The notes beneath the pieces were generated by a model. It had not been told where the DNA came from. It was given only the letters and a program-made list of their open reading frames with translations, and did no database searches. A DNA stretch of 64,000 nucleotides, from positions 960,001-1,024,000 of the forward strand of contig CBDCFN010000016.1 of NCBI GenBank assembly GCA_965216315.1, given 5' to 3'. Every line of letters begins with the position of its first letter. Within the stretch, counting starts at the first letter, position 1. This stretch comes from a bacterium. Lineage in GTDB: Bacteria; UBA10199; 2-02-FULL-50-16; JAJFLM01. Both the position numbers and the translations under genes were made by a program. Below are positions 1 through 64,000 of this stretch, in pieces.

Positions 1-381
1 AAGAAAGGTAAGCCGCGGGTTAAGTGCCGGATGAAATTCGATCTGAGTTCTTGGTCGGTTTTTTATAAGTCTGGTAAGGGGCAGGGCCGCATCACCTGCA
101 GTAATGGACAAAGTTCCAATGTTAAAATACGCACCCATGGTGGCGGAGTGACCTTCGGTAAGATGAAAATTGAAGATGGTAATGCAACCTTCACGAAGGT
201 GTACGATATCTCAGATCTCTATGGTAGTTATGCCAGATCTGAAGCTCATGCGGGTGCGGCCAAGCATGCGGAAGCCGTTGCGATGACCAAGGGAAATATC
301 TCGATGTCCCTTTCTGGAACAGGTCATGGATTTAATCTGGGTATTGCCTTCGGTAGCTTTAAGATCAAGCCTGTTCGTTAA
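1..381 (+). CDS. Conserved hypothetical, probably secreted beta-rich protein (5'-truncated by window edge)
   Basis: Frame is open from base 1 (KKGKPRVKCRMKF...). Gly-rich beta-strand pattern with a Cys pair. Confidence 0.6.
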   Translation, partial: KKGKPRVKCRMKFDLSSWSVFYKSGKGQGRITCSNGQSSNVKIRTHGGGVTFGKMKIEDGNATFTKVYDISDLYGSYARSEAHAGAAKHAEAVAMTKGNISMSLSGTGHGFNLGIAFGSFKIKPVR

Positions 382-399
382 TATTTCAGCAATATTTTC

Positions 400-1602
400 T
401 TAATTCTTATTGGTATGTAATCCCTGATAAAGCTGTTGGGCGAGCCGGAATTTATAGTCATGGGGGACTGGGGAATTGACCATGATAGCAAAACGAATGA
501 GGCGCCCGTCTTGATGTTTGAAGTAGCCTGCGTAGGTATTCACTCCTGTCAGCGTCCCTGTTTTGGCCTGAAAGCGGTTTTTTTCCACCGGGAGTAAATG
601 GCGATAAGGTTCAAATTTTTTGAGCAGAGTCATCAGTTGCCGGGGCGAGACCCGGTTTTTTCGAGAGAGTCCCGCACCTTCCATCGCCGTAAAATCGGAC
701 CAACCAATATGTTCCCGAAGGCAGCTAGCGAGCACACGTTGACTTTTTTCATTGCTTGCGGGTGCCCCATGTTGCTTGGCCCCTAAGACGAGGAATAATT
801 GGTTGGCCATGAAATTGGTTGAATACTTTAGAAGCCCCTTTATCACGTCGGCAAGTGATTTGGAGGAGCGATGGCGATAAATGAGCTTGGCATGAGGGGG
901 GCTAGCGCCGATTTTGATTGGAAGCTGATTGCTAATGCTGGCACCGTGTTTGTTCAGAAAAGCGACAAGAAGTTCGCCAAAGTAGCGCGTATTTTTTTGC
1001 GAATCTTTGCCCAGATTGACTCGATGTTTTCCATTTCGATAAGAGCTGCTGATCTCGTGGGCAATGGGAGTTAACGGCGTCTGTGGCTCAGCGCTTTCGA
1101 TTTTGTTGCCTGTCTTGCGAAAGTAAACGGTATTAAAGTTGGCGACCAAGGCCCCGTTGATGGCGTCGTAAGGGTTTGAAGAGCGAGATTGCCCGTCAAC
1201 CGTGAAACTTTCAAAAAAAGACGTATCGAGGATGAGGCCGGAGATTGTTTTGAGTCCTTTTTTGATTAAGGCTTGTGCAATTAAGTCGAATTCTTCCGAA
1301 ACAAGAAAGGGGTCACCATAACCGCGGACGACAAGTTCATTGTTTGAAGTGAGGGAGAAGTCCGTTGGAAAGTGATAATCAATGCCGAGCTCTTTGATGG
1401 CGCAAGCGGCTGTGGCCACTTTCATCGTTGAGGCGGGGATAAAATGCTCATTGCTACGGTGATCGATGAGAACCTCACCCTTATCGGATTCGACGTAGGC
1501 CCCTCCATTTTTGAGCGCCCCGATAAAGTTTTGTTTCCATGCAGCCGCGGCCAGGTTAGGCAGGGCGCTCGCAATGAAAATGAGGAGGCAAAGGAAACGC
1601 AT
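400..1602 (-). CDS. dacB: D-alanyl-D-alanine carboxypeptidase/endopeptidase (peptidase S13, PBP4 family)
   Basis: Signal peptide, PASTMK (SxxK), STN (SxN), KTGT motifs, GDPFL and GAGLSR segments. Confidence 0.9.
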   Translation of the reverse strand: MRFLCLLIFIASALPNLAAAAWKQNFIGALKNGGAYVESDKGEVLIDHRSNEHFIPASTMKVATAACAIKELGIDYHFPTDFSLTSNNELVVRGYGDPFLVSEEFDLIAQALIKKGLKTISGLILDTSFFESFTVDGQSRSSNPYDAINGALVANFNTVYFRKTGNKIESAEPQTPLTPIAHEISSSYRNGKHRVNLGKDSQKNTRYFGELLVAFLNKHGASISNQLPIKIGASPPHAKLIYRHRSSKSLADVIKGLLKYSTNFMANQLFLVLGAKQHGAPASNEKSQRVLASCLREHIGWSDFTAMEGAGLSRKNRVSPRQLMTLLKKFEPYRHLLPVEKNRFQAKTGTLTGVNTYAGYFKHQDGRLIRFAIMVNSPVPHDYKFRLAQQLYQGLHTNKN

Positions 1603-2426
1603 TAGGCATCAATATAAAAGTCGGGTAAGAGTTCATTGCCTGGCGCGTAGGCATAAGGGTCAAAGTCGGTAATGCCGTGCTCTTTAAGGACGGTTTCGTC
1701 AATGAGCGCCTGACCGGTTATTTTACGGTCAGTTGTTGTCAGGATGAAGTAAGCGGCATCCGCCATGATTTTGGGCTTACGACTTTGCGTCATACCCTCT
1801 TCGCCCATAATATTTTCGATGGCCGCCGTTGCGATGGTTGTGCGTGGCCAGAGAGAGTTGACGGCTATGCCATAAGGTTCAAATTCGGCCGACATGCCCA
1901 GGGTGCAGATCGTCATCCCATATTTTGATATTGTATAGGCGACGTTGTTTTGGAGCCATTTATCCTTTAATGAAATTGGTGGTGAAAGATTGAGTATGTG
2001 CGGGTTGTCCGCTTTCTTTAGAAAGGGGAGTGCTGCTTGGCTACACGCAAAAACAGCTCGGGTATTAATCGATTGCATCAGATCATAACGTTTCATCGGC
2101 GTGTTTTCCGTATTCGTCAGGCTGATGGCGCCCGCATTGTTGATGAGTATGTCGATTCCCCCAAATTTCTCCGCACTTTGCTGAATAACAGCTTCAATAT
2201 TTTGATCATCACGTACGTCTAATTGAAGGGGGAGGGCCTGCCCGCCGCGATCCTCGATTTCCTGTGCGACGGTATGGATAGTGCCTGGCAACTTGGGGTG
2301 CGGCTCGGATGTCTTGGAGGCAACGACAATGTTGGCGCCGTCTTCAGCGCATTTTAGTGCAATGGCACGACCAATGCCACGGCTTGCGCCTGTAATAATA
2401 ATGGTTTTGTTTTTTAACGAGGCCAT
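1602..2426 (-). CDS. Short-chain dehydrogenase/reductase (HSDL2-like)
   Basis: TGASRGIG, NNAG, YTISK (YxxxK), PHPKLPGTIH segment. Confidence 0.9.
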   Translation of the reverse strand: MASLKNKTIIITGASRGIGRAIALKCAEDGANIVVASKTSEPHPKLPGTIHTVAQEIEDRGGQALPLQLDVRDDQNIEAVIQQSAEKFGGIDILINNAGAISLTNTENTPMKRYDLMQSINTRAVFACSQAALPFLKKADNPHILNLSPPISLKDKWLQNNVAYTISKYGMTICTLGMSAEFEPYGIAVNSLWPRTTIATAAIENIMGEEGMTQSRKPKIMADAAYFILTTTDRKITGQALIDETVLKEHGITDFDPYAYAPGNELLPDFYIDA

Positions 2427-2481
2427 AGTGTGAGTCCCTCATTTTTATGCGACAGATCGAACAAGATGACAATGGAATAAT

Positions 2482-2895
2482 TCAACCATCTATAGCGGGA
2501 GGTTTTCGCAATGATTTTTTTTCGCTCTGTTGTCTCTTCTCTTTAAGTAGTTTTTCTTTGGCGCGTTTGCTGCGTTTTCTTTTCTGGCGCCGAATTTTTT
2601 CAATGCGCTTCTGTTCGGCACTTTCATGTTCTTCTAAGCCTGCGGCAATTTTTTCCGCGAGGCGACGTCGGGCGTAAAAGCGATTGAGTGCCTGGCTGCG
2701 GCTTTCTTGGCAGCGAACTTCCACTCCGCTGGGTTTGTGGAGGAGTCGTACGGCCACAGAGGTTTTGTTGACCTTTTGGCCCCCTGCGCCTGAAGCGCGA
2801 ATAAAATCTTCCTCGAGGTCCTCTTCCTCGATTCCGAGCTCTTGCATTCGGGCGGCCAGTGCCGCTTGCTTCTGTTTCGTAACAGGACCCTGCAT
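2482..2895 (-). CDS. arfB: Peptidyl-tRNA hydrolase / ribosome rescue factor (ArfB/YaeJ-like)
   Basis: ASGAGGQKVNK (GGQ motif), RSQALN, highly basic C-terminal tail. Confidence 0.8.
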   Translation of the reverse strand: MQGPVTKQKQAALAARMQELGIEEEDLEEDFIRASGAGGQKVNKTSVAVRLLHKPSGVEVRCQESRSQALNRFYARRRLAEKIAAGLEEHESAEQKRIEKIRRQKRKRSKRAKEKLLKEKRQQSEKKSLRKPPAIDG

Positions 2896-3049
2896 GGGCG
2901 CCAGCCTACCTTAAAGGGGATTCTCTTGCCAATAGGCCCGTCGCATGATAGCAGATCGCCTCTCCCCCTTGACAATCCCGTATCAAGGCTGGAATTATTG
3001 AATAAATCGGCGCATCTGTGTAAACTGCGCAATTTCAAAGGAGATTTGT

Positions 3050-3271
3050 TTGGCTCGAGACGATTTAATAAAGCTTGAAGGTGAGATCACGGACGTGACG
3101 GGCGGAGGTATGTATGCCGTCACCCTGGAGAACGGAGCCACGGTGAGCACCAAGCTCTGTGGTAAGATGAAGCGCTTTAAGATCCGCGTGGTTGTTGGTG
3201 ATAAGGTGACCGTTGGAGTCTCGCCCTATGACCTCACCCATGGCTTCATCATGTATCGCCATAAGAATTGA
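3050..3271 (+). CDS. infA: Translation initiation factor IF-1
   Basis: MARDDLIKLEG...GKMKRFKIRVVVGDKVTV...SPYDLT. TTG start with AAGGAG RBS. Confidence 0.95.
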   Translation: MARDDLIKLEGEITDVTGGGMYAVTLENGATVSTKLCGKMKRFKIRVVVGDKVTVGVSPYDLTHGFIMYRHKN

Positions 3272-3294
3272 TCCTTATATCCCCTGACAATTCA

Positions 3295-3323
3295 TTGACT
3301 TAGCCGCCATTCCACATTAAAAC
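3295..3323 (+). promoter_or_regulatory. Putative sigma70 promoter for the tRNA pair
   Basis: TTGACT-N17-TAAAAC, 12 nt before tRNA-Leu. Confidence 0.5.
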
Positions 3324-3335
3324 CGATTGAATTTC

Positions 3336-3419
3336 GCCGCCCTGGTGGAATTGGTAGACACGCCAGACTCAAAATCTGGTGGGGGCGACCCCGTCCCGGT
3401 TCGAGTCCGGGGGGCGGCA
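3336..3419 (+). tRNA. tRNA-Leu(CAA)
   Basis: Acceptor GCCGCCC/GGGCGGC, anticodon arm CCAGA-CTCAAAA-TCTGG, long variable arm, TTCGAGT T-loop. CCA not encoded. Confidence 0.95.
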
Positions 3420-3420
3420 C

Positions 3421-3493
3421 GCCGACGTAGCTCAGGTGGTAGAGCAGCACATTCGTAATGTGCGGGTCAGCGGTTCGAGTCCGCTCGTCGGCT
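3421..3493 (+). tRNA. tRNA-Thr(CGT)
   Basis: Acceptor GCCGACG/CGTCGGC, anticodon arm GCACA-TTCGTAA-TGTGC, TTCGAGT T-loop. CCA not encoded. Confidence 0.95.
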
Positions 3494-3504
3494 CATTTCG
3501 TATA

Positions 3505-3537
3505 GTAAGGGGGAAGAAAAACTCTCTCCCCCCTTAC
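3505..3537 (+). terminator. Hairpin after the tRNA pair
   Basis: GTAAGGGGG...CCCCCTTAC inverted repeat, no clear U tract. Confidence 0.35.
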
Positions 3538-3563
3538 AACCCCCCCATCGTGAGGGAATCCTA

Positions 3564-4184
3564 ATGGAACTGTTTTTTGATCAGTATAGTGGAGTAGCGC
3601 TTTATATTGTCATGCTCGTGGCCTTATTGGCGACGGGATTCGGGCTGCCCCTCTCAGAAGACTTCCTCCTCATGGTTATCGGCTACATGATCCAGTCAGG
3701 ACGTATGGAGGTTATTCCTGGGCTTTTCACGGCTTATATCGGGAGCGTCGGCAGTGATCTCATCATGTTTAATATCGGTTATCATTATGGGGCCGCCGTT
3801 CGAAAGCACCGCTTCATCCTCCGGGTTATGTCGCATGGGCGTCAGGAGAAAATACTCCAGAAATTTCGTAAATACGGGGACAAATTTATTATGTTTGCCC
3901 GTTTTATTTCAGGTGTTCGTGCGCCGACGTTCTTGACAGCGGGGATTAGTCACATGAAACCGCTGCGTTTTTTTGCGCTCGATGGCTTTGCGGCACTTTT
4001 TAGTATGCCGTTATTTGTCGGTCTCGGTTATGCCTTTGGCGACCATCTGGAGAGCATAAAGGCGGATTTTGATGAGATTCGGAAAATTATTACCGTTTTG
4101 GTTATTGGTGCTGTCGGTGTCTTTATTGTGATGAGCTATCTTAAGTTGTTTAAAGACAAGCCGGAATCTCCCAATGATCTATAA
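3564..4184 (+). CDS. DedA family membrane protein
   Basis: GLPLSEDFLL, GSDLIMF, FARFISGVRAPTFLTAG motifs, TM helices. Confidence 0.9.
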   Translation: MELFFDQYSGVALYIVMLVALLATGFGLPLSEDFLLMVIGYMIQSGRMEVIPGLFTAYIGSVGSDLIMFNIGYHYGAAVRKHRFILRVMSHGRQEKILQKFRKYGDKFIMFARFISGVRAPTFLTAGISHMKPLRFFALDGFAALFSMPLFVGLGYAFGDHLESIKADFDEIRKIITVLVIGAVGVFIVMSYLKLFKDKPESPNDL

Positions 4185-4220
4185 AAAAACCCCATTCGCG
4201 CGAGGCGAATGGGGTTTTTT
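4185..4220. terminator. Bidirectional intrinsic terminator
   Basis: AAAAAACCCCATTCGC-gcgag-GCGAATGGGGTTTTTT between convergent genes. Confidence 0.85.
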
Positions 4221-4241
4221 GTAGAATCCTTGAAACGATCC

Positions 4242-5363
4242 TTAGAACTTGTACAGGACTTCCAAAGAAACGGTGTCTTGGAACTTCTTAAGCGTTCCGT
4301 TGGACTTTGCAAAGAAAGCCCGATCGCTGTGATCATGACGGAATTCAAGACGTCCTTCGAAGCCATCGTTCATGTAAAAGTGGCCCGTAAGAGTTCCTTC
4401 GAAGAGGTTGTGATTGGCACCACCTCCGAAACGGAATCCTGCGTTATCGTCGAACATCTCACCGCGGAAAGTAAGCCCAAACCATTCATTAAAGTCATAA
4501 TGAAGTAGTAAGGCGGCTCCCCACCAATCGGCAAACTTGCTTCCGAAATCCTGCTGATTCGCCCAGTCAAAGTTGATCTGGAGCAGGAAGTCTTCGATTG
4601 GACGCCAGTTTAAGACGAAATCAACCAGCGCTGTCCAGTCGCTGTCGTTTGCAGCCACACCAACAGCCGCATCGGCATCCGGGCCCATCGTTCCCTGAAA
4701 CGAGAAGTCAATGGTTTCAGCCGGAGTAAATGCTAACTGCCAGAGGACCGTCTTCGCCTTGTTGAGATCGGTGATCGTGTCCCAGCCGTTGACGATACCC
4801 AGCGATGCTGAGAACCAGTCATTAAACGGATAGGTCATGTAGAATCCCGTGTGTGTAAACGGAATTGCAAAACCGAAGAGAAAAGAGCGTGACGTGTTGT
4901 AGTTGTACGCACTCTCAATCACTTCAGCCCCGATCAAGGTGGCAAAGTGACCTAAGGTAAAGGTCAGACCATTGCCAACCGGCGCCGTCAAAGCCACATA
5001 GGCTTGTTGGATGCCAAATTCATCAGCCCCAATGACACCACCTTTTAAACCATCGACGACGGCGACATCTTCACCGAATGCGAGGTCTAAACGAAAGGTG
5101 GCCCACTCAGCCGGCGAATTCTCGATTTCAAGTTCGGCACGGTTGAAGTCGAAATCATTGTGGCGAACATCAAAGACGCGCCCCGTGTTTCCGACCCCAA
5201 GTGGTGGGTTGTTGAAGTTGTAGTTATACGTAGTATTAAAGTTGCCCGTCAGACGTGTCTTTTCCCACCATGAGATCGAATCGCCATCATCTGCCTGAGC
5301 AGTTGAGACGACCCCCATGGAAAGAAGACTGAGCCCGACAAGACCCAAGATGAGTTTTCTCAT
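4242..5363 (-). CDS. Outer-membrane beta-barrel porin (OmpL-like/BBP2, DUF1597-type)
   Basis: Signal peptide, YNYNFNNP, G-F-T-LIGAEVIE, N-SRSFLF-AIPFTHTG, C-terminal YKF. Confidence 0.8.
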   Translation of the reverse strand: MRKLILGLVGLSLLSMGVVSTAQADDGDSISWWEKTRLTGNFNTTYNYNFNNPPLGVGNTGRVFDVRHNDFDFNRAELEIENSPAEWATFRLDLAFGEDVAVVDGLKGGVIGADEFGIQQAYVALTAPVGNGLTFTLGHFATLIGAEVIESAYNYNTSRSFLFGFAIPFTHTGFYMTYPFNDWFSASLGIVNGWDTITDLNKAKTVLWQLAFTPAETIDFSFQGTMGPDADAAVGVAANDSDWTALVDFVLNWRPIEDFLLQINFDWANQQDFGSKFADWWGAALLLHYDFNEWFGLTFRGEMFDDNAGFRFGGGANHNLFEGTLTGHFYMNDGFEGRLEFRHDHSDRAFFAKSNGTLKKFQDTVSLEVLYKF

Positions 5364-5540
5364 TCCATTCTCCTTCTAGAAGGTGGCACGTAGGTGCCTG
5401 ATTCATGTCCGTGCCCACGCGAAGGCTGTAGGCACGATGACTAGATGGCCGCCCCTTAGGGCGAGCACCCAAATTCAAAAAAAACTAATTGGAAAAGCTG
5501 AAATTCCCCCTTTGTCAGCGCGACTGACGCGACGTGTTAG

Positions 5541-5557
5541 TGCAAGGGTTGTACCAA
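5541..5557 (-). promoter_or_regulatory. Sigma54 (-24/-12) promoter for the porin
   Basis: Minus strand TTGGTACAACCCTTGCA (GG-N10-GC), with an AT-rich tract upstream and an inverted repeat TTAGCGC-N11-GCGCTAA at 5641-5665. Confidence 0.65.
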
Positions 5558-5693
5558 GTCAAGAAATTAGCTAAATTATTAATATTACTCTTTATTTTAT
5601 AGATACTTAAGGCGTGTCTCAGGCAGACAGAATGAGTATTTTAGCGCGTCAATGCCATGCGCTAATTGTCAGTGGTTTACAAAATTGTCGACA

Positions 5694-6662
5694 TTAGCGG
5701 GATACAAATTCCCACAGGCGCGCTGGGGTGATGGGTGTTTCCGTCTCCCCCCGACAGGCGAGCCAGCACTCATCGCAGGGGTTGGGGCTTTCGACTTCCC
5801 CGGTGTCATATTCGGTCCAATGGCAGAACGGTTCCATCTCGGAGCAGCGCTTCACCATTCCATCCGGTGTGATCTGGATGAAGTTGAGGCCTGCCTGGCA
5901 GTCGGCCATGTTGCCTTGGCGGAAATATTGCGGGATGCGGCTTAAATAGTGACTCGAGGTTAGAATATGATTGGATTTGCCCTTTAACTCGATCAGCTCA
6001 GCAATCACCTCGTCTAACTGCTTCATGCGTTCTTCTCGGACGTGATATTGCTCTTTATCGTTTTTAAGTGCGCTATAGGAACTGAACGAAATCTTGGCGC
6101 CCCATTCCTTCGCCCGGCGGGCGAGGGGAATAATGTGGTCTAGATTCTGTTCCATAATTACCGTATTGAAGGCGATATTGTCATAGCCTTGCCCCGTGAG
6201 TTTGGGGACCAGCTCAGAAAAATGTTTGTATAATCCTGGGAGCTTGCGTTCTTCATCGTGAAGCTCGCTATCGTAATTAAGTGAGATGGAAAGCTGGTCG
6301 AGCCCTCGGTCCCAAAGCTGCTTATACTTATCTTCAGTCAGCAATTGGCCATGAGTTATCATTGTTAAGTAGATGCAATAGGGGCGAACGGACTCAACAA
6401 TATCGAAGATATCTTTACGCAATAGCGGTTCGCCGCCATTAAGAGAGAGGACGATAGGGCGGAATTTCTTGATGATTGGCGTAAAGTCCTTGAGTTGAGG
6501 ATATCCTTTTAATGTCCAGCAGGGGCAAAAATCACACTGGGCGTTGCAATACTTGGTGACTTCCAAATTGATGAGGCGGGGACGTTTATGTATCGTTTTC
6601 ATGCCGAGGTAACGGTACATCCCTTTAACTTTTCGGCCCATGCCTAGATTGCGTGAGAGCAT
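5694..6662 (-). CDS. Radical SAM protein with SPASM/twitch domain
   Basis: CNAQCDFC (CxxxCxxC), GGEPLL, C-terminal CQAG...PDG..RC...CDECWLAC. Confidence 0.9.
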   Translation of the reverse strand: MLSRNLGMGRKVKGMYRYLGMKTIHKRPRLINLEVTKYCNAQCDFCPCWTLKGYPQLKDFTPIIKKFRPIVLSLNGGEPLLRKDIFDIVESVRPYCIYLTMITHGQLLTEDKYKQLWDRGLDQLSISLNYDSELHDEERKLPGLYKHFSELVPKLTGQGYDNIAFNTVIMEQNLDHIIPLARRAKEWGAKISFSSYSALKNDKEQYHVREERMKQLDEVIAELIELKGKSNHILTSSHYLSRIPQYFRQGNMADCQAGLNFIQITPDGMVKRCSEMEPFCHWTEYDTGEVESPNPCDECWLACRGETETPITPARLWEFVSR

Positions 6663-6678
6663 TGCTGTTCCTTGCTAG

Positions 6679-8103
6679 TTATTGAGCTGAAGGGTCGGCG
6701 ATTTTCTTAGTCGTTGGTGACAGTCGAAAGAGACCGAAACGCATATTAAGCATCACCATCCACGCAGCATTGGTTCCAATCAAACAGAGCCAGAGAATGG
6801 CACGTGACTGGCCAAAAGCTGCCAACCCTAAGAAGAAAAGGGCGAAAAAATCCCTTTTCACTAAAAAGCTGATTTTGCTTAGTATACGTTTTCCCAGCGT
6901 AGGGCGCTCCGGAGTTTGAATTTCTTTCTGAATGGCCAGCAGGCTGCCGGAGTCAGTAAAGCGGAGCAGATACGTAAACGAAACGAGGAGGCAAAGGCCT
7001 AATCCGGCTAAGGTGAAGATTCCTGCCAGTTGAACCCCTGGTCCGGCGATACGGGATGTTCCAATGACGAGCCCGATAATAAAGCTCACGTAGCTTAAAT
7101 TGTCGCTGATCGTATCGAGCCATTGCCCGACCTTGGATGAGGTGAATTTCAAACGCGACATTTCTCCATCGACGCCGTCTAGAATGGAGGCCCACTGAAA
7201 CAGAAAAGCGCCTAAGAGAACATTCCAGTAGTCACCGCGGGCCATAAAGACACCGGATGCAATACCGACCAGCGAAGTAATGCCGGTCATGTGATGGGCC
7301 GATAGATTGGTCCGCGTGAGCCACCGGGTGATCCAGAGTGAGATAGGTCGGTTGAGGTGGCGCGAAAAGAATCCATCCGTTGATTTGCGGCAGTCATTGA
7401 GCAAGAGCTTTTCGGCGTGTCGGAGCGCGGGTTTTGTATCGACATCCTGCCAGAAGGCGTCGCCGATATCGTAAGTGCCGGCTTTCTTTTGAGCGGCGAG
7501 ATGGCGTATTCCGTCAGATAAGGAACAGTCGCCATCCTTGGACACTTCACGTAAGGCCGTAAAGAGGGCCGGACTTACTAAGAACATTCCCGTGTCGACC
7601 GATGTGTATTGATCGAGTTCTTTTGCGATGGCAACAATACGATTGTCTTCAACCTGTACGACCGTCGCATCATCCATGTCGAAGATCTGATCTAACTTGT
7701 TGTCAATCGCGAGCAGGACATCCTGATCACCAAGCGGCTGCTTGGCGAACTTACGCAAAGTCTCCGCCTGGAAGATATGATCCGACATTAAAAGAACAAA
7801 ATTTTCGTGGAGAACTTTTTCGGCCGCTAAGACAGAGAGGCCGTTGGATTTTTGCCAGTCCTTGTTTTCAACGAATTCAACTTTGACGTCCAGGTCATAG
7901 GAGCGAACCGCCTCAATAATGCGTTCTTTGCGATAACCGACGACGATGACAAATTCTTTGATGCCGGCCTGTTGAGCGGTAAGCATGATCCGCTTGAGGA
8001 GCGGAATGCCTCCAACGCGCCGTAGGGGCTTCGGGATGTCATTCTCACCGCGCTTGAGTCGGCTGCCGTTGCCCGCTGCTATGATGAGTGCCTTTTTGAC
8101 CAT
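6679..8103 (-). CDS. Bifunctional NTP (cytidylyl)transferase / CDP-alcohol phosphotransferase (IPCT/DIPPS-like)
   Basis: N-terminal AAGNGSRL...PKPL, MSDH, WQDVDT. C-terminal DGVDGEMSR...GQWLDTISD CDP-alcohol motif with TM helices. Confidence 0.85.
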   Translation of the reverse strand: MVKKALIIAAGNGSRLKRGENDIPKPLRRVGGIPLLKRIMLTAQQAGIKEFVIVVGYRKERIIEAVRSYDLDVKVEFVENKDWQKSNGLSVLAAEKVLHENFVLLMSDHIFQAETLRKFAKQPLGDQDVLLAIDNKLDQIFDMDDATVVQVEDNRIVAIAKELDQYTSVDTGMFLVSPALFTALREVSKDGDCSLSDGIRHLAAQKKAGTYDIGDAFWQDVDTKPALRHAEKLLLNDCRKSTDGFFSRHLNRPISLWITRWLTRTNLSAHHMTGITSLVGIASGVFMARGDYWNVLLGAFLFQWASILDGVDGEMSRLKFTSSKVGQWLDTISDNLSYVSFIIGLVIGTSRIAGPGVQLAGIFTLAGLGLCLLVSFTYLLRFTDSGSLLAIQKEIQTPERPTLGKRILSKISFLVKRDFFALFFLGLAAFGQSRAILWLCLIGTNAAWMVMLNMRFGLFRLSPTTKKIADPSAQ

Positions 8104-8312
8104 ATTGACGCCTGGCGTTATCGGTTCAGATTATAGGCCTCCGCAAAAGTCTCAACTAGAGTCCCACTCGCATCTCCCCACTGTCCTGGAATTAGTCGTT
8201 GTTAATAAGGCATTTTGCCCTAAAAAGTCAATTTTTTAAAGGTTTTAGACCTTTTCCTTGAAATGGAGCTCCAATGGCCGGTCTGGGTGGATGGAATGGC
8301 TTTTTAGCGAGC

Positions 8313-8346
8313 AAAAAAAACGAGCGGCCTCCAGGGGAGGCCGCTC
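8313..8346 (-). terminator. Intrinsic terminator (minus strand)
   Basis: GAGCGGCCTCC-cct-GGAGGCCGCTC-G-TTTTTTTT. Confidence 0.85.
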
Positions 8347-8425
8347 TCGGGTTGGGTCACGCTGGGTTACAGGAACCCAGCATATAGGGTCATCGGGCAT
8401 GGGTCTGATATGTGCGTCTCGTTAC
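8313..8425 (-). ncRNA. Candidate small RNA (~110 nt)
   Basis: Bounded by the GCAAC-N16-CGATAA motif (8459-8433) and a strong intrinsic terminator. Internal hairpin GCTGGGTT/AACCCAGC and repeated ACCC motifs. No credible RBS-led ORF. Confidence 0.55.
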
Positions 8426-8432
8426 ATTCAGA

Positions 8433-8459
8433 TTATCGTTAAGCATTGCGAAAAGTTGC
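8433..8459 (-). promoter_or_regulatory. RCAAC-N16-CGAW motif copy 1 (putative alternative-sigma promoter)
   Basis: GCAAC-ttttcgcaatgcttaa-CGATAA. Confidence 0.65.
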
Positions 8460-8584
8460 TATCCGAGTTTGCGAAAGTTTTCATGTCTTTGAAATTATTA
8501 GGGATTATCGGAACAACTCCCGCGTGGAGCTCATTAAAATGGGGGTTTTTCGAATGGATTCGGATTCAATTTTTAAAAAATCAC

Positions 8585-8611
8585 ACAACATTTTCGGATT
8601 TTCCCCGATCC
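8585..8611 (+). promoter_or_regulatory. RCAAC-N16-CGAW motif copy 2
   Basis: ACAAC-attttcggattttccc-CGATCC, upstream of the response regulator. Confidence 0.55.
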
Positions 8612-8657
8612 ACTCTAGGTAAGAGGGGAACTTTATTTACCTAGGAGGGAATCTATA

Positions 8658-9428
8658 ATGCAGGCTACATGCTTATACGTCGATGACGACACCACTCAAC
8701 TTTCATTAATGGCTAAGACTCTTTGTCATGAATATCGAGTTTTGACCGCTTCATCTCCCGAACGTGCCTTAGATATATTAAAGGAATCTGACGTTCACGT
8801 GATCATGGTTGATTACATGATGCCGGAGATGACCGGGATAGACTTGGTTGAAAAGGCGCGAGAAATTCGTCCTGAGTCAATATATGTAGTCATTAGTGCC
8901 TATTCCGATCGCGAATATATTCTTGATGCGCTTAAAAGAGGCCATGTTTTTGATTATATCTTGAAGCCTTGGCGTCGCAGTGAGCTGATCAAGGTGATCG
9001 AAGAGGCTTTTAGCGTTTATCAGGAACGCCAGCTTAAGGCTGAAAAGCTTCGCACCTTGCAGGCGGAACGTGACGCTCTGGCCGAAAAGGCGAATGAGCT
9101 GGACGAGGTCCGTGACGAAAAGGACAAGCTTTCGATGGCGCTTCAAGGCTATCTCAGCCCGGAGGATCCGGAGGAAGATGGTCGTGTTCTGCTTGAAAAT
9201 ATTGAGCGAGCGAAAAAGCTCTCACTTAAAGAGACGCTCAAAAAGGCAGAAGGCAACATTTCGGAAGCGGCTCGTATGCTCGATCTTCCGGTATCGACCC
9301 TGTATTATCGCCTTAAGAAATATGGTTTGTTGCAAGCCAAGCCGGGCGAACAGCACGCGAGTTCAGGCAACGGACATCCCCAGTATGCGGATATCGTTTC
9401 TGGTGGTGTTGCTGAAGGAAGCGCCTAA
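8658..9428 (+). CDS. Response regulator: receiver - coiled coil - Fis-type HTH
   Basis: [18 protein letters not shown] receiver motifs. [36 protein letters not shown]. Confidence 0.85.
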
Positions 9429-9637
9429 GACGTTTGCTTCGCTTCGTCTTCTTGGTGATGATGGCCGACGAGTCCAGCGGCTATTTCGCGAAGTGACGTG
9501 ACCACTTCACGGTTTTTGCTGCGCACGAGTGGGTAGGAACCCTTAAAAAGTTCCTTCGCACGTTGGGCGGCAACATGGACCAGGATGAATCGGTTATCGA
9601 CGTGTTCGAGGCAATCTTCAACGGTAACGCGTGCCAT
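9425..9637 (-). CDS. rpoZ: RNA polymerase omega subunit
   Basis: [30 protein letters not shown]...SLREIAAG. Confidence 0.95.
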
Positions 9638-9787
9638 ATAAGTTTCTCTCTTTTGTAGCTAAAAAGCGGTTCTAGCCTTGAGGCTGGGACCGTTTTTTTT
9701 GTCCATTGGTTGGGCGTTAGCCTACACTTCATGAGTGCACTGCGTCAAGGTTTCTACACAAATCCTGAGCATTTTCAATCGGTTAAA

Positions 9788-9816
9788 TTGACACGCCTCC
9801 GAGGGGAGCATACAAC
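9788..9816 (+). promoter_or_regulatory. Putative sigma70 promoter for the histidine kinase
   Basis: TTGACA-N17-TACAAC. Confidence 0.5.
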
Positions 9817-9827
9817 AGAGGGCGGCA

Positions 9828-11768
9828 ATGAATCAGGCCCTCCAACATTTGATGGATTTTCGCTACGCGGATTTCAACGCGCGGCATGTTTTTACGACGA
9901 AGCTTCGTCTGGTCATCTATGTTGGCTATTGGGTCCTGGTGATGGCCTTCTTTCCAGATCTTCTCTGGGCGGATAAGCCCATCATGTTCTGGATCAGCCT
10001 TACTTTTGTCGTGACGACGGTCTGTTACCATTTCATTCTGAACGAGCGCATCCCCTATATTCTGTTTATTGTGGAGCTGATGGCGGATGTCGCCGCGCAT
10101 ACGATCCTCATCTACATCACGGGTGGGGTGTCTTCTAAGTTGTTTGTCATTTACATTTTGTACTGCCTGGCGGGAGGGCTCATCTACAACTGGCGCGTAT
10201 CCGCTATTATTGCGACGCTCGCCGTTCTCTTTTATTCAGGTTTGATCCTCTCCCTTAAATTAGAGTGGGTCGAGCCGTTTACTTTCTTTATCGGTGTCGC
10301 CTGGTTTGGGCAGCCGGGTTATCAATGGTTGCTCAATTTTATTCTTTTAGTCGCCAGCCTGGGAGTGGCGGTCTACGGGAATAGTATTGCGACTTATTTT
10401 AACAAGCAGCGTGAAAGGGCTATTGAGGCACGTAACGTCGAGCTCATGGCGCTTAACCGGATTTCTTCAACCATACGGATGGTTGTTGATTTTCAGCGGG
10501 TGGTTGATGAGATTCTCCGCAATCTGACGCGGTCGCTGGGTTATCGTGCGGCATTGATGTTGATAGTCGATGAAGCCGCGAGCTGCGTGCGTATTTATGT
10601 CGAAAATCGTCGCTTAGCCAAAGAGGTCAGCGCCACGATGGGGTTTGACTTGCAGCAACTGAGGTTGCCTATCGATGACGAGGAAAACCCGGTCTATCAG
10701 GCGATGAAGCAACATAAACGTGTTTTGCGATCCGACCTTAAAGATATTGTCGGAGGTCTCGTCCCGAGCATTAAGCCGGAATTGGCCGCTCAAATTCAGG
10801 AAAAATACGGCTTTCAAAAACTCATCGCCGTGCCGCTGATTGCCGAGCAAAGCCTGGTCGGTGCGTTAATCGGTTTAACCGCGGCCGAATGGCTGTCGGA
10901 TGAAGATATTGCTGTGTTTGAACGCTATGCCGATCAAGCCGCCGTTGTATTGGATAACGCCGCCTTGATTGAAAAGTTACGTAAACAGAATGTTGAATTA
11001 GAACGAGTAAGCCAAGTGAAATCGGAATTCTTGGCCACGATGAGTCACGAGCTTAGGACGCCACTAACGGCGATTATTGGGTTCTCTGAATTGCTCCTGG
11101 AAGAGGTTTTGGGCCGGCTTTCGTCGGATCAAAAGGACAGTCTGACGGAAGTCCTCACCAATGCCGAAAATCTGCTCCAATTAATCAATAGCCTTTTAGA
11201 CCTCGCGAAGATTGAAGCTGGTAAGATGGATCTCAGTATCATGCCGGTTCATTTAGGGGATATTGCGGAGCGGGTTCATCGCACGGTATCCCCCTTGTTG
11301 CTGAAAAAGGGGCATCAGCTTGAAGTGGAGGTGCCGGCTGAACTCCCCATTCTATACGGGGATGAGCGCAAGATTCAGCAGACCCTGCTCAATCTGGTCT
11401 CGAATGCAATCAAGTTTACCGGCGAATTGGGGCAGATTCGCATTGAAGTGCGTCATTATGATAATATTGAGGGGTTAGATCGTTGGGCCGATGTGACCGA
11501 TATGCGCTTCCGGCACGGGGCCTTTGAGATTCTGGTCAAGGATACCGGCATCGGGATTGCGGAGAAGGATCTTTCTCACATTTTTGAATCGTTTCGCCAG
11601 GTCGACAGCTCATTCACGCGGAACTATCAAGGGACTGGGCTGGGCTTGGGTCTTTCGCAGCAGTTCGTGCAGATGCATCATGGGGTGATCAAGGCCGAGA
11701 GTGAGTTAGGCAAAGGGTCGACATTTTGCGTCCTCTTACCGCAGGGCCAGCCCCCGAGTGGCGATTGA
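9828..11768 (+). CDS. Membrane sensor histidine kinase (multi-TM, GAF, HisKA, HATPase_c)
   Basis: FLATMSHELRTPL H-box, NLVSNAIKFT, DTGIGI, GTGLGL. GAF region with AVPLI...AAVVLDNA. Confidence 0.92.
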   Translation: MNQALQHLMDFRYADFNARHVFTTKLRLVIYVGYWVLVMAFFPDLLWADKPIMFWISLTFVVTTVCYHFILNERIPYILFIVELMADVAAHTILIYITGGVSSKLFVIYILYCLAGGLIYNWRVSAIIATLAVLFYSGLILSLKLEWVEPFTFFIGVAWFGQPGYQWLLNFILLVASLGVAVYGNSIATYFNKQRERAIEARNVELMALNRISSTIRMVVDFQRVVDEILRNLTRSLGYRAALMLIVDEAASCVRIYVENRRLAKEVSATMGFDLQQLRLPIDDEENPVYQAMKQHKRVLRSDLKDIVGGLVPSIKPELAAQIQEKYGFQKLIAVPLIAEQSLVGALIGLTAAEWLSDEDIAVFERYADQAAVVLDNAALIEKLRKQNVELERVSQVKSEFLATMSHELRTPLTAIIGFSELLLEEVLGRLSSDQKDSLTEVLTNAENLLQLINSLLDLAKIEAGKMDLSIMPVHLGDIAERVHRTVSPLLLKKGHQLEVEVPAELPILYGDERKIQQTLLNLVSNAIKFTGELGQIRIEVRHYDNIEGLDRWADVTDMRFRHGAFEILVKDTGIGIAEKDLSHIFESFRQVDSSFTRNYQGTGLGLGLSQQFVQMHHGVIKAESELGKGSTFCVLLPQGQPPSGD

Positions 11769-11851
11769 AATCATGTAAAAAAGCTTTGAAAGTTGCATAA
11801 TTGATGGTAAAATTAGATATAATTAATGATAAGAGAGGTAGGTGAGGAGTC

Positions 11852-12814
11852 GTGGCTACCATTAAGAAATACCTGTGGGTGGCCCACCTCTTTGCGATCG
11901 CGGTCTGTGCGTATTTTGTCGCCCAGACGGTCACGACCTATTTATCGATGTTTCTCGTGGAGGAGACGGGGCGAACGGCGACAGCACGGCCTAAGAGCCC
12001 TGAAGAAAGTCGCATTCTACTGGGGCAGGTAAGTGGGTATGACCCGGTAATCGAACGGAATGTCTTTAATTCGGCAAAAATTCCCGTCAACGTGGAATTG
12101 CCAAAGGAGGACATAAAAAAGACAGCTGTCGATCTTGAGGGACCAGCTGTAAAAACTTCTTTGAATATTAAGGTGTTAGGGACTTTAGTCGTTGATGGGG
12201 GCAAGGATAGGCGTTCCTCGGCGACGATCGTAGGCGGAAAAAGCCGCAAACCCGGTGTTTATTTTGTACTCGGGGACGAGGTCTTTGAGGATGGCGTTGA
12301 GCTCGTCCGGGTCAAAAAACATCGCATCGAGTTTACGAATAAAGGGCGGCTTGAATATGCCATGCTCGAGGGGATTTCGGAGGATATCACCCTCTTTGCC
12401 CGTGCAGAGGATGTGCATGGCAAGTCAGATGGCAAGAAGCATCCGAGTAAGAGGAAAACGCCGAAAAGCCGGGAGAGCGCACCGAAGGCCTCAGGCGATA
12501 AACATTTTGTAATCGACCAGCGCGAAGTGGATGAAGCGCTGGCCAATTTAGATCGCTTATATACCGAAGTCAGGATTGTTCCTAACTTCAGAGATGGGCA
12601 GCCGGCCGGGATGAAAATTCTAGCGGTTAAGCCGGGCAGTATTTTTAGTAAGTTGGGACTGCGCAGGGGTGACGTATTGGAAAGAATCAATGGGATGGAA
12701 TTAGACATCAAACGGGGCATGGAGCTGTTTGCTCAACTGAGGGATCAGAAAAACCTCAAGATCGACCTCGTTCGTCGTGGCAAAAACGAAACGCTAGAAT
12801 ATGAAATCAAATAA
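11852..12814 (+). CDS. gspC: Type II secretion system protein C (TM, HR domain, PDZ)
   Basis: N-terminal TM, RNVF, C-terminal PDZ (GLRRGDVLERING). First gene of the gsp operon. Confidence 0.85.
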   Translation: MATIKKYLWVAHLFAIAVCAYFVAQTVTTYLSMFLVEETGRTATARPKSPEESRILLGQVSGYDPVIERNVFNSAKIPVNVELPKEDIKKTAVDLEGPAVKTSLNIKVLGTLVVDGGKDRRSSATIVGGKSRKPGVYFVLGDEVFEDGVELVRVKKHRIEFTNKGRLEYAMLEGISEDITLFARAEDVHGKSDGKKHPSKRKTPKSRESAPKASGDKHFVIDQREVDEALANLDRLYTEVRIVPNFRDGQPAGMKILAVKPGSIFSKLGLRRGDVLERINGMELDIKRGMELFAQLRDQKNLKIDLVRRGKNETLEYEIK

Positions 12815-15767
12815 ATTTTACTTTAGTGTACTGACAGGATTGTTGAGCCTGCTGCTTCAGATTAACTTAATCTCGGCAGCGGAATTGACACCCAATGTAA
12901 CGAATCCTGCGCAAAAGACACCACCGGAGGCGGGATCTGATGTCGGTGGTATCAAGGTTCCGCCAGCGGTTCCGCTGGATAAATTATCTTCACCAAGTAA
13001 GGCGCCAAGTGTGGCGGCTAAGAAAAGCGGTGAAACCCCGGCGGTAAAGACAACGACTCCACCGCCTGCCCCCAAACCGGTAGAGAAGGCGGAGAGGCAA
13101 ACCATTAAGGCCTCCGGCCAAGCGGCGGGTGCCACAACAGATGAGGGTGGGACGACGACCGCAACAACGCCACAGCCAGCACCATCCGCTGAAACCGCCG
13201 AGAAAGCGGTGGCGGCTCCGGATACGGCTCCTTTAGAAAAACTCGTTGGAAGCATTGAAGATGAAGGGGGGCCTGCTGGTAGTGCGACCTCGACCGTATC
13301 GCAACCCTTGCGCGCGGCGGATGAGAAGACGGTCGAAACCGCCGAGAAAAAGCGCGAAGAAGAAGGCGTCTTCTTTAACGTTGCCGGTGAGGATATACGA
13401 GAAATTATTAAGCAAATTAGCCGGGTGACGGGGACGAATTTTATCTTAGATGACAAAATCCGCGGTGAAGTCACCATTATCAGCGAAAAGAAAATGACCA
13501 AAGAAGAGGTCTATGAGGCCTTCTTGTCGGCCTTGGATGTCGCGGGCTATACGACCGTTCCCGGACCGGCGGGTTTGACTAAGATTGTTAAAAAACGGGA
13601 TGCCCTTACGCGGCCGATCCCTATTTACACCGACAAAACGCCCTACACCGATAAGTTTATCACTCGATTGGTCACGCTGAAAAATATCAGTGCCATCGAT
13701 ATGGCGAATGCCATTAAGGGCCTGGTTTCTAAAGAAGGGAATCTGTTTGCGTATCCGGCGACAAATACCCTGATTATTACGGATACAGGGACCAATATTG
13801 AGCGGATTGTGCGCATGGTGCAGGAATTGGATACGGAGGGTCCACAAGAAGTCCTCGAAATCATTCATATCGAATACGCCGATGTCAAAGACATGGCGGA
13901 TAAGATTTCCAAGCTTTTTGGCGGGACTCAACAGACCACGTCTCGCCGGACGAGCCGACGACGTGGCAAAGCGGCAACGCAGACTCAAGAAGCCCTGCCG
14001 ACCGTCAATAAGATTATTTCGGATGAGCGGACGAACTCGCTGATCGTGTTGGCTTCCAAAATTACGATTGCCAAGGTTAAAGATATTATTCGGCGCCTCG
14101 ATCGTCCCCTGATAGGTCCGGAAGAAGGCGATATCCACGTCTTGTATCTTAAAAATGCAAAAGCGAGTGAGATGGCGGAAGTTTTAACCGGCGTGACTCA
14201 GGCGGCCAAGAAGGCCAAGCAAGAGACTAAAAAGACGACGACGAGAGCTAAGCGGCCAAGTGTCCCGCAGGCGGAATTTGAAGGTCTGTTTGGGAGTATT
14301 AAGTCCATCAAAGCGGATGATAATACGAATTCACTGATAGTCCAGGCGAACGCCAAAGACTTTCGCCTCTTGGTGGACCGTATTATTGCCAAGCTCGATA
14401 TCCCCAGGCGTCAGGTTTATATCGAAGCTAACATCATGGAGATCGGTTTAAGGCAGGGGCGAGAGCTGGGAACCGGTATTCTTGGGGGGAAAACGTTTAG
14501 TGTCGGTGGGAATGAATTGGCACTCTTCGGAAATACCTTTCCGTTTATTCCGGACATAACTTCAACTTCTGGAGTGGGAGGCGCAACGACTCAGAACCCG
14601 ATTTCACTAACGCCGCCGTTCTCGGATAATCCGATTAATTTCCCCAAGTTTTTCGCCGCATTTATTGCCCAGTCCGATGAAGCCGAGCTGAATATCCTGT
14701 CGTCACCCAATATCCTCACGCTGGACAACACGGAAGCTCGCATCAAGGTCGGTGATACGATTCCATTCTTGACCGGGAGCGCTTTAACGACGGGAGGCGT
14801 GCAAACGTCCAATATTCAACGTGAAGATGTCGCTCTTGAGCTGAAGGTGAAGCCACAGATAACGGAAGGTGACAACGTTCGTCTGGAAATAAAACAGAAG
14901 ATAGAAGATTTTAGTGAAGCTTCCAATCCGCTTGAGGCGACCGCAGGGCCTGCAACCAGTATTCGTGAGATCGAATCGGAGATTGTTGTGCCCGATAAAC
15001 GGACGATAGTCTTGGGTGGTCTGATGCAAGATAGGGAGTCGTCTAGAAAAACGAAGATCCCACTGCTGGGCGATATTCCTATCCTTGGTTACTTATTTAA
15101 AGGGACCTCGCATTCGAAGACTAAAATTAATTTGCTCATCTTTCTGACGCCGACGATTATCCGCGAGCCCGGTGATTTTCTTGCCGTGTTGAAACAGCGT
15201 ATCGAGCAAAGAAATCGCTTTATTGATGATCATTTTGGAGAGCGGGCACGTAAGAGAATACGCGGGACCATCGAACGACATAATACGGCGCTATTGAACT
15301 TTCAAACGGCGACTTCGCCTTTGAGTGAACCTGGCATATTGCCAACGGATCCTCTCGTGGGCTCTCCGGAGCTGCAGATGGATGCTGGCGATGCGGCACC
15401 GCCGAGTTCCGACCTGAGTATCGATGGGGAACTGACCGCGCTTCCGCCGGCAGCAGAAGCCGGTTACGATGAAGAGCCAACTACAAGTCGTCGCCAGGTG
15501 CAAAAGGGCAGGCGTTCGAAGTTGAAAAAAGGGCGCGTATCGAGATCCGGTCCGGATACGTCAGTCCAGCAACCCTCACCGCCACCGCCGGCGCCGCCGG
15601 CCCCTCGGATTGCTACGGAGCCTCCGGTGACGAATGGTGTCTCCAACGGGGCTGCCTCCTCACCGCCGCCGACCGCCGCTCCCACGCCGCCACCCCCGGC
15701 ACCTCAGCAGGAAGCGGCGGCTCCCAACGGCTCAGGCATGCCCAATGATATAGATCTTGCCTTCTAG
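12801..15767 (+). CDS. gspD: Type II secretion system secretin D
   Basis: N-domains (DIREIIKQIS, DERTNSLIV), LDIPRRQVYIEA, ILSSPNILTLDN, KIPLLGDIPILGYLF. Confidence 0.95.
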   Translation: MKSNKFYFSVLTGLLSLLLQINLISAAELTPNVTNPAQKTPPEAGSDVGGIKVPPAVPLDKLSSPSKAPSVAAKKSGETPAVKTTTPPPAPKPVEKAERQTIKASGQAAGATTDEGGTTTATTPQPAPSAETAEKAVAAPDTAPLEKLVGSIEDEGGPAGSATSTVSQPLRAADEKTVETAEKKREEEGVFFNVAGEDIREIIKQISRVTGTNFILDDKIRGEVTIISEKKMTKEEVYEAFLSALDVAGYTTVPGPAGLTKIVKKRDALTRPIPIYTDKTPYTDKFITRLVTLKNISAIDMANAIKGLVSKEGNLFAYPATNTLIITDTGTNIERIVRMVQELDTEGPQEVLEIIHIEYADVKDMADKISKLFGGTQQTTSRRTSRRRGKAATQTQEALPTVNKIISDERTNSLIVLASKITIAKVKDIIRRLDRPLIGPEEGDIHVLYLKNAKASEMAEVLTGVTQAAKKAKQETKKTTTRAKRPSVPQAEFEGLFGSIKSIKADDNTNSLIVQANAKDFRLLVDRIIAKLDIPRRQVYIEANIMEIGLRQGRELGTGILGGKTFSVGGNELALFGNTFPFIPDITSTSGVGGATTQNPISLTPPFSDNPINFPKFFAAFIAQSDEAELNILSSPNILTLDNTEARIKVGDTIPFLTGSALTTGGVQTSNIQREDVALELKVKPQITEGDNVRLEIKQKIEDFSEASNPLEATAGPATSIREIESEIVVPDKRTIVLGGLMQDRESSRKTKIPLLGDIPILGYLFKGTSHSKTKINLLIFLTPTIIREPGDFLAVLKQRIEQRNRFIDDHFGERARKRIRGTIERHNTALLNFQTATSPLSEPGILPTDPLVGSPELQMDAGDAAPPSSDLSIDGELTALPPAAEAGYDEEPTTSRRQVQKGRRSKLKKGRVSRSGPDTSVQQPSPPPPAPPAPRIATEPPVTNGVSNGAASSPPPTAAPTPPPPAPQQEAAAPNGSGMPNDIDLAF

Positions 15768-15871
15768 CGTTGATGCAATAAACTGAATGATCCAGAGCAG
15801 TTACGGCGTATTCAATTGTCGGCATTGCGCGGATCTGTTATACTGGCCGATGGTGTGCAGAGGGCATAATA

Positions 15872-17602
15872 ATGGAAGATAGAAGCCTGGGAGCAATCCT
15901 GCTTGAAAACAGCAGTCTGAGCCAAGAACAGCTCGATGAAGCCCTGAAAGTTCAGAAAGAAAAGGGCTTTCGCTTGGGTGATGCGCTCATTCAATTAAAA
16001 TATCTGCGTTCGGAGGATATTCTTAAGGCCCTTTCGATCCAGTTAGGCATGCCTTATGCCAATAAAATTGAAGCCGACGAAATTCCTTTAGAGCTCGCTT
16101 CTCAGGTTTCTCTGAATTACGCGAAAAATCATGAGGTGATTCCGCTGGAAAGAACAGCCGCTAAAGTGCGCGTCGCGATGGCGGACCCCTTTGACCACTA
16201 CACTATTGACGACTTGCGGGTTCTCTTTGGCTGCACGATCGAGCCGAAGATCGCGAGCTCGTATGAAATTATTTCTGCCATCAACGTTGTTTACAATAAA
16301 ATCTCTGAGGTCCAGGGCGAAGGCGTCAACGAACTCCAGGATGAAAACTTGGATAGTATTGGGCAGGAGATGGAGGAAGTGCAGGATTTACTGGAATCGG
16401 GGGATGAAGCGCCTATTATCCGCCTCGTCAACTCGTTGCTGTTTAGGGCCGTTAAACAGCAAGCCTCTGATATGCATATCGAACCATTCGAAAAAGAACT
16501 GCTCGTGCGATTCCGCGTTGACGGCGTACTCTATGATATTATGCGCCCCCCCAAGAAGGCGATGGCGGCGATTATCTCGCGTATTAAAATCATGGCAAAT
16601 TTGAATATTGCGGAAAAACGTTTGCCGCAAGATGGACGTATTCGAATCAAAGTGGCTGGTAAGGATGTTGATATTCGTGTTTCTTCAGTGCCAACAGCGT
16701 ATGGAGAATCCATCGTCATGCGTTTATTAGATAAGAGTAAGGGCATACTCGACCTTGACAAAATTGGGATTTCGGAGCGCGTGCTTGATAAGCTTAAAGA
16801 ACTTATTACGCGCCCTCATGGAATCATCCTCGTGACCGGTCCGACGGGTAGTGGTAAAACGACAACTCTTTATGCTGCTTTATCTCGAATCAATACGATT
16901 GATAAAAAGATTCTGACGACCGAAGACCCTGTCGAATATCAGATCGATGGGATTAATCAAATACCCGTTAATGCCTCCATAGGTTTGACGTTTGCAGCTG
17001 GTTTGAGGTCAATCTTACGCCAAGACCCTGACGTGGTCATGGTTGGTGAGATTCGTGATGCGGAGACTGCCGAAATCGCCGTGCAAGCATCGCTGACCGG
17101 TCATTTGGTTTTTTCAACTTTGCATACTAACGATGCTCCCTCGAGTGCGACACGAATTTGCGATATGGGTATCGAACCGTTCCTGGTTTCTTCATCGGTT
17201 ATTGCCATAATTGCTCAACGTCTGGTGCGTACTGTCTGTAAAGATTGTGCCAAAAAATATACGCCGACGGAGGAACAGTTGGCGGAAATGGGGAAGACAT
17301 TAAAGGATTTAAAGGGAAGGCAGCTCTATAAAGCTGTAGGGTGCTCAAATTGTATTGAGACCGGATATGTAGGTCGAACCGGTATTCATGAGCTCATGAT
17401 CATGGATGACGCGCTCAGGGCGCAACTTATGAAGAGTACAGAAGCGACGCAGCTCAAGAAATTAGCCGTGGAACGTGGTATGTGGACACTGCGTGATGAT
17501 GGAGTTGATAAGGCCATCCGGGGAGAGACAACCTTAGAAGAAGTCTTCCGAGTCACCGCCGAAGAAGCTGTGGAAGAAGATCCTTCGATAACGGCGGCTT
17601 AG
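15872..17602 (+). CDS. gspE: Type II secretion ATPase E
   Basis: MshEN-like N-terminus, ASDMHIEP, GPTGSGKTT, LRQDPDVVMVGEIRD, CxxC...CxxC. Confidence 0.95.
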   Translation: MEDRSLGAILLENSSLSQEQLDEALKVQKEKGFRLGDALIQLKYLRSEDILKALSIQLGMPYANKIEADEIPLELASQVSLNYAKNHEVIPLERTAAKVRVAMADPFDHYTIDDLRVLFGCTIEPKIASSYEIISAINVVYNKISEVQGEGVNELQDENLDSIGQEMEEVQDLLESGDEAPIIRLVNSLLFRAVKQQASDMHIEPFEKELLVRFRVDGVLYDIMRPPKKAMAAIISRIKIMANLNIAEKRLPQDGRIRIKVAGKDVDIRVSSVPTAYGESIVMRLLDKSKGILDLDKIGISERVLDKLKELITRPHGIILVTGPTGSGKTTTLYAALSRINTIDKKILTTEDPVEYQIDGINQIPVNASIGLTFAAGLRSILRQDPDVVMVGEIRDAETAEIAVQASLTGHLVFSTLHTNDAPSSATRICDMGIEPFLVSSSVIAIIAQRLVRTVCKDCAKKYTPTEEQLAEMGKTLKDLKGRQLYKAVGCSNCIETGYVGRTGIHELMIMDDALRAQLMKSTEATQLKKLAVERGMWTLRDDGVDKAIRGETTLEEVFRVTAEEAVEEDPSITAA

Positions 17603-17637
17603 CTTGGGTCTATCAGTCACTGATATAATTCATTTAT

Positions 17638-18867
17638 ATGGCAGTCTATAATTATAAGGGCATGGATAAGGCTGGCAAGAAGGCCAGCGGTGTGATTGAG
17701 GCTGATTCGGTCAAATCGGCACGAATGAAATTGCGTCGTACGGGTGTCTTTCCAACCGACATTGTGCCAGAAGGAGCTAAAGGTGCTGGATTTAGCCTTT
17801 CTGCCGATGTTGATATCGGTAAATACTTCGAGAGAGTAAAAACCAAAGATTTGGCCGTCATGACGCGCCAACTCTCTACGCTTATTTCGGCGAATGTCCC
17901 GCTGGTTGAATCACTGAGTGCTTTGGTTGATCAAACGGCTAACTCCAAACTTAAGAAAGTTATTGCGGACATTAAAAGTAAAGTGATGGAGGGCGAGAGG
18001 CTTTCCGATGCTTGCAAGACTCATTCTAAGGTGTTTCCCGAGATATTTGTGCATATGATTTCCGCTGGTGAGGCTTCGGGTGCGTTGGATACGGTTTTGG
18101 ACCGTTTGGCAGGTTTTATGGAGAGTCAGGCCGCGCTAAAGAGCAAGATAATGGGTGCGATGATGTACCCCATTATTATGACAGTGGTTGGCTTAGGCCT
18201 GATTGGATTTCTGGTCGCCTATGTTGTCCCCAAAATTACCAAAATATTTGAGGACGTTGAGGCCACATTGCCGCTGCCAACGCGCTTTCTGATTTGGCTC
18301 AGCGATGCCCTGACTAATTACTGGTATTTATTTATTCTTCTAGCCGTTCTCCTGTTTTTCGCCTTTAAGAAAGTAGTGAAGACGACGCGCGGGCGTGAGC
18401 TATATGATCGCTTTCGCTTGAAGTTGCCATTGTTTGGCAGTTTGAATCGAATGGTCGCATTATCACGTTTTTCTCGGACGCTATCGACCTTGATGACGAG
18501 CGGGGTTCAGCTGTTGAGTGCGCTCGATATCGTTAAAAATATTGTTGAAAATGTTATGCTTGTAAGGGCGGTCGAAGATACGAAAAATAGCGTCCGCGAA
18601 GGTGAGTCCATTGCGGTCCCTTTGCAACGAAGCGGCCAATTTCCACCCCTGGTGGTCCATATGGTGGGGATTGGTGAAAAAACGGGGAATCTTGAAGTCA
18701 TGTTAGAGCGAGTGGCGGATACTTATGATATGGAAGTTGATAATACAGTCTCGTCTTTAACGACGCTCTTAGAGCCACTCATGATACTTGTGATGGGTGG
18801 AATTGTGGCTTTTATCGTTATGTCGATCTTGCTGCCAATCCTTCAGCTGAATGAGTTGGGAGCTTAA
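17638..18867 (+). CDS. gspF: Type II secretion inner-membrane platform protein F
   Basis: TRQLSTL, AGEASGAL, AMMYP, GEKTGNL, LLEP. Confidence 0.95.
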   Translation: MAVYNYKGMDKAGKKASGVIEADSVKSARMKLRRTGVFPTDIVPEGAKGAGFSLSADVDIGKYFERVKTKDLAVMTRQLSTLISANVPLVESLSALVDQTANSKLKKVIADIKSKVMEGERLSDACKTHSKVFPEIFVHMISAGEASGALDTVLDRLAGFMESQAALKSKIMGAMMYPIIMTVVGLGLIGFLVAYVVPKITKIFEDVEATLPLPTRFLIWLSDALTNYWYLFILLAVLLFFAFKKVVKTTRGRELYDRFRLKLPLFGSLNRMVALSRFSRTLSTLMTSGVQLLSALDIVKNIVENVMLVRAVEDTKNSVREGESIAVPLQRSGQFPPLVVHMVGIGEKTGNLEVMLERVADTYDMEVDNTVSSLTTLLEPLMILVMGGIVAFIVMSILLPILQLNELGA

Positions 18868-18907
18868 AAGGTTTGGGTGTAATTATTAAATACGGAGGTA
18901 AGTAAGC

Positions 18908-19357
18908 ATGAAGCACCGAAGCACTAAAAGAGAATTGGGTATGACCCTGATCGAAATTATGGTCGTGGTCACAATTCTGGGAATTCTCGCGACCATTGTA
19001 ACCGTCAATGTTCTCGATCGTCTGGATCAAGCCAAGGTAAGTGCCGCGGTGACGCAGATGAAAAATCTTGAGGGTGCACTTGATGAGTTCAGGCGAGATA
19101 ACGGGTTTTATCCATCGACCGAGCAGGGTTTGAAATCCTTGATTGAGAAACCGACTGTCGGTCGTGAGGCAAAACGTTATCCCCGCAATGGTTATCTTAA
19201 AGGGAACGAGGTTCCACGTGATCCCTGGGACTGTGACTTTATTTATAATAGTCCTGGTCTTCAAGGGAACCCTTACGAAATCACTTCGCTGGGCTCTGAT
19301 TGCGCCGAGGGGGGTGAGGATGCCGATGCCGACATCAAGAGCTGGGAGTCTCAGTAA
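18908..19357 (+). CDS. gspG: Major pseudopilin G
   Basis: G-MTLIE prepilin motif, DNGFYPSTEQGL, DPW, SLGSD...GGED..ADI. Confidence 0.95.
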   Translation: MKHRSTKRELGMTLIEIMVVVTILGILATIVTVNVLDRLDQAKVSAAVTQMKNLEGALDEFRRDNGFYPSTEQGLKSLIEKPTVGREAKRYPRNGYLKGNEVPRDPWDCDFIYNSPGLQGNPYEITSLGSDCAEGGEDADADIKSWESQ

Positions 19358-20033
19358 GAAGAAGCGACGCTTTCAGTCCGCGCCCGGCATGACTCTGATC
19401 GAGTTGATGGTGGGGATGTTCATCGTGGGAATCATCCTCGCCATTGCCGTCGTGGGTTCACGTGGTTTTACGGATGCCGAGATGAAGAAGGAATCAAATC
19501 GCCTCGCATCTACGATTCGCTATCTCTACAATAAGTCAGCGACAGAACGCTTATACCTCAGAATCGTTTATGACTTTGGTGAGCATAGCTACCATGTTGA
19601 ATCAACATCGGAGCCTTTTGTGATCACGCCGCCTGACCCTGAGGCGGAAGAAAAGGCGAAGCAGGCAGAGCCGGAAGCAGCGGAGGATGGCGGCCAAGGT
19701 GAGTCCGGTGAAGGTGCTGGCGAGGCGGAAGAGGGCGCCGCGCAGATGCCTGATGCCAGTGGGTTTGCCGAGACCGAATCGTATTTGCTGAAACCCGTCC
19801 AGTTAGCCGGTGATGTTCTCTTTAAGGATATTCAGGTATCCTATGCTAAAGAGAAAATTGAGGCCGGTAAGGCCTACACCTACTTCTTTCCAAACGGGTA
19901 TGCGACACCGACGATGATCAACCTCCAAGATGAGGATGATGAAACTAATTATTCATTGCAAGTGCTCCCACTCTCGGGACGCGTTCGGATTGAGAGCCGA
20001 TATCGTGAATTGGGAACAACTGAAGAACAATAA
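19320..20033 (+). CDS. gspH: Minor pseudopilin H (start re-placed to ATG 19320; 19326 also possible)
   Basis: Basic leader then G-MTLIELM, FFPNG motif, position after gspG. Confidence 0.8.
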   Translation: MPMPTSRAGSLSKKKRRFQSAPGMTLIELMVGMFIVGIILAIAVVGSRGFTDAEMKKESNRLASTIRYLYNKSATERLYLRIVYDFGEHSYHVESTSEPFVITPPDPEAEEKAKQAEPEAAEDGGQGESGEGAGEAEEGAAQMPDASGFAETESYLLKPVQLAGDVLFKDIQVSYAKEKIEAGKAYTYFFPNGYATPTMINLQDEDDETNYSLQVLPLSGRVRIESRYRELGTTEEQ

Positions 20034-20514
20034 AGGTTTTTCTTTATTGGAGGTCATGATCGCTGTGGGGATCTTGGCGACTTCTTTGGTGGCAATTCTT
20101 AATTTCCAGTCACGGGCTATTATTTCATCGGGCCGTGCGCAAAGTATTAGCGTCGCGACGGCGTTGGCGCGGCATCAAATGGCCCAATTAATCCTCGAAT
20201 TGGATGCTGAGATCGCCAAGGGACGTCTGCCGGATGATAAGTCAGAGGAAGGCGACTTTTCGGATTTGGGTTTTCCAGACTATCGGTGGGAAATGGCTAT
20301 TCGTAAAGTTGAGATTCCCGCACCGCCTCTGCCGGAGGAGGCAGGTGGAGATCTCGTGAACAAAATTATCCAAAGTATTACGGATCAGATTAGTAAGGCC
20401 ACACGCGAAATGAAACTTGTTGTCACCTGGAAGGAACTGGAAGACGAACAATCGATTGATATCACGACCCATTTAGTCGGTTTAAAGGGCACATCATTTG
20501 GAGTGTCACGATGA
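20005..20514 (+). CDS. gspI: Minor pseudopilin I (probable GTG start 20005)
   Basis: KG-FSLLEVMIA prepilin motif, operon order. Confidence 0.8.
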   Translation: MNWEQLKNNKGFSLLEVMIAVGILATSLVAILNFQSRAIISSGRAQSISVATALARHQMAQLILELDAEIAKGRLPDDKSEEGDFSDLGFPDYRWEMAIRKVEIPAPPLPEEAGGDLVNKIIQSITDQISKATREMKLVVTWKELEDEQSIDITTHLVGLKGTSFGVSR

Positions 20515-21212
20515 GGACGAAATTGCGGCTAGAATCAGGTTTTACTTTGATTGAAATCATGGTGTCGGTTGCCATCTTGGCGATTATTAGCCTTATTTTG
20601 TGGCAATCCTCGGCTGTGATGATGAATGCCAAACAACGCTATGAAGCGGAAGACATCCGTTTTCATGAAGTTTTGATGGCGCTAACGCGAATCTCAGACG
20701 ATCTCTCTATGTCTTTTTTGTATCAGTCCGCGGATCACTTGGGTAAAACAGGACGAGGCGACCCACAACGTAATATTCGTTTTTATGGCAAAGATAATGG
20801 CAATCGTGATGAGCTCAATTTCGCTACTTTTTCAAACCTACGCATCATCAAGGACAGCAAGGAGAATGAACAGGCAGAGGTCGCCTATTTATTAAAGGCG
20901 GAAGAACGTGACGGGGGCCAGGCTTGGAATTTAGTCAAACGCATCCAGTCGCCTCCAGATAGCGATCCGGAGCAGGGTGGACAGGAATTTACAGTTTTGG
21001 AGGATGTTCAAGAGCTAAAATTTCAATATTACGACCAGGGCAGAAAGGAGTGGCGACCGGAGTGGGACAGTTCTTCCCTGGACTTCAATAAGCGGCTGCC
21101 GCGGGCGGTAGAAATAACGCTTGTGATCGAGGATCCGGTTATACCCGACGAAACAAGAACTTTCTCAACGACGGCCTTACTTGAAATGGCACCGGGGCCG
21201 AATGATTTTTAG
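20511..21212 (+). CDS. gspJ: Minor pseudopilin J
   Basis: G-FTLIEIM, WDS...LPRAVEITL. Confidence 0.85.
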   Translation: MRTKLRLESGFTLIEIMVSVAILAIISLILWQSSAVMMNAKQRYEAEDIRFHEVLMALTRISDDLSMSFLYQSADHLGKTGRGDPQRNIRFYGKDNGNRDELNFATFSNLRIIKDSKENEQAEVAYLLKAEERDGGQAWNLVKRIQSPPDSDPEQGGQEFTVLEDVQELKFQYYDQGRKEWRPEWDSSSLDFNKRLPRAVEITLVIEDPVIPDETRTFSTTALLEMAPGPNDF

Positions 21213-22585
21213 TGATGAGACAACAGTCAGATAAAATAAGGAAAAAGATCGCTGAAGCGGGCGTCGCTCTGATGATGGTCTTAGGGTCCGTTGCATTGTT
21301 GACGGCATTGGTGGTCGAATTTGCGTACAACAGCCATATTACCTACACCATGTCGATGAATAATCTCGATCGCCTCAAGGCATACTATCTGGCGCGTTCG
21401 GCAGTAGGGTTTGCTAAGCTTCAGGTCAAGATAGAAAAGGATATTCGAAAACAGTTAGCCAACTACTCTAAGTATCTGACCGGCGTTATCGGTTCAGAAC
21501 CGGTCTGTAAGATTATGCCCTTTTCTACTGATTTATTGCGAGGCGGGCTAGGGTTGTTGACTGGAGCTGGTGAAGAGAACCCGGAAGAGGGTGGTTCTGA
21601 AGAAAAAAGCGAAGCAGATACCGGTGAGAAGCAGCCGGCGGAATTCGAAGGGATCATGGCGGCTGCCGCGGCAGGTGATTTCTTGAGTTTTGAAGGCAAT
21701 TTTTCCGTTGGCTGTGACGTGGAAGATCGAAAAATTAATATTAATTATTTCTATAGTCTAAATCCTCAAGATCCGGTTCAGGAAAATGTTGAGGTCAATG
21801 TGTACGAGTATCATAAGCGACTTGTGGAGTCTCTACTCGTTAGCTCTGATTTTGATAAACATTTTGAAGATAGTGATCCGACGGCACGCCGTGAGTTGGT
21901 GAACAATATTGCCGATTGGGTGGATCAGAATAACGTCGTGGATGAATCCCCCGGCTTTCAGGCAGGATACGAAGAACAGCGCTATCCCGAAAACAGTTAT
22001 CCGGTCAAAAACGGTAAGTTCAGCACGCCCGGTGAATTGCTGCTGGTCGCCGGGATGGGGGATGATATCTACCGGCAACTTTTGCCGAATATCACCATTT
22101 ACGGGGATGACAAACTTAATTTATGCCTGGCTGAGGAGCCTATGATTAAGGCTTTTGTCATCCGTTATTCCAATGTCACTCAAGATGTTGATCCCATCTT
22201 GCCGGATAATAATGAGTTATTGGATGAAATTGTTGCCGCAGTGCAGCAAGCATGCTTGACGCCGACTCCGAAGGCCTTGGAAGTGGCGAATGCGATTCGA
22301 ACCGTGCTGAATCTGGAACCGGAAGCGGCGACGAACTCGTCGAAAGGCAAAAAGACCACGAAAACGGCGGAAAGCACCAGCAAAAGCGGATTTGCCGGGA
22401 ATGAGGAGGGCAAAGCGAAAGCCGTCCCGACTAAGTTAAGTGACCAAATCTCGACTGAAAATCGCTTCTATAGTTTCGACTTAACAGGAAGTTCAGGAGA
22501 TATTATACTGAGTATTAAGGCAGTTCTTCATACTGAGGACAAGGATCCCAACAAGTGGAAAATGCTTTTTTATCGGGTGGAGTAA
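21212..22585 (+). CDS. gspK: Minor pseudopilin K
   Basis: G-VALMMVL (no Glu+5), AYYLARS, EDRKININ, IADWVD, KNG...ELLLVAGM. Confidence 0.88.
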   Translation: MMRQQSDKIRKKIAEAGVALMMVLGSVALLTALVVEFAYNSHITYTMSMNNLDRLKAYYLARSAVGFAKLQVKIEKDIRKQLANYSKYLTGVIGSEPVCKIMPFSTDLLRGGLGLLTGAGEENPEEGGSEEKSEADTGEKQPAEFEGIMAAAAAGDFLSFEGNFSVGCDVEDRKININYFYSLNPQDPVQENVEVNVYEYHKRLVESLLVSSDFDKHFEDSDPTARRELVNNIADWVDQNNVVDESPGFQAGYEEQRYPENSYPVKNGKFSTPGELLLVAGMGDDIYRQLLPNITIYGDDKLNLCLAEEPMIKAFVIRYSNVTQDVDPILPDNNELLDEIVAAVQQACLTPTPKALEVANAIRTVLNLEPEAATNSSKGKKTTKTAESTSKSGFAGNEEGKAKAVPTKLSDQISTENRFYSFDLTGSSGDIILSIKAVLHTEDKDPNKWKMLFYRVE

Positions 22586-22588
22586 TAT

Positions 22589-24211
22589 ATGGCGCATAAA
22601 ATATATGGTGTCGATATCGGTAGCTATTCGATTAAGGTTGCCGAGTTAGAACGGACATTTAAGACGTTCGAGTTGGTCAGTTTCTATGAGCACCCGATTG
22701 TTTATAATGAGGTTCTCTCAACAGAAGAGGCGATGTCGGCAACGCTCGAAAAAATGGCCGAAGATTATGGTTTGGCTGAAGGTCAAACCTACACAGCCCT
22801 GCCGGGCAACTATACGTCCACGCGCCTGATTGAAATGCCCTTTGGGAATGCCAAAAAGATCGATCAGACTATTGAGTTTGAGATTGAAGGGGCGGTTCCT
22901 TTTGATATCGAAGATATTGTTGTCGACTATCATATTGTCGAGTCGAGCAAGACAGAGTCGACTTGTATGCTCTCTTATGCACAGAATGCCGATATGGTGA
23001 AGTTCCTGAATGTTTTTTCAGGAACTGAAATTGAGCCGCGCTGGATAGGTTGCGAACCCGTTGAATTAGCCAGCGTTATGAATCTAGGGGTTATTCAACC
23101 TGAAGGGGCTTACGCCATTCTTGATCTGGGTCATACCAAGTCAAATCTTTGTATATTTATCGGTCCAAAGCTCTATTTTGCCCGCACCTTGTCATTCGGC
23201 GGTTTGCATCTCACCAAGGCGATTGCGGAGAAGCTGCAAGTGCCGCTTGAAGAAGCCGAGCGATTTAAGATTGAAATTGGTCAGGTTGCCGGCGAGGGAC
23301 AAGACGATATGAGTCGACGAGTCTCGCAGGCTATTCAGGAAGTGTTGGGTCAATTGCTTATAGAAGTGAAGCAGACTTTTATGAATATTCAAGAAAACGA
23401 AGGCCAGGTGATTCAGGCGATTTATTTATGTGGTGGCACCTCGCGCTTGAATGGCATTGATCATTACTTTTCTTATGAGCTGCGAAAGAATGTCAGTCAT
23501 TTAGATTGTTTGGATTTTCCTTTCAATAAACTGGCGGATTCAAACTGGTGCCGACCGATTATACCGATGTCATTAGCACTCGCCTACCGTGGAGCGGTGG
23601 GGACAAAATTGCCGGATGTACAGTTTCGTCGCGGAGAATTCGCTTATAAAGGCGACCTGGACCAGCTGGGTGGTCTTGCCAAACAGGTCGGTTTGTTGGC
23701 GGGCGCCATCGCTTTTTTTGTTATGATAAGCTTTGGTGTGAACTACTTTGTTCTAAACTCAAGGATTGATAAATTAAAAAAGTCAGTTGCTAAGGTTGCG
23801 GGTGAAGTCTTAACGACAACGCCTCAACGAATGCTTAAGAACCCTGATTCCGTTCTCTCTATATTGAATGGGAAAATTTTGGAAAGTAAGGAAAAAAAGA
23901 AGGCGCTGGACGAGAAATTTGCGATATCCTATCTGAATGCCATGTTAGAACTATCGAAGAATCTGCCGCCTCGGGACAAACTTAAGGTTGATATGGACGA
24001 GGTTAAGATAGCTGGCAACCGAGTTCGGATGGAGGGACGCACTAATTCATTTGAGAATGTGGATATCATTAAACAGTCTATAGCTAAATCTTCGATGTTT
24101 AAAAATGTCAGTATGGGCAATGTTAAAAAGGGTGCGGGAGATGTCGTCAAATTTGATCTGACGATGCAAATTGCACTTGAAGGGGATGATGAACAAGTGG
24201 GGATGAGATAA
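22589..24211 (+). CDS. gspL: Type II secretion protein L (PilM-like actin fold + TM + PilN-like domain)
   Basis: GVDIGSYSIK, DLG, FGGLHLT, LCGGTS, TM, periplasmic ferredoxin-like tail. Confidence 0.85.
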   Translation: MAHKIYGVDIGSYSIKVAELERTFKTFELVSFYEHPIVYNEVLSTEEAMSATLEKMAEDYGLAEGQTYTALPGNYTSTRLIEMPFGNAKKIDQTIEFEIEGAVPFDIEDIVVDYHIVESSKTESTCMLSYAQNADMVKFLNVFSGTEIEPRWIGCEPVELASVMNLGVIQPEGAYAILDLGHTKSNLCIFIGPKLYFARTLSFGGLHLTKAIAEKLQVPLEEAERFKIEIGQVAGEGQDDMSRRVSQAIQEVLGQLLIEVKQTFMNIQENEGQVIQAIYLCGGTSRLNGIDHYFSYELRKNVSHLDCLDFPFNKLADSNWCRPIIPMSLALAYRGAVGTKLPDVQFRRGEFAYKGDLDQLGGLAKQVGLLAGAIAFFVMISFGVNYFVLNSRIDKLKKSVAKVAGEVLTTTPQRMLKNPDSVLSILNGKILESKEKKKALDEKFAISYLNAMLELSKNLPPRDKLKVDMDEVKIAGNRVRMEGRTNSFENVDIIKQSIAKSSMFKNVSMGNVKKGAGDVVKFDLTMQIALEGDDEQVGMR

Positions 24212-24801
24212 TGGCACTGAAATCACGCTATTCACCGCTAACAAAACCAAGCTTTGAGAATATTTACCATGCCTTTACGGGCTTGAACCCTCGCGATCAG
24301 TTAATTGCGATGATCGTCGGAGCGGTTGTTTTAGTTATAGTCGTGATCCTGCCTCTTTCCGTCGTGTCGGGTAAAGTATCGAGCCTTAAGACCGGGATTT
24401 CAAAATCACAGGCGAAGCTCAATGACGTCTTGAACAAAGTAGAAGAGTATAAAGCGGTTCAAACGGAAATTAGGACGCTCGAAAAAAAATATGGTCGTGG
24501 TGTGTCTTCAATGACCTCGACCATTGAAACGATGGCTCGCAACGTCGGCCTGGCAGGTGCGATTCAGGGCTTGAAAGAGAAGCCGCAAATTCCAGGCGAT
24601 CAATTTGTTGAGCTGCCTGTCGAGCTGAAACTTAAAAATACGACCCTTAAGGCCCTTGTAGAGCTCATGTACAAAATTGAGACGTATCCGAATGCACTGC
24701 TGCGGATTAAAAACCTCTATATCAAACCTCGTTTTTCGAATCGCGCCTTTTTGGAGGTGACGATGGATATCGCTAACATCAAACTGAAAGCGGAGGGTTA
24801 A
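24211..24801 (+). CDS. gspM: Type II secretion protein M
   Basis: LNPRDQ then TM and coiled coil, operon order. Confidence 0.75.
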   Translation: MALKSRYSPLTKPSFENIYHAFTGLNPRDQLIAMIVGAVVLVIVVILPLSVVSGKVSSLKTGISKSQAKLNDVLNKVEEYKAVQTEIRTLEKKYGRGVSSMTSTIETMARNVGLAGAIQGLKEKPQIPGDQFVELPVELKLKNTTLKALVELMYKIETYPNALLRIKNLYIKPRFSNRAFLEVTMDIANIKLKAEG

Positions 24802-24802
24802 G

Positions 24803-25705
24803 GTGCCGACGGCCTTAAGGATAATTATTTATCCAATCTTTGCATTGCTTTCCTTTATCGTTTTCTTTGTGATGCTGTTTCCGTTTGAGAGCATTAAAGG
24901 GCGTATTGAAACCGAAGTAGAGCGCGGTCTAGGCGGACAGTATGAGGTGAAGATTAAAGAACTCGCAATGGCTCCGCTCACGGGGGTCGCGATTGACAAC
25001 GTCGTCGTCTCAGAGAAGCGTGGCAAGCGCGAGCCGGTTTTTACGCTCGATAAGGCCACGGTTCACGTTGATATCCTCCCTCTTATCTGGGGAGCGTTGA
25101 AGGTCGGCTATGATCTCAGATCGACGGGAGGGCGCATCTATGGGCGTCTGGAGCGGTCTGGTGATCAGATGAAAGTCGAGGCGACGCTCAAGGACCTTAA
25201 TTTGGCTGCTGTTCCCCTGCTTAAGACGAAATGGGGTGTCGGGCTCTCGAGTGATGTCGATGGGACCGTTGATTTAGAATTATATCCACGGGCCCCGCTA
25301 CGCAATAACGGGACCATTCAACTCAAGATACCGAAATTAAAGGTCGGTGAGTCCAATATCATGAATATGATGACGCTGCCGCCCATGGATTTGGCGGCGG
25401 CAAAAGGCCAATCTCAGGTGGATATCATCATGAATCGGGGGAGCATTGAAATTCGTAGCTTCGACTTAAAGGGTGGGGATCTTACTTTGGCGCTCGGGGG
25501 CAAGGTCTATTTGGCACAGCGTGTCAGCAATTTCCGTTTTAATATCAGGGGAAAGCTTGGCTTTAACGATAAAGTTATGAAGGCCATCCCGCTGTTGATG
25601 GTCGTTGAAAAGCAAAAAGGCCCTGACGGGCTCTACCCGTTGACGGTTACGGGACAAATTCGCAAGCCGAACATTCGTGTCGGCGATTTTCGCATCCCCA
25701 TATAG
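24803..25705 (+). CDS. gspN: Type II secretion protein N
   Basis: N-terminal TM ending LFPFE, AsmA-like beta repeats, last gsp gene. Confidence 0.75.
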   Translation: MPTALRIIIYPIFALLSFIVFFVMLFPFESIKGRIETEVERGLGGQYEVKIKELAMAPLTGVAIDNVVVSEKRGKREPVFTLDKATVHVDILPLIWGALKVGYDLRSTGGRIYGRLERSGDQMKVEATLKDLNLAAVPLLKTKWGVGLSSDVDGTVDLELYPRAPLRNNGTIQLKIPKLKVGESNIMNMMTLPPMDLAAAKGQSQVDIIMNRGSIEIRSFDLKGGDLTLALGGKVYLAQRVSNFRFNIRGKLGFNDKVMKAIPLLMVVEKQKGPDGLYPLTVTGQIRKPNIRVGDFRIPI

Positions 25706-25752
25706 CCGATAGGGACTTGACAGTCCCTCACTATCTCGCTTAGCTGACTGCG

Positions 25753-27009
25753 ATGGCTCAGCTCTTTTTCTATCGTGACGGGCGTGAAGTTCTTCGTTTT
25801 CCACTCAACTCAGATGAGGTCCGACTCGGGCGTCATTCCGACAATGACATCAGCTTACCCGATCCCGAGATCAGTCGTTTTCACGCACGTGTTTTTAAAG
25901 AGAATGGGACCTATTGTTTGGAAAATCTGAGTCGAGTCGGTACGTCGATGTCGGGTAAAAACATTGACCTAGTGAAACTTAGCGATCAGGACGTTTTTGA
26001 TTTAGGCGCTTGGCGCATTCTTTTTGAGATGAGCTGCGCTTCTGACGAGGCGGAGACGGCGATCTACTCAGGGAGCAACGGGAAGAAAAAACTTCCCCAG
26101 TTTTGTGGAATTATTGGAAAGAGCCCGTTGATGCAACAGGTCTTCACCTTGATTGAAAAGGGTTCGGAGTGTGATTTGCCGGTGATGATCCAAGGCGAAA
26201 CCGGAACGGGTAAGGAGTTGGTTGCACAGGCTTTGCATAAACTGTCAGGTCGTAAAGGCAGTTTCGTCGCGCTTAATTGTGGGGCGATATCACCCAATCT
26301 CATTGAAAGTGAGTTGTTCGGTCATGAAAGAGGAGCCTTTACCGGGGCGGTGCAGCAGCATCGCGGGGCCTTTGAGCAAGCACGCGGCGGGACGCTTTTT
26401 TTAGATGAAATAGGTGAGTTGCCATTAGAGCTCCAGCCCAAGCTGTTGCGCGTCTTGGAAGAAGGTACGTTTAAGCGCGTTGGGGGTGTTGCTGAGATGC
26501 ATGCGGATGTTCGTATTGTCGGGGCGACACATCGCGATCTCCATGAAGAGATCGGAGCGGGGCGCTTTAGAGAAGACCTTTTTTACCGGCTCATGGGACT
26601 TCCGATTCAATTACCGGCCTTGCGGGAGCGTTCTGAAGATATTCCCATTCTGGCACGCTACTTTGTTCAGACAGCCTCACCGACAAAACTCCAAAAGGAT
26701 GTTTCAGCCGCGGCATTAAAGAGGTTATCTGAGCATCCATGGCGGGGTAATGTGCGGGAACTTAAAAATGTCTTAGCTCGGAGTCTATTGCTCAGTTCGG
26801 ACGCTGTCTTGACTGAAGCCGAATTAATTTTTTTAGAAATGCCGGCGGATGCCGATGATACGACACTTGAGAGCCTTGAAAAGGATGCTATTTTGACTGC
26901 CCTTAAGTTGACGGATGGAAATAGAAAACGTGCTGCTGAGCGCTTAGGGATCGCCAAGTCGACTTTATTTCGTAAGCTTAAAGAATATGGTCTTGATGAT
27001 GAGGCTTAG
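25753..27009 (+). CDS. FHA-domain sigma54-dependent transcriptional activator
   Basis: FHA GRHSDND...ISRFHA, GETGTGKE, GAFTGA, FLDEIG, WRGNVREL, Fis HTH. Confidence 0.93.
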   Translation: MAQLFFYRDGREVLRFPLNSDEVRLGRHSDNDISLPDPEISRFHARVFKENGTYCLENLSRVGTSMSGKNIDLVKLSDQDVFDLGAWRILFEMSCASDEAETAIYSGSNGKKKLPQFCGIIGKSPLMQQVFTLIEKGSECDLPVMIQGETGTGKELVAQALHKLSGRKGSFVALNCGAISPNLIESELFGHERGAFTGAVQQHRGAFEQARGGTLFLDEIGELPLELQPKLLRVLEEGTFKRVGGVAEMHADVRIVGATHRDLHEEIGAGRFREDLFYRLMGLPIQLPALRERSEDIPILARYFVQTASPTKLQKDVSAAALKRLSEHPWRGNVRELKNVLARSLLLSSDAVLTEAELIFLEMPADADDTTLESLEKDAILTALKLTDGNRKRAAERLGIAKSTLFRKLKEYGLDDEA

Positions 27010-27476
27010 AGCTCTTTAATTGAGTCGGGGGTAATCAACCACTGGAGTCGAGCCGATCCCGGTTCAAACTGATCTAAAATTAAATGCGCCGCAGCGCCGC
27101 GGGCCATGACGATTTCTTTGACTGGAGTTCCCCAGACCAGGGTTCCCAGGAGTAAGCCTAGATTAGGGAGATGACCGACAAGTGCGCAGTCTTGTCCTTC
27201 AAAGGCTTGGAGTGCCGCGAGTACCTCCGTTGGGCGGGCGGTGGGGAGCAACCATTCCTGAATGGATATTGGGGCTAACCAAGCGTCGAATAGTTCCGCT
27301 GTTTGCTGCGCTCTCCGGAGCGGGCTCACAAAAACTTGCTGAGGAGGGGAAACTCGCGCCGTCATGTGTTGAGCGACTTTGCGTACATCATTTATTCCTT
27401 GACTGGTTAGCTGTCGGTCTGCGTCAGGTTTTTCCATTCCTTCACACTCACCATGTCGGATCAAATAGAAGTGCAT
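27006..27476 (-). CDS. sixA: Phosphohistidine phosphatase SixA family
   Basis: LIRHG, DRQLT, SPLRRAQQTA, LVGHLP. Confidence 0.85.
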   Translation of the reverse strand: MHFYLIRHGECEGMEKPDADRQLTSQGINDVRKVAQHMTARVSPPQQVFVSPLRRAQQTAELFDAWLAPISIQEWLLPTARPTEVLAALQAFEGQDCALVGHLPNLGLLLGTLVWGTPVKEIVMARGAAAHLILDQFEPGSARLQWLITPDSIKEL

Positions 27477-27544
27477 GGCTACTTAGTATCATTCTCTTTT
27501 TATTTTGAAAAGCCCAATGATTCTAGGTAGTATAGCCATACTTC

Positions 27545-30061
27545 ATGGGATTGTTATCGAAGTTGCTCGCGCGAGCTGCCGGGTTGTCATCACGACATCC
27601 CTATTGGGTTGTAGGGATTGCCTTGCTGATAACGGGGCTCAGTCTCACGGGGGCATTTCGTCTGCAAGTTGACGTTAGGGCCAGTAGTTTGCTCCCGCAA
27701 GATCTGCCGGCGCTTGAATCCTATCGACAGCAGGTCAAGGATTTCGGTCGCGCCGAGTTTCTCATCGTAATCATCGAGCCGCCGCCGAAGGTGCCGATGC
27801 AGCGTTATCGACGGTTTATTTCAGCGTATAAAAAAGCTCTCCACAATCTCAAGGTCGCTCAGGCAGAACACCTCAACCTGTCAGAGGAACTGCTTGCTAA
27901 TATAGGTGAATACGTTATCCGCCATGGCATTTATTTGTTGAGAGAGGATCAATTACGCGAATTAAGCACATATTTTCAGCCTGATTTTATGCAGGCTCAA
28001 CTTCTTGAGCAGTATAATCAAGAACCGACTTCAATGAGTAGGGGATACTTTGATCCATTGGGGCTTGTGAAAGTGATCGAGCAGTATTTCTTGCCGTCTG
28101 AAAATATCAGGCCTGATGGATCAGGAGAGTACTTTGTAACGCGCGACCACAAACTCGCTTTTTTTATTTTTGGGAGCACAGCGGCTGCGGGCAAAACAGA
28201 ACAGACGGAGCAATTATTGCAAGAGGCTGAAAAATTGTCGCGAGAAATGTGGAAGCAATATAATCCTCATCTCAGCGGGGAATTGGCAACGGCTTTTCCC
28301 CCGCCGCGTATCTCTTGGACAGGGCTTCCCGTGACCTTATTAGAGGACCTTGCGACGCTAAAGTCTGCGGCGTGGCAGTCGAGCTGGCTCAGTTTAGGCG
28401 GCATTATTTTGTTGTTCCTGTGTTTCTTTAGAGGCCTCAAAGCAACCTTTTTAGCCTTTATACCCGTTCTGGTGGGGATCTGTGCCGCTTTCGGCATGGC
28501 AGGTTTTACGCTCGGCTCTCTCAATATTGCGACTGCGGGAATTGGTGCGATACTCATTGGACTTGGAATCGATTTTCCAGCTTATTTGCTTAATGCCTAT
28601 TGGCGGGAACGGCATGCCGGTAGCGGGCACTCGGAGTCGCTTCAAAAGACGTGGAGTGGGACAGGGAGGTCTGTATGTTTTGGAGCGTTTACAACGAGTG
28701 CGGCCTTTCTTATGTTTCTGTTTACACGTTTGGTTGCCTTTCGTGAACTGGGGTTTATTGCCGGATTAGGTCTTTTGTTTGCTTTGTTGGCGGTCATTTT
28801 TTTATTGCCGGCGTTACTTTCTATCTTGACCGCATCACCAAAAGTTGGACAAACGCGTGACCTTTCACGCATTTTCTTCGTAGGACAGGGGAAATATGCC
28901 AAGTTTGTATTCCTGGGAAGCCTGGCGCTTTTTGCCTTTTTTAGCAGTTTTTTGTGGCAATTTCGGCTCGAGATGAATCTCAGCGAGACCCATGCGGCGG
29001 GAACTTCGTCACAACAGGCCTTTCAACGTTTGACCCAAGCGCTTGATAATCCTTTGTATCCGTTTCGTATTATTGTTTCCGGTTCAGATTGGGAAAGTGT
29101 GCTGAGAAGGACCGAGCAACTCGCCATGCTTGCCGGGCAATACAAGGAGCAAGGGAAAATAAGTCACTTTGATAGCCTAGTACATTGGGTTCCGAGTGCC
29201 GAAAAAAGGCGTCAGACAAAGCAGTGGCTATTGACACATGCCGAACTGGACCCTCAGCGTTTCGAAGATAATTACATCAAGGCGCTCCCGAGCGTTCATT
29301 TGCTTAAAGGAACGAAGTATAAAGAGTATATGAAGGCGATTAAAAGAGCGCTCTCATCACGTCAGGAGCCCTATTTGGCCAACTTGAAGCGAGAAGGGAT
29401 GGAGATTTTATTAAGTCGTTATTCAAAGCAAGAAGAATACAGGATTCGACTGGTGAATTATTTGTATCCTGCCACGGAGATGAGTGAGGGGTCAAAGCGA
29501 ATGCAGCTCGTCGACCAGCTGATGAGTGAGAGCCTACTAAAGGAAGGGTGGGCCAGTATACTTTCTGAAGACTTGATATTGAAGGAAATGGCATCATTGA
29601 TTCGCGCGGACCTTGTTAAGATTGCTGCGGCAATGTTGGCTATAATTCTCATCGTTCTTTGGATTTCCTTTCGATCCCTACCATGGGCTTGTGTTGCTAT
29701 GACTCCTATGCTGTTGGGTTTGGGAGCCATGTTAGGTTCGTATACATTGTGTCGGGACTATTTGAGTGGTGTCAATTTGCTTTTTATACCACTCTATGTG
29801 GGTTTAGCGATTGACGATGCGATTCATTTAATAAGTCATATTCGCCAGCCTAACGGCAGTATCCGCGCCGCGCTCGAAAAAACAGGCATGCCGATATTAT
29901 TCACCTCACTGACAACGATGATCGGATTTGGGACCCTGGCAATGAGTCCGTTTCCGATAATGCAACAGGCGGGTCTGCTTGTTGCCTTGGCGATGGGGTG
30001 GGAACTTATCGCTTCATTGCTTTTTTTGCCGGCGCTGGTCAGGCTGTGGCGGCACGATTAA
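27545..30061 (+). CDS. MMPL family (RND superfamily) lipid transporter
   Basis: Two TM bundles with GLGIDF and GLAIDDAIH, TSLTTMIGFG. Confidence 0.85.
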   Translation: MGLLSKLLARAAGLSSRHPYWVVGIALLITGLSLTGAFRLQVDVRASSLLPQDLPALESYRQQVKDFGRAEFLIVIIEPPPKVPMQRYRRFISAYKKALHNLKVAQAEHLNLSEELLANIGEYVIRHGIYLLREDQLRELSTYFQPDFMQAQLLEQYNQEPTSMSRGYFDPLGLVKVIEQYFLPSENIRPDGSGEYFVTRDHKLAFFIFGSTAAAGKTEQTEQLLQEAEKLSREMWKQYNPHLSGELATAFPPPRISWTGLPVTLLEDLATLKSAAWQSSWLSLGGIILLFLCFFRGLKATFLAFIPVLVGICAAFGMAGFTLGSLNIATAGIGAILIGLGIDFPAYLLNAYWRERHAGSGHSESLQKTWSGTGRSVCFGAFTTSAAFLMFLFTRLVAFRELGFIAGLGLLFALLAVIFLLPALLSILTASPKVGQTRDLSRIFFVGQGKYAKFVFLGSLALFAFFSSFLWQFRLEMNLSETHAAGTSSQQAFQRLTQALDNPLYPFRIIVSGSDWESVLRRTEQLAMLAGQYKEQGKISHFDSLVHWVPSAEKRRQTKQWLLTHAELDPQRFEDNYIKALPSVHLLKGTKYKEYMKAIKRALSSRQEPYLANLKREGMEILLSRYSKQEEYRIRLVNYLYPATEMSEGSKRMQLVDQLMSESLLKEGWASILSEDLILKEMASLIRADLVKIAAAMLAIILIVLWISFRSLPWACVAMTPMLLGLGAMLGSYTLCRDYLSGVNLLFIPLYVGLAIDDAIHLISHIRQPNGSIRAALEKTGMPILFTSLTTMIGFGTLAMSPFPIMQQAGLLVALAMGWELIASLLFLPALVRLWRHD

Positions 30062-30433
30062 GTCAGGATAAACTTCTAGAGTCGATTTCATCAGAAAATC
30101 ACGCCGGTAAAGATCATTGTCGATCACTTTTTCATTCCAAATGATAATATCAAGGTCAACAGTACGTGGGGCATAGCGGTTATCCGTATGGTTGCGCCCT
30201 AGTAAGGATTCAATCTCTTTGAGCTCTGCTTTTAATGCGGGGAGTGAAAGGCTGGTCTGGATTAGGAATACGCCATTAATGAAATCAGGTTGGTTAATGT
30301 CTCCAATCGGCTCGGTCTTAATGAATTGCGACTCTTTGAGCAGGGAATAGCGTTCACGGAGCAAGAGGCGTGCTTTGTCCAAATGTTTCATCGGCTCAAT
30401 GTTAGAACCAAAACCTACGACGGCTTTATTCAT
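30014..30433 (-). CDS. folK: 2-amino-4-hydroxy-6-hydroxymethyldihydropteridine pyrophosphokinase
   Basis: GFGSNI, QPDFIN, IESLLGR, PRTVDLDII. Confidence 0.92.
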   Translation of the reverse strand: MNKAVVGFGSNIEPMKHLDKARLLLRERYSLLKESQFIKTEPIGDINQPDFINGVFLIQTSLSLPALKAELKEIESLLGRNHTDNRYAPRTVDLDIIIWNEKVIDNDLYRRDFLMKSTLEVYPDLIVPPQPDQRRQKKQ

Positions 30434-30783
30434 GATTGGCGCGTGGCGGAGCAGGAGACTGAAACGGACTCAGAAAATCGAAGTGCCTGTGGTTTATCGA
30501 CTTCGACCTCCGCCCATTCAACGAGTGGGTGATCCATGATTAGCTGCAGAATAGCATTGGATAGCTTTTCAATAAGAAAATACTGTGAAGTCTCGACGAG
30601 GTGAATAATACGTTTGGTGACCGTTTTATAATCAAACGTCTCTTTAATATCATCAGTCTCAGCGGCCCTTTGCCCATCAAATTTTATCTGTGCATTAATC
30701 AGTATCTCTTGTTTGTTCTGACGTTCCCAGTCAAAAACGCCGATAATCGTGCGGAGACGTAGGTTTTTTATGCGTATAGTCAT
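30430..30783 (-). CDS. folB: Dihydroneopterin aldolase (FolB/FolX family)
   Basis: IIGVFDWER..KQ, DY, LIEKL, KPQAL. Coupled to folK. Confidence 0.85.
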   Translation of the reverse strand: MTIRIKNLRLRTIIGVFDWERQNKQEILINAQIKFDGQRAAETDDIKETFDYKTVTKRIIHLVETSQYFLIEKLSNAILQLIMDHPLVEWAEVEVDKPQALRFSESVSVSCSATRQS

Positions 30784-30928
30784 GATGAGTGAAAGATTTG
30801 CTTAAATAATGAGTTCAGACAAGAAAAAATGATCCGGGATTGCAAGGTTCCATTGAAATTATTAGTGTTTCCAGGCTTTCCAAGTTGGTAAAAATCACAT
30901 AGAATCACGGACCAAAGGTTGAACTGAC

Positions 30929-31312
30929 GTGGTTGATGCGATTAGTAACGGAATTCGAGTTCAAGTGCAGAGCGAATATCGTGAGGAGGGTTCATCTCCG
31001 GAAGACGGTGTTTATATTTTTTCTTATAAGGTGACGATCAGTAATCACAGTGATCGAGACGTTCAATTAATGACGCGGCACTGGATTATTACCGACGCGG
31101 ATGGAAAAAAAGAAGAAGTTCGCGGGCCTGGTGTTGTAGGCATCCAACCAGTTATCGAACCGGGACACGCTTTTTCATATTCGAGTTTTTGCCCCTTAAA
31201 AACGCCTGTCGGCTCAATGCATGGAACCTATCAAATGGTGACGCGAGAGGGGAATGATTTTGAAGCGGTGATTGCCCCGTTTACCTTAGCAGTTCCCGGA
31301 ACTCTGCAGTAA
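30929..31312 (+). CDS. apaG: ApaG
   Basis: QLMTRHWIITD, GPGVVGIQP, TPVGSMHGTYQM. Confidence 0.95.
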   Translation: MVDAISNGIRVQVQSEYREEGSSPEDGVYIFSYKVTISNHSDRDVQLMTRHWIITDADGKKEEVRGPGVVGIQPVIEPGHAFSYSSFCPLKTPVGSMHGTYQMVTREGNDFEAVIAPFTLAVPGTLQ

Positions 31313-32345
31313 GCAGGTCCAGGTGGTCCGTATGGGTCCGCGTTTCGGGGTGTTCATCTCCCGCGATTCTTTCCTTAAATTCACGCATTCTGGCCTCGGC
31401 TTCACTGGCCTGTCCGTTGTGGCTTAAGGCTGTCGCGAGTAAGAGATGGGTGGCGGGGAAAAATCGATCGCTGACGCTATCCAGATAAACACTCAGGCTG
31501 AGGCTGTTAATGGCTGCGGGCCAATTGTTGAGGTGCATATAGCTAATGCCTAATTCAGCTTGAGGAAGGCTGTTGTCCCCCATATTGCGGCTGGCTTGTT
31601 TGAGTGCCTGAATAGAAAGATGTATTCTTTGTTGGCTACGCCAGAGTATGCCTAATTGAGTCCACACATACGAATGCGGTCGTTGCCATAAGGACCAACG
31701 TAAGAAATTTTCGGCTTCATCGGTATGGCCCAGGGCGCTGAGCGCGAGTGCCAGCTTGGTTGTCTGTCCGGGTTGGGGCCCGTCCTCTATGGAGGTTGAG
31801 TGTTCTGCGGCGCGGACAAAGTTGGCGATGGAAGTCGCATGATCTCCTGCACCGGCATCGGCATGAGCCATGCGAAACAGTGTGCTCGGATTGTCGGTTG
31901 CGAGGCAGGGTTTTCCGCCGGTTTCACGGAGCAGCGGCTTCAGCTTTTTGATGTCACTCCACAGCGTTGCCATATTTTCCGGATAAAGAACGTCGACGCG
32001 GGGGAGTTGGAGTGCAGCGTAAGCTTCCAGGTGTCCCGCAATGCTGGCGACGGCGGCTTGATTATGTCTGAGTTCAAGCAGATGCTGGCGGCCGCGCTGC
32101 AAGGTTTGAGCTGGCTCTTCGCCTGAGGAGGCCTGTTCGATCAGTTGGTCGACGGTCTCCATGTCAGTGGTGAGTCCCGCCAAGGCGTAGGAGCCGGCAA
32201 GATCTTGGAAGCTCAAGGTTAAGGCGGCAGAAGTTTGATGCTGCGTGGCATTGCGGATCCAGTGATTTACATTGCTGGTATGCAATGGACCTGTGGCCGC
32301 AAGAATAGGCGCAAGTGGGACCGATAATGTGAATATGCCCGACAC
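31281..32345 (-). CDS. Orphan protein with C-terminal TPR-like helical repeats (apparently leaderless, GTG start)
   Basis: 354-aa ORF with TPR-like LALALSALG..EA, LGILW, LGISY...A repeats. Motif 7 nt upstream of the start. Confidence 0.65.
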   Translation of the reverse strand: MSGIFTLSVPLAPILAATGPLHTSNVNHWIRNATQHQTSAALTLSFQDLAGSYALAGLTTDMETVDQLIEQASSGEEPAQTLQRGRQHLLELRHNQAAVASIAGHLEAYAALQLPRVDVLYPENMATLWSDIKKLKPLLRETGGKPCLATDNPSTLFRMAHADAGAGDHATSIANFVRAAEHSTSIEDGPQPGQTTKLALALSALGHTDEAENFLRWSLWQRPHSYVWTQLGILWRSQQRIHLSIQALKQASRNMGDNSLPQAELGISYMHLNNWPAAINSLSLSVYLDSVSDRFFPATHLLLATALSHNGQASEAEARMREFKERIAGDEHPETRTHTDHLDLLTAEFRELLR

Positions 32346-32352
32346 AGCTCAA

Positions 32353-32379
32353 CTATCGACAATCCCTGGAAAAAGTTGC
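32353..32379 (-). promoter_or_regulatory. RCAAC-N16-CGAW motif copy 3
   Basis: GCAAC-tttttccagggattgt-CGATAG-7 nt-GTG. Confidence 0.7.
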
Positions 32380-32427
32380 ACAAAAGATATGCCGCACTGC
32401 GTTATCATGGGTGGAGACTGGCGCGAA

Positions 32428-32454
32428 GCAACTTCTGATTGAGCTGACCGAAAG
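32428..32454 (+). promoter_or_regulatory. RCAAC-N16-CGAW motif copy 4
   Basis: GCAAC-ttctgattgagctgac-CGAAAG-6 nt-ATG. Overlaps the SD, so weaker. Confidence 0.4.
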
Positions 32455-32460
32455 GAGGCC

Positions 32461-33870
32461 ATGCAACTTGCGTCGCTGCCGATCCACCAGCTCCATGGCC
32501 TTCTCGTGGGGTATCAGATCAGTGCCGTTGATCTTACCCAGGAATGTCTCGCCCAAATTGAGGCCTTTGACGATGAGGTGAATGCCTTCATCAGCGTGAT
32601 GCCGGAGCAGGCCATTCAGGCCGCGGTGGCTGCGGAACATCGCTTGTTGGATAGAGATCGCGTCACCCCCCTGACGGGAATTCCCATTGCTATCAAGGAT
32701 AATATTTTCACAGTCGGGACGCCGACCAGTTGTGCGTCCCGCTATTTTGCCGGCCATCGGGCGGACTATGATGCCAGCGTGGTCCGCCGTCTCCAAGCCG
32801 CGGGCGCCGTCATTATTGGCAAGACGAATATGGATGAATTTGCAATGGGTTCTTGGGCGACGACATCTTTCTATGGTCCCACCCGCAATCCATGGGATTT
32901 GCAACGTTTGCCCGGCGGCAGTTCCGGTGGCAGCGCTGCGGCGGTTGCGGCGCACATGGCCGTGGCGGCATTGGGAACGGATACCGGGGGGTCCGTGCGT
33001 CAACCCGCTTCTTTGTGTGGTCTCGTCGGACTCCGTCCCACCCATGGCATTATTAGTAATCATGGACTCGTTCACTCGGTAGCGTCCCTTGATACTATTG
33101 GACCCATGACGCGTGAGGTGATGGACTGTGCCTATTTATTGAGTATTCTTATCGGCGAGGATGCTGCCGATCCTGCCGCGCGGCCTCTGGCGCGCGTCGA
33201 CCCTGATTTTCTAAGCGCCGGTATCAAAGGACTTCGCATCGGCGTGCCCCAGGAGCTGATGGAGACGCTGGAGAGCGATATTGATGGCGCGCTGGCAACG
33301 GCTCTGAATGAATTGTTGAGACTTGGGGCAAAGGTTCAAGCCGTATCGATCCCGAAAATCGAGACGGCCTTGGCGACCTACAATGTACTGGCTGCGGCTG
33401 GGGCCGCCGAGACGTTTAAGACAATTGACTTCGAGGGGGCGGGGCTGGGTGAGGAAGTGACGCGCCGGATTCTGGCCGGGGTGCGTTATTTAACGGGTGA
33501 TCAACAGGCCCGATTAGCAGAGGCGCGGCGGGAACAGTCGTCCCTTAAAAGGGCCTTCCAGCGGATTTTTAAGCGCGGTGTTGATATATTATTTGCGCCG
33601 ACTTCCCCCATAACCGCCATTCGACTCGATGAAATTGCCGATTACGACCCGGAACGCTTACACCTTTCCGATATGATGGTGGTCCCGGCAGCGTTGGCCG
33701 GCTTGCCGGCCTTGTCGCTGCCTGCGGGTTTTTCCACTGATGGCCTTCCCATCGGGATGCAGCTCATTGGTCCCGCCTTGTCGGATCAATGGCTCTTGCG
33801 CGTCGCTTATGCCTATGAGCAAAACACCGACTGGCATCGACGCCGGCCACCGCACTTAAGTGATCATTAA
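32461..33870 (+). CDS. Amidase signature enzyme (GatA-like)
   Basis: IKDN, GKTNMDEFAMGS, PGGSSGGSAAAVA, GTDTGGSVRQPA. No gatB/gatC adjacent. Confidence 0.85.
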   Translation: MQLASLPIHQLHGLLVGYQISAVDLTQECLAQIEAFDDEVNAFISVMPEQAIQAAVAAEHRLLDRDRVTPLTGIPIAIKDNIFTVGTPTSCASRYFAGHRADYDASVVRRLQAAGAVIIGKTNMDEFAMGSWATTSFYGPTRNPWDLQRLPGGSSGGSAAAVAAHMAVAALGTDTGGSVRQPASLCGLVGLRPTHGIISNHGLVHSVASLDTIGPMTREVMDCAYLLSILIGEDAADPAARPLARVDPDFLSAGIKGLRIGVPQELMETLESDIDGALATALNELLRLGAKVQAVSIPKIETALATYNVLAAAGAAETFKTIDFEGAGLGEEVTRRILAGVRYLTGDQQARLAEARREQSSLKRAFQRIFKRGVDILFAPTSPITAIRLDEIADYDPERLHLSDMMVVPAALAGLPALSLPAGFSTDGLPIGMQLIGPALSDQWLLRVAYAYEQNTDWHRRRPPHLSDH

Positions 33871-33881
33871 TGGGGTTGAAG

Positions 33882-34451
33882 TTATTTATTTTTCGCCGCT
33901 TGCGCGACGGCATACGCTTTCGCTGATTTTTTCACCTTGGCGATTTCATCATAAAGAGTGCGTTCTGCAGATTGATGTTGTTTGAACAGCTGAATAAGTT
34001 TTGCGTGCATCGCCTTGCCCTGGGCGCAGTCGTCATTTTTGTACTGTCCCTGTAAATAATAGGCGCTGGCTTTTTGCGCCAACGGAACAAGTTCTTCATT
34101 GACCTTGGCAAAGACGGCGGCGGCTGTCTCGAGCGTAGGGAAAGGCAGTTTGTTGGCAGCCCCCAGTTCGGCGGCCCCATTACATTTGGCGATGCTGTCG
34201 TGGTAGAGCGGATAGAGTCCGTAGACAACATATCTCTCCTGACAGGTCGGGCCTGTCTCCGGATCGACCCAGGAAAGATAGCGCTCATAGCTCTCATGGG
34301 TGCGTGGAACGGCCTTTTCGAGGCAGGTCGCGTAGCGCTCGATTTCGTTGCTAAAATCAGGTTCAGCAAACGGATTGGGTTTTTTATCGGCACACTGAAT
34401 TAGAGACAGACATAAAGTGCTTAAGATAAGCAGCCTTGATAAAGTTTTCAT
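33882..34451 (-). CDS. Helical lipoprotein, YiiG/DUF3829-like (start re-placed to ATG 34451)
   Basis: GAGGAGG RBS, lipobox-like LIQC, RYLSW...GPT, YY...YKNDD.AQGKAMH motif. Confidence 0.7.
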   Translation of the reverse strand: MKTLSRLLILSTLCLSLIQCADKKPNPFAEPDFSNEIERYATCLEKAVPRTHESYERYLSWVDPETGPTCQERYVVYGLYPLYHDSIAKCNGAAELGAANKLPFPTLETAAAVFAKVNEELVPLAQKASAYYLQGQYKNDDCAQGKAMHAKLIQLFKQHQSAERTLYDEIAKVKKSAKAYAVAQAAKNK

Positions 34452-34486
34452 AATGACCTCCTCAGTAGTCAACGTCGATCGAGAGA

Positions 34487-35821
34487 CTAGTCAGGAAGGT
34501 CCGGAATCGCAAGTTCTATGCCCAATTTCTGCTTGGCATGTTTGACGAGTAAGGGAAGCATCGGTCGTGCATCAGGACTGACTCGTGCCCAGTATGCCTT
34601 GCCAAGAGGGGTTCCGCGCCGGTACTCATCACAGAGCCATTTGATGAGATAGACACTATACGCAAAATTAAGTTGCAGGTTCTCATACTCCTTTTTGTCG
34701 AACATAATTCTTAATTCCGCATCCGCAAATTCAAAACAAGTTATGGCGACCATCCAATTATGGAGGCGTTCATTGAGCTCCGTGATGTGCCTCTGTGTAG
34801 AATTGAGAATGGCCGGCATTAATGAGAATTGGCGGTAGTGTTGGTTCATTTCGTTGCGTAATAGGGTGTGGGCGCGATCCCAGCTTGGGGGATGATGGTC
34901 CTCGAATAAATAACCCCAGCCCTGGTAGCCAGGATCCATGGAGAAGCGGACACGAAAAACCGCCTGCCCTTTGTGGCCTTGATGGCCGAGGGCTAGCAGG
35001 AAACGCTTACCGAGTGAGCCGTGACCGTCAGCTCGGAACTCGAGTAGCTCCCAGGCATGCTGGATTTTTTCGATTCTGTCTTGATCGAAAAGATCGAGTT
35101 TAACATCGATAGAAATTAAGTATTCCTTAAATTGAGCGAGGACTTCGGTGCGATCTCTTTCACGTGCAAAATCAAAGCCGAGTCGAGGGAAGACGTAACA
35201 ACCCGCCTTAGTGACGGGCAGTTCCAGGGCATCCAGCCCCAAGCGCTGGAGAAAGGCGATCTCACGTTGGGTGCGCCGACGGCCGATACCCTGACCCTGG
35301 AGTTGATCGTTGGTAATAATGAAACCGTCTCCTTGAGCGATCCATGCTTCGCCGAGCGCTGTTTTTGCCGGAATCTTACGCGCGGAAAAACCGATTTCTT
35401 CATGGTCACTACTTGTTTCGACAAAGGCGCGGATATAGAGGCTGGTTTCACCGATGAATTCCAGTTCGAGGCGTCCGAGTTGAAAGCCCTCGACGTCGAG
35501 GTAAAAGGCGGCGGATAATTCCCGAATGGTCAAGGTGCGCCCGAAGAGCTGCGGGCTCTTTTCATCGAGTGCGTGTGCGGTGCCAGCGCCGGCTGGTTTT
35601 TCAAAGATCTCCGGTATTATGCCGCGAAAGAAGGTGACCTGTCGGATAGGTTCATCGCTGGGGCCTAGATCAGCCAAGAAGCGCCTGATTGGCTCGGATC
35701 CGAAGCGGTTCCACAATTGCTCCCGGGTGGAGTCGCTCAGGTCGGAACTCAGTAGGGTCGTACTGGCCAGGACGGGTGCGCTAATGGTTGTCAGGCTTGA
35801 GCAGGTCGACAAGTGCCACAT
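34487..35821 (-). CDS. Orphan protein with a central GNAT-like segment (apparently leaderless)
   Basis: 444-aa ORF with QLQGQGIGRR (Q/RxxGxG) and GCYVFPRLGF motif-B-like segment. Confidence 0.65.
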   Translation of the reverse strand: MWHLSTCSSLTTISAPVLASTTLLSSDLSDSTREQLWNRFGSEPIRRFLADLGPSDEPIRQVTFFRGIIPEIFEKPAGAGTAHALDEKSPQLFGRTLTIRELSAAFYLDVEGFQLGRLELEFIGETSLYIRAFVETSSDHEEIGFSARKIPAKTALGEAWIAQGDGFIITNDQLQGQGIGRRRTQREIAFLQRLGLDALELPVTKAGCYVFPRLGFDFARERDRTEVLAQFKEYLISIDVKLDLFDQDRIEKIQHAWELLEFRADGHGSLGKRFLLALGHQGHKGQAVFRVRFSMDPGYQGWGYLFEDHHPPSWDRAHTLLRNEMNQHYRQFSLMPAILNSTQRHITELNERLHNWMVAITCFEFADAELRIMFDKKEYENLQLNFAYSVYLIKWLCDEYRRGTPLGKAYWARVSPDARPMLPLLVKHAKQKLGIELAIPDLPD

Positions 35822-35828
35822 GGGCCCC

Positions 35829-35855
35829 TAATCGCAGGATAGCCAGCAATGTTGC
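35829..35855 (-). promoter_or_regulatory. RCAAC-N16-CGAW motif copy 5
   Basis: GCAAC-attgctggctatcctg-CGATTA-7 nt-ATG. Confidence 0.7.
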
Positions 35856-35878
35856 GAGAAAAATAACGCGCAGCGTTA

Positions 35879-36778
35879 TTAGAGCCTTTTCAGGTAAAAT
35901 TCATTCGAGAAGAGGTCCTTCTCGACACCGCTTAAGTGATAGCTCCAGCGATACTTGCCATAGCGTGGTCGACCCTCGGCATGTTGGAACAGCGGCGCGG
36001 AGAAGGGGAGTTCAAAACGCTGTTGGCGCGTTTCCGCTGGAGCACGCATGGGGACGCGGTTCCATTTACCGCGAAAGAAGTGTTCCAGCTGGATATCTTT
36101 CAGTTTCGCGGGATCCAGCTGGGTCCATTGAAAGTGGAGGGTATTTCCCTTTAAGTAATCGTTTTTGTTGCTGGTGAGTTGAGTGGCGATATCTTTATCT
36201 AGAAAGCCGACGAGTTTACGTGGAAAAGGCCCGCGTCTTCCCCAAGTGCGTACGGGGCCGCGATCGACATGCACGAAATCCATGGGGCCGTAATAACCAA
36301 CGCCGCCGGTTTTGAGCTGCTCCACATAATCTCTGACGGTTTCTTCGCGAATCTCATCGATATGAATATCGGCCGCTTGACCCGCCATGTGGAAGCTTAC
36401 CGGGCTGACGGCATGACCTTCGTTTTGTAGTTGTTTGTTGAGGGCCTTGGTTCGGTAACCGGAAATAATCTCGATAGCGTCTGCTTCAAAATGATCTTGA
36501 AGATGATCGAGCAGGTCGATGAGTTCGATCTGCATCTTAATGACTGCGGAGTTATCGCGCGAGCGAAACATCCGATTGATTTCCGCGATCCCCGCCGCAA
36601 CAATTTTCCCGTTCTCGCGGAAGGTGACCTCGGAATACTCGTCGAGGTGATAGTTGAAGAGGCGGAGCCGACCATCCCCTTGCGGCGTGGCCCAGCAGGG
36701 GCTAAGTCCTTGGATAAACAGGAAAACCGCGGAGCAGAGAGAGAGGGAATATTTTCGGATGGGTGCCGACGGGACCAT
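35879..36778 (-). CDS. YcbK/DUF882 peptidase M15A family (peptidoglycan endopeptidase) with C-terminal extension
   Basis: IISGYR, SFHMAGQAAD, GGVGYY...FVHVDRGPVRTW. Confidence 0.88.
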   Translation of the reverse strand: MVPSAPIRKYSLSLCSAVFLFIQGLSPCWATPQGDGRLRLFNYHLDEYSEVTFRENGKIVAAGIAEINRMFRSRDNSAVIKMQIELIDLLDHLQDHFEADAIEIISGYRTKALNKQLQNEGHAVSPVSFHMAGQAADIHIDEIREETVRDYVEQLKTGGVGYYGPMDFVHVDRGPVRTWGRRGPFPRKLVGFLDKDIATQLTSNKNDYLKGNTLHFQWTQLDPAKLKDIQLEHFFRGKWNRVPMRAPAETRQQRFELPFSAPLFQHAEGRPRYGKYRWSYHLSGVEKDLFSNEFYLKRL

Positions 36779-36946
36779 GGGAATTCCGCTACCTCATGCC
36801 GGGAAACGAAGTCAATCAGGGTATCAGGTTGGAATTCACTTGACCCGGGAGAAGATGTTGCTTATCAACTCTAGCTCCATTATACTTTGCGAAATCAAGG
36901 GCTTATTAAAAAATATTGAACAGCACTCAGCTAAGGGGGTTTTGTC

Positions 36947-37459
36947 ATGAAGAAATACGCAATAATCAGCTCGTTAAGCCTGGCGGCAGTATTACTGCTT
37001 GCAGTGACTGCGGATGTAAGGGCGGAAACGATGATTCCGGAGGATCCAGCACCTGATGCTTGCGCCCTGGCCGAGCGTGAAGGGAAAAACTGCGATCGTT
37101 GGTATGAGATGGGACAGCCCGCGCCCAAGGTGATTGTCCTGCACAACATCCATTTTGATGTGGGCAGTTCCAACATCAGGCCGGAATCACGCCGCATCTT
37201 GGACGATAATGTCTCTCAATTGAGAGGGGCTAATAAGCGCATTCGTATCGAAGGTCATACGGATTCCGATGGGAGCGATTCCTATAATCAGCGACTCTCG
37301 GAGGCACGGGCCAACGCGGTGCGGAGTTATTTTGCCGGCAAAGGTATCAGCAGCAGTAACATGACGGCAGTCGGACGTGGTGAGAACAGCCCGGTAGCGA
37401 CCAACGCAACCCGGGCGGGTAAGCAGCAAAACCGACGCATTGAACTCTACATCGATTAG
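36947..37459 (+). CDS. OmpA-like peptidoglycan-binding protein
   Basis: Signal peptide, IHFD, IEGHTD..G...YNQRLSEARA, NRRIE. Confidence 0.92.
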   Translation: MKKYAIISSLSLAAVLLLAVTADVRAETMIPEDPAPDACALAEREGKNCDRWYEMGQPAPKVIVLHNIHFDVGSSNIRPESRRILDDNVSQLRGANKRIRIEGHTDSDGSDSYNQRLSEARANAVRSYFAGKGISSSNMTAVGRGENSPVATNATRAGKQQNRRIELYID

Positions 37460-37482
37460 TCCATAACGATAAGAACTTATTG

Positions 37483-37520
37483 AAACGGCACCTGGCTGAC
37501 GCTGGGTGCCGTTTTTTTTT
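37483..37520 (+). terminator. Intrinsic terminator
   Basis: AACGGCACCTGGC-tgac-GCTGGGTGCCGTT followed by a T tract. Confidence 0.8.
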
Positions 37521-38436
37521 ATTCTTTTGGGATGGTGCGAGCCAGATAGGATCGAAATGCTTTGGTCGCGAGTGGATGAAGCAACGGTGAAACCTCCGCC
37601 AAGATGGCATAGGACATGTCCTGAAAAGCCTGTAGATAGACCCTATATTCAGGGCTTTCCAGGCCAACCAGGCTTTTTAGTCGTGCCAGTTCGGACAGGC
37701 CAGGTCCCCAAATGTAAGCGACCAACCCACTAATGGTAAAATCCTTGGTTTCGATATCGATCGCATGATTCATCATCGTGTTGAGTACATCATGCAGAAC
37801 AGGGTCTGAGGTATATGCTTTCATGGCATCGTAACATTCATAGGCGAACTGGCGCGCGTATTTGTGGAGGCGGCCGATACAGTAGCCGTGAAAGATGTCG
37901 TGAATAGCAAAAATAAAAGGATCGACTATGACGCGGGCGTCACCGAGCCACAGGGGCGCCTCGGCCATGCCAATGGGATGTTGATTTTCTCGATGCAGGG
38001 CATTGATGTCATCTCGCTCAAGAATGCCTGACGAGCGGACCCACTGAATCGGTACTTGGTCGCGCCCATCGAACGCAATGGCCGCCGAGAGTTCTAGAAA
38101 CGAAAGGGAGGGGACATGCCAGATGACGGCGTCATCTTGGCGCCTGACGAGCAGAAGTCGATGACGCAACATGTTTTCAAGTCGCTTGAACAACCAGTTG
38201 ACGTCAAAATCGCTGGTTTCTCTCAAGGAATCGCGTGGCATCGTCAATTGAAGTACCTGCAAAGCAGCGCTGTCGTCTGGGTGCTGCTGAGAGAGTCGTG
38301 ATTCAATCGTGGTGACGAACTGAGGATCACCTAAAGGGCCCGTGTCAGCTAAGACGGAGATGCTTGCATGGGCTATGCGGGTGGAAAAATTGACGGCGAG
38401 TTGGGTCCAGGCCAGGTTCATATTTTGGCTCAGCAT
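37519..38436 (-). CDS. Orphan protein with HDxxH motif (apparently leaderless)
   Basis: 305-aa ORF with FAIHDIFH. Motif 7 nt upstream of the ATG. Confidence 0.65.
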   Translation of the reverse strand: MLSQNMNLAWTQLAVNFSTRIAHASISVLADTGPLGDPQFVTTIESRLSQQHPDDSAALQVLQLTMPRDSLRETSDFDVNWLFKRLENMLRHRLLLVRRQDDAVIWHVPSLSFLELSAAIAFDGRDQVPIQWVRSSGILERDDINALHRENQHPIGMAEAPLWLGDARVIVDPFIFAIHDIFHGYCIGRLHKYARQFAYECYDAMKAYTSDPVLHDVLNTMMNHAIDIETKDFTISGLVAYIWGPGLSELARLKSLVGLESPEYRVYLQAFQDMSYAILAEVSPLLHPLATKAFRSYLARTIPKE

Positions 38437-38443
38437 AATAGGC

Positions 38444-38470
38444 TCATCGGCGCTTGTGGGGATCTGTTGT
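38444..38470 (-). promoter_or_regulatory. RCAAC-N16-CGAW motif copy 6
   Basis: ACAAC-agatccccacaagcgc-CGATGA-7 nt-ATG. Confidence 0.65.
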
Positions 38471-38591
38471 GGCTATTTATTAGTGCGCTTTTTATATTTC
38501 TCATATGCATAAATATCTATAATAGATATATAATAATATATAATTATAATATATCTTTATTTTCGTGGGGCCGTGGAGTAAGCTCAACACA

Positions 38592-39485
38592 ATGAAAATC
38601 ATTATTGCGGGTTCCAGTGGGTTGGTCGGGTCAGCACTCCGAGCCGCCCTTCAGGCGAACCATCATCAAGTCATTCCGCTCGTCAGGCGGGTTCCGCAGA
38701 CGGGAGAAATCAGGTGGGATCCCGAGGCGGGAGAACTGGACCCTTCGACACTCCTGGGGGCCGATGCGGTCGTGCATTTAGGTGGCGAAAATATTGCGGA
38801 CGGACGCTGGACGGCGGCCAAGAAAGAACGCATTCGCTCCAGTCGGCTCCGCGGGACCCGGCTCCTAAGTGATGCCCTCGCGTCATTACAGACGCCGCCG
38901 CCCGTTTTGCTGACGGCCTCGGCTATCGGCTACTACGGTGATCGTGGTGATGAACTCGTGGACGAGGCGAGCGCTGTAGGGTCCGGGTTTCTCCCGGAAC
39001 TTTGCGCGGACTGGGAGGCCGCATCGAACTCGGCCGAACACAAGGGTGTCCGGGTCATACGCATCCGCATTGGCATTGTATTGAGTTCCGATGGGGGTGC
39101 CCTGAGGAAAATGCTGCCGGCTTTTAAGTTGGGAATTGCCGGTCGTGTCGGTAATGGGCAGCAGTATATGAGTTGGATTGATATCGATGATTTGGTTGGG
39201 GCGATAGGCTATTTGTTGCAGCTTCCTGATGCCGTTGGCACCTATAATGGTGTGGCTCCGAATCCCGTGACGAATAGGGCGTTTACGAAGGTACTGGGGC
39301 AGGTGTTACGACGGCCGACGTTGTTTCCCATGCCTGCCGCCGCCGTTCGCCTTATCTTTGGCGAGATGGGTAACGATCTGCTCCTGGCGAGTACGCGTGT
39401 TCAGCCGGCTCGGCTGCTTTCCTCAGGATATGAGTTTCAGTATCCTCAACTACGCGCCTCATTAAGGCATTTGCTTCGCAAATGA
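38592..39485 (+). CDS. TIGR01777 family NAD-dependent epimerase-like protein (start ATG 38592)
   Basis: IAGSSGLVG, RWT...KERIRSSR, ASAIGYYG, GQQYMSWI. Confidence 0.9.
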   Translation: MKIIIAGSSGLVGSALRAALQANHHQVIPLVRRVPQTGEIRWDPEAGELDPSTLLGADAVVHLGGENIADGRWTAAKKERIRSSRLRGTRLLSDALASLQTPPPVLLTASAIGYYGDRGDELVDEASAVGSGFLPELCADWEAASNSAEHKGVRVIRIRIGIVLSSDGGALRKMLPAFKLGIAGRVGNGQQYMSWIDIDDLVGAIGYLLQLPDAVGTYNGVAPNPVTNRAFTKVLGQVLRRPTLFPMPAAAVRLIFGEMGNDLLLASTRVQPARLLSSGYEFQYPQLRASLRHLLRK

Positions 39486-40498
39486 AGGCTGCGCTTCCTT
39501 ATATTTCGGCGGATATTCCGGGCATTGACGGAGAACTCAAGGTAGAGGCCGCTGATTTTATCGTGGTTGAGATGCCGGCCTATGAGGCCGAGGGCCGGGG
39601 CGAACATGTGTATGTCCGCATGGAGCGTGAGCTAATGACGACGACCGACCTCGTCAGACAGCTTAGCTGGATTTTTGGTCTCGATGAGGTCGCGATTGGT
39701 TATGCGGGACTCAAAGACAAGCTGGCACGAACGACCCAAACGATATCGCTGCATCTTCCATCGTTGAATGAAGACGAAGTTGCTTCCCGTATCGAGGCTG
39801 AAATTCCCGTGAAAGTCCATTCAGTGCAGAGACATGCGCATAAACTGCGGCGAGGACATCTGAAAGGAAATCGCTTCAGTATTTTAGTACGGACTCCGGA
39901 CCCCGAGGCCATTGCTAAGGCGCAGGCGATCGAAGCGGCATTGGAAGAGCGAGGTGTGGCTAATTATTTCGGTTCGCAGCGTTTTGGCCGTGAAAATGAT
40001 AATGCCGACCAGGGTTATCGAATTTTGCTGGGAAAGCGGCGGCGGCGCGATTGGAAGGCCCGCTTGCTCCTTTCCGCGTTTCAATCAGAACTGTTCAATA
40101 GTTGGTTGGGCGCACGCATACGCAGTCACCACTTTGATTGCCTCCTTAAGGGAGACGTCGCCAAAAAGCTGGAAACGGGCGGTTTATTTGTCGTGACGGA
40201 TCTGGAGGCGGATCGCGTGAGGTTGAGGAAGCGGGAGATATCTTATACGGGCCCCTTGTTTGGGGCTAAAATGATGGCTGCCGAGGCGGAGGCAGGGGCG
40301 GTTGAAGAAGAGCTCCTCAAGACGACCGGGCTCACGATGGAGCAATTTTCACGGCAGAAACTGCGGGGGAGTCGTCGCCTGGCACGCCTGTGGCCTGAGG
40401 AAAGGCGTATAAGTGCCGACGAGCAGGGCGTGCGCTTTTCTTTTACGCTCCCCAAAGGGGCCTATGCGACATCTTATCTGCGGGAATTCATGAAATAG
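39482..40498 (+). CDS. truD: tRNA pseudouridine(13) synthase
   Basis: DFIVVE, GEH, YAGLKDK, GHLKGNRF, NYFGSQRFG, LPKGAYAT. Confidence 0.93.
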   Translation: MKAALPYISADIPGIDGELKVEAADFIVVEMPAYEAEGRGEHVYVRMERELMTTTDLVRQLSWIFGLDEVAIGYAGLKDKLARTTQTISLHLPSLNEDEVASRIEAEIPVKVHSVQRHAHKLRRGHLKGNRFSILVRTPDPEAIAKAQAIEAALEERGVANYFGSQRFGRENDNADQGYRILLGKRRRRDWKARLLLSAFQSELFNSWLGARIRSHHFDCLLKGDVAKKLETGGLFVVTDLEADRVRLRKREISYTGPLFGAKMMAAEAEAGAVEEELLKTTGLTMEQFSRQKLRGSRRLARLWPEERRISADEQGVRFSFTLPKGAYATSYLREFMK

Positions 40499-40507
40499 GG
40501 TGGCCCA

Positions 40508-40550
40508 TGAGCCGGCCGACGGTCACCCGTCGTCCGGCTCAGACCTTTTG
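40508..40550 (+). terminator. Hairpin after truD
   Basis: TGAGCCGG-C-CGACGG...CCGTCG-T-CCGGCTCA then CCTTTTG. Confidence 0.5.
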
Positions 40551-40998
40551 AGTGTCGCTATGACTTTCTCTCCCCGCCCAGAGAGGCTGCAAATAGAGGG
40601 CCAACGCGGATTCGCGGCTAAGTCCTTGATAATACTGAGTCACCGCGGTGAAGGGGGGTGCCAAAAATGCAAAGATACCCCCATAAGTGTCAACTTATTG
40701 ACTCAAAAAACCGTTGGTAGCGGATTGTTTCTAAGGTTGAGCGCGGACGCTTCGTCACGGCTCAAGCGATGGCTGAAGAAATTTTATCTGTGACGATGCA
40801 CTCCATTTTTCTGCGCCACGTCCTCTCGGCATGTTTAAAAAATAGGCAACAAAAATTGAAGTCCGCTGAAAATAAATCTGCGTTTGACCCTATAAATAAA
40901 GGCTAAAATGAAAAAAAATATTCGACAAGCCTTGCTATTCTTGCTAATAATGGGCGCCTGAATAGCACTCATACTTTTACCGAAGGAGGTAATCTCTA

Positions 40999-41319
40999 AT
41001 GGCTAAAGCTCTAACAAAAGCACAAACAATCGACAAACTTGCGACACGCAGTGGTTTCACTAAAAAAGATATCGCGGGTGTGCTCGAAGAATTGGCCAAC
41101 TTAGCTTATAAAGAAGCAAAGAATGGTTTCACCTTGCCAGGACTGGGTAAACTCGTACTGGTGAATCGTAAGGCACGCATGGGACGTAATCCTCAAACTG
41201 GTGAGGCCATTAAGATTCCAGCGAAACGCGTCGTTAAATTCCGTGTAGCCAAAGCGGCTAAAGATTCCATTCTTGGACCTGCCAAGAAAAAGCCTGCTGC
41301 ACGTAAAAAGCGTAAGTAA
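40999..41319 (+). CDS. hup: HU family DNA-binding protein with basic C-terminal tail
   Basis: LPGLGKL...RKARMGRNPQTGEAIKIPAK, tail PAKKKPAARKKRK, GGAGGT RBS. Confidence 0.92.
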   Translation: MAKALTKAQTIDKLATRSGFTKKDIAGVLEELANLAYKEAKNGFTLPGLGKLVLVNRKARMGRNPQTGEAIKIPAKRVVKFRVAKAAKDSILGPAKKKPAARKKRK

Positions 41320-41340
41320 GTTAGTTTAGTTTTGAATTAT

Positions 41341-41380
41341 AAGGGGCGGATCGATTTTAATCGGTCCGCCCCTTTTTTTT
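41341..41380 (+). terminator. Intrinsic terminator
   Basis: AAGGGGCGGATCGATT-tt-AATCGGTCCGCCCCTT followed by a T tract. Confidence 0.85.
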
Positions 41381-42372
41381 TATTTAGCTAAATACTTGTA
41401 TTCGACGAACCAATCATAGGCTGTTTGAATTGCTTGCTGTGCGGAAGCGGGCTGGTAATCAAGCTCTTTGCGGGCCTTGTCGGAACTGACATAATGACCG
41501 ATGCGACCGATACGCATGACATGATTGTTAATGTCGGCGAAAGTATGGGGCCAAATGCGGCCGAGTAAACCGCCTAAGAATCCTACCGGCCAAGTCAAGC
41601 GCGGGTCGAGAGGCAGCTTAGGTGTTTTTGCTTTCGTGATGGTCGCCATGAGTTTCATGATATCCAGATAAGTCAGATTGTCTCCCCCGAGTATATAGCG
41701 TTCACCTGTCTTACCTTTTATTAAGGCATTGATGTGGCCATCGACGACGGCATCGACCGGGGCGAGAGAAATGCCACCAAGCGGATAAACGGGGACCTTG
41801 CCCTTGGCGATCATGATCAGCATGCGGCCGCTCGTTGGACGAATATCCCAGGGCCCGATGATATAACCGGGGTTGACGACCACCGCATCTAATGAATGGT
41901 TGCGGACGGCTTGCAAGACGACTTGTTCGCCTTCATATTTCGAATCACAGTAGGGATTATTGAGGTCTTTAAAATTCCACTCGCTGTTTTCTGTCGCCGG
42001 ATTATCGGGTGAGCCGTAACCGATTGCTGCAATAGAGCTGGTATGGACGAGACGTTTGACGCCGGCATCGAGGCAGGCGGTCACGATGTGGCGGACTCCC
42101 TCGACGTTGATGCTCTCGGTATGGTGACGGACAAAAGGGCTGATATTGACATAGCCGGCGACGTGAAAAACGACTTCACAGCCATCCACTGCCGAACGGA
42201 GCGTGCTGGGCTTCGTGATGTCACCATAGGCTTTTTCCAAAGGCAGCCCATCTAAGGGCCAGGTCTGGCTGCTCTTGCGGAGCAGGATACGAACATCATG
42301 TCCTGCTTTAATGAGACGTCGGACGAGATTGATGCCGACAAGCCCCGTAGCGCCGGTAACGAGTATTTTCAT
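41380..42372 (-). CDS. NAD-dependent epimerase/dehydratase (HpnA/dihydroflavonol reductase-like)
   Basis: TGATGLVG, HTSSIAAIG, YCDSK, VVVNPG.IIGP.D. Confidence 0.85.
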   Translation of the reverse strand: MKILVTGATGLVGINLVRRLIKAGHDVRILLRKSSQTWPLDGLPLEKAYGDITKPSTLRSAVDGCEVVFHVAGYVNISPFVRHHTESINVEGVRHIVTACLDAGVKRLVHTSSIAAIGYGSPDNPATENSEWNFKDLNNPYCDSKYEGEQVVLQAVRNHSLDAVVVNPGYIIGPWDIRPTSGRMLIMIAKGKVPVYPLGGISLAPVDAVVDGHINALIKGKTGERYILGGDNLTYLDIMKLMATITKAKTPKLPLDPRLTWPVGFLGGLLGRIWPHTFADINNHVMRIGRIGHYVSSDKARKELDYQPASAQQAIQTAYDWFVEYKYLAK

Positions 42373-42415
42373 CGTGATTTCCTGAAGGAGCTATTACCGC
42401 GTTGCCTGACGATAA

Positions 42416-43384
42416 TCAATGTTCTATCTTGTCCAAGAGCGCATCGATCTGTGCGAGCCTGGCTTCAAGTCTGTTATATGTCTTGGAGAGGTACAGCCGT
42501 GCTTCATAGCCACGATCGGTTTGGGTGGCCACGTCGCGGGCGATTTCTTGAAACTCGCGCGCGTCGATAAGCCTAATGAGTTCAGCAAAGGCGGCACCAT
42601 AAAGATCCCGGTAATAAACAAAGCGCAGCTCACGAGGGGCCATGGCGTCCAATCCGCCCAAGAATTGGCGGGTCGCAGCGACAATGGAGTTGAGATAAAT
42701 CGAAATGACTCTGACTTGCTCGGGGCTATTCCGCGGCTGTGCGGCGTTGATATCATCAAAGTAAGTTTGGCCTTCATCGATCAGTCCCCGCAATAATGCA
42801 ATGAAGGTTCGGGCAAATAGCGCGCCAAAGGCATTCACTTCAGGATTATCTTTCAGGCGATAATATTGATTTAAACTATAGACCGTCATTGTTGGCGAGT
42901 CCTTGAGTTGATGTGGCTGCTGAGTAGCCGCCAAGGCAACTCTCTTGCGTGTGGGCGGTGTACGTAAAGTCGCTACAAAGACATCAAGCGCCCCGCGCCA
43001 TGAGGGCTGGTCCAGGTCAAGCAGGGCATGCAGTTCATTTAACTGACCGAAGGGGCGATACCGGTAAGACCATTCCAGCGCAAAGCGCCGGCTGAAACGA
43101 CTTGCTAGCAGGACCGCCCCGACTCCCAAAACTATAATTGTTGCGGGCCCCAAAGAATCATCAGTACAGCCGGCACTGCCGGCTGCCAATGCGGTTAGTG
43201 TTGTGCGCGTGGCTACCGATGAACGTATCTCGTGGAGAGAACAATCAGGGAGAATTGTAGCGTGAGGTTCTATTTGTGTTGAGTCAACACGAGTAGAGTT
43301 TTCCGAAAGGGAGGTATTAGAACGTATGGCTGCCAAGAGTAATCCTGGTTGGCAGAAACTTAGTATGTGAGATGAAGCGATCAT
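42416..43384 (-). CDS. Orphan protein, Ser/Thr-rich N-terminus, one TM, helical C-terminus
   Basis: 322-aa ORF, TM ATIIVLGVGAVLLA, GGAGCGAGG RBS. Confidence 0.6.
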   Translation of the reverse strand: MIASSHILSFCQPGLLLAAIRSNTSLSENSTRVDSTQIEPHATILPDCSLHEIRSSVATRTTLTALAAGSAGCTDDSLGPATIIVLGVGAVLLASRFSRRFALEWSYRYRPFGQLNELHALLDLDQPSWRGALDVFVATLRTPPTRKRVALAATQQPHQLKDSPTMTVYSLNQYYRLKDNPEVNAFGALFARTFIALLRGLIDEGQTYFDDINAAQPRNSPEQVRVISIYLNSIVAATRQFLGGLDAMAPRELRFVYYRDLYGAAFAELIRLIDAREFQEIARDVATQTDRGYEARLYLSKTYNRLEARLAQIDALLDKIEH

Positions 43385-43441
43385 TTACAACCTCGCTCCC
43401 ATGACCATGACATGACACCCCGTACAGCACCTGACTATGGT

Positions 43442-43468
43442 TCTTCGGCTAGGTGTCCAGCAGGTTGC
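43442..43468 (-). promoter_or_regulatory. RCAAC-N16-CGAW motif copy 7
   Basis: GCAAC-ctgctggacacctagc-CGAAGA, about 57 nt before the ATG at 43384. Confidence 0.6.
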
Positions 43469-43515
43469 GTAATTTATTGAGATTATATGCGTGTCTTGCC
43501 GCTGGGCCAGATGTT

Positions 43516-43914
43516 CTATTCTTGGGAGCAGACGAGAAGCTTTAAAGCATCTTCAAATTGGACTTCGATCTTATCATCGATGGCCAGCCGCATGACAACG
43601 CCTTTGCCGAAGGTCTCATGGTCGATAAGGTCCCCCTCTTCAAAACTTTTATCCATGGCGTATGGTTTCGCGGCGCCATCTGTCTTAGCGAGGGCTTCTT
43701 TCCAAATTTCAGCTTCCGACGGGGTCGTTTTCTTTTTAGTCACCGCATCAGGGTCTCTGTAATTGTGTTTCGCGGAGCACGTCTTGCATTGGCACTTCCC
43801 GACTGTTGTGTCATTTTTCATGTCAATAATGACGTGGGCGAGAGCTAATTTGCATTTTCCACAATACGAAAGGACCTCTTTGCCCACTCCAAGTTCTTCT
43901 TTTTTAGTGCTCAT
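43516..43914 (-). CDS. Conserved hypothetical: Zn-ribbon (CxxC-H...CxxC-H) plus Tudor/SH3-like C-terminal domain
   Basis: CGKC...H, CKTC...H, GDLIDHETFGKGVV...IEVQF. Confidence 0.75.
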   Translation of the reverse strand: MSTKKEELGVGKEVLSYCGKCKLALAHVIIDMKNDTTVGKCQCKTCSAKHNYRDPDAVTKKKTTPSEAEIWKEALAKTDGAAKPYAMDKSFEEGDLIDHETFGKGVVMRLAIDDKIEVQFEDALKLLVCSQE

Positions 43915-44089
43915 CAGTAGGACCTCTGGATAATAACGTTCATTTTATTAATAAATTTATGAATGTGATTTATTCTCGGTGTAAGATTTAGACCACGATG
44001 ACTGTGTGATGGTTATAGGCCAGGTTTCATTGAATAGCAAGGAGCAATATTCATGGTCATCGCGATAGAACTTTAGTAAAATCGAGTCT

Positions 44090-44485
44090 ATGGAAACTTC
44101 TATAATGCTTGCCCGGCTGATTGCATTGCTCTATGGGGCGGTTGGTCTCGGGATGATCCTCAACCGCGCTCACTACGAAAAACTCTATCGTGCGCTCATT
44201 GAAAGTCCGGCCTTGATTTATATCAGCGGCATCATTGCGCTGCTCTTTGGGTTCTTAATCGTCAGCATCCATAACATATGGGACGTGCAATGGACGCTCT
44301 TTATTACGATCTTCGGCTGGTTGGCCTTGATCAAAGGCATCGTCATATTAGCTGCACCCAAGCTGTTAATCATTACAGCCCAATTCTTTCTTGGGAAGAG
44401 ACACTTTATGGTCTGGGAAGGGGTCTTTGCGCTCGCACTCGGACTTGTCATGGCGTACTTCGGATTTTGTCCGGCGGCTCTTTAA
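44090..44485 (+). CDS. Small 4-TM membrane protein
   Basis: Hydrophobic helices, HNIW...W..ITIFGW..LIKG pattern. Confidence 0.75.
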   Translation: METSIMLARLIALLYGAVGLGMILNRAHYEKLYRALIESPALIYISGIIALLFGFLIVSIHNIWDVQWTLFITIFGWLALIKGIVILAAPKLLIITAQFFLGKRHFMVWEGVFALALGLVMAYFGFCPAAL

Positions 44486-44492
44486 TTTATTG

Positions 44493-45569
44493 TTAGAATC
44501 GCAAGTGTTTCCAATAGTCTTTTGGATCCTCGGAGCGGGAACGGCGCAAGCGGCGTTCCAGTTCCTGTGAGTTGCTTGCAGAGAGGTTCGAGTCAGTGAT
44601 GATGTCGAGAGCTCGCTCCCGTTGTCCACTCAATTCAAGGGCCCGAATCAGGTAATAATAGCCGATGATCGAGTCACCAAATTCATCCAACAAGGCTTCG
44701 GCCTCCGAGATAACTAAATCATAGTTGGCACTGGCAAGACCACGTTGCATCGGAATTTCAATAATATCTTGATTGATGAGGGTCTCATTTGCAATTAACT
44801 CTGCCTCCAGCTCATCTTCCAGTCGATCAATTTCATCCTCGCGTTCATCTATTTTTTCCTCGATGGTTAGCGCTTCATCCAGTAAGGCCGTCTCTTCTTC
44901 GCTGTCTTCTTCGACGAATTCCAAGTCAAAATCGATATCCGTGAGTTCTTCCTCCAGTTCGTCAAGATCATCTTCCATTCGATCGATACGCGCATCTGTC
45001 CGGGTAATCAGAAAGGCCTCCTTGCGTAGTCCTATCTCGCTTGTGACATCGAATGTTGCCATCTCGTCCAGAAGATTTTCCACGTCAGCGTCGTCAATAC
45101 TTTCTAAATGAGCAGCCTCTTTTGTGAGCAAGAGGATGAGTTTTGCTTTGTAGGCGGAATAGCTGGAGGGTTCGCGTTCGATAAGTTCTTCCGCTATCTC
45201 AATGCCATCGTTGATAGACTCAAGTGATAATTTTTCGCGGTTCTTGAGCGTAAACTCTACCTGTCTTGCCAGTGTGTCCGTGCGTTGCTCACTGATAGCT
45301 ATGGGTGCCTCGGACAGCGATTCGGGTTGATTGGATGCTTCCACCTCCGCTTGTCCCGCTGGAACAGGTTTAGAGCCTTCTTGCACGTCTTTAATGTTGA
45401 CTAATAGTTCGTGCCAAGGGACAGGCTTCTTTTTGCCCGCTTCGCTTAACTGTAGCTTCAGTTGCAGTGCGACGGTTTCCTTCTGTTTTGTGTAATAAAG
45501 ATAGGCCAAAGCGCCAGTGAGGCTGACTAAGACAAGAAACAGAACATAAGCGATACTTTTTTTCTTCAT
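44493..45569 (-). CDS. Membrane-anchored protein with acidic coiled coil and TPR-like helices (probable start 45569)
   Basis: MKKKS followed by a TM, very D/E-rich heptad region, TPR-like ends. Confidence 0.65.
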   Translation of the reverse strand: MKKKSIAYVLFLVLVSLTGALAYLYYTKQKETVALQLKLQLSEAGKKKPVPWHELLVNIKDVQEGSKPVPAGQAEVEASNQPESLSEAPIAISEQRTDTLARQVEFTLKNREKLSLESINDGIEIAEELIEREPSSYSAYKAKLILLLTKEAAHLESIDDADVENLLDEMATFDVTSEIGLRKEAFLITRTDARIDRMEDDLDELEEELTDIDFDLEFVEEDSEEETALLDEALTIEEKIDEREDEIDRLEDELEAELIANETLINQDIIEIPMQRGLASANYDLVISEAEALLDEFGDSIIGYYYLIRALELSGQRERALDIITDSNLSASNSQELERRLRRSRSEDPKDYWKHLRF

Positions 45570-45643
45570 GGGCGGACCCCCGCAGCTTAGTATCCTTTTT
45601 ATAGCCGCAAGTTTTGCATAGAGTTGCTTCACATGTAAACTAC

Positions 45644-48600
45644 TCATTTAGCTCTCTTAATCATCTTATAAAAATACCCCGGGCTGACACCGAGTTGTTC
45701 GATGGCTTGATAGGGTTTGTCATTGCAGGTCTTGAGTGCGGCTTGAAATATTTCCGGGATATAGTCGGCGATTTTCTTACCCTTGGAATAGACAAAGGGG
45801 CTTGAGAATAAGGGATTATTTTTGTCGTTCAAGTCCCATTCTTTTACCTTCTTATACATGGTCGTGGCAGCAAGGCCGAGGGAGGTTGCGGTTGCCTTGA
45901 TCTGGTAGTTATGTTCCGCCAGAGCCTTCGCGATAATAACACGTTCATAATCCGCCCACTGCAGCTGCGAGTCGTAGTGATTGTGGGTATCAATTCTAAC
46001 CGTTGAGGTGGGGCTCGGAGCTACAGATGTCGTGCCGGCAGGTCGTACGTCTGACGCTGGGTTTTGCATGAAACGACTTAGTGGATGCGTCCTTGGAATA
46101 GCTGTCGTATCAATGACGCCTTTTTCGGACAAGGCGATCGTGACTTTGATCAGATTTTCGAGTTCGCGAATATTTCCCGGCCAGGGATATTCAATTAAAG
46201 TCTTCATTAGAGCGGAGACGACGCGTACTTTCTTATCGCCTTTCTCTAAGGAGATAAAATGGTCGATGAGAAGGGGAATATCCTCGGGGCGATCACGGAG
46301 TGCGGGGAGATCCAGTCGGATTTGGCAGAGTCGGTAAAAGAGGTCTTCGCGGAACTGCTCCTGTCTGACAAGCTCTTCCAGGTCTTGGTTGGAGGCAGAG
46401 ACGATACGGATATCGGCTTGCAAAACTTTTGTGTCGCCTACCCGCCGGAATTCACCTTCTTGAAGTAGGCGCAGGAGTTTGACTTGAAGCATTAAATCCA
46501 ACTCTGCAATTTCATCTAAGAAAAGGGTGCCGCCGTGAGCCTCCTCGACAAGGCCTTTTTTGTCGCGGGAGGCGCCGGTAAATGCGCCGGCCTTCACACC
46601 AAACAATTCACTTTCCATGAGGTTCTCCGGAATCGCACCGCAATTGACAGCGACGAAGGACTTATTGCTTCGCGTGCTGTGTCGATGCAACGCTCTGGCG
46701 ATGAGTTCTTTACCCGTGCCGGATTCTCCGTGGATGTAGACTGCGAGATCTGTGTCGGCAATTTTATCCATCAGCGAAAACAGCTCTTTCATCGCTTTGG
46801 AACGTCCGATAATGCCGTCGACTTCATAGTGAGATAGAGATTGGAGTTCAGGAAGCAGTGCCTGGTAGTGTTCGAGTTTACCGCTCATCTCGACGATTTG
46901 CGCCTCAAGATTGCTATGCGAGGCTTTTACTTGCGATAAAGTTTTGGCGTTAGCGATGGCAATGCCTGCCTGGTCGGCAAAAGCACTCATGACTTCCATG
47001 TTGGATTCATCAAAGGCGCCTTTTTGGAGTCGGTTCTCCAGATAAAGGGCCCCGATTGTTTGCTGCTTGGATCGTATTGGCAGACAGAGTACGGCTTTAA
47101 TGTCGAGCCCCGTAATCGACGATTCCTCGGAAAAACGCTCGTCGACCTTCGCATCCTGGGTCGTGATCCATTGCCCCGTCGACATCGCGCGTTCTGCGAT
47201 CGTTCGACTGAATTCGGCGATATCTTCCGAATTTTTCAAATTAAGCGAGGCCTTTATTTCTAATTTTCCATCCTCTGAATGAAGCAGAATGAGGCCGCTT
47301 TCAGCGCTCGAAAATTCCAAGGCGTATTGAAGCACTGTTTTGAGCACAAAGTCCAAATCCGACTCGGCGTTAATAAATTGATTGATCTTGAGAATGGAGG
47401 CGTAGGGATTGCTCATGTTAGGCTCCCGGGGTTGAGGCGTCGGCTCAGGTTGCATGATTTTCATCTTGAGCTGGTTGGCTTTTCTTTCCTCGTCGGGTGA
47501 CAACGATAGGGAACTCAATGCCGAGTAAGTTTCTTCGGCGTCGAGATAGCGATTTTGGTCGAGATGCAGCTCAGTGAGGGCGTGGAGAGCCCAAAACTTG
47601 AGCGACTCCACGTGATTTTTAGCCAGTTCATGGCACTCATTCAGGTAATTAAGACTGGCTTGCCATTCTTGTTGACGCCTGGCCATGTCACCGAGCTCGA
47701 GCAGAGCACGGCAGAGTGAATGCCATTCAAACGCGGATTTTAAGGGACGGTTGCGCAAGAGACTGACGGCGAGCTCCAGGCGCATCCGTGCTTTGGCGAA
47801 CTCCTGCTGTTGTGAGTATAAGGTGCCGAGATTGACGAGCAATGCCGTTTGACCGATCAAATCTCCAATGCGCTCACAGAGGGCCAGACCTCGTTCATAA
47901 TATGCGGTACTCTCCTCTGCATTTTCAGTAATATGATAGACATTGCCGAGACCGTTATAGGCGCGCAGTAACAATTCAGAGTTTTTTATTTGTTGGGCAT
48001 AGCGCGCGGCGTTTTTGTAATGACTGATAGCTTGATCATATTCTTCGAGAACGAGGCAGGCCTCGGCGATATTGTAGTGCCCTCTCGCGATGAGTAGATT
48101 GTCCTCGATTTTTTCATAAAAGAGGAGGTCTTCTTCGAATTGGCCTAAGGCTTTTTCATATTCACGCAAGGAAAAGAAGGCCATTCCCAAGTCGTTGTTG
48201 GTAACGCGTCGTTTCTCATCGTCAGACAATTCATTCTTCCATTGCAAGTAGGTTTCCCGAAAAATTTTAATCGCTTCTTCATAGTTTCCTTCTTGTAATA
48301 GAACACGTGCCTGAAAATTTTTAAGGTTCAATTGCTTGGTGAGCGGAGCCTCCGAGCTAGTGATAAGACTTTGTGCCTTATCGAATGAGGCTTGGGCCTT
48401 TTCTGTGTTGCCCAGTTTTAGGGATAACGCCCCAATACGGATGATCGTATCGAGCTGTTCTTGTAAGGCCTCTGTTTTTTTGAGCTTCTTAAGTGATTCA
48501 CTGACTTCATCGCACGCGGCTTCGGCGGCTGCATAATCAAGCGCTAATAAGCTCGCTTCAGACAGTTTGAGTAAATACTCAATACGTTCCCGCTTAGCCG

Positions 48601-50632
48601 TCTTGGGAATCCGGGAGAGTATATGTCGAAATATCGAAATGGCCTGGATTGATTCCGCCTTTTCTAGATGTGCATTGCCCCATTGAGATGCCGTGCTGAT
48701 GGCAAGCTCCAAATTGCTGCCGCGCAATTCATGATAGGCGCGCACACCTGAATTTTCTTCATAGAGAGTGGCCAATCGATCATGCAATTGCGATCGTTCT
48801 TTTTCAGTGATTTGAGCGTAAAGAATTTCGGCAATGGAGGTGTTTTGAATGTGGTAGGTGCCGTGTTCTGTTTCTCTCTCGATGAGGTTGTGGCGCCTAA
48901 GATCTTCTAACGAAGTGGATATATCTTTTTTATCTACGAGTTTCTGCAGCTGGCTTACTGTCAGCGGTTCTTGGGTGCATGCCAGCCATTTAAGGATTTT
49001 TTGTCCTTCAGTTGACGCCCGCTTGGCGCGTGCCAGCAGTAGTTCACTCAATGCCTCGGATATCTGGACGTCACTGAAGTCAACACCGATATCCTCAAAG
49101 ACGCTTGCTTGCCAGCGTCCGTTTTCATCGAAAAGGGCTCCCGTTTCAATCAGTGAACGGAGCACTTCCGTAACGAGGAGGACATTGCCTTCGGTTCGGT
49201 TCCAGAGTTCATCCAAAAAAGTGTCGGGGGGATCCTCGACACCGGTTAGCGACGTGACATAAGCGGCGACTTCACGTCGGGTGAAGGCCTTTAGTTGAAT
49301 GGGAATCGCATCCGGTTCCGAGAGTATTTCGCTGATTGTCTCAGAGAGTTCATCAGGGGTATCGCACGCCGCGATGATAAGAATGCCGTGTTCTCGTCTC
49401 GTATCTGACTTCAATCGCAAGAGCAGGGCGCTGAGCGTTCGCTGTATTTCCGAGAGCTCACATAACTGGTTGATGTCATCGATAAAGAGGGCCAGTGGTC
49501 TTTTGTCATTCAGGGCCTCTTCGCGGACCTGTTCGCACCAGTGGAGTAATGTGGCGACAGAGTTCTCTTCCGGTTGCCAGCCCGGAATGCCGCTTAGTTC
49601 GCATTCATAACGCATCTCTTTAAGGAAGCGTGTCTTGCCGGTCCCGCGGTCCCCCGAGACGAGGATCAAGCCATGCTTGCGTGTCTTGCGTTCAAAGAGT
49701 TGGCGGCGTTGCTCTCTAAAGAGCCGTTTTTCCTTGATGCGCCCGATAAAGCGCCCTTCGTCCGGGAGGTAAGATAAGAGCGTTTCACGGGTTTCAAGCG
49801 GTATTTTATCAGGAGAATGGGCGCTGATATCTCGAAGAATTTCATCGGCACTTTGATAACGATCGCCGCGGTTCTTCTCCAGCATCCTTAAAAGGATGCG
49901 ATCTAAGAAGGAGGGGATCTCTTTATTAAAGGAGGAGGGGAGCTCCGGTGTAAACGAAAGATGCTTTCTAAAGGTTGCTTGGATGCCTTTGTCACGAAAA
50001 GGATTCTTGCGGGTTAGGCAGTAATAAAAAAGAACGCCGAGTGAATAGATATCCGCGCGCCCATCGGGCCGTTGATGCCGAATGATTTCCGGCGCCATAT
50101 AAGAGGGGGTGCCGACGAGTTGCTCTCCGGGACTCATCGAGGCCAGTCCAAAATCAATGAGTTTTACCTGCCTGGGTGCTTGCTGGGTTACGAGCAGGTT
50201 GGCGGCTTTAACATCTAAATGAAAGATTCGGTACGAATGCAGGTAATTAAATGCGCGTAAAGCCTGAACAAATAGTTCCAAGGCCTCAAGAGGCGAGGTG
50301 TGTTCGGTGGCAGCGTAGAGGTTGACGCCGGCAACGTATTCGGAAGTGAAGTAGAATTGTTGTTTGTCGGGATCAAAACCAAAATCGAGAATGCCGGCGA
50401 TATGAGGGTGGTGGAGCTCTTTAAGAATAGCGAATTCATTTTTGAAGTCGGCAATGGCTTCCGCTTCGTCGGCGAGCGGTTGACCTCGGTTGAGCAGCTT
50501 GAGAGCGACATTTTGGCCATGGAAGCGCGTGAGGTAGACTTGGCTGAAGCTGCCTTGCCCCAGTGGTTCCTCGATCCGATAGTGACCGTCCACAATAGCG
50601 CCGGTAGCGAGTGAATCAGTAAATAGGCTCAT
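45644..50632 (-). CDS. Ser/Thr kinase - P-loop ATPase - TPR - GAF - sigma54 AAA+ activator - HTH fusion (1662 aa)
   Basis: GQGSFSQV, VALK, HLDVKAAN, DFG, YMAPE. Then GDRGTGKT, TPR repeats, GAF, GESGTGKE, GAFTGA, WPGNIREL and C-terminal HTHs. Confidence 0.92.
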   Translation of the reverse strand: MSLFTDSLATGAIVDGHYRIEEPLGQGSFSQVYLTRFHGQNVALKLLNRGQPLADEAEAIADFKNEFAILKELHHPHIAGILDFGFDPDKQQFYFTSEYVAGVNLYAATEHTSPLEALELFVQALRAFNYLHSYRIFHLDVKAANLLVTQQAPRQVKLIDFGLASMSPGEQLVGTPSYMAPEIIRHQRPDGRADIYSLGVLFYYCLTRKNPFRDKGIQATFRKHLSFTPELPSSFNKEIPSFLDRILLRMLEKNRGDRYQSADEILRDISAHSPDKIPLETRETLLSYLPDEGRFIGRIKEKRLFREQRRQLFERKTRKHGLILVSGDRGTGKTRFLKEMRYECELSGIPGWQPEENSVATLLHWCEQVREEALNDKRPLALFIDDINQLCELSEIQRTLSALLLRLKSDTRREHGILIIAACDTPDELSETISEILSEPDAIPIQLKAFTRREVAAYVTSLTGVEDPPDTFLDELWNRTEGNVLLVTEVLRSLIETGALFDENGRWQASVFEDIGVDFSDVQISEALSELLLARAKRASTEGQKILKWLACTQEPLTVSQLQKLVDKKDISTSLEDLRRHNLIERETEHGTYHIQNTSIAEILYAQITEKERSQLHDRLATLYEENSGVRAYHELRGSNLELAISTASQWGNAHLEKAESIQAISIFRHILSRIPKTAKRERIEYLLKLSEASLLALDYAAAEAACDEVSESLKKLKKTEALQEQLDTIIRIGALSLKLGNTEKAQASFDKAQSLITSSEAPLTKQLNLKNFQARVLLQEGNYEEAIKIFRETYLQWKNELSDDEKRRVTNNDLGMAFFSLREYEKALGQFEEDLLFYEKIEDNLLIARGHYNIAEACLVLEEYDQAISHYKNAARYAQQIKNSELLLRAYNGLGNVYHITENAEESTAYYERGLALCERIGDLIGQTALLVNLGTLYSQQQEFAKARMRLELAVSLLRNRPLKSAFEWHSLCRALLELGDMARRQQEWQASLNYLNECHELAKNHVESLKFWALHALTELHLDQNRYLDAEETYSALSSLSLSPDEERKANQLKMKIMQPEPTPQPREPNMSNPYASILKINQFINAESDLDFVLKTVLQYALEFSSAESGLILLHSEDGKLEIKASLNLKNSEDIAEFSRTIAERAMSTGQWITTQDAKVDERFSEESSITGLDIKAVLCLPIRSKQQTIGALYLENRLQKGAFDESNMEVMSAFADQAGIAIANAKTLSQVKASHSNLEAQIVEMSGKLEHYQALLPELQSLSHYEVDGIIGRSKAMKELFSLMDKIADTDLAVYIHGESGTGKELIARALHRHSTRSNKSFVAVNCGAIPENLMESELFGVKAGAFTGASRDKKGLVEEAHGGTLFLDEIAELDLMLQVKLLRLLQEGEFRRVGDTKVLQADIRIVSASNQDLEELVRQEQFREDLFYRLCQIRLDLPALRDRPEDIPLLIDHFISLEKGDKKVRVVSALMKTLIEYPWPGNIRELENLIKVTIALSEKGVIDTTAIPRTHPLSRFMQNPASDVRPAGTTSVAPSPTSTVRIDTHNHYDSQLQWADYERVIIAKALAEHNYQIKATATSLGLAATTMYKKVKEWDLNDKNNPLFSSPFVYSKGKKIADYIPEIFQAALKTCNDKPYQAIEQLGVSPGYFYKMIKRAK

Positions 50633-50762
50633 TGTTCATAAAATGAAACATGTGCATTGATTGAATGCATATTATATACATAGAGCGGTTTTTAGCCTAG
50701 CGCTTAAATAACTTCTCTGTGAATACCTATTTAAATCAAATAGTTACATATATGTCCTCATT

Positions 50763-50778
50763 TGGCACCCATTTTGCT
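50763..50778 (+). promoter_or_regulatory. Sigma54 promoter
   Basis: TGGCACCCATTTTGCT (GG-N10-GC). Palindrome TGCATT-N5-AATGCA about 100 bp upstream (50653-50669). Confidence 0.8.
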
Positions 50779-50799
50779 GTTACTCTCTCGTAAGGAGAT

Positions 50800-52302
50800 G
50801 TGCGCACTATGAATTTCAAACTGAAGCTGCCGATGGGTTTACGCTGGGTCCTGGGAATTCCGTTGTTACTCGTTCTCGCGGGTTGTTTGAGCGGGGCCGG
50901 TGAATCGGCCCCTCCTTTGTCTATTCCTGCGCCGGTGACGGGACGCATTACGGTGAGTTCGCCGGATGATCAAGGGCAGATCGCGGTGATCGGCGAAGAC
51001 AATGCGGTTGATGCCAATGCTCTGGTATTGGCCATCAATACGTCCAATGCGGTAGCGCTATTAAACTTATTCGATAGACTGATTCCCAATGCCTATGCGC
51101 AAACTTTTCCCGAGCGGTGCACTTTCTTGGGGCATGCTTGTACCTTCGCTGATGCTAATGGGGCTTTTGAGATATTACTGCCGGGAGATGAGGATGACGA
51201 TATCGAAATCGTCGTTATCGATTCAATAAATGGCGATGATCTTGGAACGCGCATTGTTAAACGTGTTCCCGCGAATTTCATGCATTTTTTGGATATTCCC
51301 ATCGATATCACAGTCGATTCCCTCGGTGGTTTTCTTTACGTTCTCTTACGGGATCCTGCGGATACGGCGACGGGCAGCCGTATTGTCCGTGTTGACCTCA
51401 CGACGGGGGCACGTGAATCGAACGGCATTGACGGCGTGGACCCCCAGTGTTTGAAGTTTGATTCGGATATGAACGTTCTGACTGCTTTGGATCGGGGCGG
51501 ACAAATGGCCACCATTGCAGACCTGGGTGGGGGCGGTTTTTCTGCGGCTTCGACCGTGAATCTGCCGGCGCCTCCCGTCGATGCGGCTTTAGATACTAAC
51601 GGCTTTGAGCTGTGGGTGACGCTGAATGATACTACCGATGCGATTGCTATCCTCGACACCACGGCTCGAGTCGTATCGGATGTGATCGCGGCGCCGGTCT
51701 TGCCCGGATGGTCTCATCAAGGTTCCCTGGCCATCGATTCGCGTAATATATCGGGATCAGAAGTCATGGGTGTTGTCAGTGAATTTTCTCGCGATGCGGA
51801 TGGTGTCGTTCGATGGGGGGTCTCCTTTTATGATATGGCGACACGGAATCTTGTCAGTGGTCCGACGATCATCAGTGATTCCGGATTGATTACTGATATT
51901 GCCTTCTTTCAAGACGACCAATTCATGCTCCTTGATAATCCAGGGAGTGCCATTATGGGGCTTACGATCCCCGGGCTTGGGGTTTCTGAAGTATCCGACT
52001 TGCCACGCGTCACGGCGGATCCGGCTGGAATTATTAAAGAGCCGGTCCAGGCTGTCATCGTGCATGATCTTATGATGGCCTTTGTCTCGGCACGTAACGG
52101 TGATGAGACTCATCCGGATACGGTCATGAGTATCGATATGAATACTCTCAGCGTCGTGGATGTGACTCCGGTGGGTCTCCGGCCCTCGCGCATGCACTGG
52201 GATCCGAACGCGATGGAGCTCTTTGTCGTCAGTCGAATCAGTCGCAGTGTGACGAGACTCCCGGCAGCGATCCTCCAGCCGGGCAGCACGAATCTCTTCT
52301 AA
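50800..52302 (+). CDS. Lipoprotein with N-terminal beta domain and YncE/YVTN-like beta-propeller
   Basis: Lipobox VLAGC, repeats such as PIDITVD..G..LYV and PVG..P.......ELFV. Confidence 0.75.
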   Translation: MRTMNFKLKLPMGLRWVLGIPLLLVLAGCLSGAGESAPPLSIPAPVTGRITVSSPDDQGQIAVIGEDNAVDANALVLAINTSNAVALLNLFDRLIPNAYAQTFPERCTFLGHACTFADANGAFEILLPGDEDDDIEIVVIDSINGDDLGTRIVKRVPANFMHFLDIPIDITVDSLGGFLYVLLRDPADTATGSRIVRVDLTTGARESNGIDGVDPQCLKFDSDMNVLTALDRGGQMATIADLGGGGFSAASTVNLPAPPVDAALDTNGFELWVTLNDTTDAIAILDTTARVVSDVIAAPVLPGWSHQGSLAIDSRNISGSEVMGVVSEFSRDADGVVRWGVSFYDMATRNLVSGPTIISDSGLITDIAFFQDDQFMLLDNPGSAIMGLTIPGLGVSEVSDLPRVTADPAGIIKEPVQAVIVHDLMMAFVSARNGDETHPDTVMSIDMNTLSVVDVTPVGLRPSRMHWDPNAMELFVVSRISRSVTRLPAAILQPGSTNLF

Positions 52303-52454
52303 ATATATTGGTTCGAAATATACATATTTATTTTGAACTTTCGGAGCAGGTTTTAGTGCGGTGGGTTAGCGCGCGAAACAAGGTCCTCGCTTAACTAGCT
52401 ATAAAATAAGAAAAAAATTTATTTTTTAGAGCTTGGGCGGATTCTGCCTCATGC

Positions 52455-52470
52455 TGGCACTGCACTTGCA
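52455..52470 (+). promoter_or_regulatory. Sigma54 promoter
   Basis: TGGCACTGCACTTGCA (GG-N10-GC), preceded by an A/T tract. Confidence 0.8.
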
Positions 52471-52528
52471 GTATGTACAGGGTATGGCTGTTAACGTTAC
52501 ATATCATGCACAACAAAGGAGGCAAGTC

Positions 52529-52636
52529 ATGGCCACAGTATTCACGATGATGATGGGAGTTACGCTCACGGCACTGTTAGTGGATCTGCTTTCCAGTCTC
52601 GTTGGAACGTCCTTATTAGAGTTGGTGCTTGCTTAA
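52529..52636 (+). CDS. 35-aa hydrophobic small protein
   Basis: AAAGGAGG-6 nt-ATG, MATVFTMMMGVTLTALLVDLLSSLVGTSLLELVLA, just downstream of the sigma54 promoter. Confidence 0.55.
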   Translation: MATVFTMMMGVTLTALLVDLLSSLVGTSLLELVLA

Positions 52637-52674
52637 TTGAGGTCATGATTCAGCGCCGTCCTTAAGGAGGACTC

Positions 52675-53700
52675 ATGTTTGAGCGAATAACAAAAATTGG
52701 TTTGGGTGTATTCGTTCCCATCATTTTAATGGGAACCGGGTGCCCACAACAGGGAATGGAGAGTCCTACGGCTGCCACCGACGGGGAACCGACAAGTCTT
52801 AATGACGACGGTTTCGGGGGTTACAATACTGAAGATGAAGCGACGGCCTTTGGTTTGGATGTAATGAATCAGTTTGCCTCTGATGAGGCAATCGATGACC
52901 CGACAATTGATGAAGCCGAAATAGATGAGATGAGCGCCAGTGGCGACTACGATGCCTACTGGATCCGTCTTGTCTGGGGCAACCTCAAGTTAAATACTCA
53001 TCGGGGTGATGATTATGATGGACCGGTTATTGATTGGACCGGCAGCCTTACCCTTGATGGGGAAGGGGCGCTTATTTTAAGGCGGCTCATTCGATTTGAT
53101 CCCCATGACAGTATCATTGATGAAGACGATCGTAAGTTGGTGTTATGGGAATCATTCACAGGCCCCCACATCGATGGCTTGCTTATTAAGGTGCTGGTTC
53201 CAACAGATCTGACTGATGCTGAATTGACTCTGTTGGCAGGTCCCTTCGAAGCGACAATCACATTCGCGGAACTTGATCAATATAACGAAATTACGATGAT
53301 TGATGATGACGGGAATGGAATGGCCATTGTCGGGCTGAAAGCAGAGGATGATGCTTGTCATGAAGGTTTTATGCAGGGCAAGTACCATTCCCGCACGGAT
53401 CATCCGGGTGGAATCTTTCGTGGCCGTACCGTCAATGAGGCGGGTGTACTGAACGGCTATTTAAGAGGGCATTACGGTATCAATGATCTCGGTGATCAGG
53501 TCTTCTTTGGTAAATACATTAGTGAGACAGGCCACTTTAAGGGGCGCATGCGTGGAACTTACGGTGCAGGCGCTTTTTCAGGAATTTGGGCTAATCTCGC
53601 CGGTACCACCGAAGGCCATCTTAATGGAAAATATGTCACTGGAACCGGCACCAATACCGGTTTCTTCCAAGGTCTCTGGCAGGAGGCCTGTGTCGAATAA
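52675..53700 (+). CDS. Acidic lipoprotein with Gly-rich beta-repeat C-terminus
   Basis: AGGAGG RBS, lipobox-like MGTGC, repeated G.F.G.W/Y strands. Confidence 0.7.
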   Translation: MFERITKIGLGVFVPIILMGTGCPQQGMESPTAATDGEPTSLNDDGFGGYNTEDEATAFGLDVMNQFASDEAIDDPTIDEAEIDEMSASGDYDAYWIRLVWGNLKLNTHRGDDYDGPVIDWTGSLTLDGEGALILRRLIRFDPHDSIIDEDDRKLVLWESFTGPHIDGLLIKVLVPTDLTDAELTLLAGPFEATITFAELDQYNEITMIDDDGNGMAIVGLKAEDDACHEGFMQGKYHSRTDHPGGIFRGRTVNEAGVLNGYLRGHYGINDLGDQVFFGKYISETGHFKGRMRGTYGAGAFSGIWANLAGTTEGHLNGKYVTGTGTNTGFFQGLWQEACVE

Positions 53701-53718
53701 TTCATCTCAACGCTCTCC

Positions 53719-53748
53719 GTGGGGGACGGCTTAGCGGCCGTCCTCCAC
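53719..53748 (+). other. Strong intercistronic hairpin (12-bp stem, no U tract)
   Basis: GTGGGGGACGGC-ttagcg-GCCGTCCTCCAC. Confidence 0.5.
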
Positions 53749-53799
53749 ACCCCTCTCTACTGTGAGGATTATAGGTATTAACATTCGAGGAGGAATGCC

Positions 53800-54474
53800 A
53801 TGGGAAAAATGAAAATTGTTTTGGCAATGGGAATGATGTTGCTTCTTTCCGCGTGTGGTGGAACTGCAGCCAATATTATAGCGGTGACGCTGCAGGCGAT
53901 TGCAGACACTAGTGTCCAGAGCGATGCTCCAGATACAAACTTTGATGACAGTGAGCTTGGGGTCCAAAATTATACCGATGAATTTTCTCGGAGCTACGTG
54001 CTTTTTGATGTCTCATCGATTCCAAATACGGCCACAGTGACCGAAGCTAAAGTTGAGCTTTTTTACTGTAGCTGTGACGGCATCGATGACATCGCTGTCT
54101 TGAGTGCGGCCGACGCCTGGAGTGCGGATACGCTGACCTGGAACAATCAACCGGGAGAGACGGGTTCAGCTCTAGACGTTGTGAATCTCAATCCGGATTT
54201 CCTCAGTGATGGTATGTGTGGCGACGTTGACGACTACGTTGCAACAGCTGGTGGCATGGCCTCGAAAGCGGGCTGGTTTATTACCGACTTAGTGCAAAGC
54301 TGGGTAGATGGCTCAGCTCCTAATGATGGCATTGTCTTTATGGCCGACCCTGAAGAGCAAAATCCAACCCCACCGGGAAAACTCCTCGCTATTTTCGGGA
54401 ATAGCGAAGATTCAGGGAATAACCCCTCCTGTTATAACAACCCGCCCCAATTAATCGTTGAATACGAAAATTAA
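53800..54474 (+). CDS. Lipoprotein with DNRLRE/CBM96-like domain
   Basis: Lipobox LSAC, ADTSV....PDTNF, RSYVLFDVSSIP..ATVTEA, W....LTWNNQP, ITDLVQSW, NDG, PQLIVEY. Confidence 0.8.
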   Translation: MGKMKIVLAMGMMLLLSACGGTAANIIAVTLQAIADTSVQSDAPDTNFDDSELGVQNYTDEFSRSYVLFDVSSIPNTATVTEAKVELFYCSCDGIDDIAVLSAADAWSADTLTWNNQPGETGSALDVVNLNPDFLSDGMCGDVDDYVATAGGMASKAGWFITDLVQSWVDGSAPNDGIVFMADPEEQNPTPPGKLLAIFGNSEDSGNNPSCYNNPPQLIVEYEN

Positions 54475-54477
54475 GCA

Positions 54478-54505
54478 AAGAGGGCGGCCCTAGGGCCGCC
54501 CTCTT
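54478..54505. terminator. Perfect 28-bp palindrome between convergent genes
   Basis: AAGAGGGCGGCCCTAGGGCCGCCCTCTT. Confidence 0.65.
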
Positions 54506-54536
54506 CGCAGGATGTGGGCTTTTGGAGCATAGAACC

Positions 54537-55310
54537 TTATCGGTCGCGTCCACTGCCGCGCTTGAGCTCGTTCTCGATGTCCTCGATTTCATCATCGAGC
54601 TCACCATCGTAGCCGCCGTTTTCATCGTCTTGATCGGTGTCAGCATTGCTTACGAGCAATCCATCAGCATTCGACCATTCGTTGCTGAAGGGTGGGCGCG
54701 GGTCTTCGTCGTCATTATCTCCCGGAGCGATTTCATCGATTCCGTGGGGGTCATCGAACGGTTCGGCGGTAGTCGGGTCTTCAACGCCGCGTGTCGTAAT
54801 CGTCGTTTCACAGGCGACAATCTCGCCGGCGGAATTTTTAATACGGCCCCTGATCGTCTTGACTTCTTCCGTCATGCTGGCTGTGGCCGGGATTATTTTC
54901 GTCGTTGATGCGGGTGTAAAAGCGGTTATTTCTAGGTTTCCATGAAAAGTCAGTAAGCCGGCAACGCCTTCTTCATCGACGCCTTCGGCGGTAAAGGTAA
55001 TCTCATAGGTGCTGCCGATGATCACGACTTCAGCGGATACCGTGACGGTACAGGCCAAAGGTGGTAACGGCTCGGGTTCTTCTGGCATTGTCTCTGCCGT
55101 TTCGCTTTCCTCCACTGCTTCGGTGGGTTCAGGCGTCTCTTCGACCGCTTCAGGGATAACAAAGTCAGGATCATTAACGGCGGGGGCATCGATGATGGTG
55201 GGGTTGAAATTCTGATCCGACACTTCACTAAGTGCTGAGTTGCATCCCGTCAGCGCCATAATGGCGAGACCGAGCAGGCTAAAAAAAGTCAGTGTTTTGG
55301 TATAAGTCAT
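54537..55310 (-). CDS. Acidic Pro/Glu-rich lipoprotein (probable start ATG 55310)
   Basis: GGAG RBS, lipobox LTGC, Ig-like central strands between two Cys, D/E-rich tail. Confidence 0.65.
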   Translation of the reverse strand: MTYTKTLTFFSLLGLAIMALTGCNSALSEVSDQNFNPTIIDAPAVNDPDFVIPEAVEETPEPTEAVEESETAETMPEEPEPLPPLACTVTVSAEVVIIGSTYEITFTAEGVDEEGVAGLLTFHGNLEITAFTPASTTKIIPATASMTEEVKTIRGRIKNSAGEIVACETTITTRGVEDPTTAEPFDDPHGIDEIAPGDNDDEDPRPPFSNEWSNADGLLVSNADTDQDDENGGYDGELDDEIEDIENELKRGSGRDR

Positions 55311-55360
55311 GTTCTTCTCCAATCCTCACGAGCAAATAGGGTTAGCAATACCCCTACACA

Positions 55361-55378
55361 TTGCAGCCGGCGTGCCAG
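55361..55378 (-). promoter_or_regulatory. Sigma54 promoter
   Basis: Minus strand CTGGCACGCCGGCTGCAA (GG-N10-GC), about 50 nt before the lipoprotein start. Confidence 0.7.
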
Positions 55379-55512
55379 GTGGGCCTTGATTTAGAAAATC
55401 TTCTTAACTGTCAGGAATTAAAGGGGAAATTTCTATTAAGCTAAATGGGGCTGATCTCAGGATTGCATGAGAGCGTGCCGTCGAGGCCCCCAAATGGCTC
55501 GAAACGATACAA

Positions 55513-58500
55513 TTATTCTTCACGCGCGACCTTGAGGCGGACCTTGTGTTTGAGGGTGATCAACCAATGCTCCGCAACAAAGTAGATGCACGGCATGGCA
55601 TAGAGGGTAAAGAACATCGCGATAGCGAGGCCCCAGTTCATGGCGAGGGCCATGGGACGGATGAAAGGGTCACTGCCGCCGATTCCGTAGGCGGCGGGGA
55701 CGACACCGAGAAAGGTAGTGAGGGTCGTTAAAAAGATCGGGCGCAGCCGCATTCCCGCACCTTGGGCGATCGCCTCTTTAAGATGCATTCCCTCATCACG
55801 ACTTCTATTGACGAAGATAAATAAGAGAATGCCGGTATCGACGACGATTCCACTCAAGCCGACAATGCCAAGCATGGACATGAAGGTGAAGGGTTCATTG
55901 AGGATCGTGAAGCCAAGGACCACACCGACAAAGCCAAAGGGGATTGCCAGCATCACAACTAAGGTTTGTGAGACGGACTGAAAAGTGATCAATAGGATAA
56001 TAAAAATTAAAATCGCAGCGGCAACAAAGGCCCTCAGGAGGCTTTGTAACGATTCTTGCGTATCCTCGGCTTCACCGCCGAAAGCAATCGAGTAGCCGGG
56101 ATGTTCTTTTTCGACTCCGGTTAAGCGTTTTTCTAAGGCACGGTTGAGCTTCAATGAGGTCGTGACATTTTCATCTATATTAGCGGTGACAGTGACGACT
56201 CTCTTGCTATCAAAATGGCGGATCAGACTCACGCCGGGTGCTTCCCGAAGTGTGGCGACTCTATTTAGCGGGACAAGGTTTTGGGCATTATTTAAGATAA
56301 GCAACGACTCGAGTGCCTTGCGATCATAGCGCATTTTTTCGGGGAGTCGCACAACAACATCAATTTCCTCATCGGCTTTGCGGATCAGGGTCGCAGTCAT
56401 CCCTTCGAAGGCTTGGCGCACAGTGAGAGCAATGTCATTGAAGGTAAGCCCCGCGCGTAAGGCGGCAAGTTCATCGACATCGATCATTAATTCACCTTTG
56501 CCGGGCTCGTAATCGTCTTTGATGTCGTAAACACCATCCATCGTATGGAGCTCTTTTTTGAATTGGTCGGCGATTTTGTTGAGAACCGTGAAGTCTTCAC
56601 CACGGATACGTACCGCGACGGGTTTGCCGACGGGTGGTCCCGGCCGGACAGGATCCAGACGGACTTCTTTGAAGCCCTCAACCTTTTTGATGTCGGGCCG
56701 CATGGATAACATGATCTCATCGGCTTCACGATCGCGTCGGGATTCAGGGCTCAAGTAGACTTGAATCTGGGCCAAATGAGAACCACGGGATGTAAATGGG
56801 TCGTTCGGGTCGTTCTGAGTCAGGCCTATTTGAGTGACGTAGTTGTCGAGCTCAATGTCGGGGAGCTTTTCGACTAAAGCTTCAATCGGTTGCATGAGTT
56901 GTTCCGTTCTTTCGAGCGAGGTGCCGATTTGTCCCTCGGCCCGAATAAAAAAGGCCTCGATTCCCCGTGAAGGAAATAAAATAAATCTCATGCCCAAGAC
57001 AGCCCATAGTATTGCAATAGTCGTAATTGCCAATGCGACTAGAGAACTTTTATATGGGTGAGAGAGGCAAAAACGTAAGGACTGAATGTATTTGCCTCTG
57101 ACTTTATCAAAGAAGTGGTGTGAGCGTCGCTTGACGTAGACAGAATTCTTTCCCTCGCGCATGGGCCGATTTAGGTCCGAGATATGTGAGGGGAGTATAA
57201 TTAAAGCTTCTATCAGCGATGCGGCTAAGGTGATCATGACGACCTTGGGGATGTCGCCGACAAACTTGCCGAAAATTCCTGTCATGAACATCAGCGGCAA
57301 AAAGGCGATAATCGTCGTTAATACAACCGATATAACCGCTTTGGATACTTCGGCGGCACCGCGAATCGCTGCTTTAGCATGAGACATTCCCTCTTCGAGA
57401 TAGCGGGCGATATTCTCCGCCACGACGAGGTCTTCATCAACCAGCATACCGAGGACCATAATAAGACCAAACATTGAAATCAGGTTGATGCTGATGCCAA
57501 AAAATTTCATGGCGGCGATGGCCGTCAATAGCGCAACCGGCATTCCAATCGCAGCTCCGATAGCGACACGAGTTGATAGGAAGAGAATAATAGGAATCAT
57601 GACGAGGATGAGTCCTATCCAGCCATTGGATAAGAGGACATTCAGACGCCGTTTGATGTAATAAGAGATATCGTTGACGTAGGCGATTTGAAGTTTATCC
57701 GTATTACGGCTTTTGAAGTCCTCGATGTGAGTTTGTAAGCGCTTCATTAGACGAATGGCATCGGCTTTGTCTTTCTTGATAATGAGTAAATTGATGGCAG
57801 CGCTTCCATCGGTTCGTTGAATAATTTTAAGCTCTTCAAAACTGTCCCTGACTTCGGCAATATCCGCAATACGAACCCAATTGCCTTCATCGTTAGCGCG
57901 GACGATGACATTATTGACATCGTCAGCCGTTTCAAGTTCGCCGGTTGTACGCAATATCAGTTCTTTGCTTTGGCTTTTTAGGAGTCCACCCGGGACATTC
58001 ACGTTGCGTGCGGCCAAGGCCTGCATGACTTGAGGTAAGGCAATCTCAAATCTCGCCATTTTAACCGGATCGACTTCAACCCAAACCTGTAAATCGCGCA
58101 TGCCTTTGCGAGCAACGCTTGCGACGCCGCTAAGATCAAGGATTTCCGTTTCGAGGTTAACGGCGAGTTGGCGCAGTTCGGTTTCAGTAAGCTCTCCCGA
58201 CAGGGAAACCTCTACAATCGGGGTGTTGCGAACTTGGGCTTCACGAACACGCGGTTCATCACGCAAATCTTCGGGCAGGTCTTGGGCTTCCTCGACGGCG
58301 CGCTGAATGTCATTGACGACGCGGTCATTGTCAGGTGCGTCGGGATCAATCTTCAGGATAATCAATGACAGGCCCTCCACGGAAACCGAGCCCATCTCAT
58401 CGATATCATCCACTTCGCGAAGTTCTTTTTCGAGTGGGATCGTGATGCGTTTTTCGATGACGTCGGGGGAGGCTCCAGGATAATCGGTGCGCACGGTAAC

Positions 58501-58632
58501 AATGTCGAATGAGAAGTTGGGGAAGGCTTCGCGCTCAAGACCCATTAATGATAAGAGTCCGGCCAAGACGAGAAATACGGAAATCGAGTTAACAACAAGC
58601 GAATTCTTTACAGAATATTCTGAGAGACTCAT
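55513..58632 (-). CDS. RND efflux permease (AcrB/AcrD/AcrF family)
   Basis: REAFP, YPGASP..IE, LGMLVDE, GPPVG, RLRPIFLTTLTT. Confidence 0.93.
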   Translation of the reverse strand: MSLSEYSVKNSLVVNSISVFLVLAGLLSLMGLEREAFPNFSFDIVTVRTDYPGASPDVIEKRITIPLEKELREVDDIDEMGSVSVEGLSLIILKIDPDAPDNDRVVNDIQRAVEEAQDLPEDLRDEPRVREAQVRNTPIVEVSLSGELTETELRQLAVNLETEILDLSGVASVARKGMRDLQVWVEVDPVKMARFEIALPQVMQALAARNVNVPGGLLKSQSKELILRTTGELETADDVNNVIVRANDEGNWVRIADIAEVRDSFEELKIIQRTDGSAAINLLIIKKDKADAIRLMKRLQTHIEDFKSRNTDKLQIAYVNDISYYIKRRLNVLLSNGWIGLILVMIPIILFLSTRVAIGAAIGMPVALLTAIAAMKFFGISINLISMFGLIMVLGMLVDEDLVVAENIARYLEEGMSHAKAAIRGAAEVSKAVISVVLTTIIAFLPLMFMTGIFGKFVGDIPKVVMITLAASLIEALIILPSHISDLNRPMREGKNSVYVKRRSHHFFDKVRGKYIQSLRFCLSHPYKSSLVALAITTIAILWAVLGMRFILFPSRGIEAFFIRAEGQIGTSLERTEQLMQPIEALVEKLPDIELDNYVTQIGLTQNDPNDPFTSRGSHLAQIQVYLSPESRRDREADEIMLSMRPDIKKVEGFKEVRLDPVRPGPPVGKPVAVRIRGEDFTVLNKIADQFKKELHTMDGVYDIKDDYEPGKGELMIDVDELAALRAGLTFNDIALTVRQAFEGMTATLIRKADEEIDVVVRLPEKMRYDRKALESLLILNNAQNLVPLNRVATLREAPGVSLIRHFDSKRVVTVTANIDENVTTSLKLNRALEKRLTGVEKEHPGYSIAFGGEAEDTQESLQSLLRAFVAAAILIFIILLITFQSVSQTLVVMLAIPFGFVGVVLGFTILNEPFTFMSMLGIVGLSGIVVDTGILLFIFVNRSRDEGMHLKEAIAQGAGMRLRPIFLTTLTTFLGVVPAAYGIGGSDPFIRPMALAMNWGLAIAMFFTLYAMPCIYFVAEHWLITLKHKVRLKVAREE

Positions 58633-58636
58633 CGGG

Positions 58637-60082
58637 CTAACGGACTAACGTATTCTGGGCCAGTCGTAGCCCCAGAACGGCCATTCGATAGTTAAATAAT
58701 GAATTGATCGTAACCCTTTGAGCGGTGAGATAATCTTCTTGGTAACGGATGACAATATCGCTGCTGGATCGTCCGGTGCGATATTTTTTAAGTTCTTCCT
58801 GCCATTTTTCATATTGAAGGTGCTGAATGCGCCGGTTCGTTCGTACCGTCTTGATTGAAGTTTGGAGGGCGCGCCACTGTTCTTCAACATCCTGCGTAAT
58901 TTTGTTTTCAGCGTCTTTTAGCTCATACAAGGCTTTTACTTTTTCTACTTCGGCGCGGTTTTTGCCGCTACGTGCAGCGCGATTCTCGAGCGGGAGTCTG
59001 AATTGGCCTCCAATAAAAAAACGCGGATGATCCGCGCTAAAAGCTTCAGACGAGGAGCCACTATAGTTTGAGTTGACTCCATTGAGTTCGAGTGAGGCGA
59101 TCAAATCCAGTTGCGGCCATTTAGCGTTTTTAGCCAAAGAAAGGCCGATTTTTCTGGCTTCTAAATTGCGTTTCGCAGCGAAATATTCGGGTCGCGACTC
59201 CAAGGCCGTTGTCAGGGCCAAATTGAGATCGGGAAGATGTTTAGAAAAGGGCATTTTCTCAGACGATTCAATTCGAACGGATTCTTTGAGGTTTAAACCG
59301 CGTCGAAAGCGACCAACAGCGTCATCGCGGCCGCGCTTGGCGGTTCGTAGCTGATTCAAGATTTGTAGACTGTTTGCCTTGGCCGCCAAGACATCGGTTG
59401 ACTCATGCAGGCCAAATTGCTCCTTTTGTTTCGAAATGTCTTCAAACTTTTTTGCCTGGCTATAGGATTGAGATGTGACCCTGACATTAGAGCGGTTGCG
59501 AATCCAATCCCAATAATTCTGCAGCACATTGAACACGGCTTCACTGATGCGACGTTGAGAGTTTGCATCTTGGGCTTCGTAATTTTTGCGTGCCAGGTTG
59601 ACCTGGCCTCGGTCCTGCATGCCCACAAAATTTTTCATTAAAGGTTGTTGGACCGAAAGGGCGACGACCGAGTCATAGTTGGGGTTGAAAGTTGCAAATG
59701 GTGAATCGGTCGTGTTGCGTTCATTGCGCCATTCCACTGAGGTTTGTGTCCCCGAAGGCAGCTTTTTGGAGACGCCTAAGTCCCATCGAGTGGTGCGGTT
59801 GTCCGTTCCAAAGATGGTCGAGGTTTGATCCCTTTGATCGATGAGGTGATTGACCTCAAAACTGGCGACCGTATCAAAGACCGATTTGGCCTCCATGATG
59901 CGGGTTTTGCTAATCGCTGCATCCGATTCAGCAATTTTAACCCCTAGATTTTGATCGAGGGCCAGCGCGAGCGCCTTGGCTTCGGTCATATTCAGGGTCT
60001 CCGCTGAAAGGGGAGTCACCGGGGTTCCGAGCACGGCGAGTAAGAGGGCGATTCGACAAATTTTGAGCGACCACGATGACAT
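58637..60082 (-). CDS. TolC family outer-membrane factor
   Basis: Signal peptide, ALALALDQN, ALESRPE, PQLDL, GRSS helical-barrel repeats. Confidence 0.9.
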   Translation of the reverse strand: MSSWSLKICRIALLLAVLGTPVTPLSAETLNMTEAKALALALDQNLGVKIAESDAAISKTRIMEAKSVFDTVASFEVNHLIDQRDQTSTIFGTDNRTTRWDLGVSKKLPSGTQTSVEWRNERNTTDSPFATFNPNYDSVVALSVQQPLMKNFVGMQDRGQVNLARKNYEAQDANSQRRISEAVFNVLQNYWDWIRNRSNVRVTSQSYSQAKKFEDISKQKEQFGLHESTDVLAAKANSLQILNQLRTAKRGRDDAVGRFRRGLNLKESVRIESSEKMPFSKHLPDLNLALTTALESRPEYFAAKRNLEARKIGLSLAKNAKWPQLDLIASLELNGVNSNYSGSSSEAFSADHPRFFIGGQFRLPLENRAARSGKNRAEVEKVKALYELKDAENKITQDVEEQWRALQTSIKTVRTNRRIQHLQYEKWQEELKKYRTGRSSSDIVIRYQEDYLTAQRVTINSLFNYRMAVLGLRLAQNTLVR

Positions 60083-60188
60083 CTGACCTCCCTTTATTAC
60101 TGGATCAGCGGGGAAAATACAATGAAATCAGTTGAGTGGCTCTCAACGAGCAACTGGGCGGACTCTCCAGACCGATAAGCTTATTGCG

Positions 60189-60317
60189 ATGAGTGAAACT
60201 GATTTGAGTCCGAGCGATCTTTCCCGCCTTTTAAACGAACTGGAAACCCGTTTACTGAAGATCAAGGCCGAGCTCTCCCTGTTAGGGGCAGATGCTAAAC
60301 ACAATATAAATCAATAA
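60189..60317 (+). CDS. Possible small coiled-coil protein (42 aa)
   Basis: MSETDLSPSDLSRLLNELETRLLKIKAELSLL, leucine heptads. No SD. Confidence 0.3.
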   Translation: MSETDLSPSDLSRLLNELETRLLKIKAELSLLGADAKHNINQ

Positions 60318-60365
60318 GTTACTCCTTTATGATTACGTACTTGTAGAAGCTGAGCCGAGTCGTCT

Positions 60366-61493
60366 ATGGATGAGGCCATGGACGCTATTCTTTGCCTTCA
60401 TTTTGGGCAGTGTGGTGGCTGCACCCTGCAAGATCTCTCCTATACGGATCAATTAGGGCGAAAAACCGAACAGCTTCGTTCGATCCTGGACGAGCGCGGG
60501 GGCGTGTTGCCCGCGGCGTTCGGTGCGGCCCTGCAGGCGCGGCCCTGGGCCTATCGTCATCGAGCACGGCTCACGGTTTGGCAGCAAGATTCGGGAGAAA
60601 TTCAGATAGGCTTCCGGCATCGGCATAAAAAAAGGGTGCTCGTGGATATGGTGGAATGTCCCGTCCTTCCTGCGCGCTTTACCCAGCTCTTAACCCCACT
60701 CAAGGAATTGTTGGCGGAGTTGAGCGAGCAGCGTGCGGTCTCTCAACTTGAACTTGCGGCGACGGAGCAAGAGCTTGCATTAGTTTTTCGCGTTATGAAG
60801 ACGTTGAGTTCTGCCGATATTGAACGGCTATTGGAATTCGAAAGATGCCATGGGCTTCGCATTTATCTGCAGCGCGGAAATATGGAGTCCATAGAGCTGT
60901 TAAATGCCGAGCAAAAAAACTTACTTGAATATCAACTCAGCAGTGGGATTGGACTACGCTTCCATCCCATGGATTTCACGCAAGTGAATCCCGCCGTCAA
61001 TCGTCTTTTAGTCGAGCATGTTATTGAAGAACTCAGGCCGAAGGATGGCGATAAAATCGCTGACCTTTTCTGTGGCATCGGTAATTTTAGCCTTCCGTTG
61101 GCTCAACAAGGTGGGCATGTCACTGGAATGGAATTTGCTGCCAATCAAGTCGAGCGAGCCACCGAAAATGCGCAACATAACCAGCTCAGTCATCGTGTGG
61201 AATTTGTGCGCCGTGATTTAAGCAAGGCCTCTCAGGCCCTCGGGAATGAACTCGCCTTGTTTGATAAGATCTTATTAGATCCCCCGCGCTCCGGTGCGCC
61301 TGCGGTCGTGGCTTCCTTAAAGAAAGAACGGCCGCGACAGATCGTGTATGTTTCTTGCAATCCCGAAACTCTCGCGCAAGATGCCCATATGCTCGTCAAT
61401 AAGCATGGCTTTCACTTTAGAAAGTGTACTTTAGTGGATATGTTTCCGCATACGGATCACATGGAATCCGTTTCTGTTTTCGAGAGGGGCTAG
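60366..61493 (+). CDS. rlmD: 23S rRNA (uracil-C5)-methyltransferase RlmD family, lacking the TRAM domain
   Basis: CLHFGQCGGC Fe-S motif, FTQVN, DLFCGIGNF, LDPPRSG, YVSCNP, DMFPHT.HME. Confidence 0.85.
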   Translation: MDEAMDAILCLHFGQCGGCTLQDLSYTDQLGRKTEQLRSILDERGGVLPAAFGAALQARPWAYRHRARLTVWQQDSGEIQIGFRHRHKKRVLVDMVECPVLPARFTQLLTPLKELLAELSEQRAVSQLELAATEQELALVFRVMKTLSSADIERLLEFERCHGLRIYLQRGNMESIELLNAEQKNLLEYQLSSGIGLRFHPMDFTQVNPAVNRLLVEHVIEELRPKDGDKIADLFCGIGNFSLPLAQQGGHVTGMEFAANQVERATENAQHNQLSHRVEFVRRDLSKASQALGNELALFDKILLDPPRSGAPAVVASLKKERPRQIVYVSCNPETLAQDAHMLVNKHGFHFRKCTLVDMFPHTDHMESVSVFERG

Positions 61494-61504
61494 TATCGTT
61501 TTGT

Positions 61505-61828
61505 TTAGGCGTCGAAGTTACGCTGATATTTCCCTGCCTGGTACTCAATAAAGTACTCATCGAGGAGCGGATGGTCGATGGGTGTCGGCGTCTCGTCTCT
61601 TTCAATATTTTCTTCAGCGACATAAGTCGTGTGTTCTTCTCCGTCGACGAGAACATGGTACCAGGGTTGATCGCGGCGCGGTAGCGGGCGATTCTCCTCT
61701 TCAGAGGTTTCTTCTTCCTCTTCATGACAGCTGTCATCGACATCGTAGATGACGCCTCGGTAGCCATGGCGCTTATGAAAGATGATTTGTCCCGTTTCAA
61801 ATTTGCAGGTGCAGATGGTCATGTTCAT
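61505..61828 (-). CDS. hspQ: HspQ/YccV hemimethylated-DNA-binding domain protein
   Basis: F.TGQI..H..HGYRGVIYDVD, QPWYHVLVD...TYVAEEN. Confidence 0.88.
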   Translation of the reverse strand: MNMTICTCKFETGQIIFHKRHGYRGVIYDVDDSCHEEEEETSEEENRPLPRRDQPWYHVLVDGEEHTTYVAEENIERDETPTPIDHPLLDEYFIEYQAGKYQRNFDA

Positions 61829-61972
61829 GCACTCTTAATTGCTTGAAATGGGAGCCGCGTCAAGCCTTTGAGATGGCGTCTAAAGGAGTGTAGCTAAGGT
61901 CCAGATTTATAAGTGTATTTCATTCCCAAGTTGATTGAGCTCATCCTCTGCTGCTAGGAGGGGGACCACGCA

Positions 61973-64000
61973 ATGGAAGCCGCCGTATCGATCAATACCA
62001 CCCACAAGCTCACCCCGATGATGGAGCAGTACCGGTCGATCAAGCGTTCGCTACCGTCGGATACGATTCTGTTTTTTCGCCTCGGCGATTTCTATGAGAT
62101 GTTCTTTGAAGATGCGGTGAACGCCTCGGAAATTCTCAATATAACGCTGACCGGGCGGGAAGCCGGGAAGGCGGGGCGGGTCCCGATGTGTGGGATTCCT
62201 TATCATGCTTTTCAGGGCTATGTCGGGACACTCGTGGATAGTAATCTTAAGGTGGCCATTTGTGAGCAAGTCGGGGATCCCAAGGCCAAGGGTCTGGTCG
62301 AGCGGGAAGTGACGCGCGTCATTTCACCGGCAACGTACCTGGAAGGTGAGGGGCCCGAACGGCGCTTCGCCTACATGGTGGCCCTCGCCCAAGATAAGGA
62401 TCGTTATGGTTTAGCTTTTCTGGAACTCAGTACGGGGGAGTTCGCGGTCAGAGAGGTCCCTGAAGAGCGCTTGACCGGAGAGCTGACCTTGCTTTCGCCG
62501 CGCGAAGTCATTTTGCCTGAATCAGTTGCCAGCGACGAGGCGCTCTTGAATTTCATTAAGAACGGTCTCAAGGCAACGGTGACTCGCTACGAAGACTGGG
62601 TGTTTGAAGCGGACGAGGGCATGCGCCTCATGCAGGAGATCTTTGATCTCGCCTCGCCGCAGAGTTTGCCCTGTTATGATCGTCCTCTAGCCGTCCGCAG
62701 CGCGGGGGCCGTACTCTACTATCTTCGCGACCACCATCACGCTTCTTTGGGCCATCTCCAACTCCCGACGCTGTTGGAAACCAAAGAGTATATGGTTCTC
62801 GATCGACAGACGCAGCAGAGCTTGGAACTCGTGATGAGCTTGAGTGGTGATAAAGAGGGGCCGACCTTGTTGAAGACGATCGACAAAACGCTCACTTCCA
62901 TGGGCGGGCGGACGTTGCATCGCTGGATCACTCATCCCCTGCTGACATTATCGGAAATTAAAAAGCGGCAGGAGGTTCTGACTGAACTCATTGCTGATCA
63001 GACTCAATTGGAGGGGATGCGCTCCTTATTGCGAGGTGTTCGCGATATGGAGCGGGCCTTAAGTCGATTAAATTATGGCGTTGCGAATGCCCGTGATCTT
63101 AAAAACCTTAAATTATTCTTAGCACGTGTTCCGGAGTTGCAGAGCTTTATTGGCGCGCAAAAGAGTTCATTGATGCAAGAGCTGGTTCAATCCGTCGTGC
63201 CGCAGCCAGAGCTGCATGATTTAATCGAGCGCGCCATTGTTGAAGAGCCTCCTTTGGCCATCAAAGAAGGGGGGGTGATTCGTGATGGCTATGACGACGG
63301 CTTGGATGAACTCAGATCTATCTCAACAAAAGGGAAGTCGTGGTTGCTGGAATTCGAAAAGCGAGAAAGCATTCGCACCGGTATTAAAAAACTCAAAATA
63401 AAATACTCCGGCGTATTTGGCTATACGATAGAGGTTAGTAAGGCGAACTTGCAAAATATTCCCGATAATTATGTGCGTCGTCAAACCCTTGCGAATGCCG
63501 AGCGCTTTGTGACCCCGGAACTGAAAGAATGGGACGAAAAAATCTCCGGGGCACAAGACAAGATTAAAGCGCTTGAATATGACCTTTTTAATGATGTCCG
63601 CAAAAAAGTATTGGAGCAGCTCCGGCCACTACAGGCGATGGCGCGTGGGATCGGCGAGTTGGATGCGTTGTGTTCGTTGGCGATAACAGCCGCGCACAAA
63701 GGCTGGGTTTGTCCTGAAGTCGATTCAACCCGAGTATTGGCGATAGAAGGGGGGCGCCACCCCGTCGTTGAAAATATGTTGCCCGCGGGAGATTTTGTCG
63801 AAAATGACGTGCTGTTAAATGAGACGGATCAACAACTTGTCATTCTTACGGGCCCTAATATGGCGGGTAAATCAACGTATATCCGCCAGGTGGCTCAATT
63901 AGTGATTCTTGCCCAATTAGGGTCCTTTATTCCTGCAAACACGGCACGGATTGGAATTGTCGACCGTATCTTTACGCGTATCGGTGCTTCGGATGATTTA
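61973..64000 (+). CDS. mutS: DNA mismatch repair protein MutS (3'-truncated by window edge; absent from the ORF track)
   Basis: Translated by hand: MEAAVSINTTHKLTPMMEQY...LFFRLGDFYEMF...PMCG, GRHPVVE, TGPNMAGKSTYIRQ, DRIFTRIGASDDL. AGGAGG upstream. Confidence 0.96.
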   Translation, partial: MEAAVSINTTHKLTPMMEQYRSIKRSLPSDTILFFRLGDFYEMFFEDAVNASEILNITLTGREAGKAGRVPMCGIPYHAFQGYVGTLVDSNLKVAICEQVGDPKAKGLVEREVTRVISPATYLEGEGPERRFAYMVALAQDKDRYGLAFLELSTGEFAVREVPEERLTGELTLLSPREVILPESVASDEALLNFIKNGLKATVTRYEDWVFEADEGMRLMQEIFDLASPQSLPCYDRPLAVRSAGAVLYYLRDHHHASLGHLQLPTLLETKEYMVLDRQTQQSLELVMSLSGDKEGPTLLKTIDKTLTSMGGRTLHRWITHPLLTLSEIKKRQEVLTELIADQTQLEGMRSLLRGVRDMERALSRLNYGVANARDLKNLKLFLARVPELQSFIGAQKSSLMQELVQSVVPQPELHDLIERAIVEEPPLAIKEGGVIRDGYDDGLDELRSISTKGKSWLLEFEKRESIRTGIKKLKIKYSGVFGYTIEVSKANLQNIPDNYVRRQTLANAERFVTPELKEWDEKISGAQDKIKALEYDLFNDVRKKVLEQLRPLQAMARGIGELDALCSLAITAAHKGWVCPEVDSTRVLAIEGGRHPVVENMLPAGDFVENDVLLNETDQQLVILTGPNMAGKSTYIRQVAQLVILAQLGSFIPANTARIGIVDRIFTRIGASDDL

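Follow-up and report, generated by a model that had tools for sequence, protein, structure and literature searches.

The seven intergenic copies of the pattern RCAAC-N16-CGAW in the window (the whole 64,000-nucleotide stretch of DNA analysed here) represent a real type of promoter, with about 200 sites genome-wide and the consensus RCAACTTT-N11-GCCGATAA, and the best explanation as a whole, to which we give a probability of roughly 0.7, is a sigma-28-variant promoter regulon of a sigma factor encoded within a cluster of genes for type III secretion (T3SS). Under this explanation the promoter, with its -35 element RCAACTTT, 11 nt and its -10 element, would be read by a distinct sigma-28 subfamily that keeps the region 2 with which FliA reads the -10 element and has an altered -35-reading helix, recognizing CAAC where FliA reads AAAG. 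The sigma factor would turn on late genes, as FliA does in the flagellar cascade, from these scattered promoters, many of them leaderless.

All seven sites were recovered with the coordinates, boxes and 16-nt spacer given in an earlier note on this DNA; they are listed below with their targets and PWM scores, together with an eighth site that the note did not contain.

8313..8425 (-): candidate sRNA of ~113 nt with an internal hairpin and an intrinsic terminator with U-run, predicted +1 at 8425
8433..8460 (-): variant sigma-28 promoter upstream of the candidate sRNA, PWM 23.1
8584..8611 (+): least secure promoter among the seven, its -10 (CCCGATCC) being weak, PWM 16.3
8658..9428 (+): leadered target, a response regulator with REC and Fis HTH domains
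31281..32345 (-): 354-aa TPR-containing protein, leaderless, N-terminal LAA peptide
32353..32380 (-): promoter, start codon 7 nt downstream (the predicted +1), PWM 18.9
32427..32454 (+): promoter divergent from 32353..32380, ATG 6 nt downstream, PWM 18.9
32461..33870 (+): amidase-family protein, leaderless, no N-terminal extension
34487..35821 (-): leaderless 444-aa protein with the LAS peptide at its N-terminus, no Pfam match
35829..35856 (-): promoter, ATG 7 nt downstream, PWM 17.3
37519..38436 (-): leaderless 305-aa orphan whose N-terminus is poor in charges but lacks an exact match to the peptide motif
38444..38471 (-): promoter, ATG 7 nt downstream, PWM 17.8
42416..43384 (-): 322-aa orphan with N-terminal LAA peptide
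43442..43469 (-): promoter 57 nt ahead of the ATG, PWM 16.4
60150..60178 (+): eighth site, 18-nt-spacer class

The window has 11 matches to the pattern, where 100 shuffles give 2.46 +/- 1.43 (maximum 5), and the four matches outside the original seven (24539+, 45465-, 50363- and 56893-) lie inside long ORFs, at about the number expected by chance. Across the genome, 350 copies of RCAAC-Nn-CGAW have n=16 as against 105-164 copies for each of the eight other spacers (12-20), with 154 of the 350 in non-coding DNA compared with 8 of 114 at n=15, 8 at n=13 and 2 at n=20, where non-coding DNA is 7.6% of the genome by a crude greedy ORF call. For 95 of these 154 sites the only ORF faced is the downstream one on the site's own strand, for 6 it is the one on the opposite strand, and 50 face both and 3 neither. 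The refuting condition set in the earlier note, a motif equally frequent in coding DNA or indifferent to orientation, thus does not hold, and the observation stands. The boxes and spacer first described hold, but the true motif is longer, CGCAACTTTT-N10-GCCGATAA, and the logo positions that were not seeded complete the sigma-28 layout, with TTT after the -35 core and GC before CGATAA, in agreement with the initial view of the 3' box as a sigma-28 -10. Published sigma-28 elements (PMC12784957) are a -10 of GCCGATAA and a -35 of TCTAAAG; the -10 and the spacing found here are therefore of sigma-28 type, whereas the -35, RCAAC, differs from TAAAG. The canonical TAAAG-N16-CGATA is not enriched in this genome (14 matches, 7 in the control).

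Start codons fall 4-14 nt past the -10 at 100 near-leaderless sites, with a mode of 7 that is +1 by the published numbering, and a Shine-Dalgarno sequence precedes 7 of these 100 genes as against 43 of 123 leadered targets. This peak at the expected +1, reached without a Shine-Dalgarno sequence, speaks against the motif being the two-box operator of a transcription factor or the remnant of a repeat, as do its strict orientation, asymmetric boxes and free spacer, all features of promoters. We consider such an operator or remnant very improbable, even though the 17-nt and 18-nt spacers are represented as well, each by 30 non-coding sites, which is unusual for a stringent sigma-28.

The genome encodes five sigma-70-family proteins, including a single FliA-like sigma factor, two ECF sigma factors and an RpoH-like one, the last of which we tentatively set aside as the reader on the basis of the sigma-32 consensus. 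The FliA-like gene is placed as follows.

G000:C16:350586-351410: FliA-like sigma gene, outside the window, in the middle of a non-flagellar T3SS cluster, between sctJ and sctL/sctN

Judged by its profile and structure matches, its product is a divergent relative of the FliA/WhiG (sigma-28) family, with TIGR02479 as the best NCBIfam match (133.1 bits, under the cut-off of 189.6), WhiG and FliA as the best PDB matches (E 3e-24 to 2.5e-13) and no match to Pfam sigma70_r3. The -35-reading helix of region 4.2 is SKSWTSR where FliA has SESRVSQ, the form SKSW[TV]SRLH recurs in 46 of 46 related loci, and related sigma loci adjoin T3SS genes in 46 of 47 cases. Gln228, with which sigma-28 of P. aeruginosa reads bases (PMC12784957), is Arg here when mapped by the S-x-x-x-Q pattern, and the shift of the -35 element to RCAAC would follow from this changed helix. 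That the FliA-like protein reads the RCAAC-N16-CGATAA motif is, in our judgement, very likely.

The earlier note had proposed a hybrid specificity with an ECF-type -35 element, and an AAC -35, a CGA -10 and a 16-nt spacer do recall ECF promoters, in a genome that has two ECF sigma factors. The promoter nevertheless has very little chance of being read by either of these or by a true hybrid, as the extended logo is that of sigma-28, the helix of the FliA-like protein is changed, the full motif is absent from the 150 nt examined at either ECF gene, and an ECF regulon of ~200 promoters without an autoregulatory site would be unusual. Distribution largely refutes the ECF reading: single-protein queries (E<=1e-15) place one ECF sigma factor in 21 and the other in 29 of the 87 UBA10199 genomes, whereas the motif is present in all 87 (6-91 copies against 0-3 for the reversed control), as is a FliA-like sigma factor (best E <= 3.2e-47). 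The wider proposal, that one alternative sigma factor serves scattered targets that look mostly lineage-specific, is supported.

Flagellin occurs in 10 of the 87 genomes, and in these relatives another motif accompanies the flagellar genes, which have no RCAAC site. This motif, xxAAG-N15/16-YCGTW, was recognized by eye ahead of 7 among 14 genes, flagellin-family or fliD, from 8 genomes; genome-wide it gives no clean signal, flagellated genomes having 2-10 copies, the others 0-8 and the reversed control 2-19, and the enrichment of TAAAG-N16-CGATA expected in the 10 flagellated genomes was not found. Beyond UBA10199, the sigma-28 subfamily is also present in records of Myxococcota and Acidobacteriota, and a search of plasmids for relatives returned ordinary FliA/WhiG only. 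In a second phylum, at least 4 motif copies occur in 11 of 20 genomes with the helix type versus 4 of 41 others, a comparison whose cut-off was picked after the counts and in which kin do not count as independent; four genomes without the helix type have 5-8 copies, nine with it have 0-2, and the sigma gene lies mostly apart from T3SS genes.

The cluster that holds the sigma gene is, on its export apparatus and ATPase and without flagellin, a non-flagellar T3SS. SctV scores 806 bits with TIGR01399, over the cut-off of 692, and stays under FlhA's own cut-off as FlhA; SctN and the SctR-family protein are over their cut-offs, and SctJ, SctQ and SctT under theirs. Also present are an SctG-like chaperone beside a needle-like gene, a rod-like gene, two further TPR chaperones and possible translocators.

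C16:347385-347936: needle-like gene
C16:366258-372364: translocon/tip candidates, by position only

A profile of 18 homologues of the needle-like protein matches 7y6c_F, a chain from a needle-chaperone complex (E 0.0027), and weakly PrgI (E 0.54 and 0.85), none of the 18 matches the Pfam needle families, and a single-sequence model is poor (pLDDT 59) with one C-terminal helix. No SctC secretin was found, the only candidates being the T2SS GspD in the window and a weak 253-aa match, both outside the cluster, and this counts against the explanation, in which cargo would have to cross the outer membrane. The 16-nt site is absent from most T3SS structural genes, and genes directly after the cluster have both promoter and peptide.

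This peptide is an N-terminal stretch of 20-25 charge-free residues, rich in Ser, Thr, Ala and Leu and with an L-A-S/A core, carried in this genome's family by most of the leaderless targets and by many that have a leader. Positions 2-21 contain no more than one charged residue in 80 of 100 near-leaderless targets versus 12.8% of 1841 controls, and 61 of 79 peptide-positive ORFs have a promoter site compared with 132 of 1996 others, by a peptide rule composed after the targets were seen. It forms a 22-residue addition to a standard NADP-glutamate dehydrogenase. A Sec signal is a disfavoured reading, hydrophobicity being 1.58 against 2.77 for 67 lipoprotein signals. We lean towards the peptide being a T3SS export signal, which would make its bearers cargo, and the peptide-bearing products of the regulon are probably cargo of the machine. 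Peptide and leaderless starts are common only to this genome's family (G023, G024), and the strict peptide motif occurs in 2/29, 0/25, 0/26 and 0/14 targets of four other families, so that any export signal in the peptide would be specific to the family rather than universal. Many targets in those families, and the 18-nt-spacer class, carry Sec or lipoprotein signals; the remaining targets, above all that class, would be ordinary Sec or lipoprotein exports, and the mixture suggests that the regulon may be a whole attack or host-contact programme.

Tagged products include RelA/SpoT, GGDEF, histidine kinase-receiver and sigma region 4 modules and whole metabolic enzymes (acetyl-CoA carboxylase, glutamate dehydrogenase (GDH), a histidine-lyase-family protein and phosphofructokinase (PFK)). 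Central metabolic enzymes are unusual as effectors, there is no further genomic copy of the tagged lyase, and V/A-L-A within residues 13-19 looks like a cleavage site for signal peptidase. These points, with the missing secretin and the Sec or lipoprotein signals on so many targets, would suit a general life-stage programme, as in the attack phase of Bdellovibrio or with WhiG in Streptomyces, run by the same sigma factor and promoter, in which the peptide serves compartment targeting, stability or as an odd Sec signal cut at L-A/S. We think this unlikely: the peptide has neither the basic n-region nor the hydrophobic core that mark Sec signals, the sigma gene is fixed within the T3SS cluster, after which genes bear promoter and peptide, and untagged relatives exist in the genome for PFK, cysteine desulfurase, biotin carboxylase, GDH and malic enzyme.

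A bolder form of the T3SS-linked regulon, which we put forward only tentatively, is that an early-branching injectisome keeps the flagellar late-gene checkpoint, with a fast-evolving FlgM-like protein, encoded just upstream, holding the re-specified sigma-28 until it is exported, whereupon ~200 genes would come on and in this family some 80-150 tagged products would pass into a bacterial host through a T3SS with a needle but no secretin. Pfam gives no match for the FlgM-like candidate, complex prediction lends it weak support, and neither flagellin PF00669 nor FlgM PF04316 matches in this genome, which is 98% complete. With bacterial signalling modules and metabolic enzymes as cargo, UBA10199 would be parasites or predators reprogramming another bacterium's metabolism from outside.

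HrpL of Pseudomonas syringae is a sigma factor of a T3SS cluster whose hrp box marks and predicts scattered effector genes, and the analogy drawn with it earlier is apt in that a cluster-encoded sigma has a promoter marking scattered genes. HrpL is an ECF sigma factor with another consensus that also drives the structural operons; here most of these are without a 16-nt site. The parallel with Bdellovibrio bacteriovorus is equally apt: its FliA, linked to 92 of 140 attack-phase promoters (TTAAG-N16-CCGATA), is likewise a global switch of many non-flagellar, uncharacterized genes, but it keeps the canonical -35 element and a flagellum (PMC3627812), whereas here a separate paralogue is tied to an injectisome-type cluster and flagellated relatives have a second FliA for the flagellum. 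FliA of E. coli and P. aeruginosa shares the -10 GCCGATAA, the 16 nt from the five-base -35 core to CGATAA, the region 2 core R-x-x-G-A-x-x-D-x-x-R of a group-3 sigma and a late-gene logic linked to a type III export apparatus (bioRxiv 10.1101/2020.01.02.893370 and PMC12784957); it differs in TAAAG and SESRVSQ as against RCAAC and SKSWTSR, while here sigma70_r3, flagellin and FlgM were not found and the gene sits in a non-flagellar T3SS cluster. Chlamydia, a non-flagellated T3SS bacterium, also keeps sigma-28 for late genes, but with two bound promoters (hctB and tsp) of canonical consensus (PMC12282069), against ~200 here. Also similar is the "needleless" T3SS* of Myxococcus xanthus (Myxo NF-T3SS), which shares SctV, J, L, N, O, P, Q, R, S and T, FliO- and FliG-like parts and the lack of a secretin, and is used against bacteria, as the present system may be (PMC3459982 and PMC12075869). 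Unlike it, the present cluster has the needle-like and rod-like genes, the SctG-like and TPR chaperones and the sigma gene; the Tad/Kil secretin of that comparison was not found here. The word "sigma" is absent from PMC12075869; a sigma gene of the Myxococcus cluster may be annotated elsewhere in the literature. Among the papers listed by literature searches, none describes the RCAAC promoter, the sigma subfamily or a UBA10199 T3SS.

For an uncultured phylum without a known lifestyle, the promoter offers a readable master switch in 87 of 87 genomes and a way to draw up, for each genome, a list of proteins that may be secreted, much as was done for Pseudomonas effectors with the hrp box. A -35 shift via a few helix residues is a test case for sigma-promoter co-evolution and may yield an orthogonal promoter for synthetic use, and a sigma-28, a possible anti-sigma and needle- and rod-like genes in a secretin-less T3SS bear on the origin of the injectisome from the flagellum and on what intermediate forms export.

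Within the window, the candidate sRNA region (8310-8426) folds at -42.9 kcal/mol (z -5.07), of which the terminator alone may supply much, and Rfam recognizes two tRNAs only and no family for the sRNA. The promoter at 8584..8611 stands 46 nt ahead of the response regulator gene, which bears a Shine-Dalgarno sequence, and the amidase is 43% identical to a second GatA-like copy in the genome, a paralogue. Of the four proteins first called orphans, the 305-aa one gave no reliable look-alike in an atlas search, the 354-aa one has TPR matches and the 444-aa one has, as a lead only, a GNAT-like domain (atlas score 0.94, with 20% of the cluster's members carrying PF00583), which it has in common with two other regulon targets.

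All seven intergenic copies of RCAAC-N16-CGAW listed by the earlier note are present in the window, where the pattern matches 11 times against 2.46 expected and the remaining four matches lie in coding DNA. The window covers positions 960001-1024000 of contig C16 in the source genome, G000 (2.96 Mb, 98% complete). Across G000, RCAAC-Nn-CGAW occurs 350 times at the 16-nt spacer, and each remaining spacer length in the range 12-20 gives 105-164 copies. When coding and non-coding DNA are separated by crude ORF calling, the non-coding share is 154 of 350 copies at spacer 16 as against 8 of 114 at spacer 15. These non-coding copies point toward the downstream gene, with 95 having such a gene on their own strand only, 6 on the opposite strand only, 50 on both and 3 on neither. 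Positions outside the seed pattern extend the motif to CGCAACTTTT-N10-GCCGATAA. A weight matrix, itself trained on non-coding sites, finds 287 sites scoring at least 14 in G000 (184 non-coding), whereas controls with the -10 box moved 1-3 nt closer give 50-62 (2-8 non-coding), and because of this excess about 200 sites are judged to be real; 30 further non-coding sites have a 17-nt spacer and another 30 an 18-nt one.

PMC12784957 gives the sigma-28 boxes as GCCGATAA for the -10 and TCTAAAG for the -35, and the 16 nt from the five-base -35 core of our motif to CGATAA equals the sigma-28 distance. In E. coli numbering CGATAA occupies -13 to -8 (bioRxiv 10.1101/2020.01.02.893370), and +1 therefore falls 7 nt past it. 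An ORF start lies within 100 nt of 235 of the 341 matrix sites scoring at least 13, and at 100 sites (ORFs of at least 100 aa) the start codon is 4-14 nt from the -10, most often 7 (29 sites). These leaderless targets, whose start codons sit at about the predicted +1 and which include those of four of the seven window sites, carry a Shine-Dalgarno sequence in 7 of 100 cases, against 43 of 123 leadered targets. The motif is a promoter, whose start sites we infer.

G000 encodes five sigma-70-family proteins: RpoD, one RpoH-like protein, two ECFs and one FliA-like sigma, which is nearest to FliA/WhiG, yet below the family cut-off. The last is encoded within a non-flagellar type III secretion system (T3SS) cluster:

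C16:350586-351410 (contig C16 of G000), T3SS sigma gene, between sctJ and sctL/sctN

Around it lie genes for SctV, SctO, P, Q, R and T together with FliO- and FliG-like genes; the SctV passes the SctV cut-off and fails that for FlhA, and neither flagellin nor FlgM was found in this 98% complete genome. Among 87 UBA10199 genomes of at least 80% completeness, all contain both the T3SS sigma and the strict pattern (6-91 copies versus 0-3 for the reversed control); one ECF is found in 21 of them and the other in 29. As a promoter, the motif is of the sigma-28 type with an altered -35, and it is oriented and spread across the phylum. Of 47 fetched loci, 46 have T3SS genes adjoining the sigma, the lone exception being a different sigma, and the -35-reading helix of the T3SS sigma is SKSW[TV]SRLH in 46 of 46 loci versus SESRVSQLH in FliA. 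S224 and Q228 are base contacts of Pseudomonas aeruginosa sigma-28 (PMC12784957); in the T3SS sigma the Gln of the FliA helix is replaced by Arg, and the region-2 core is unchanged. This T3SS-embedded sigma-28 relative has a helix change that matches the altered -35. The regulon is real, a variant sigma-28 regulon rather than a canonical FliA one; it is new, with no description found in the literature searched, which was covered in part. Three genomes without flagellin (G078, G079 and G080) carry, besides the T3SS sigma, a further paralogue of it at 31-41% identity.

Flagellated relatives provide a natural control. Ten UBA10199 genomes have flagellin, and the same genomes have a second, distant FliA, with the canonical helix in the one read. 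An RCAAC site precedes a gene in none of 14 flagellar loci; xxAAG-N15/16-YCGTW, a motif spotted by eye, precedes 7 of 14 flagellin-family or fliD genes and gives no clear signal in genome-wide counts. Canonical TAAAG-N16-CGATA is enriched in no genome checked. In G047, G081, G052, G068, G051 and G070, YTMAAG-N16-CGTW (-35 canonical-like, -10 altered) stands before flagellin-family and fliD genes, and region 2 of the G051 flagellar FliA reads RGQ where RGA is expected; it may be that one sigma-28 paralogue diverged at the -35 and the other at the -10. In five loci of flagellated relatives (L196, L197, L198, L200 and L201), short flagellin-like genes coding for about 220-270 aa occur away from the flagellar cluster.

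The same helix type recurs in a wider sigma subfamily (68 SKSW and 13 SRSW among 150 top representatives), whose names include Acidobacteriota and Myxococcota. In 61 genomes of a second phylum, probably Myxococcota, which serve as another natural control, with helices read for the best matches in 46 genomes only, at least four motif copies occur in 11 of 20 genomes with the helix versus 4 of 41 others (p 2.6e-4, with a post hoc cut-off and non-independent kin). Counter-examples are four genomes with the motif in which no such sigma was found, and nine in which the sigma is accompanied by only 0-2 motif copies. One Myxococcota-labelled contig holds a module of needle-like, chaperone, small-protein, sigma and rod-like genes, the motif preceding the first and last; elsewhere in this phylum the sigma gene is mostly on its own, away from T3SS genes.

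Many targets begin with a charge-poor N-terminal peptide with an L-A-S/A core. At most one charged residue occurs at positions 2-21 in 80 of 100 leaderless targets versus 12.8% of 1841 control ORFs, and hydrophobic-L-A-S/A/G within residues 8-26, beginning mostly at 13-19, in 34 of 100 versus 70 of 1841. A peptide-only rule, composed after the targets had been seen, selects 79 of 2075 ORFs, with a site within 120 nt in 61 of 79 versus 132 of 1996 others and, with the shifted matrix, in 0 of 79; judged from coordinates, six of the 18 lacking a site lie directly behind a gene that has the promoter, and weaker sites, with scores of 10.6-12, precede four. The tag is common to targets of the promoter. 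Its hydrophobicity is far below that of 67 lipoprotein signals and it has no basic n-region. The peptide is an add-on to ordinary proteins. One tagged NADP-glutamate dehydrogenase aligns at 62-63% with untagged ones whose sequences start 22 residues further in, and in a relative the tag has diverged but has the same make-up. Pfam gives no match for 38 of 56 leaderless targets scanned (of 100) and 43 of 60 further peptide-bearing proteins. The named putative cargo includes:

Various: patatins; Ser/Thr kinases; adenylate cyclase-AAA-TPR proteins
Signalling: RelA/SpoT domain; GGDEF, receiver and histidine kinase modules; helicase with sigma region 4
Metabolic: acetyl-CoA carboxylase, acyl-CoA synthetase, PFK, cysteine desulfurase, malic enzyme, aromatic amino acid lyase

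Five named cargo proteins have an untagged relative in G000; the lyase, RelA-like protein, acyltransferase and dioxygenase have none there. The carboxylase (C16:1632121-1639887) is a tagged 2588-aa single chain with an ACC_central region and fused biotin ligase, and the tagged acyl-CoA synthetase adjoins it. The family's two other genomes likewise have the peptide and leaderless starts; in four other families the peptide motif is found in 2/29, 0/25, 0/26 and 0/14 targets, whose N-termini are varied, several being Sec signals. At C16:2159181-2197000, a run of about 14 genes on one strand, every one behind a strong promoter of its own (scores 16-27), encodes Cys/Pro-rich N-termini unlike the LAS peptide, similar to some in G024, a relative. 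Sites with a 16- or 17-nt spacer precede several genes at C16:97715-105926, 284268 and 2281678, which we take to resemble the TIGR02147/DUF4423 family.

The T3SS sigma would work similarly to FliA in the flagellar cascade and HrpL for effectors: the secretion apparatus would be assembled first, the sigma would next be activated, perhaps on export of an anti-sigma, and would drive late genes, whose tagged products would leave through the T3SS and whose Sec-type products would remodel the surface. Because the cargo includes bacterial signalling domains, a bacterial target is suggested. The 16-nt site is absent at most T3SS structural genes. In G000 and in 13 of 32 relatives, however, an 18-nt site stands before the pair of small genes that lies upstream of the sigma; one more relative has only a weak match of the 15-nt type there. 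The second of these genes is fast-evolving, with a disordered N-terminus and flgM-like placement. Its predicted complex with the sigma gives weak support, with a score of 0.35 (best of three controls 0.01). Of 157 solved complexes 116 attain the mark, as do 2 of 215 mismatches, yet among those attaining it with a score of at most 0.60 there are only 18 solved complexes beside the two mismatches; runs share at least 28% of contacts and partner pLDDT is at least 47. The model makes this protein a lead only as a putative anti-sigma partner.

No secretin lies inside the T3SS cluster, a trait shared with the Myxococcales system that PMC3459982 presents as an evolutionary intermediate and PMC12075869 connects with prey lysis. 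Unlike that system as described, the G000 cluster has a needle-like gene, a conserved gene preceding that for an SctG-like chaperone; its product ends in a helix and matches by profile one chain of a needle-chaperone complex (E 0.0027) as well as PrgI (E 0.54), with no Pfam needle family match, and is an unproven candidate needle subunit.

The 18-nt-spacer class (GCAACT-N17-CGATAA at C16:349487 (+), C16:368180 (+), window 60150 (+) and in loci L040-L084) is conserved upstream of the sigma's gene group and mostly precedes Sec/lipoprotein genes; its G000 targets, judged by eye, mostly carry Sec or lipoprotein signals. These promoters may need an activator. At C16:359230-359400, a stretch of some 45 bases from the 3' end of sctR recurs immediately ahead of sctS. 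The sole strong secretin of G000 is in the window's type II secretion cluster (11852-27009; GspC, GspD, GspE and following genes), which lies downstream of a PilS-like kinase and of the response regulator that the motif drives. Tandem tRNA-Leu and tRNA-Thr genes lie at window 3336-3493.
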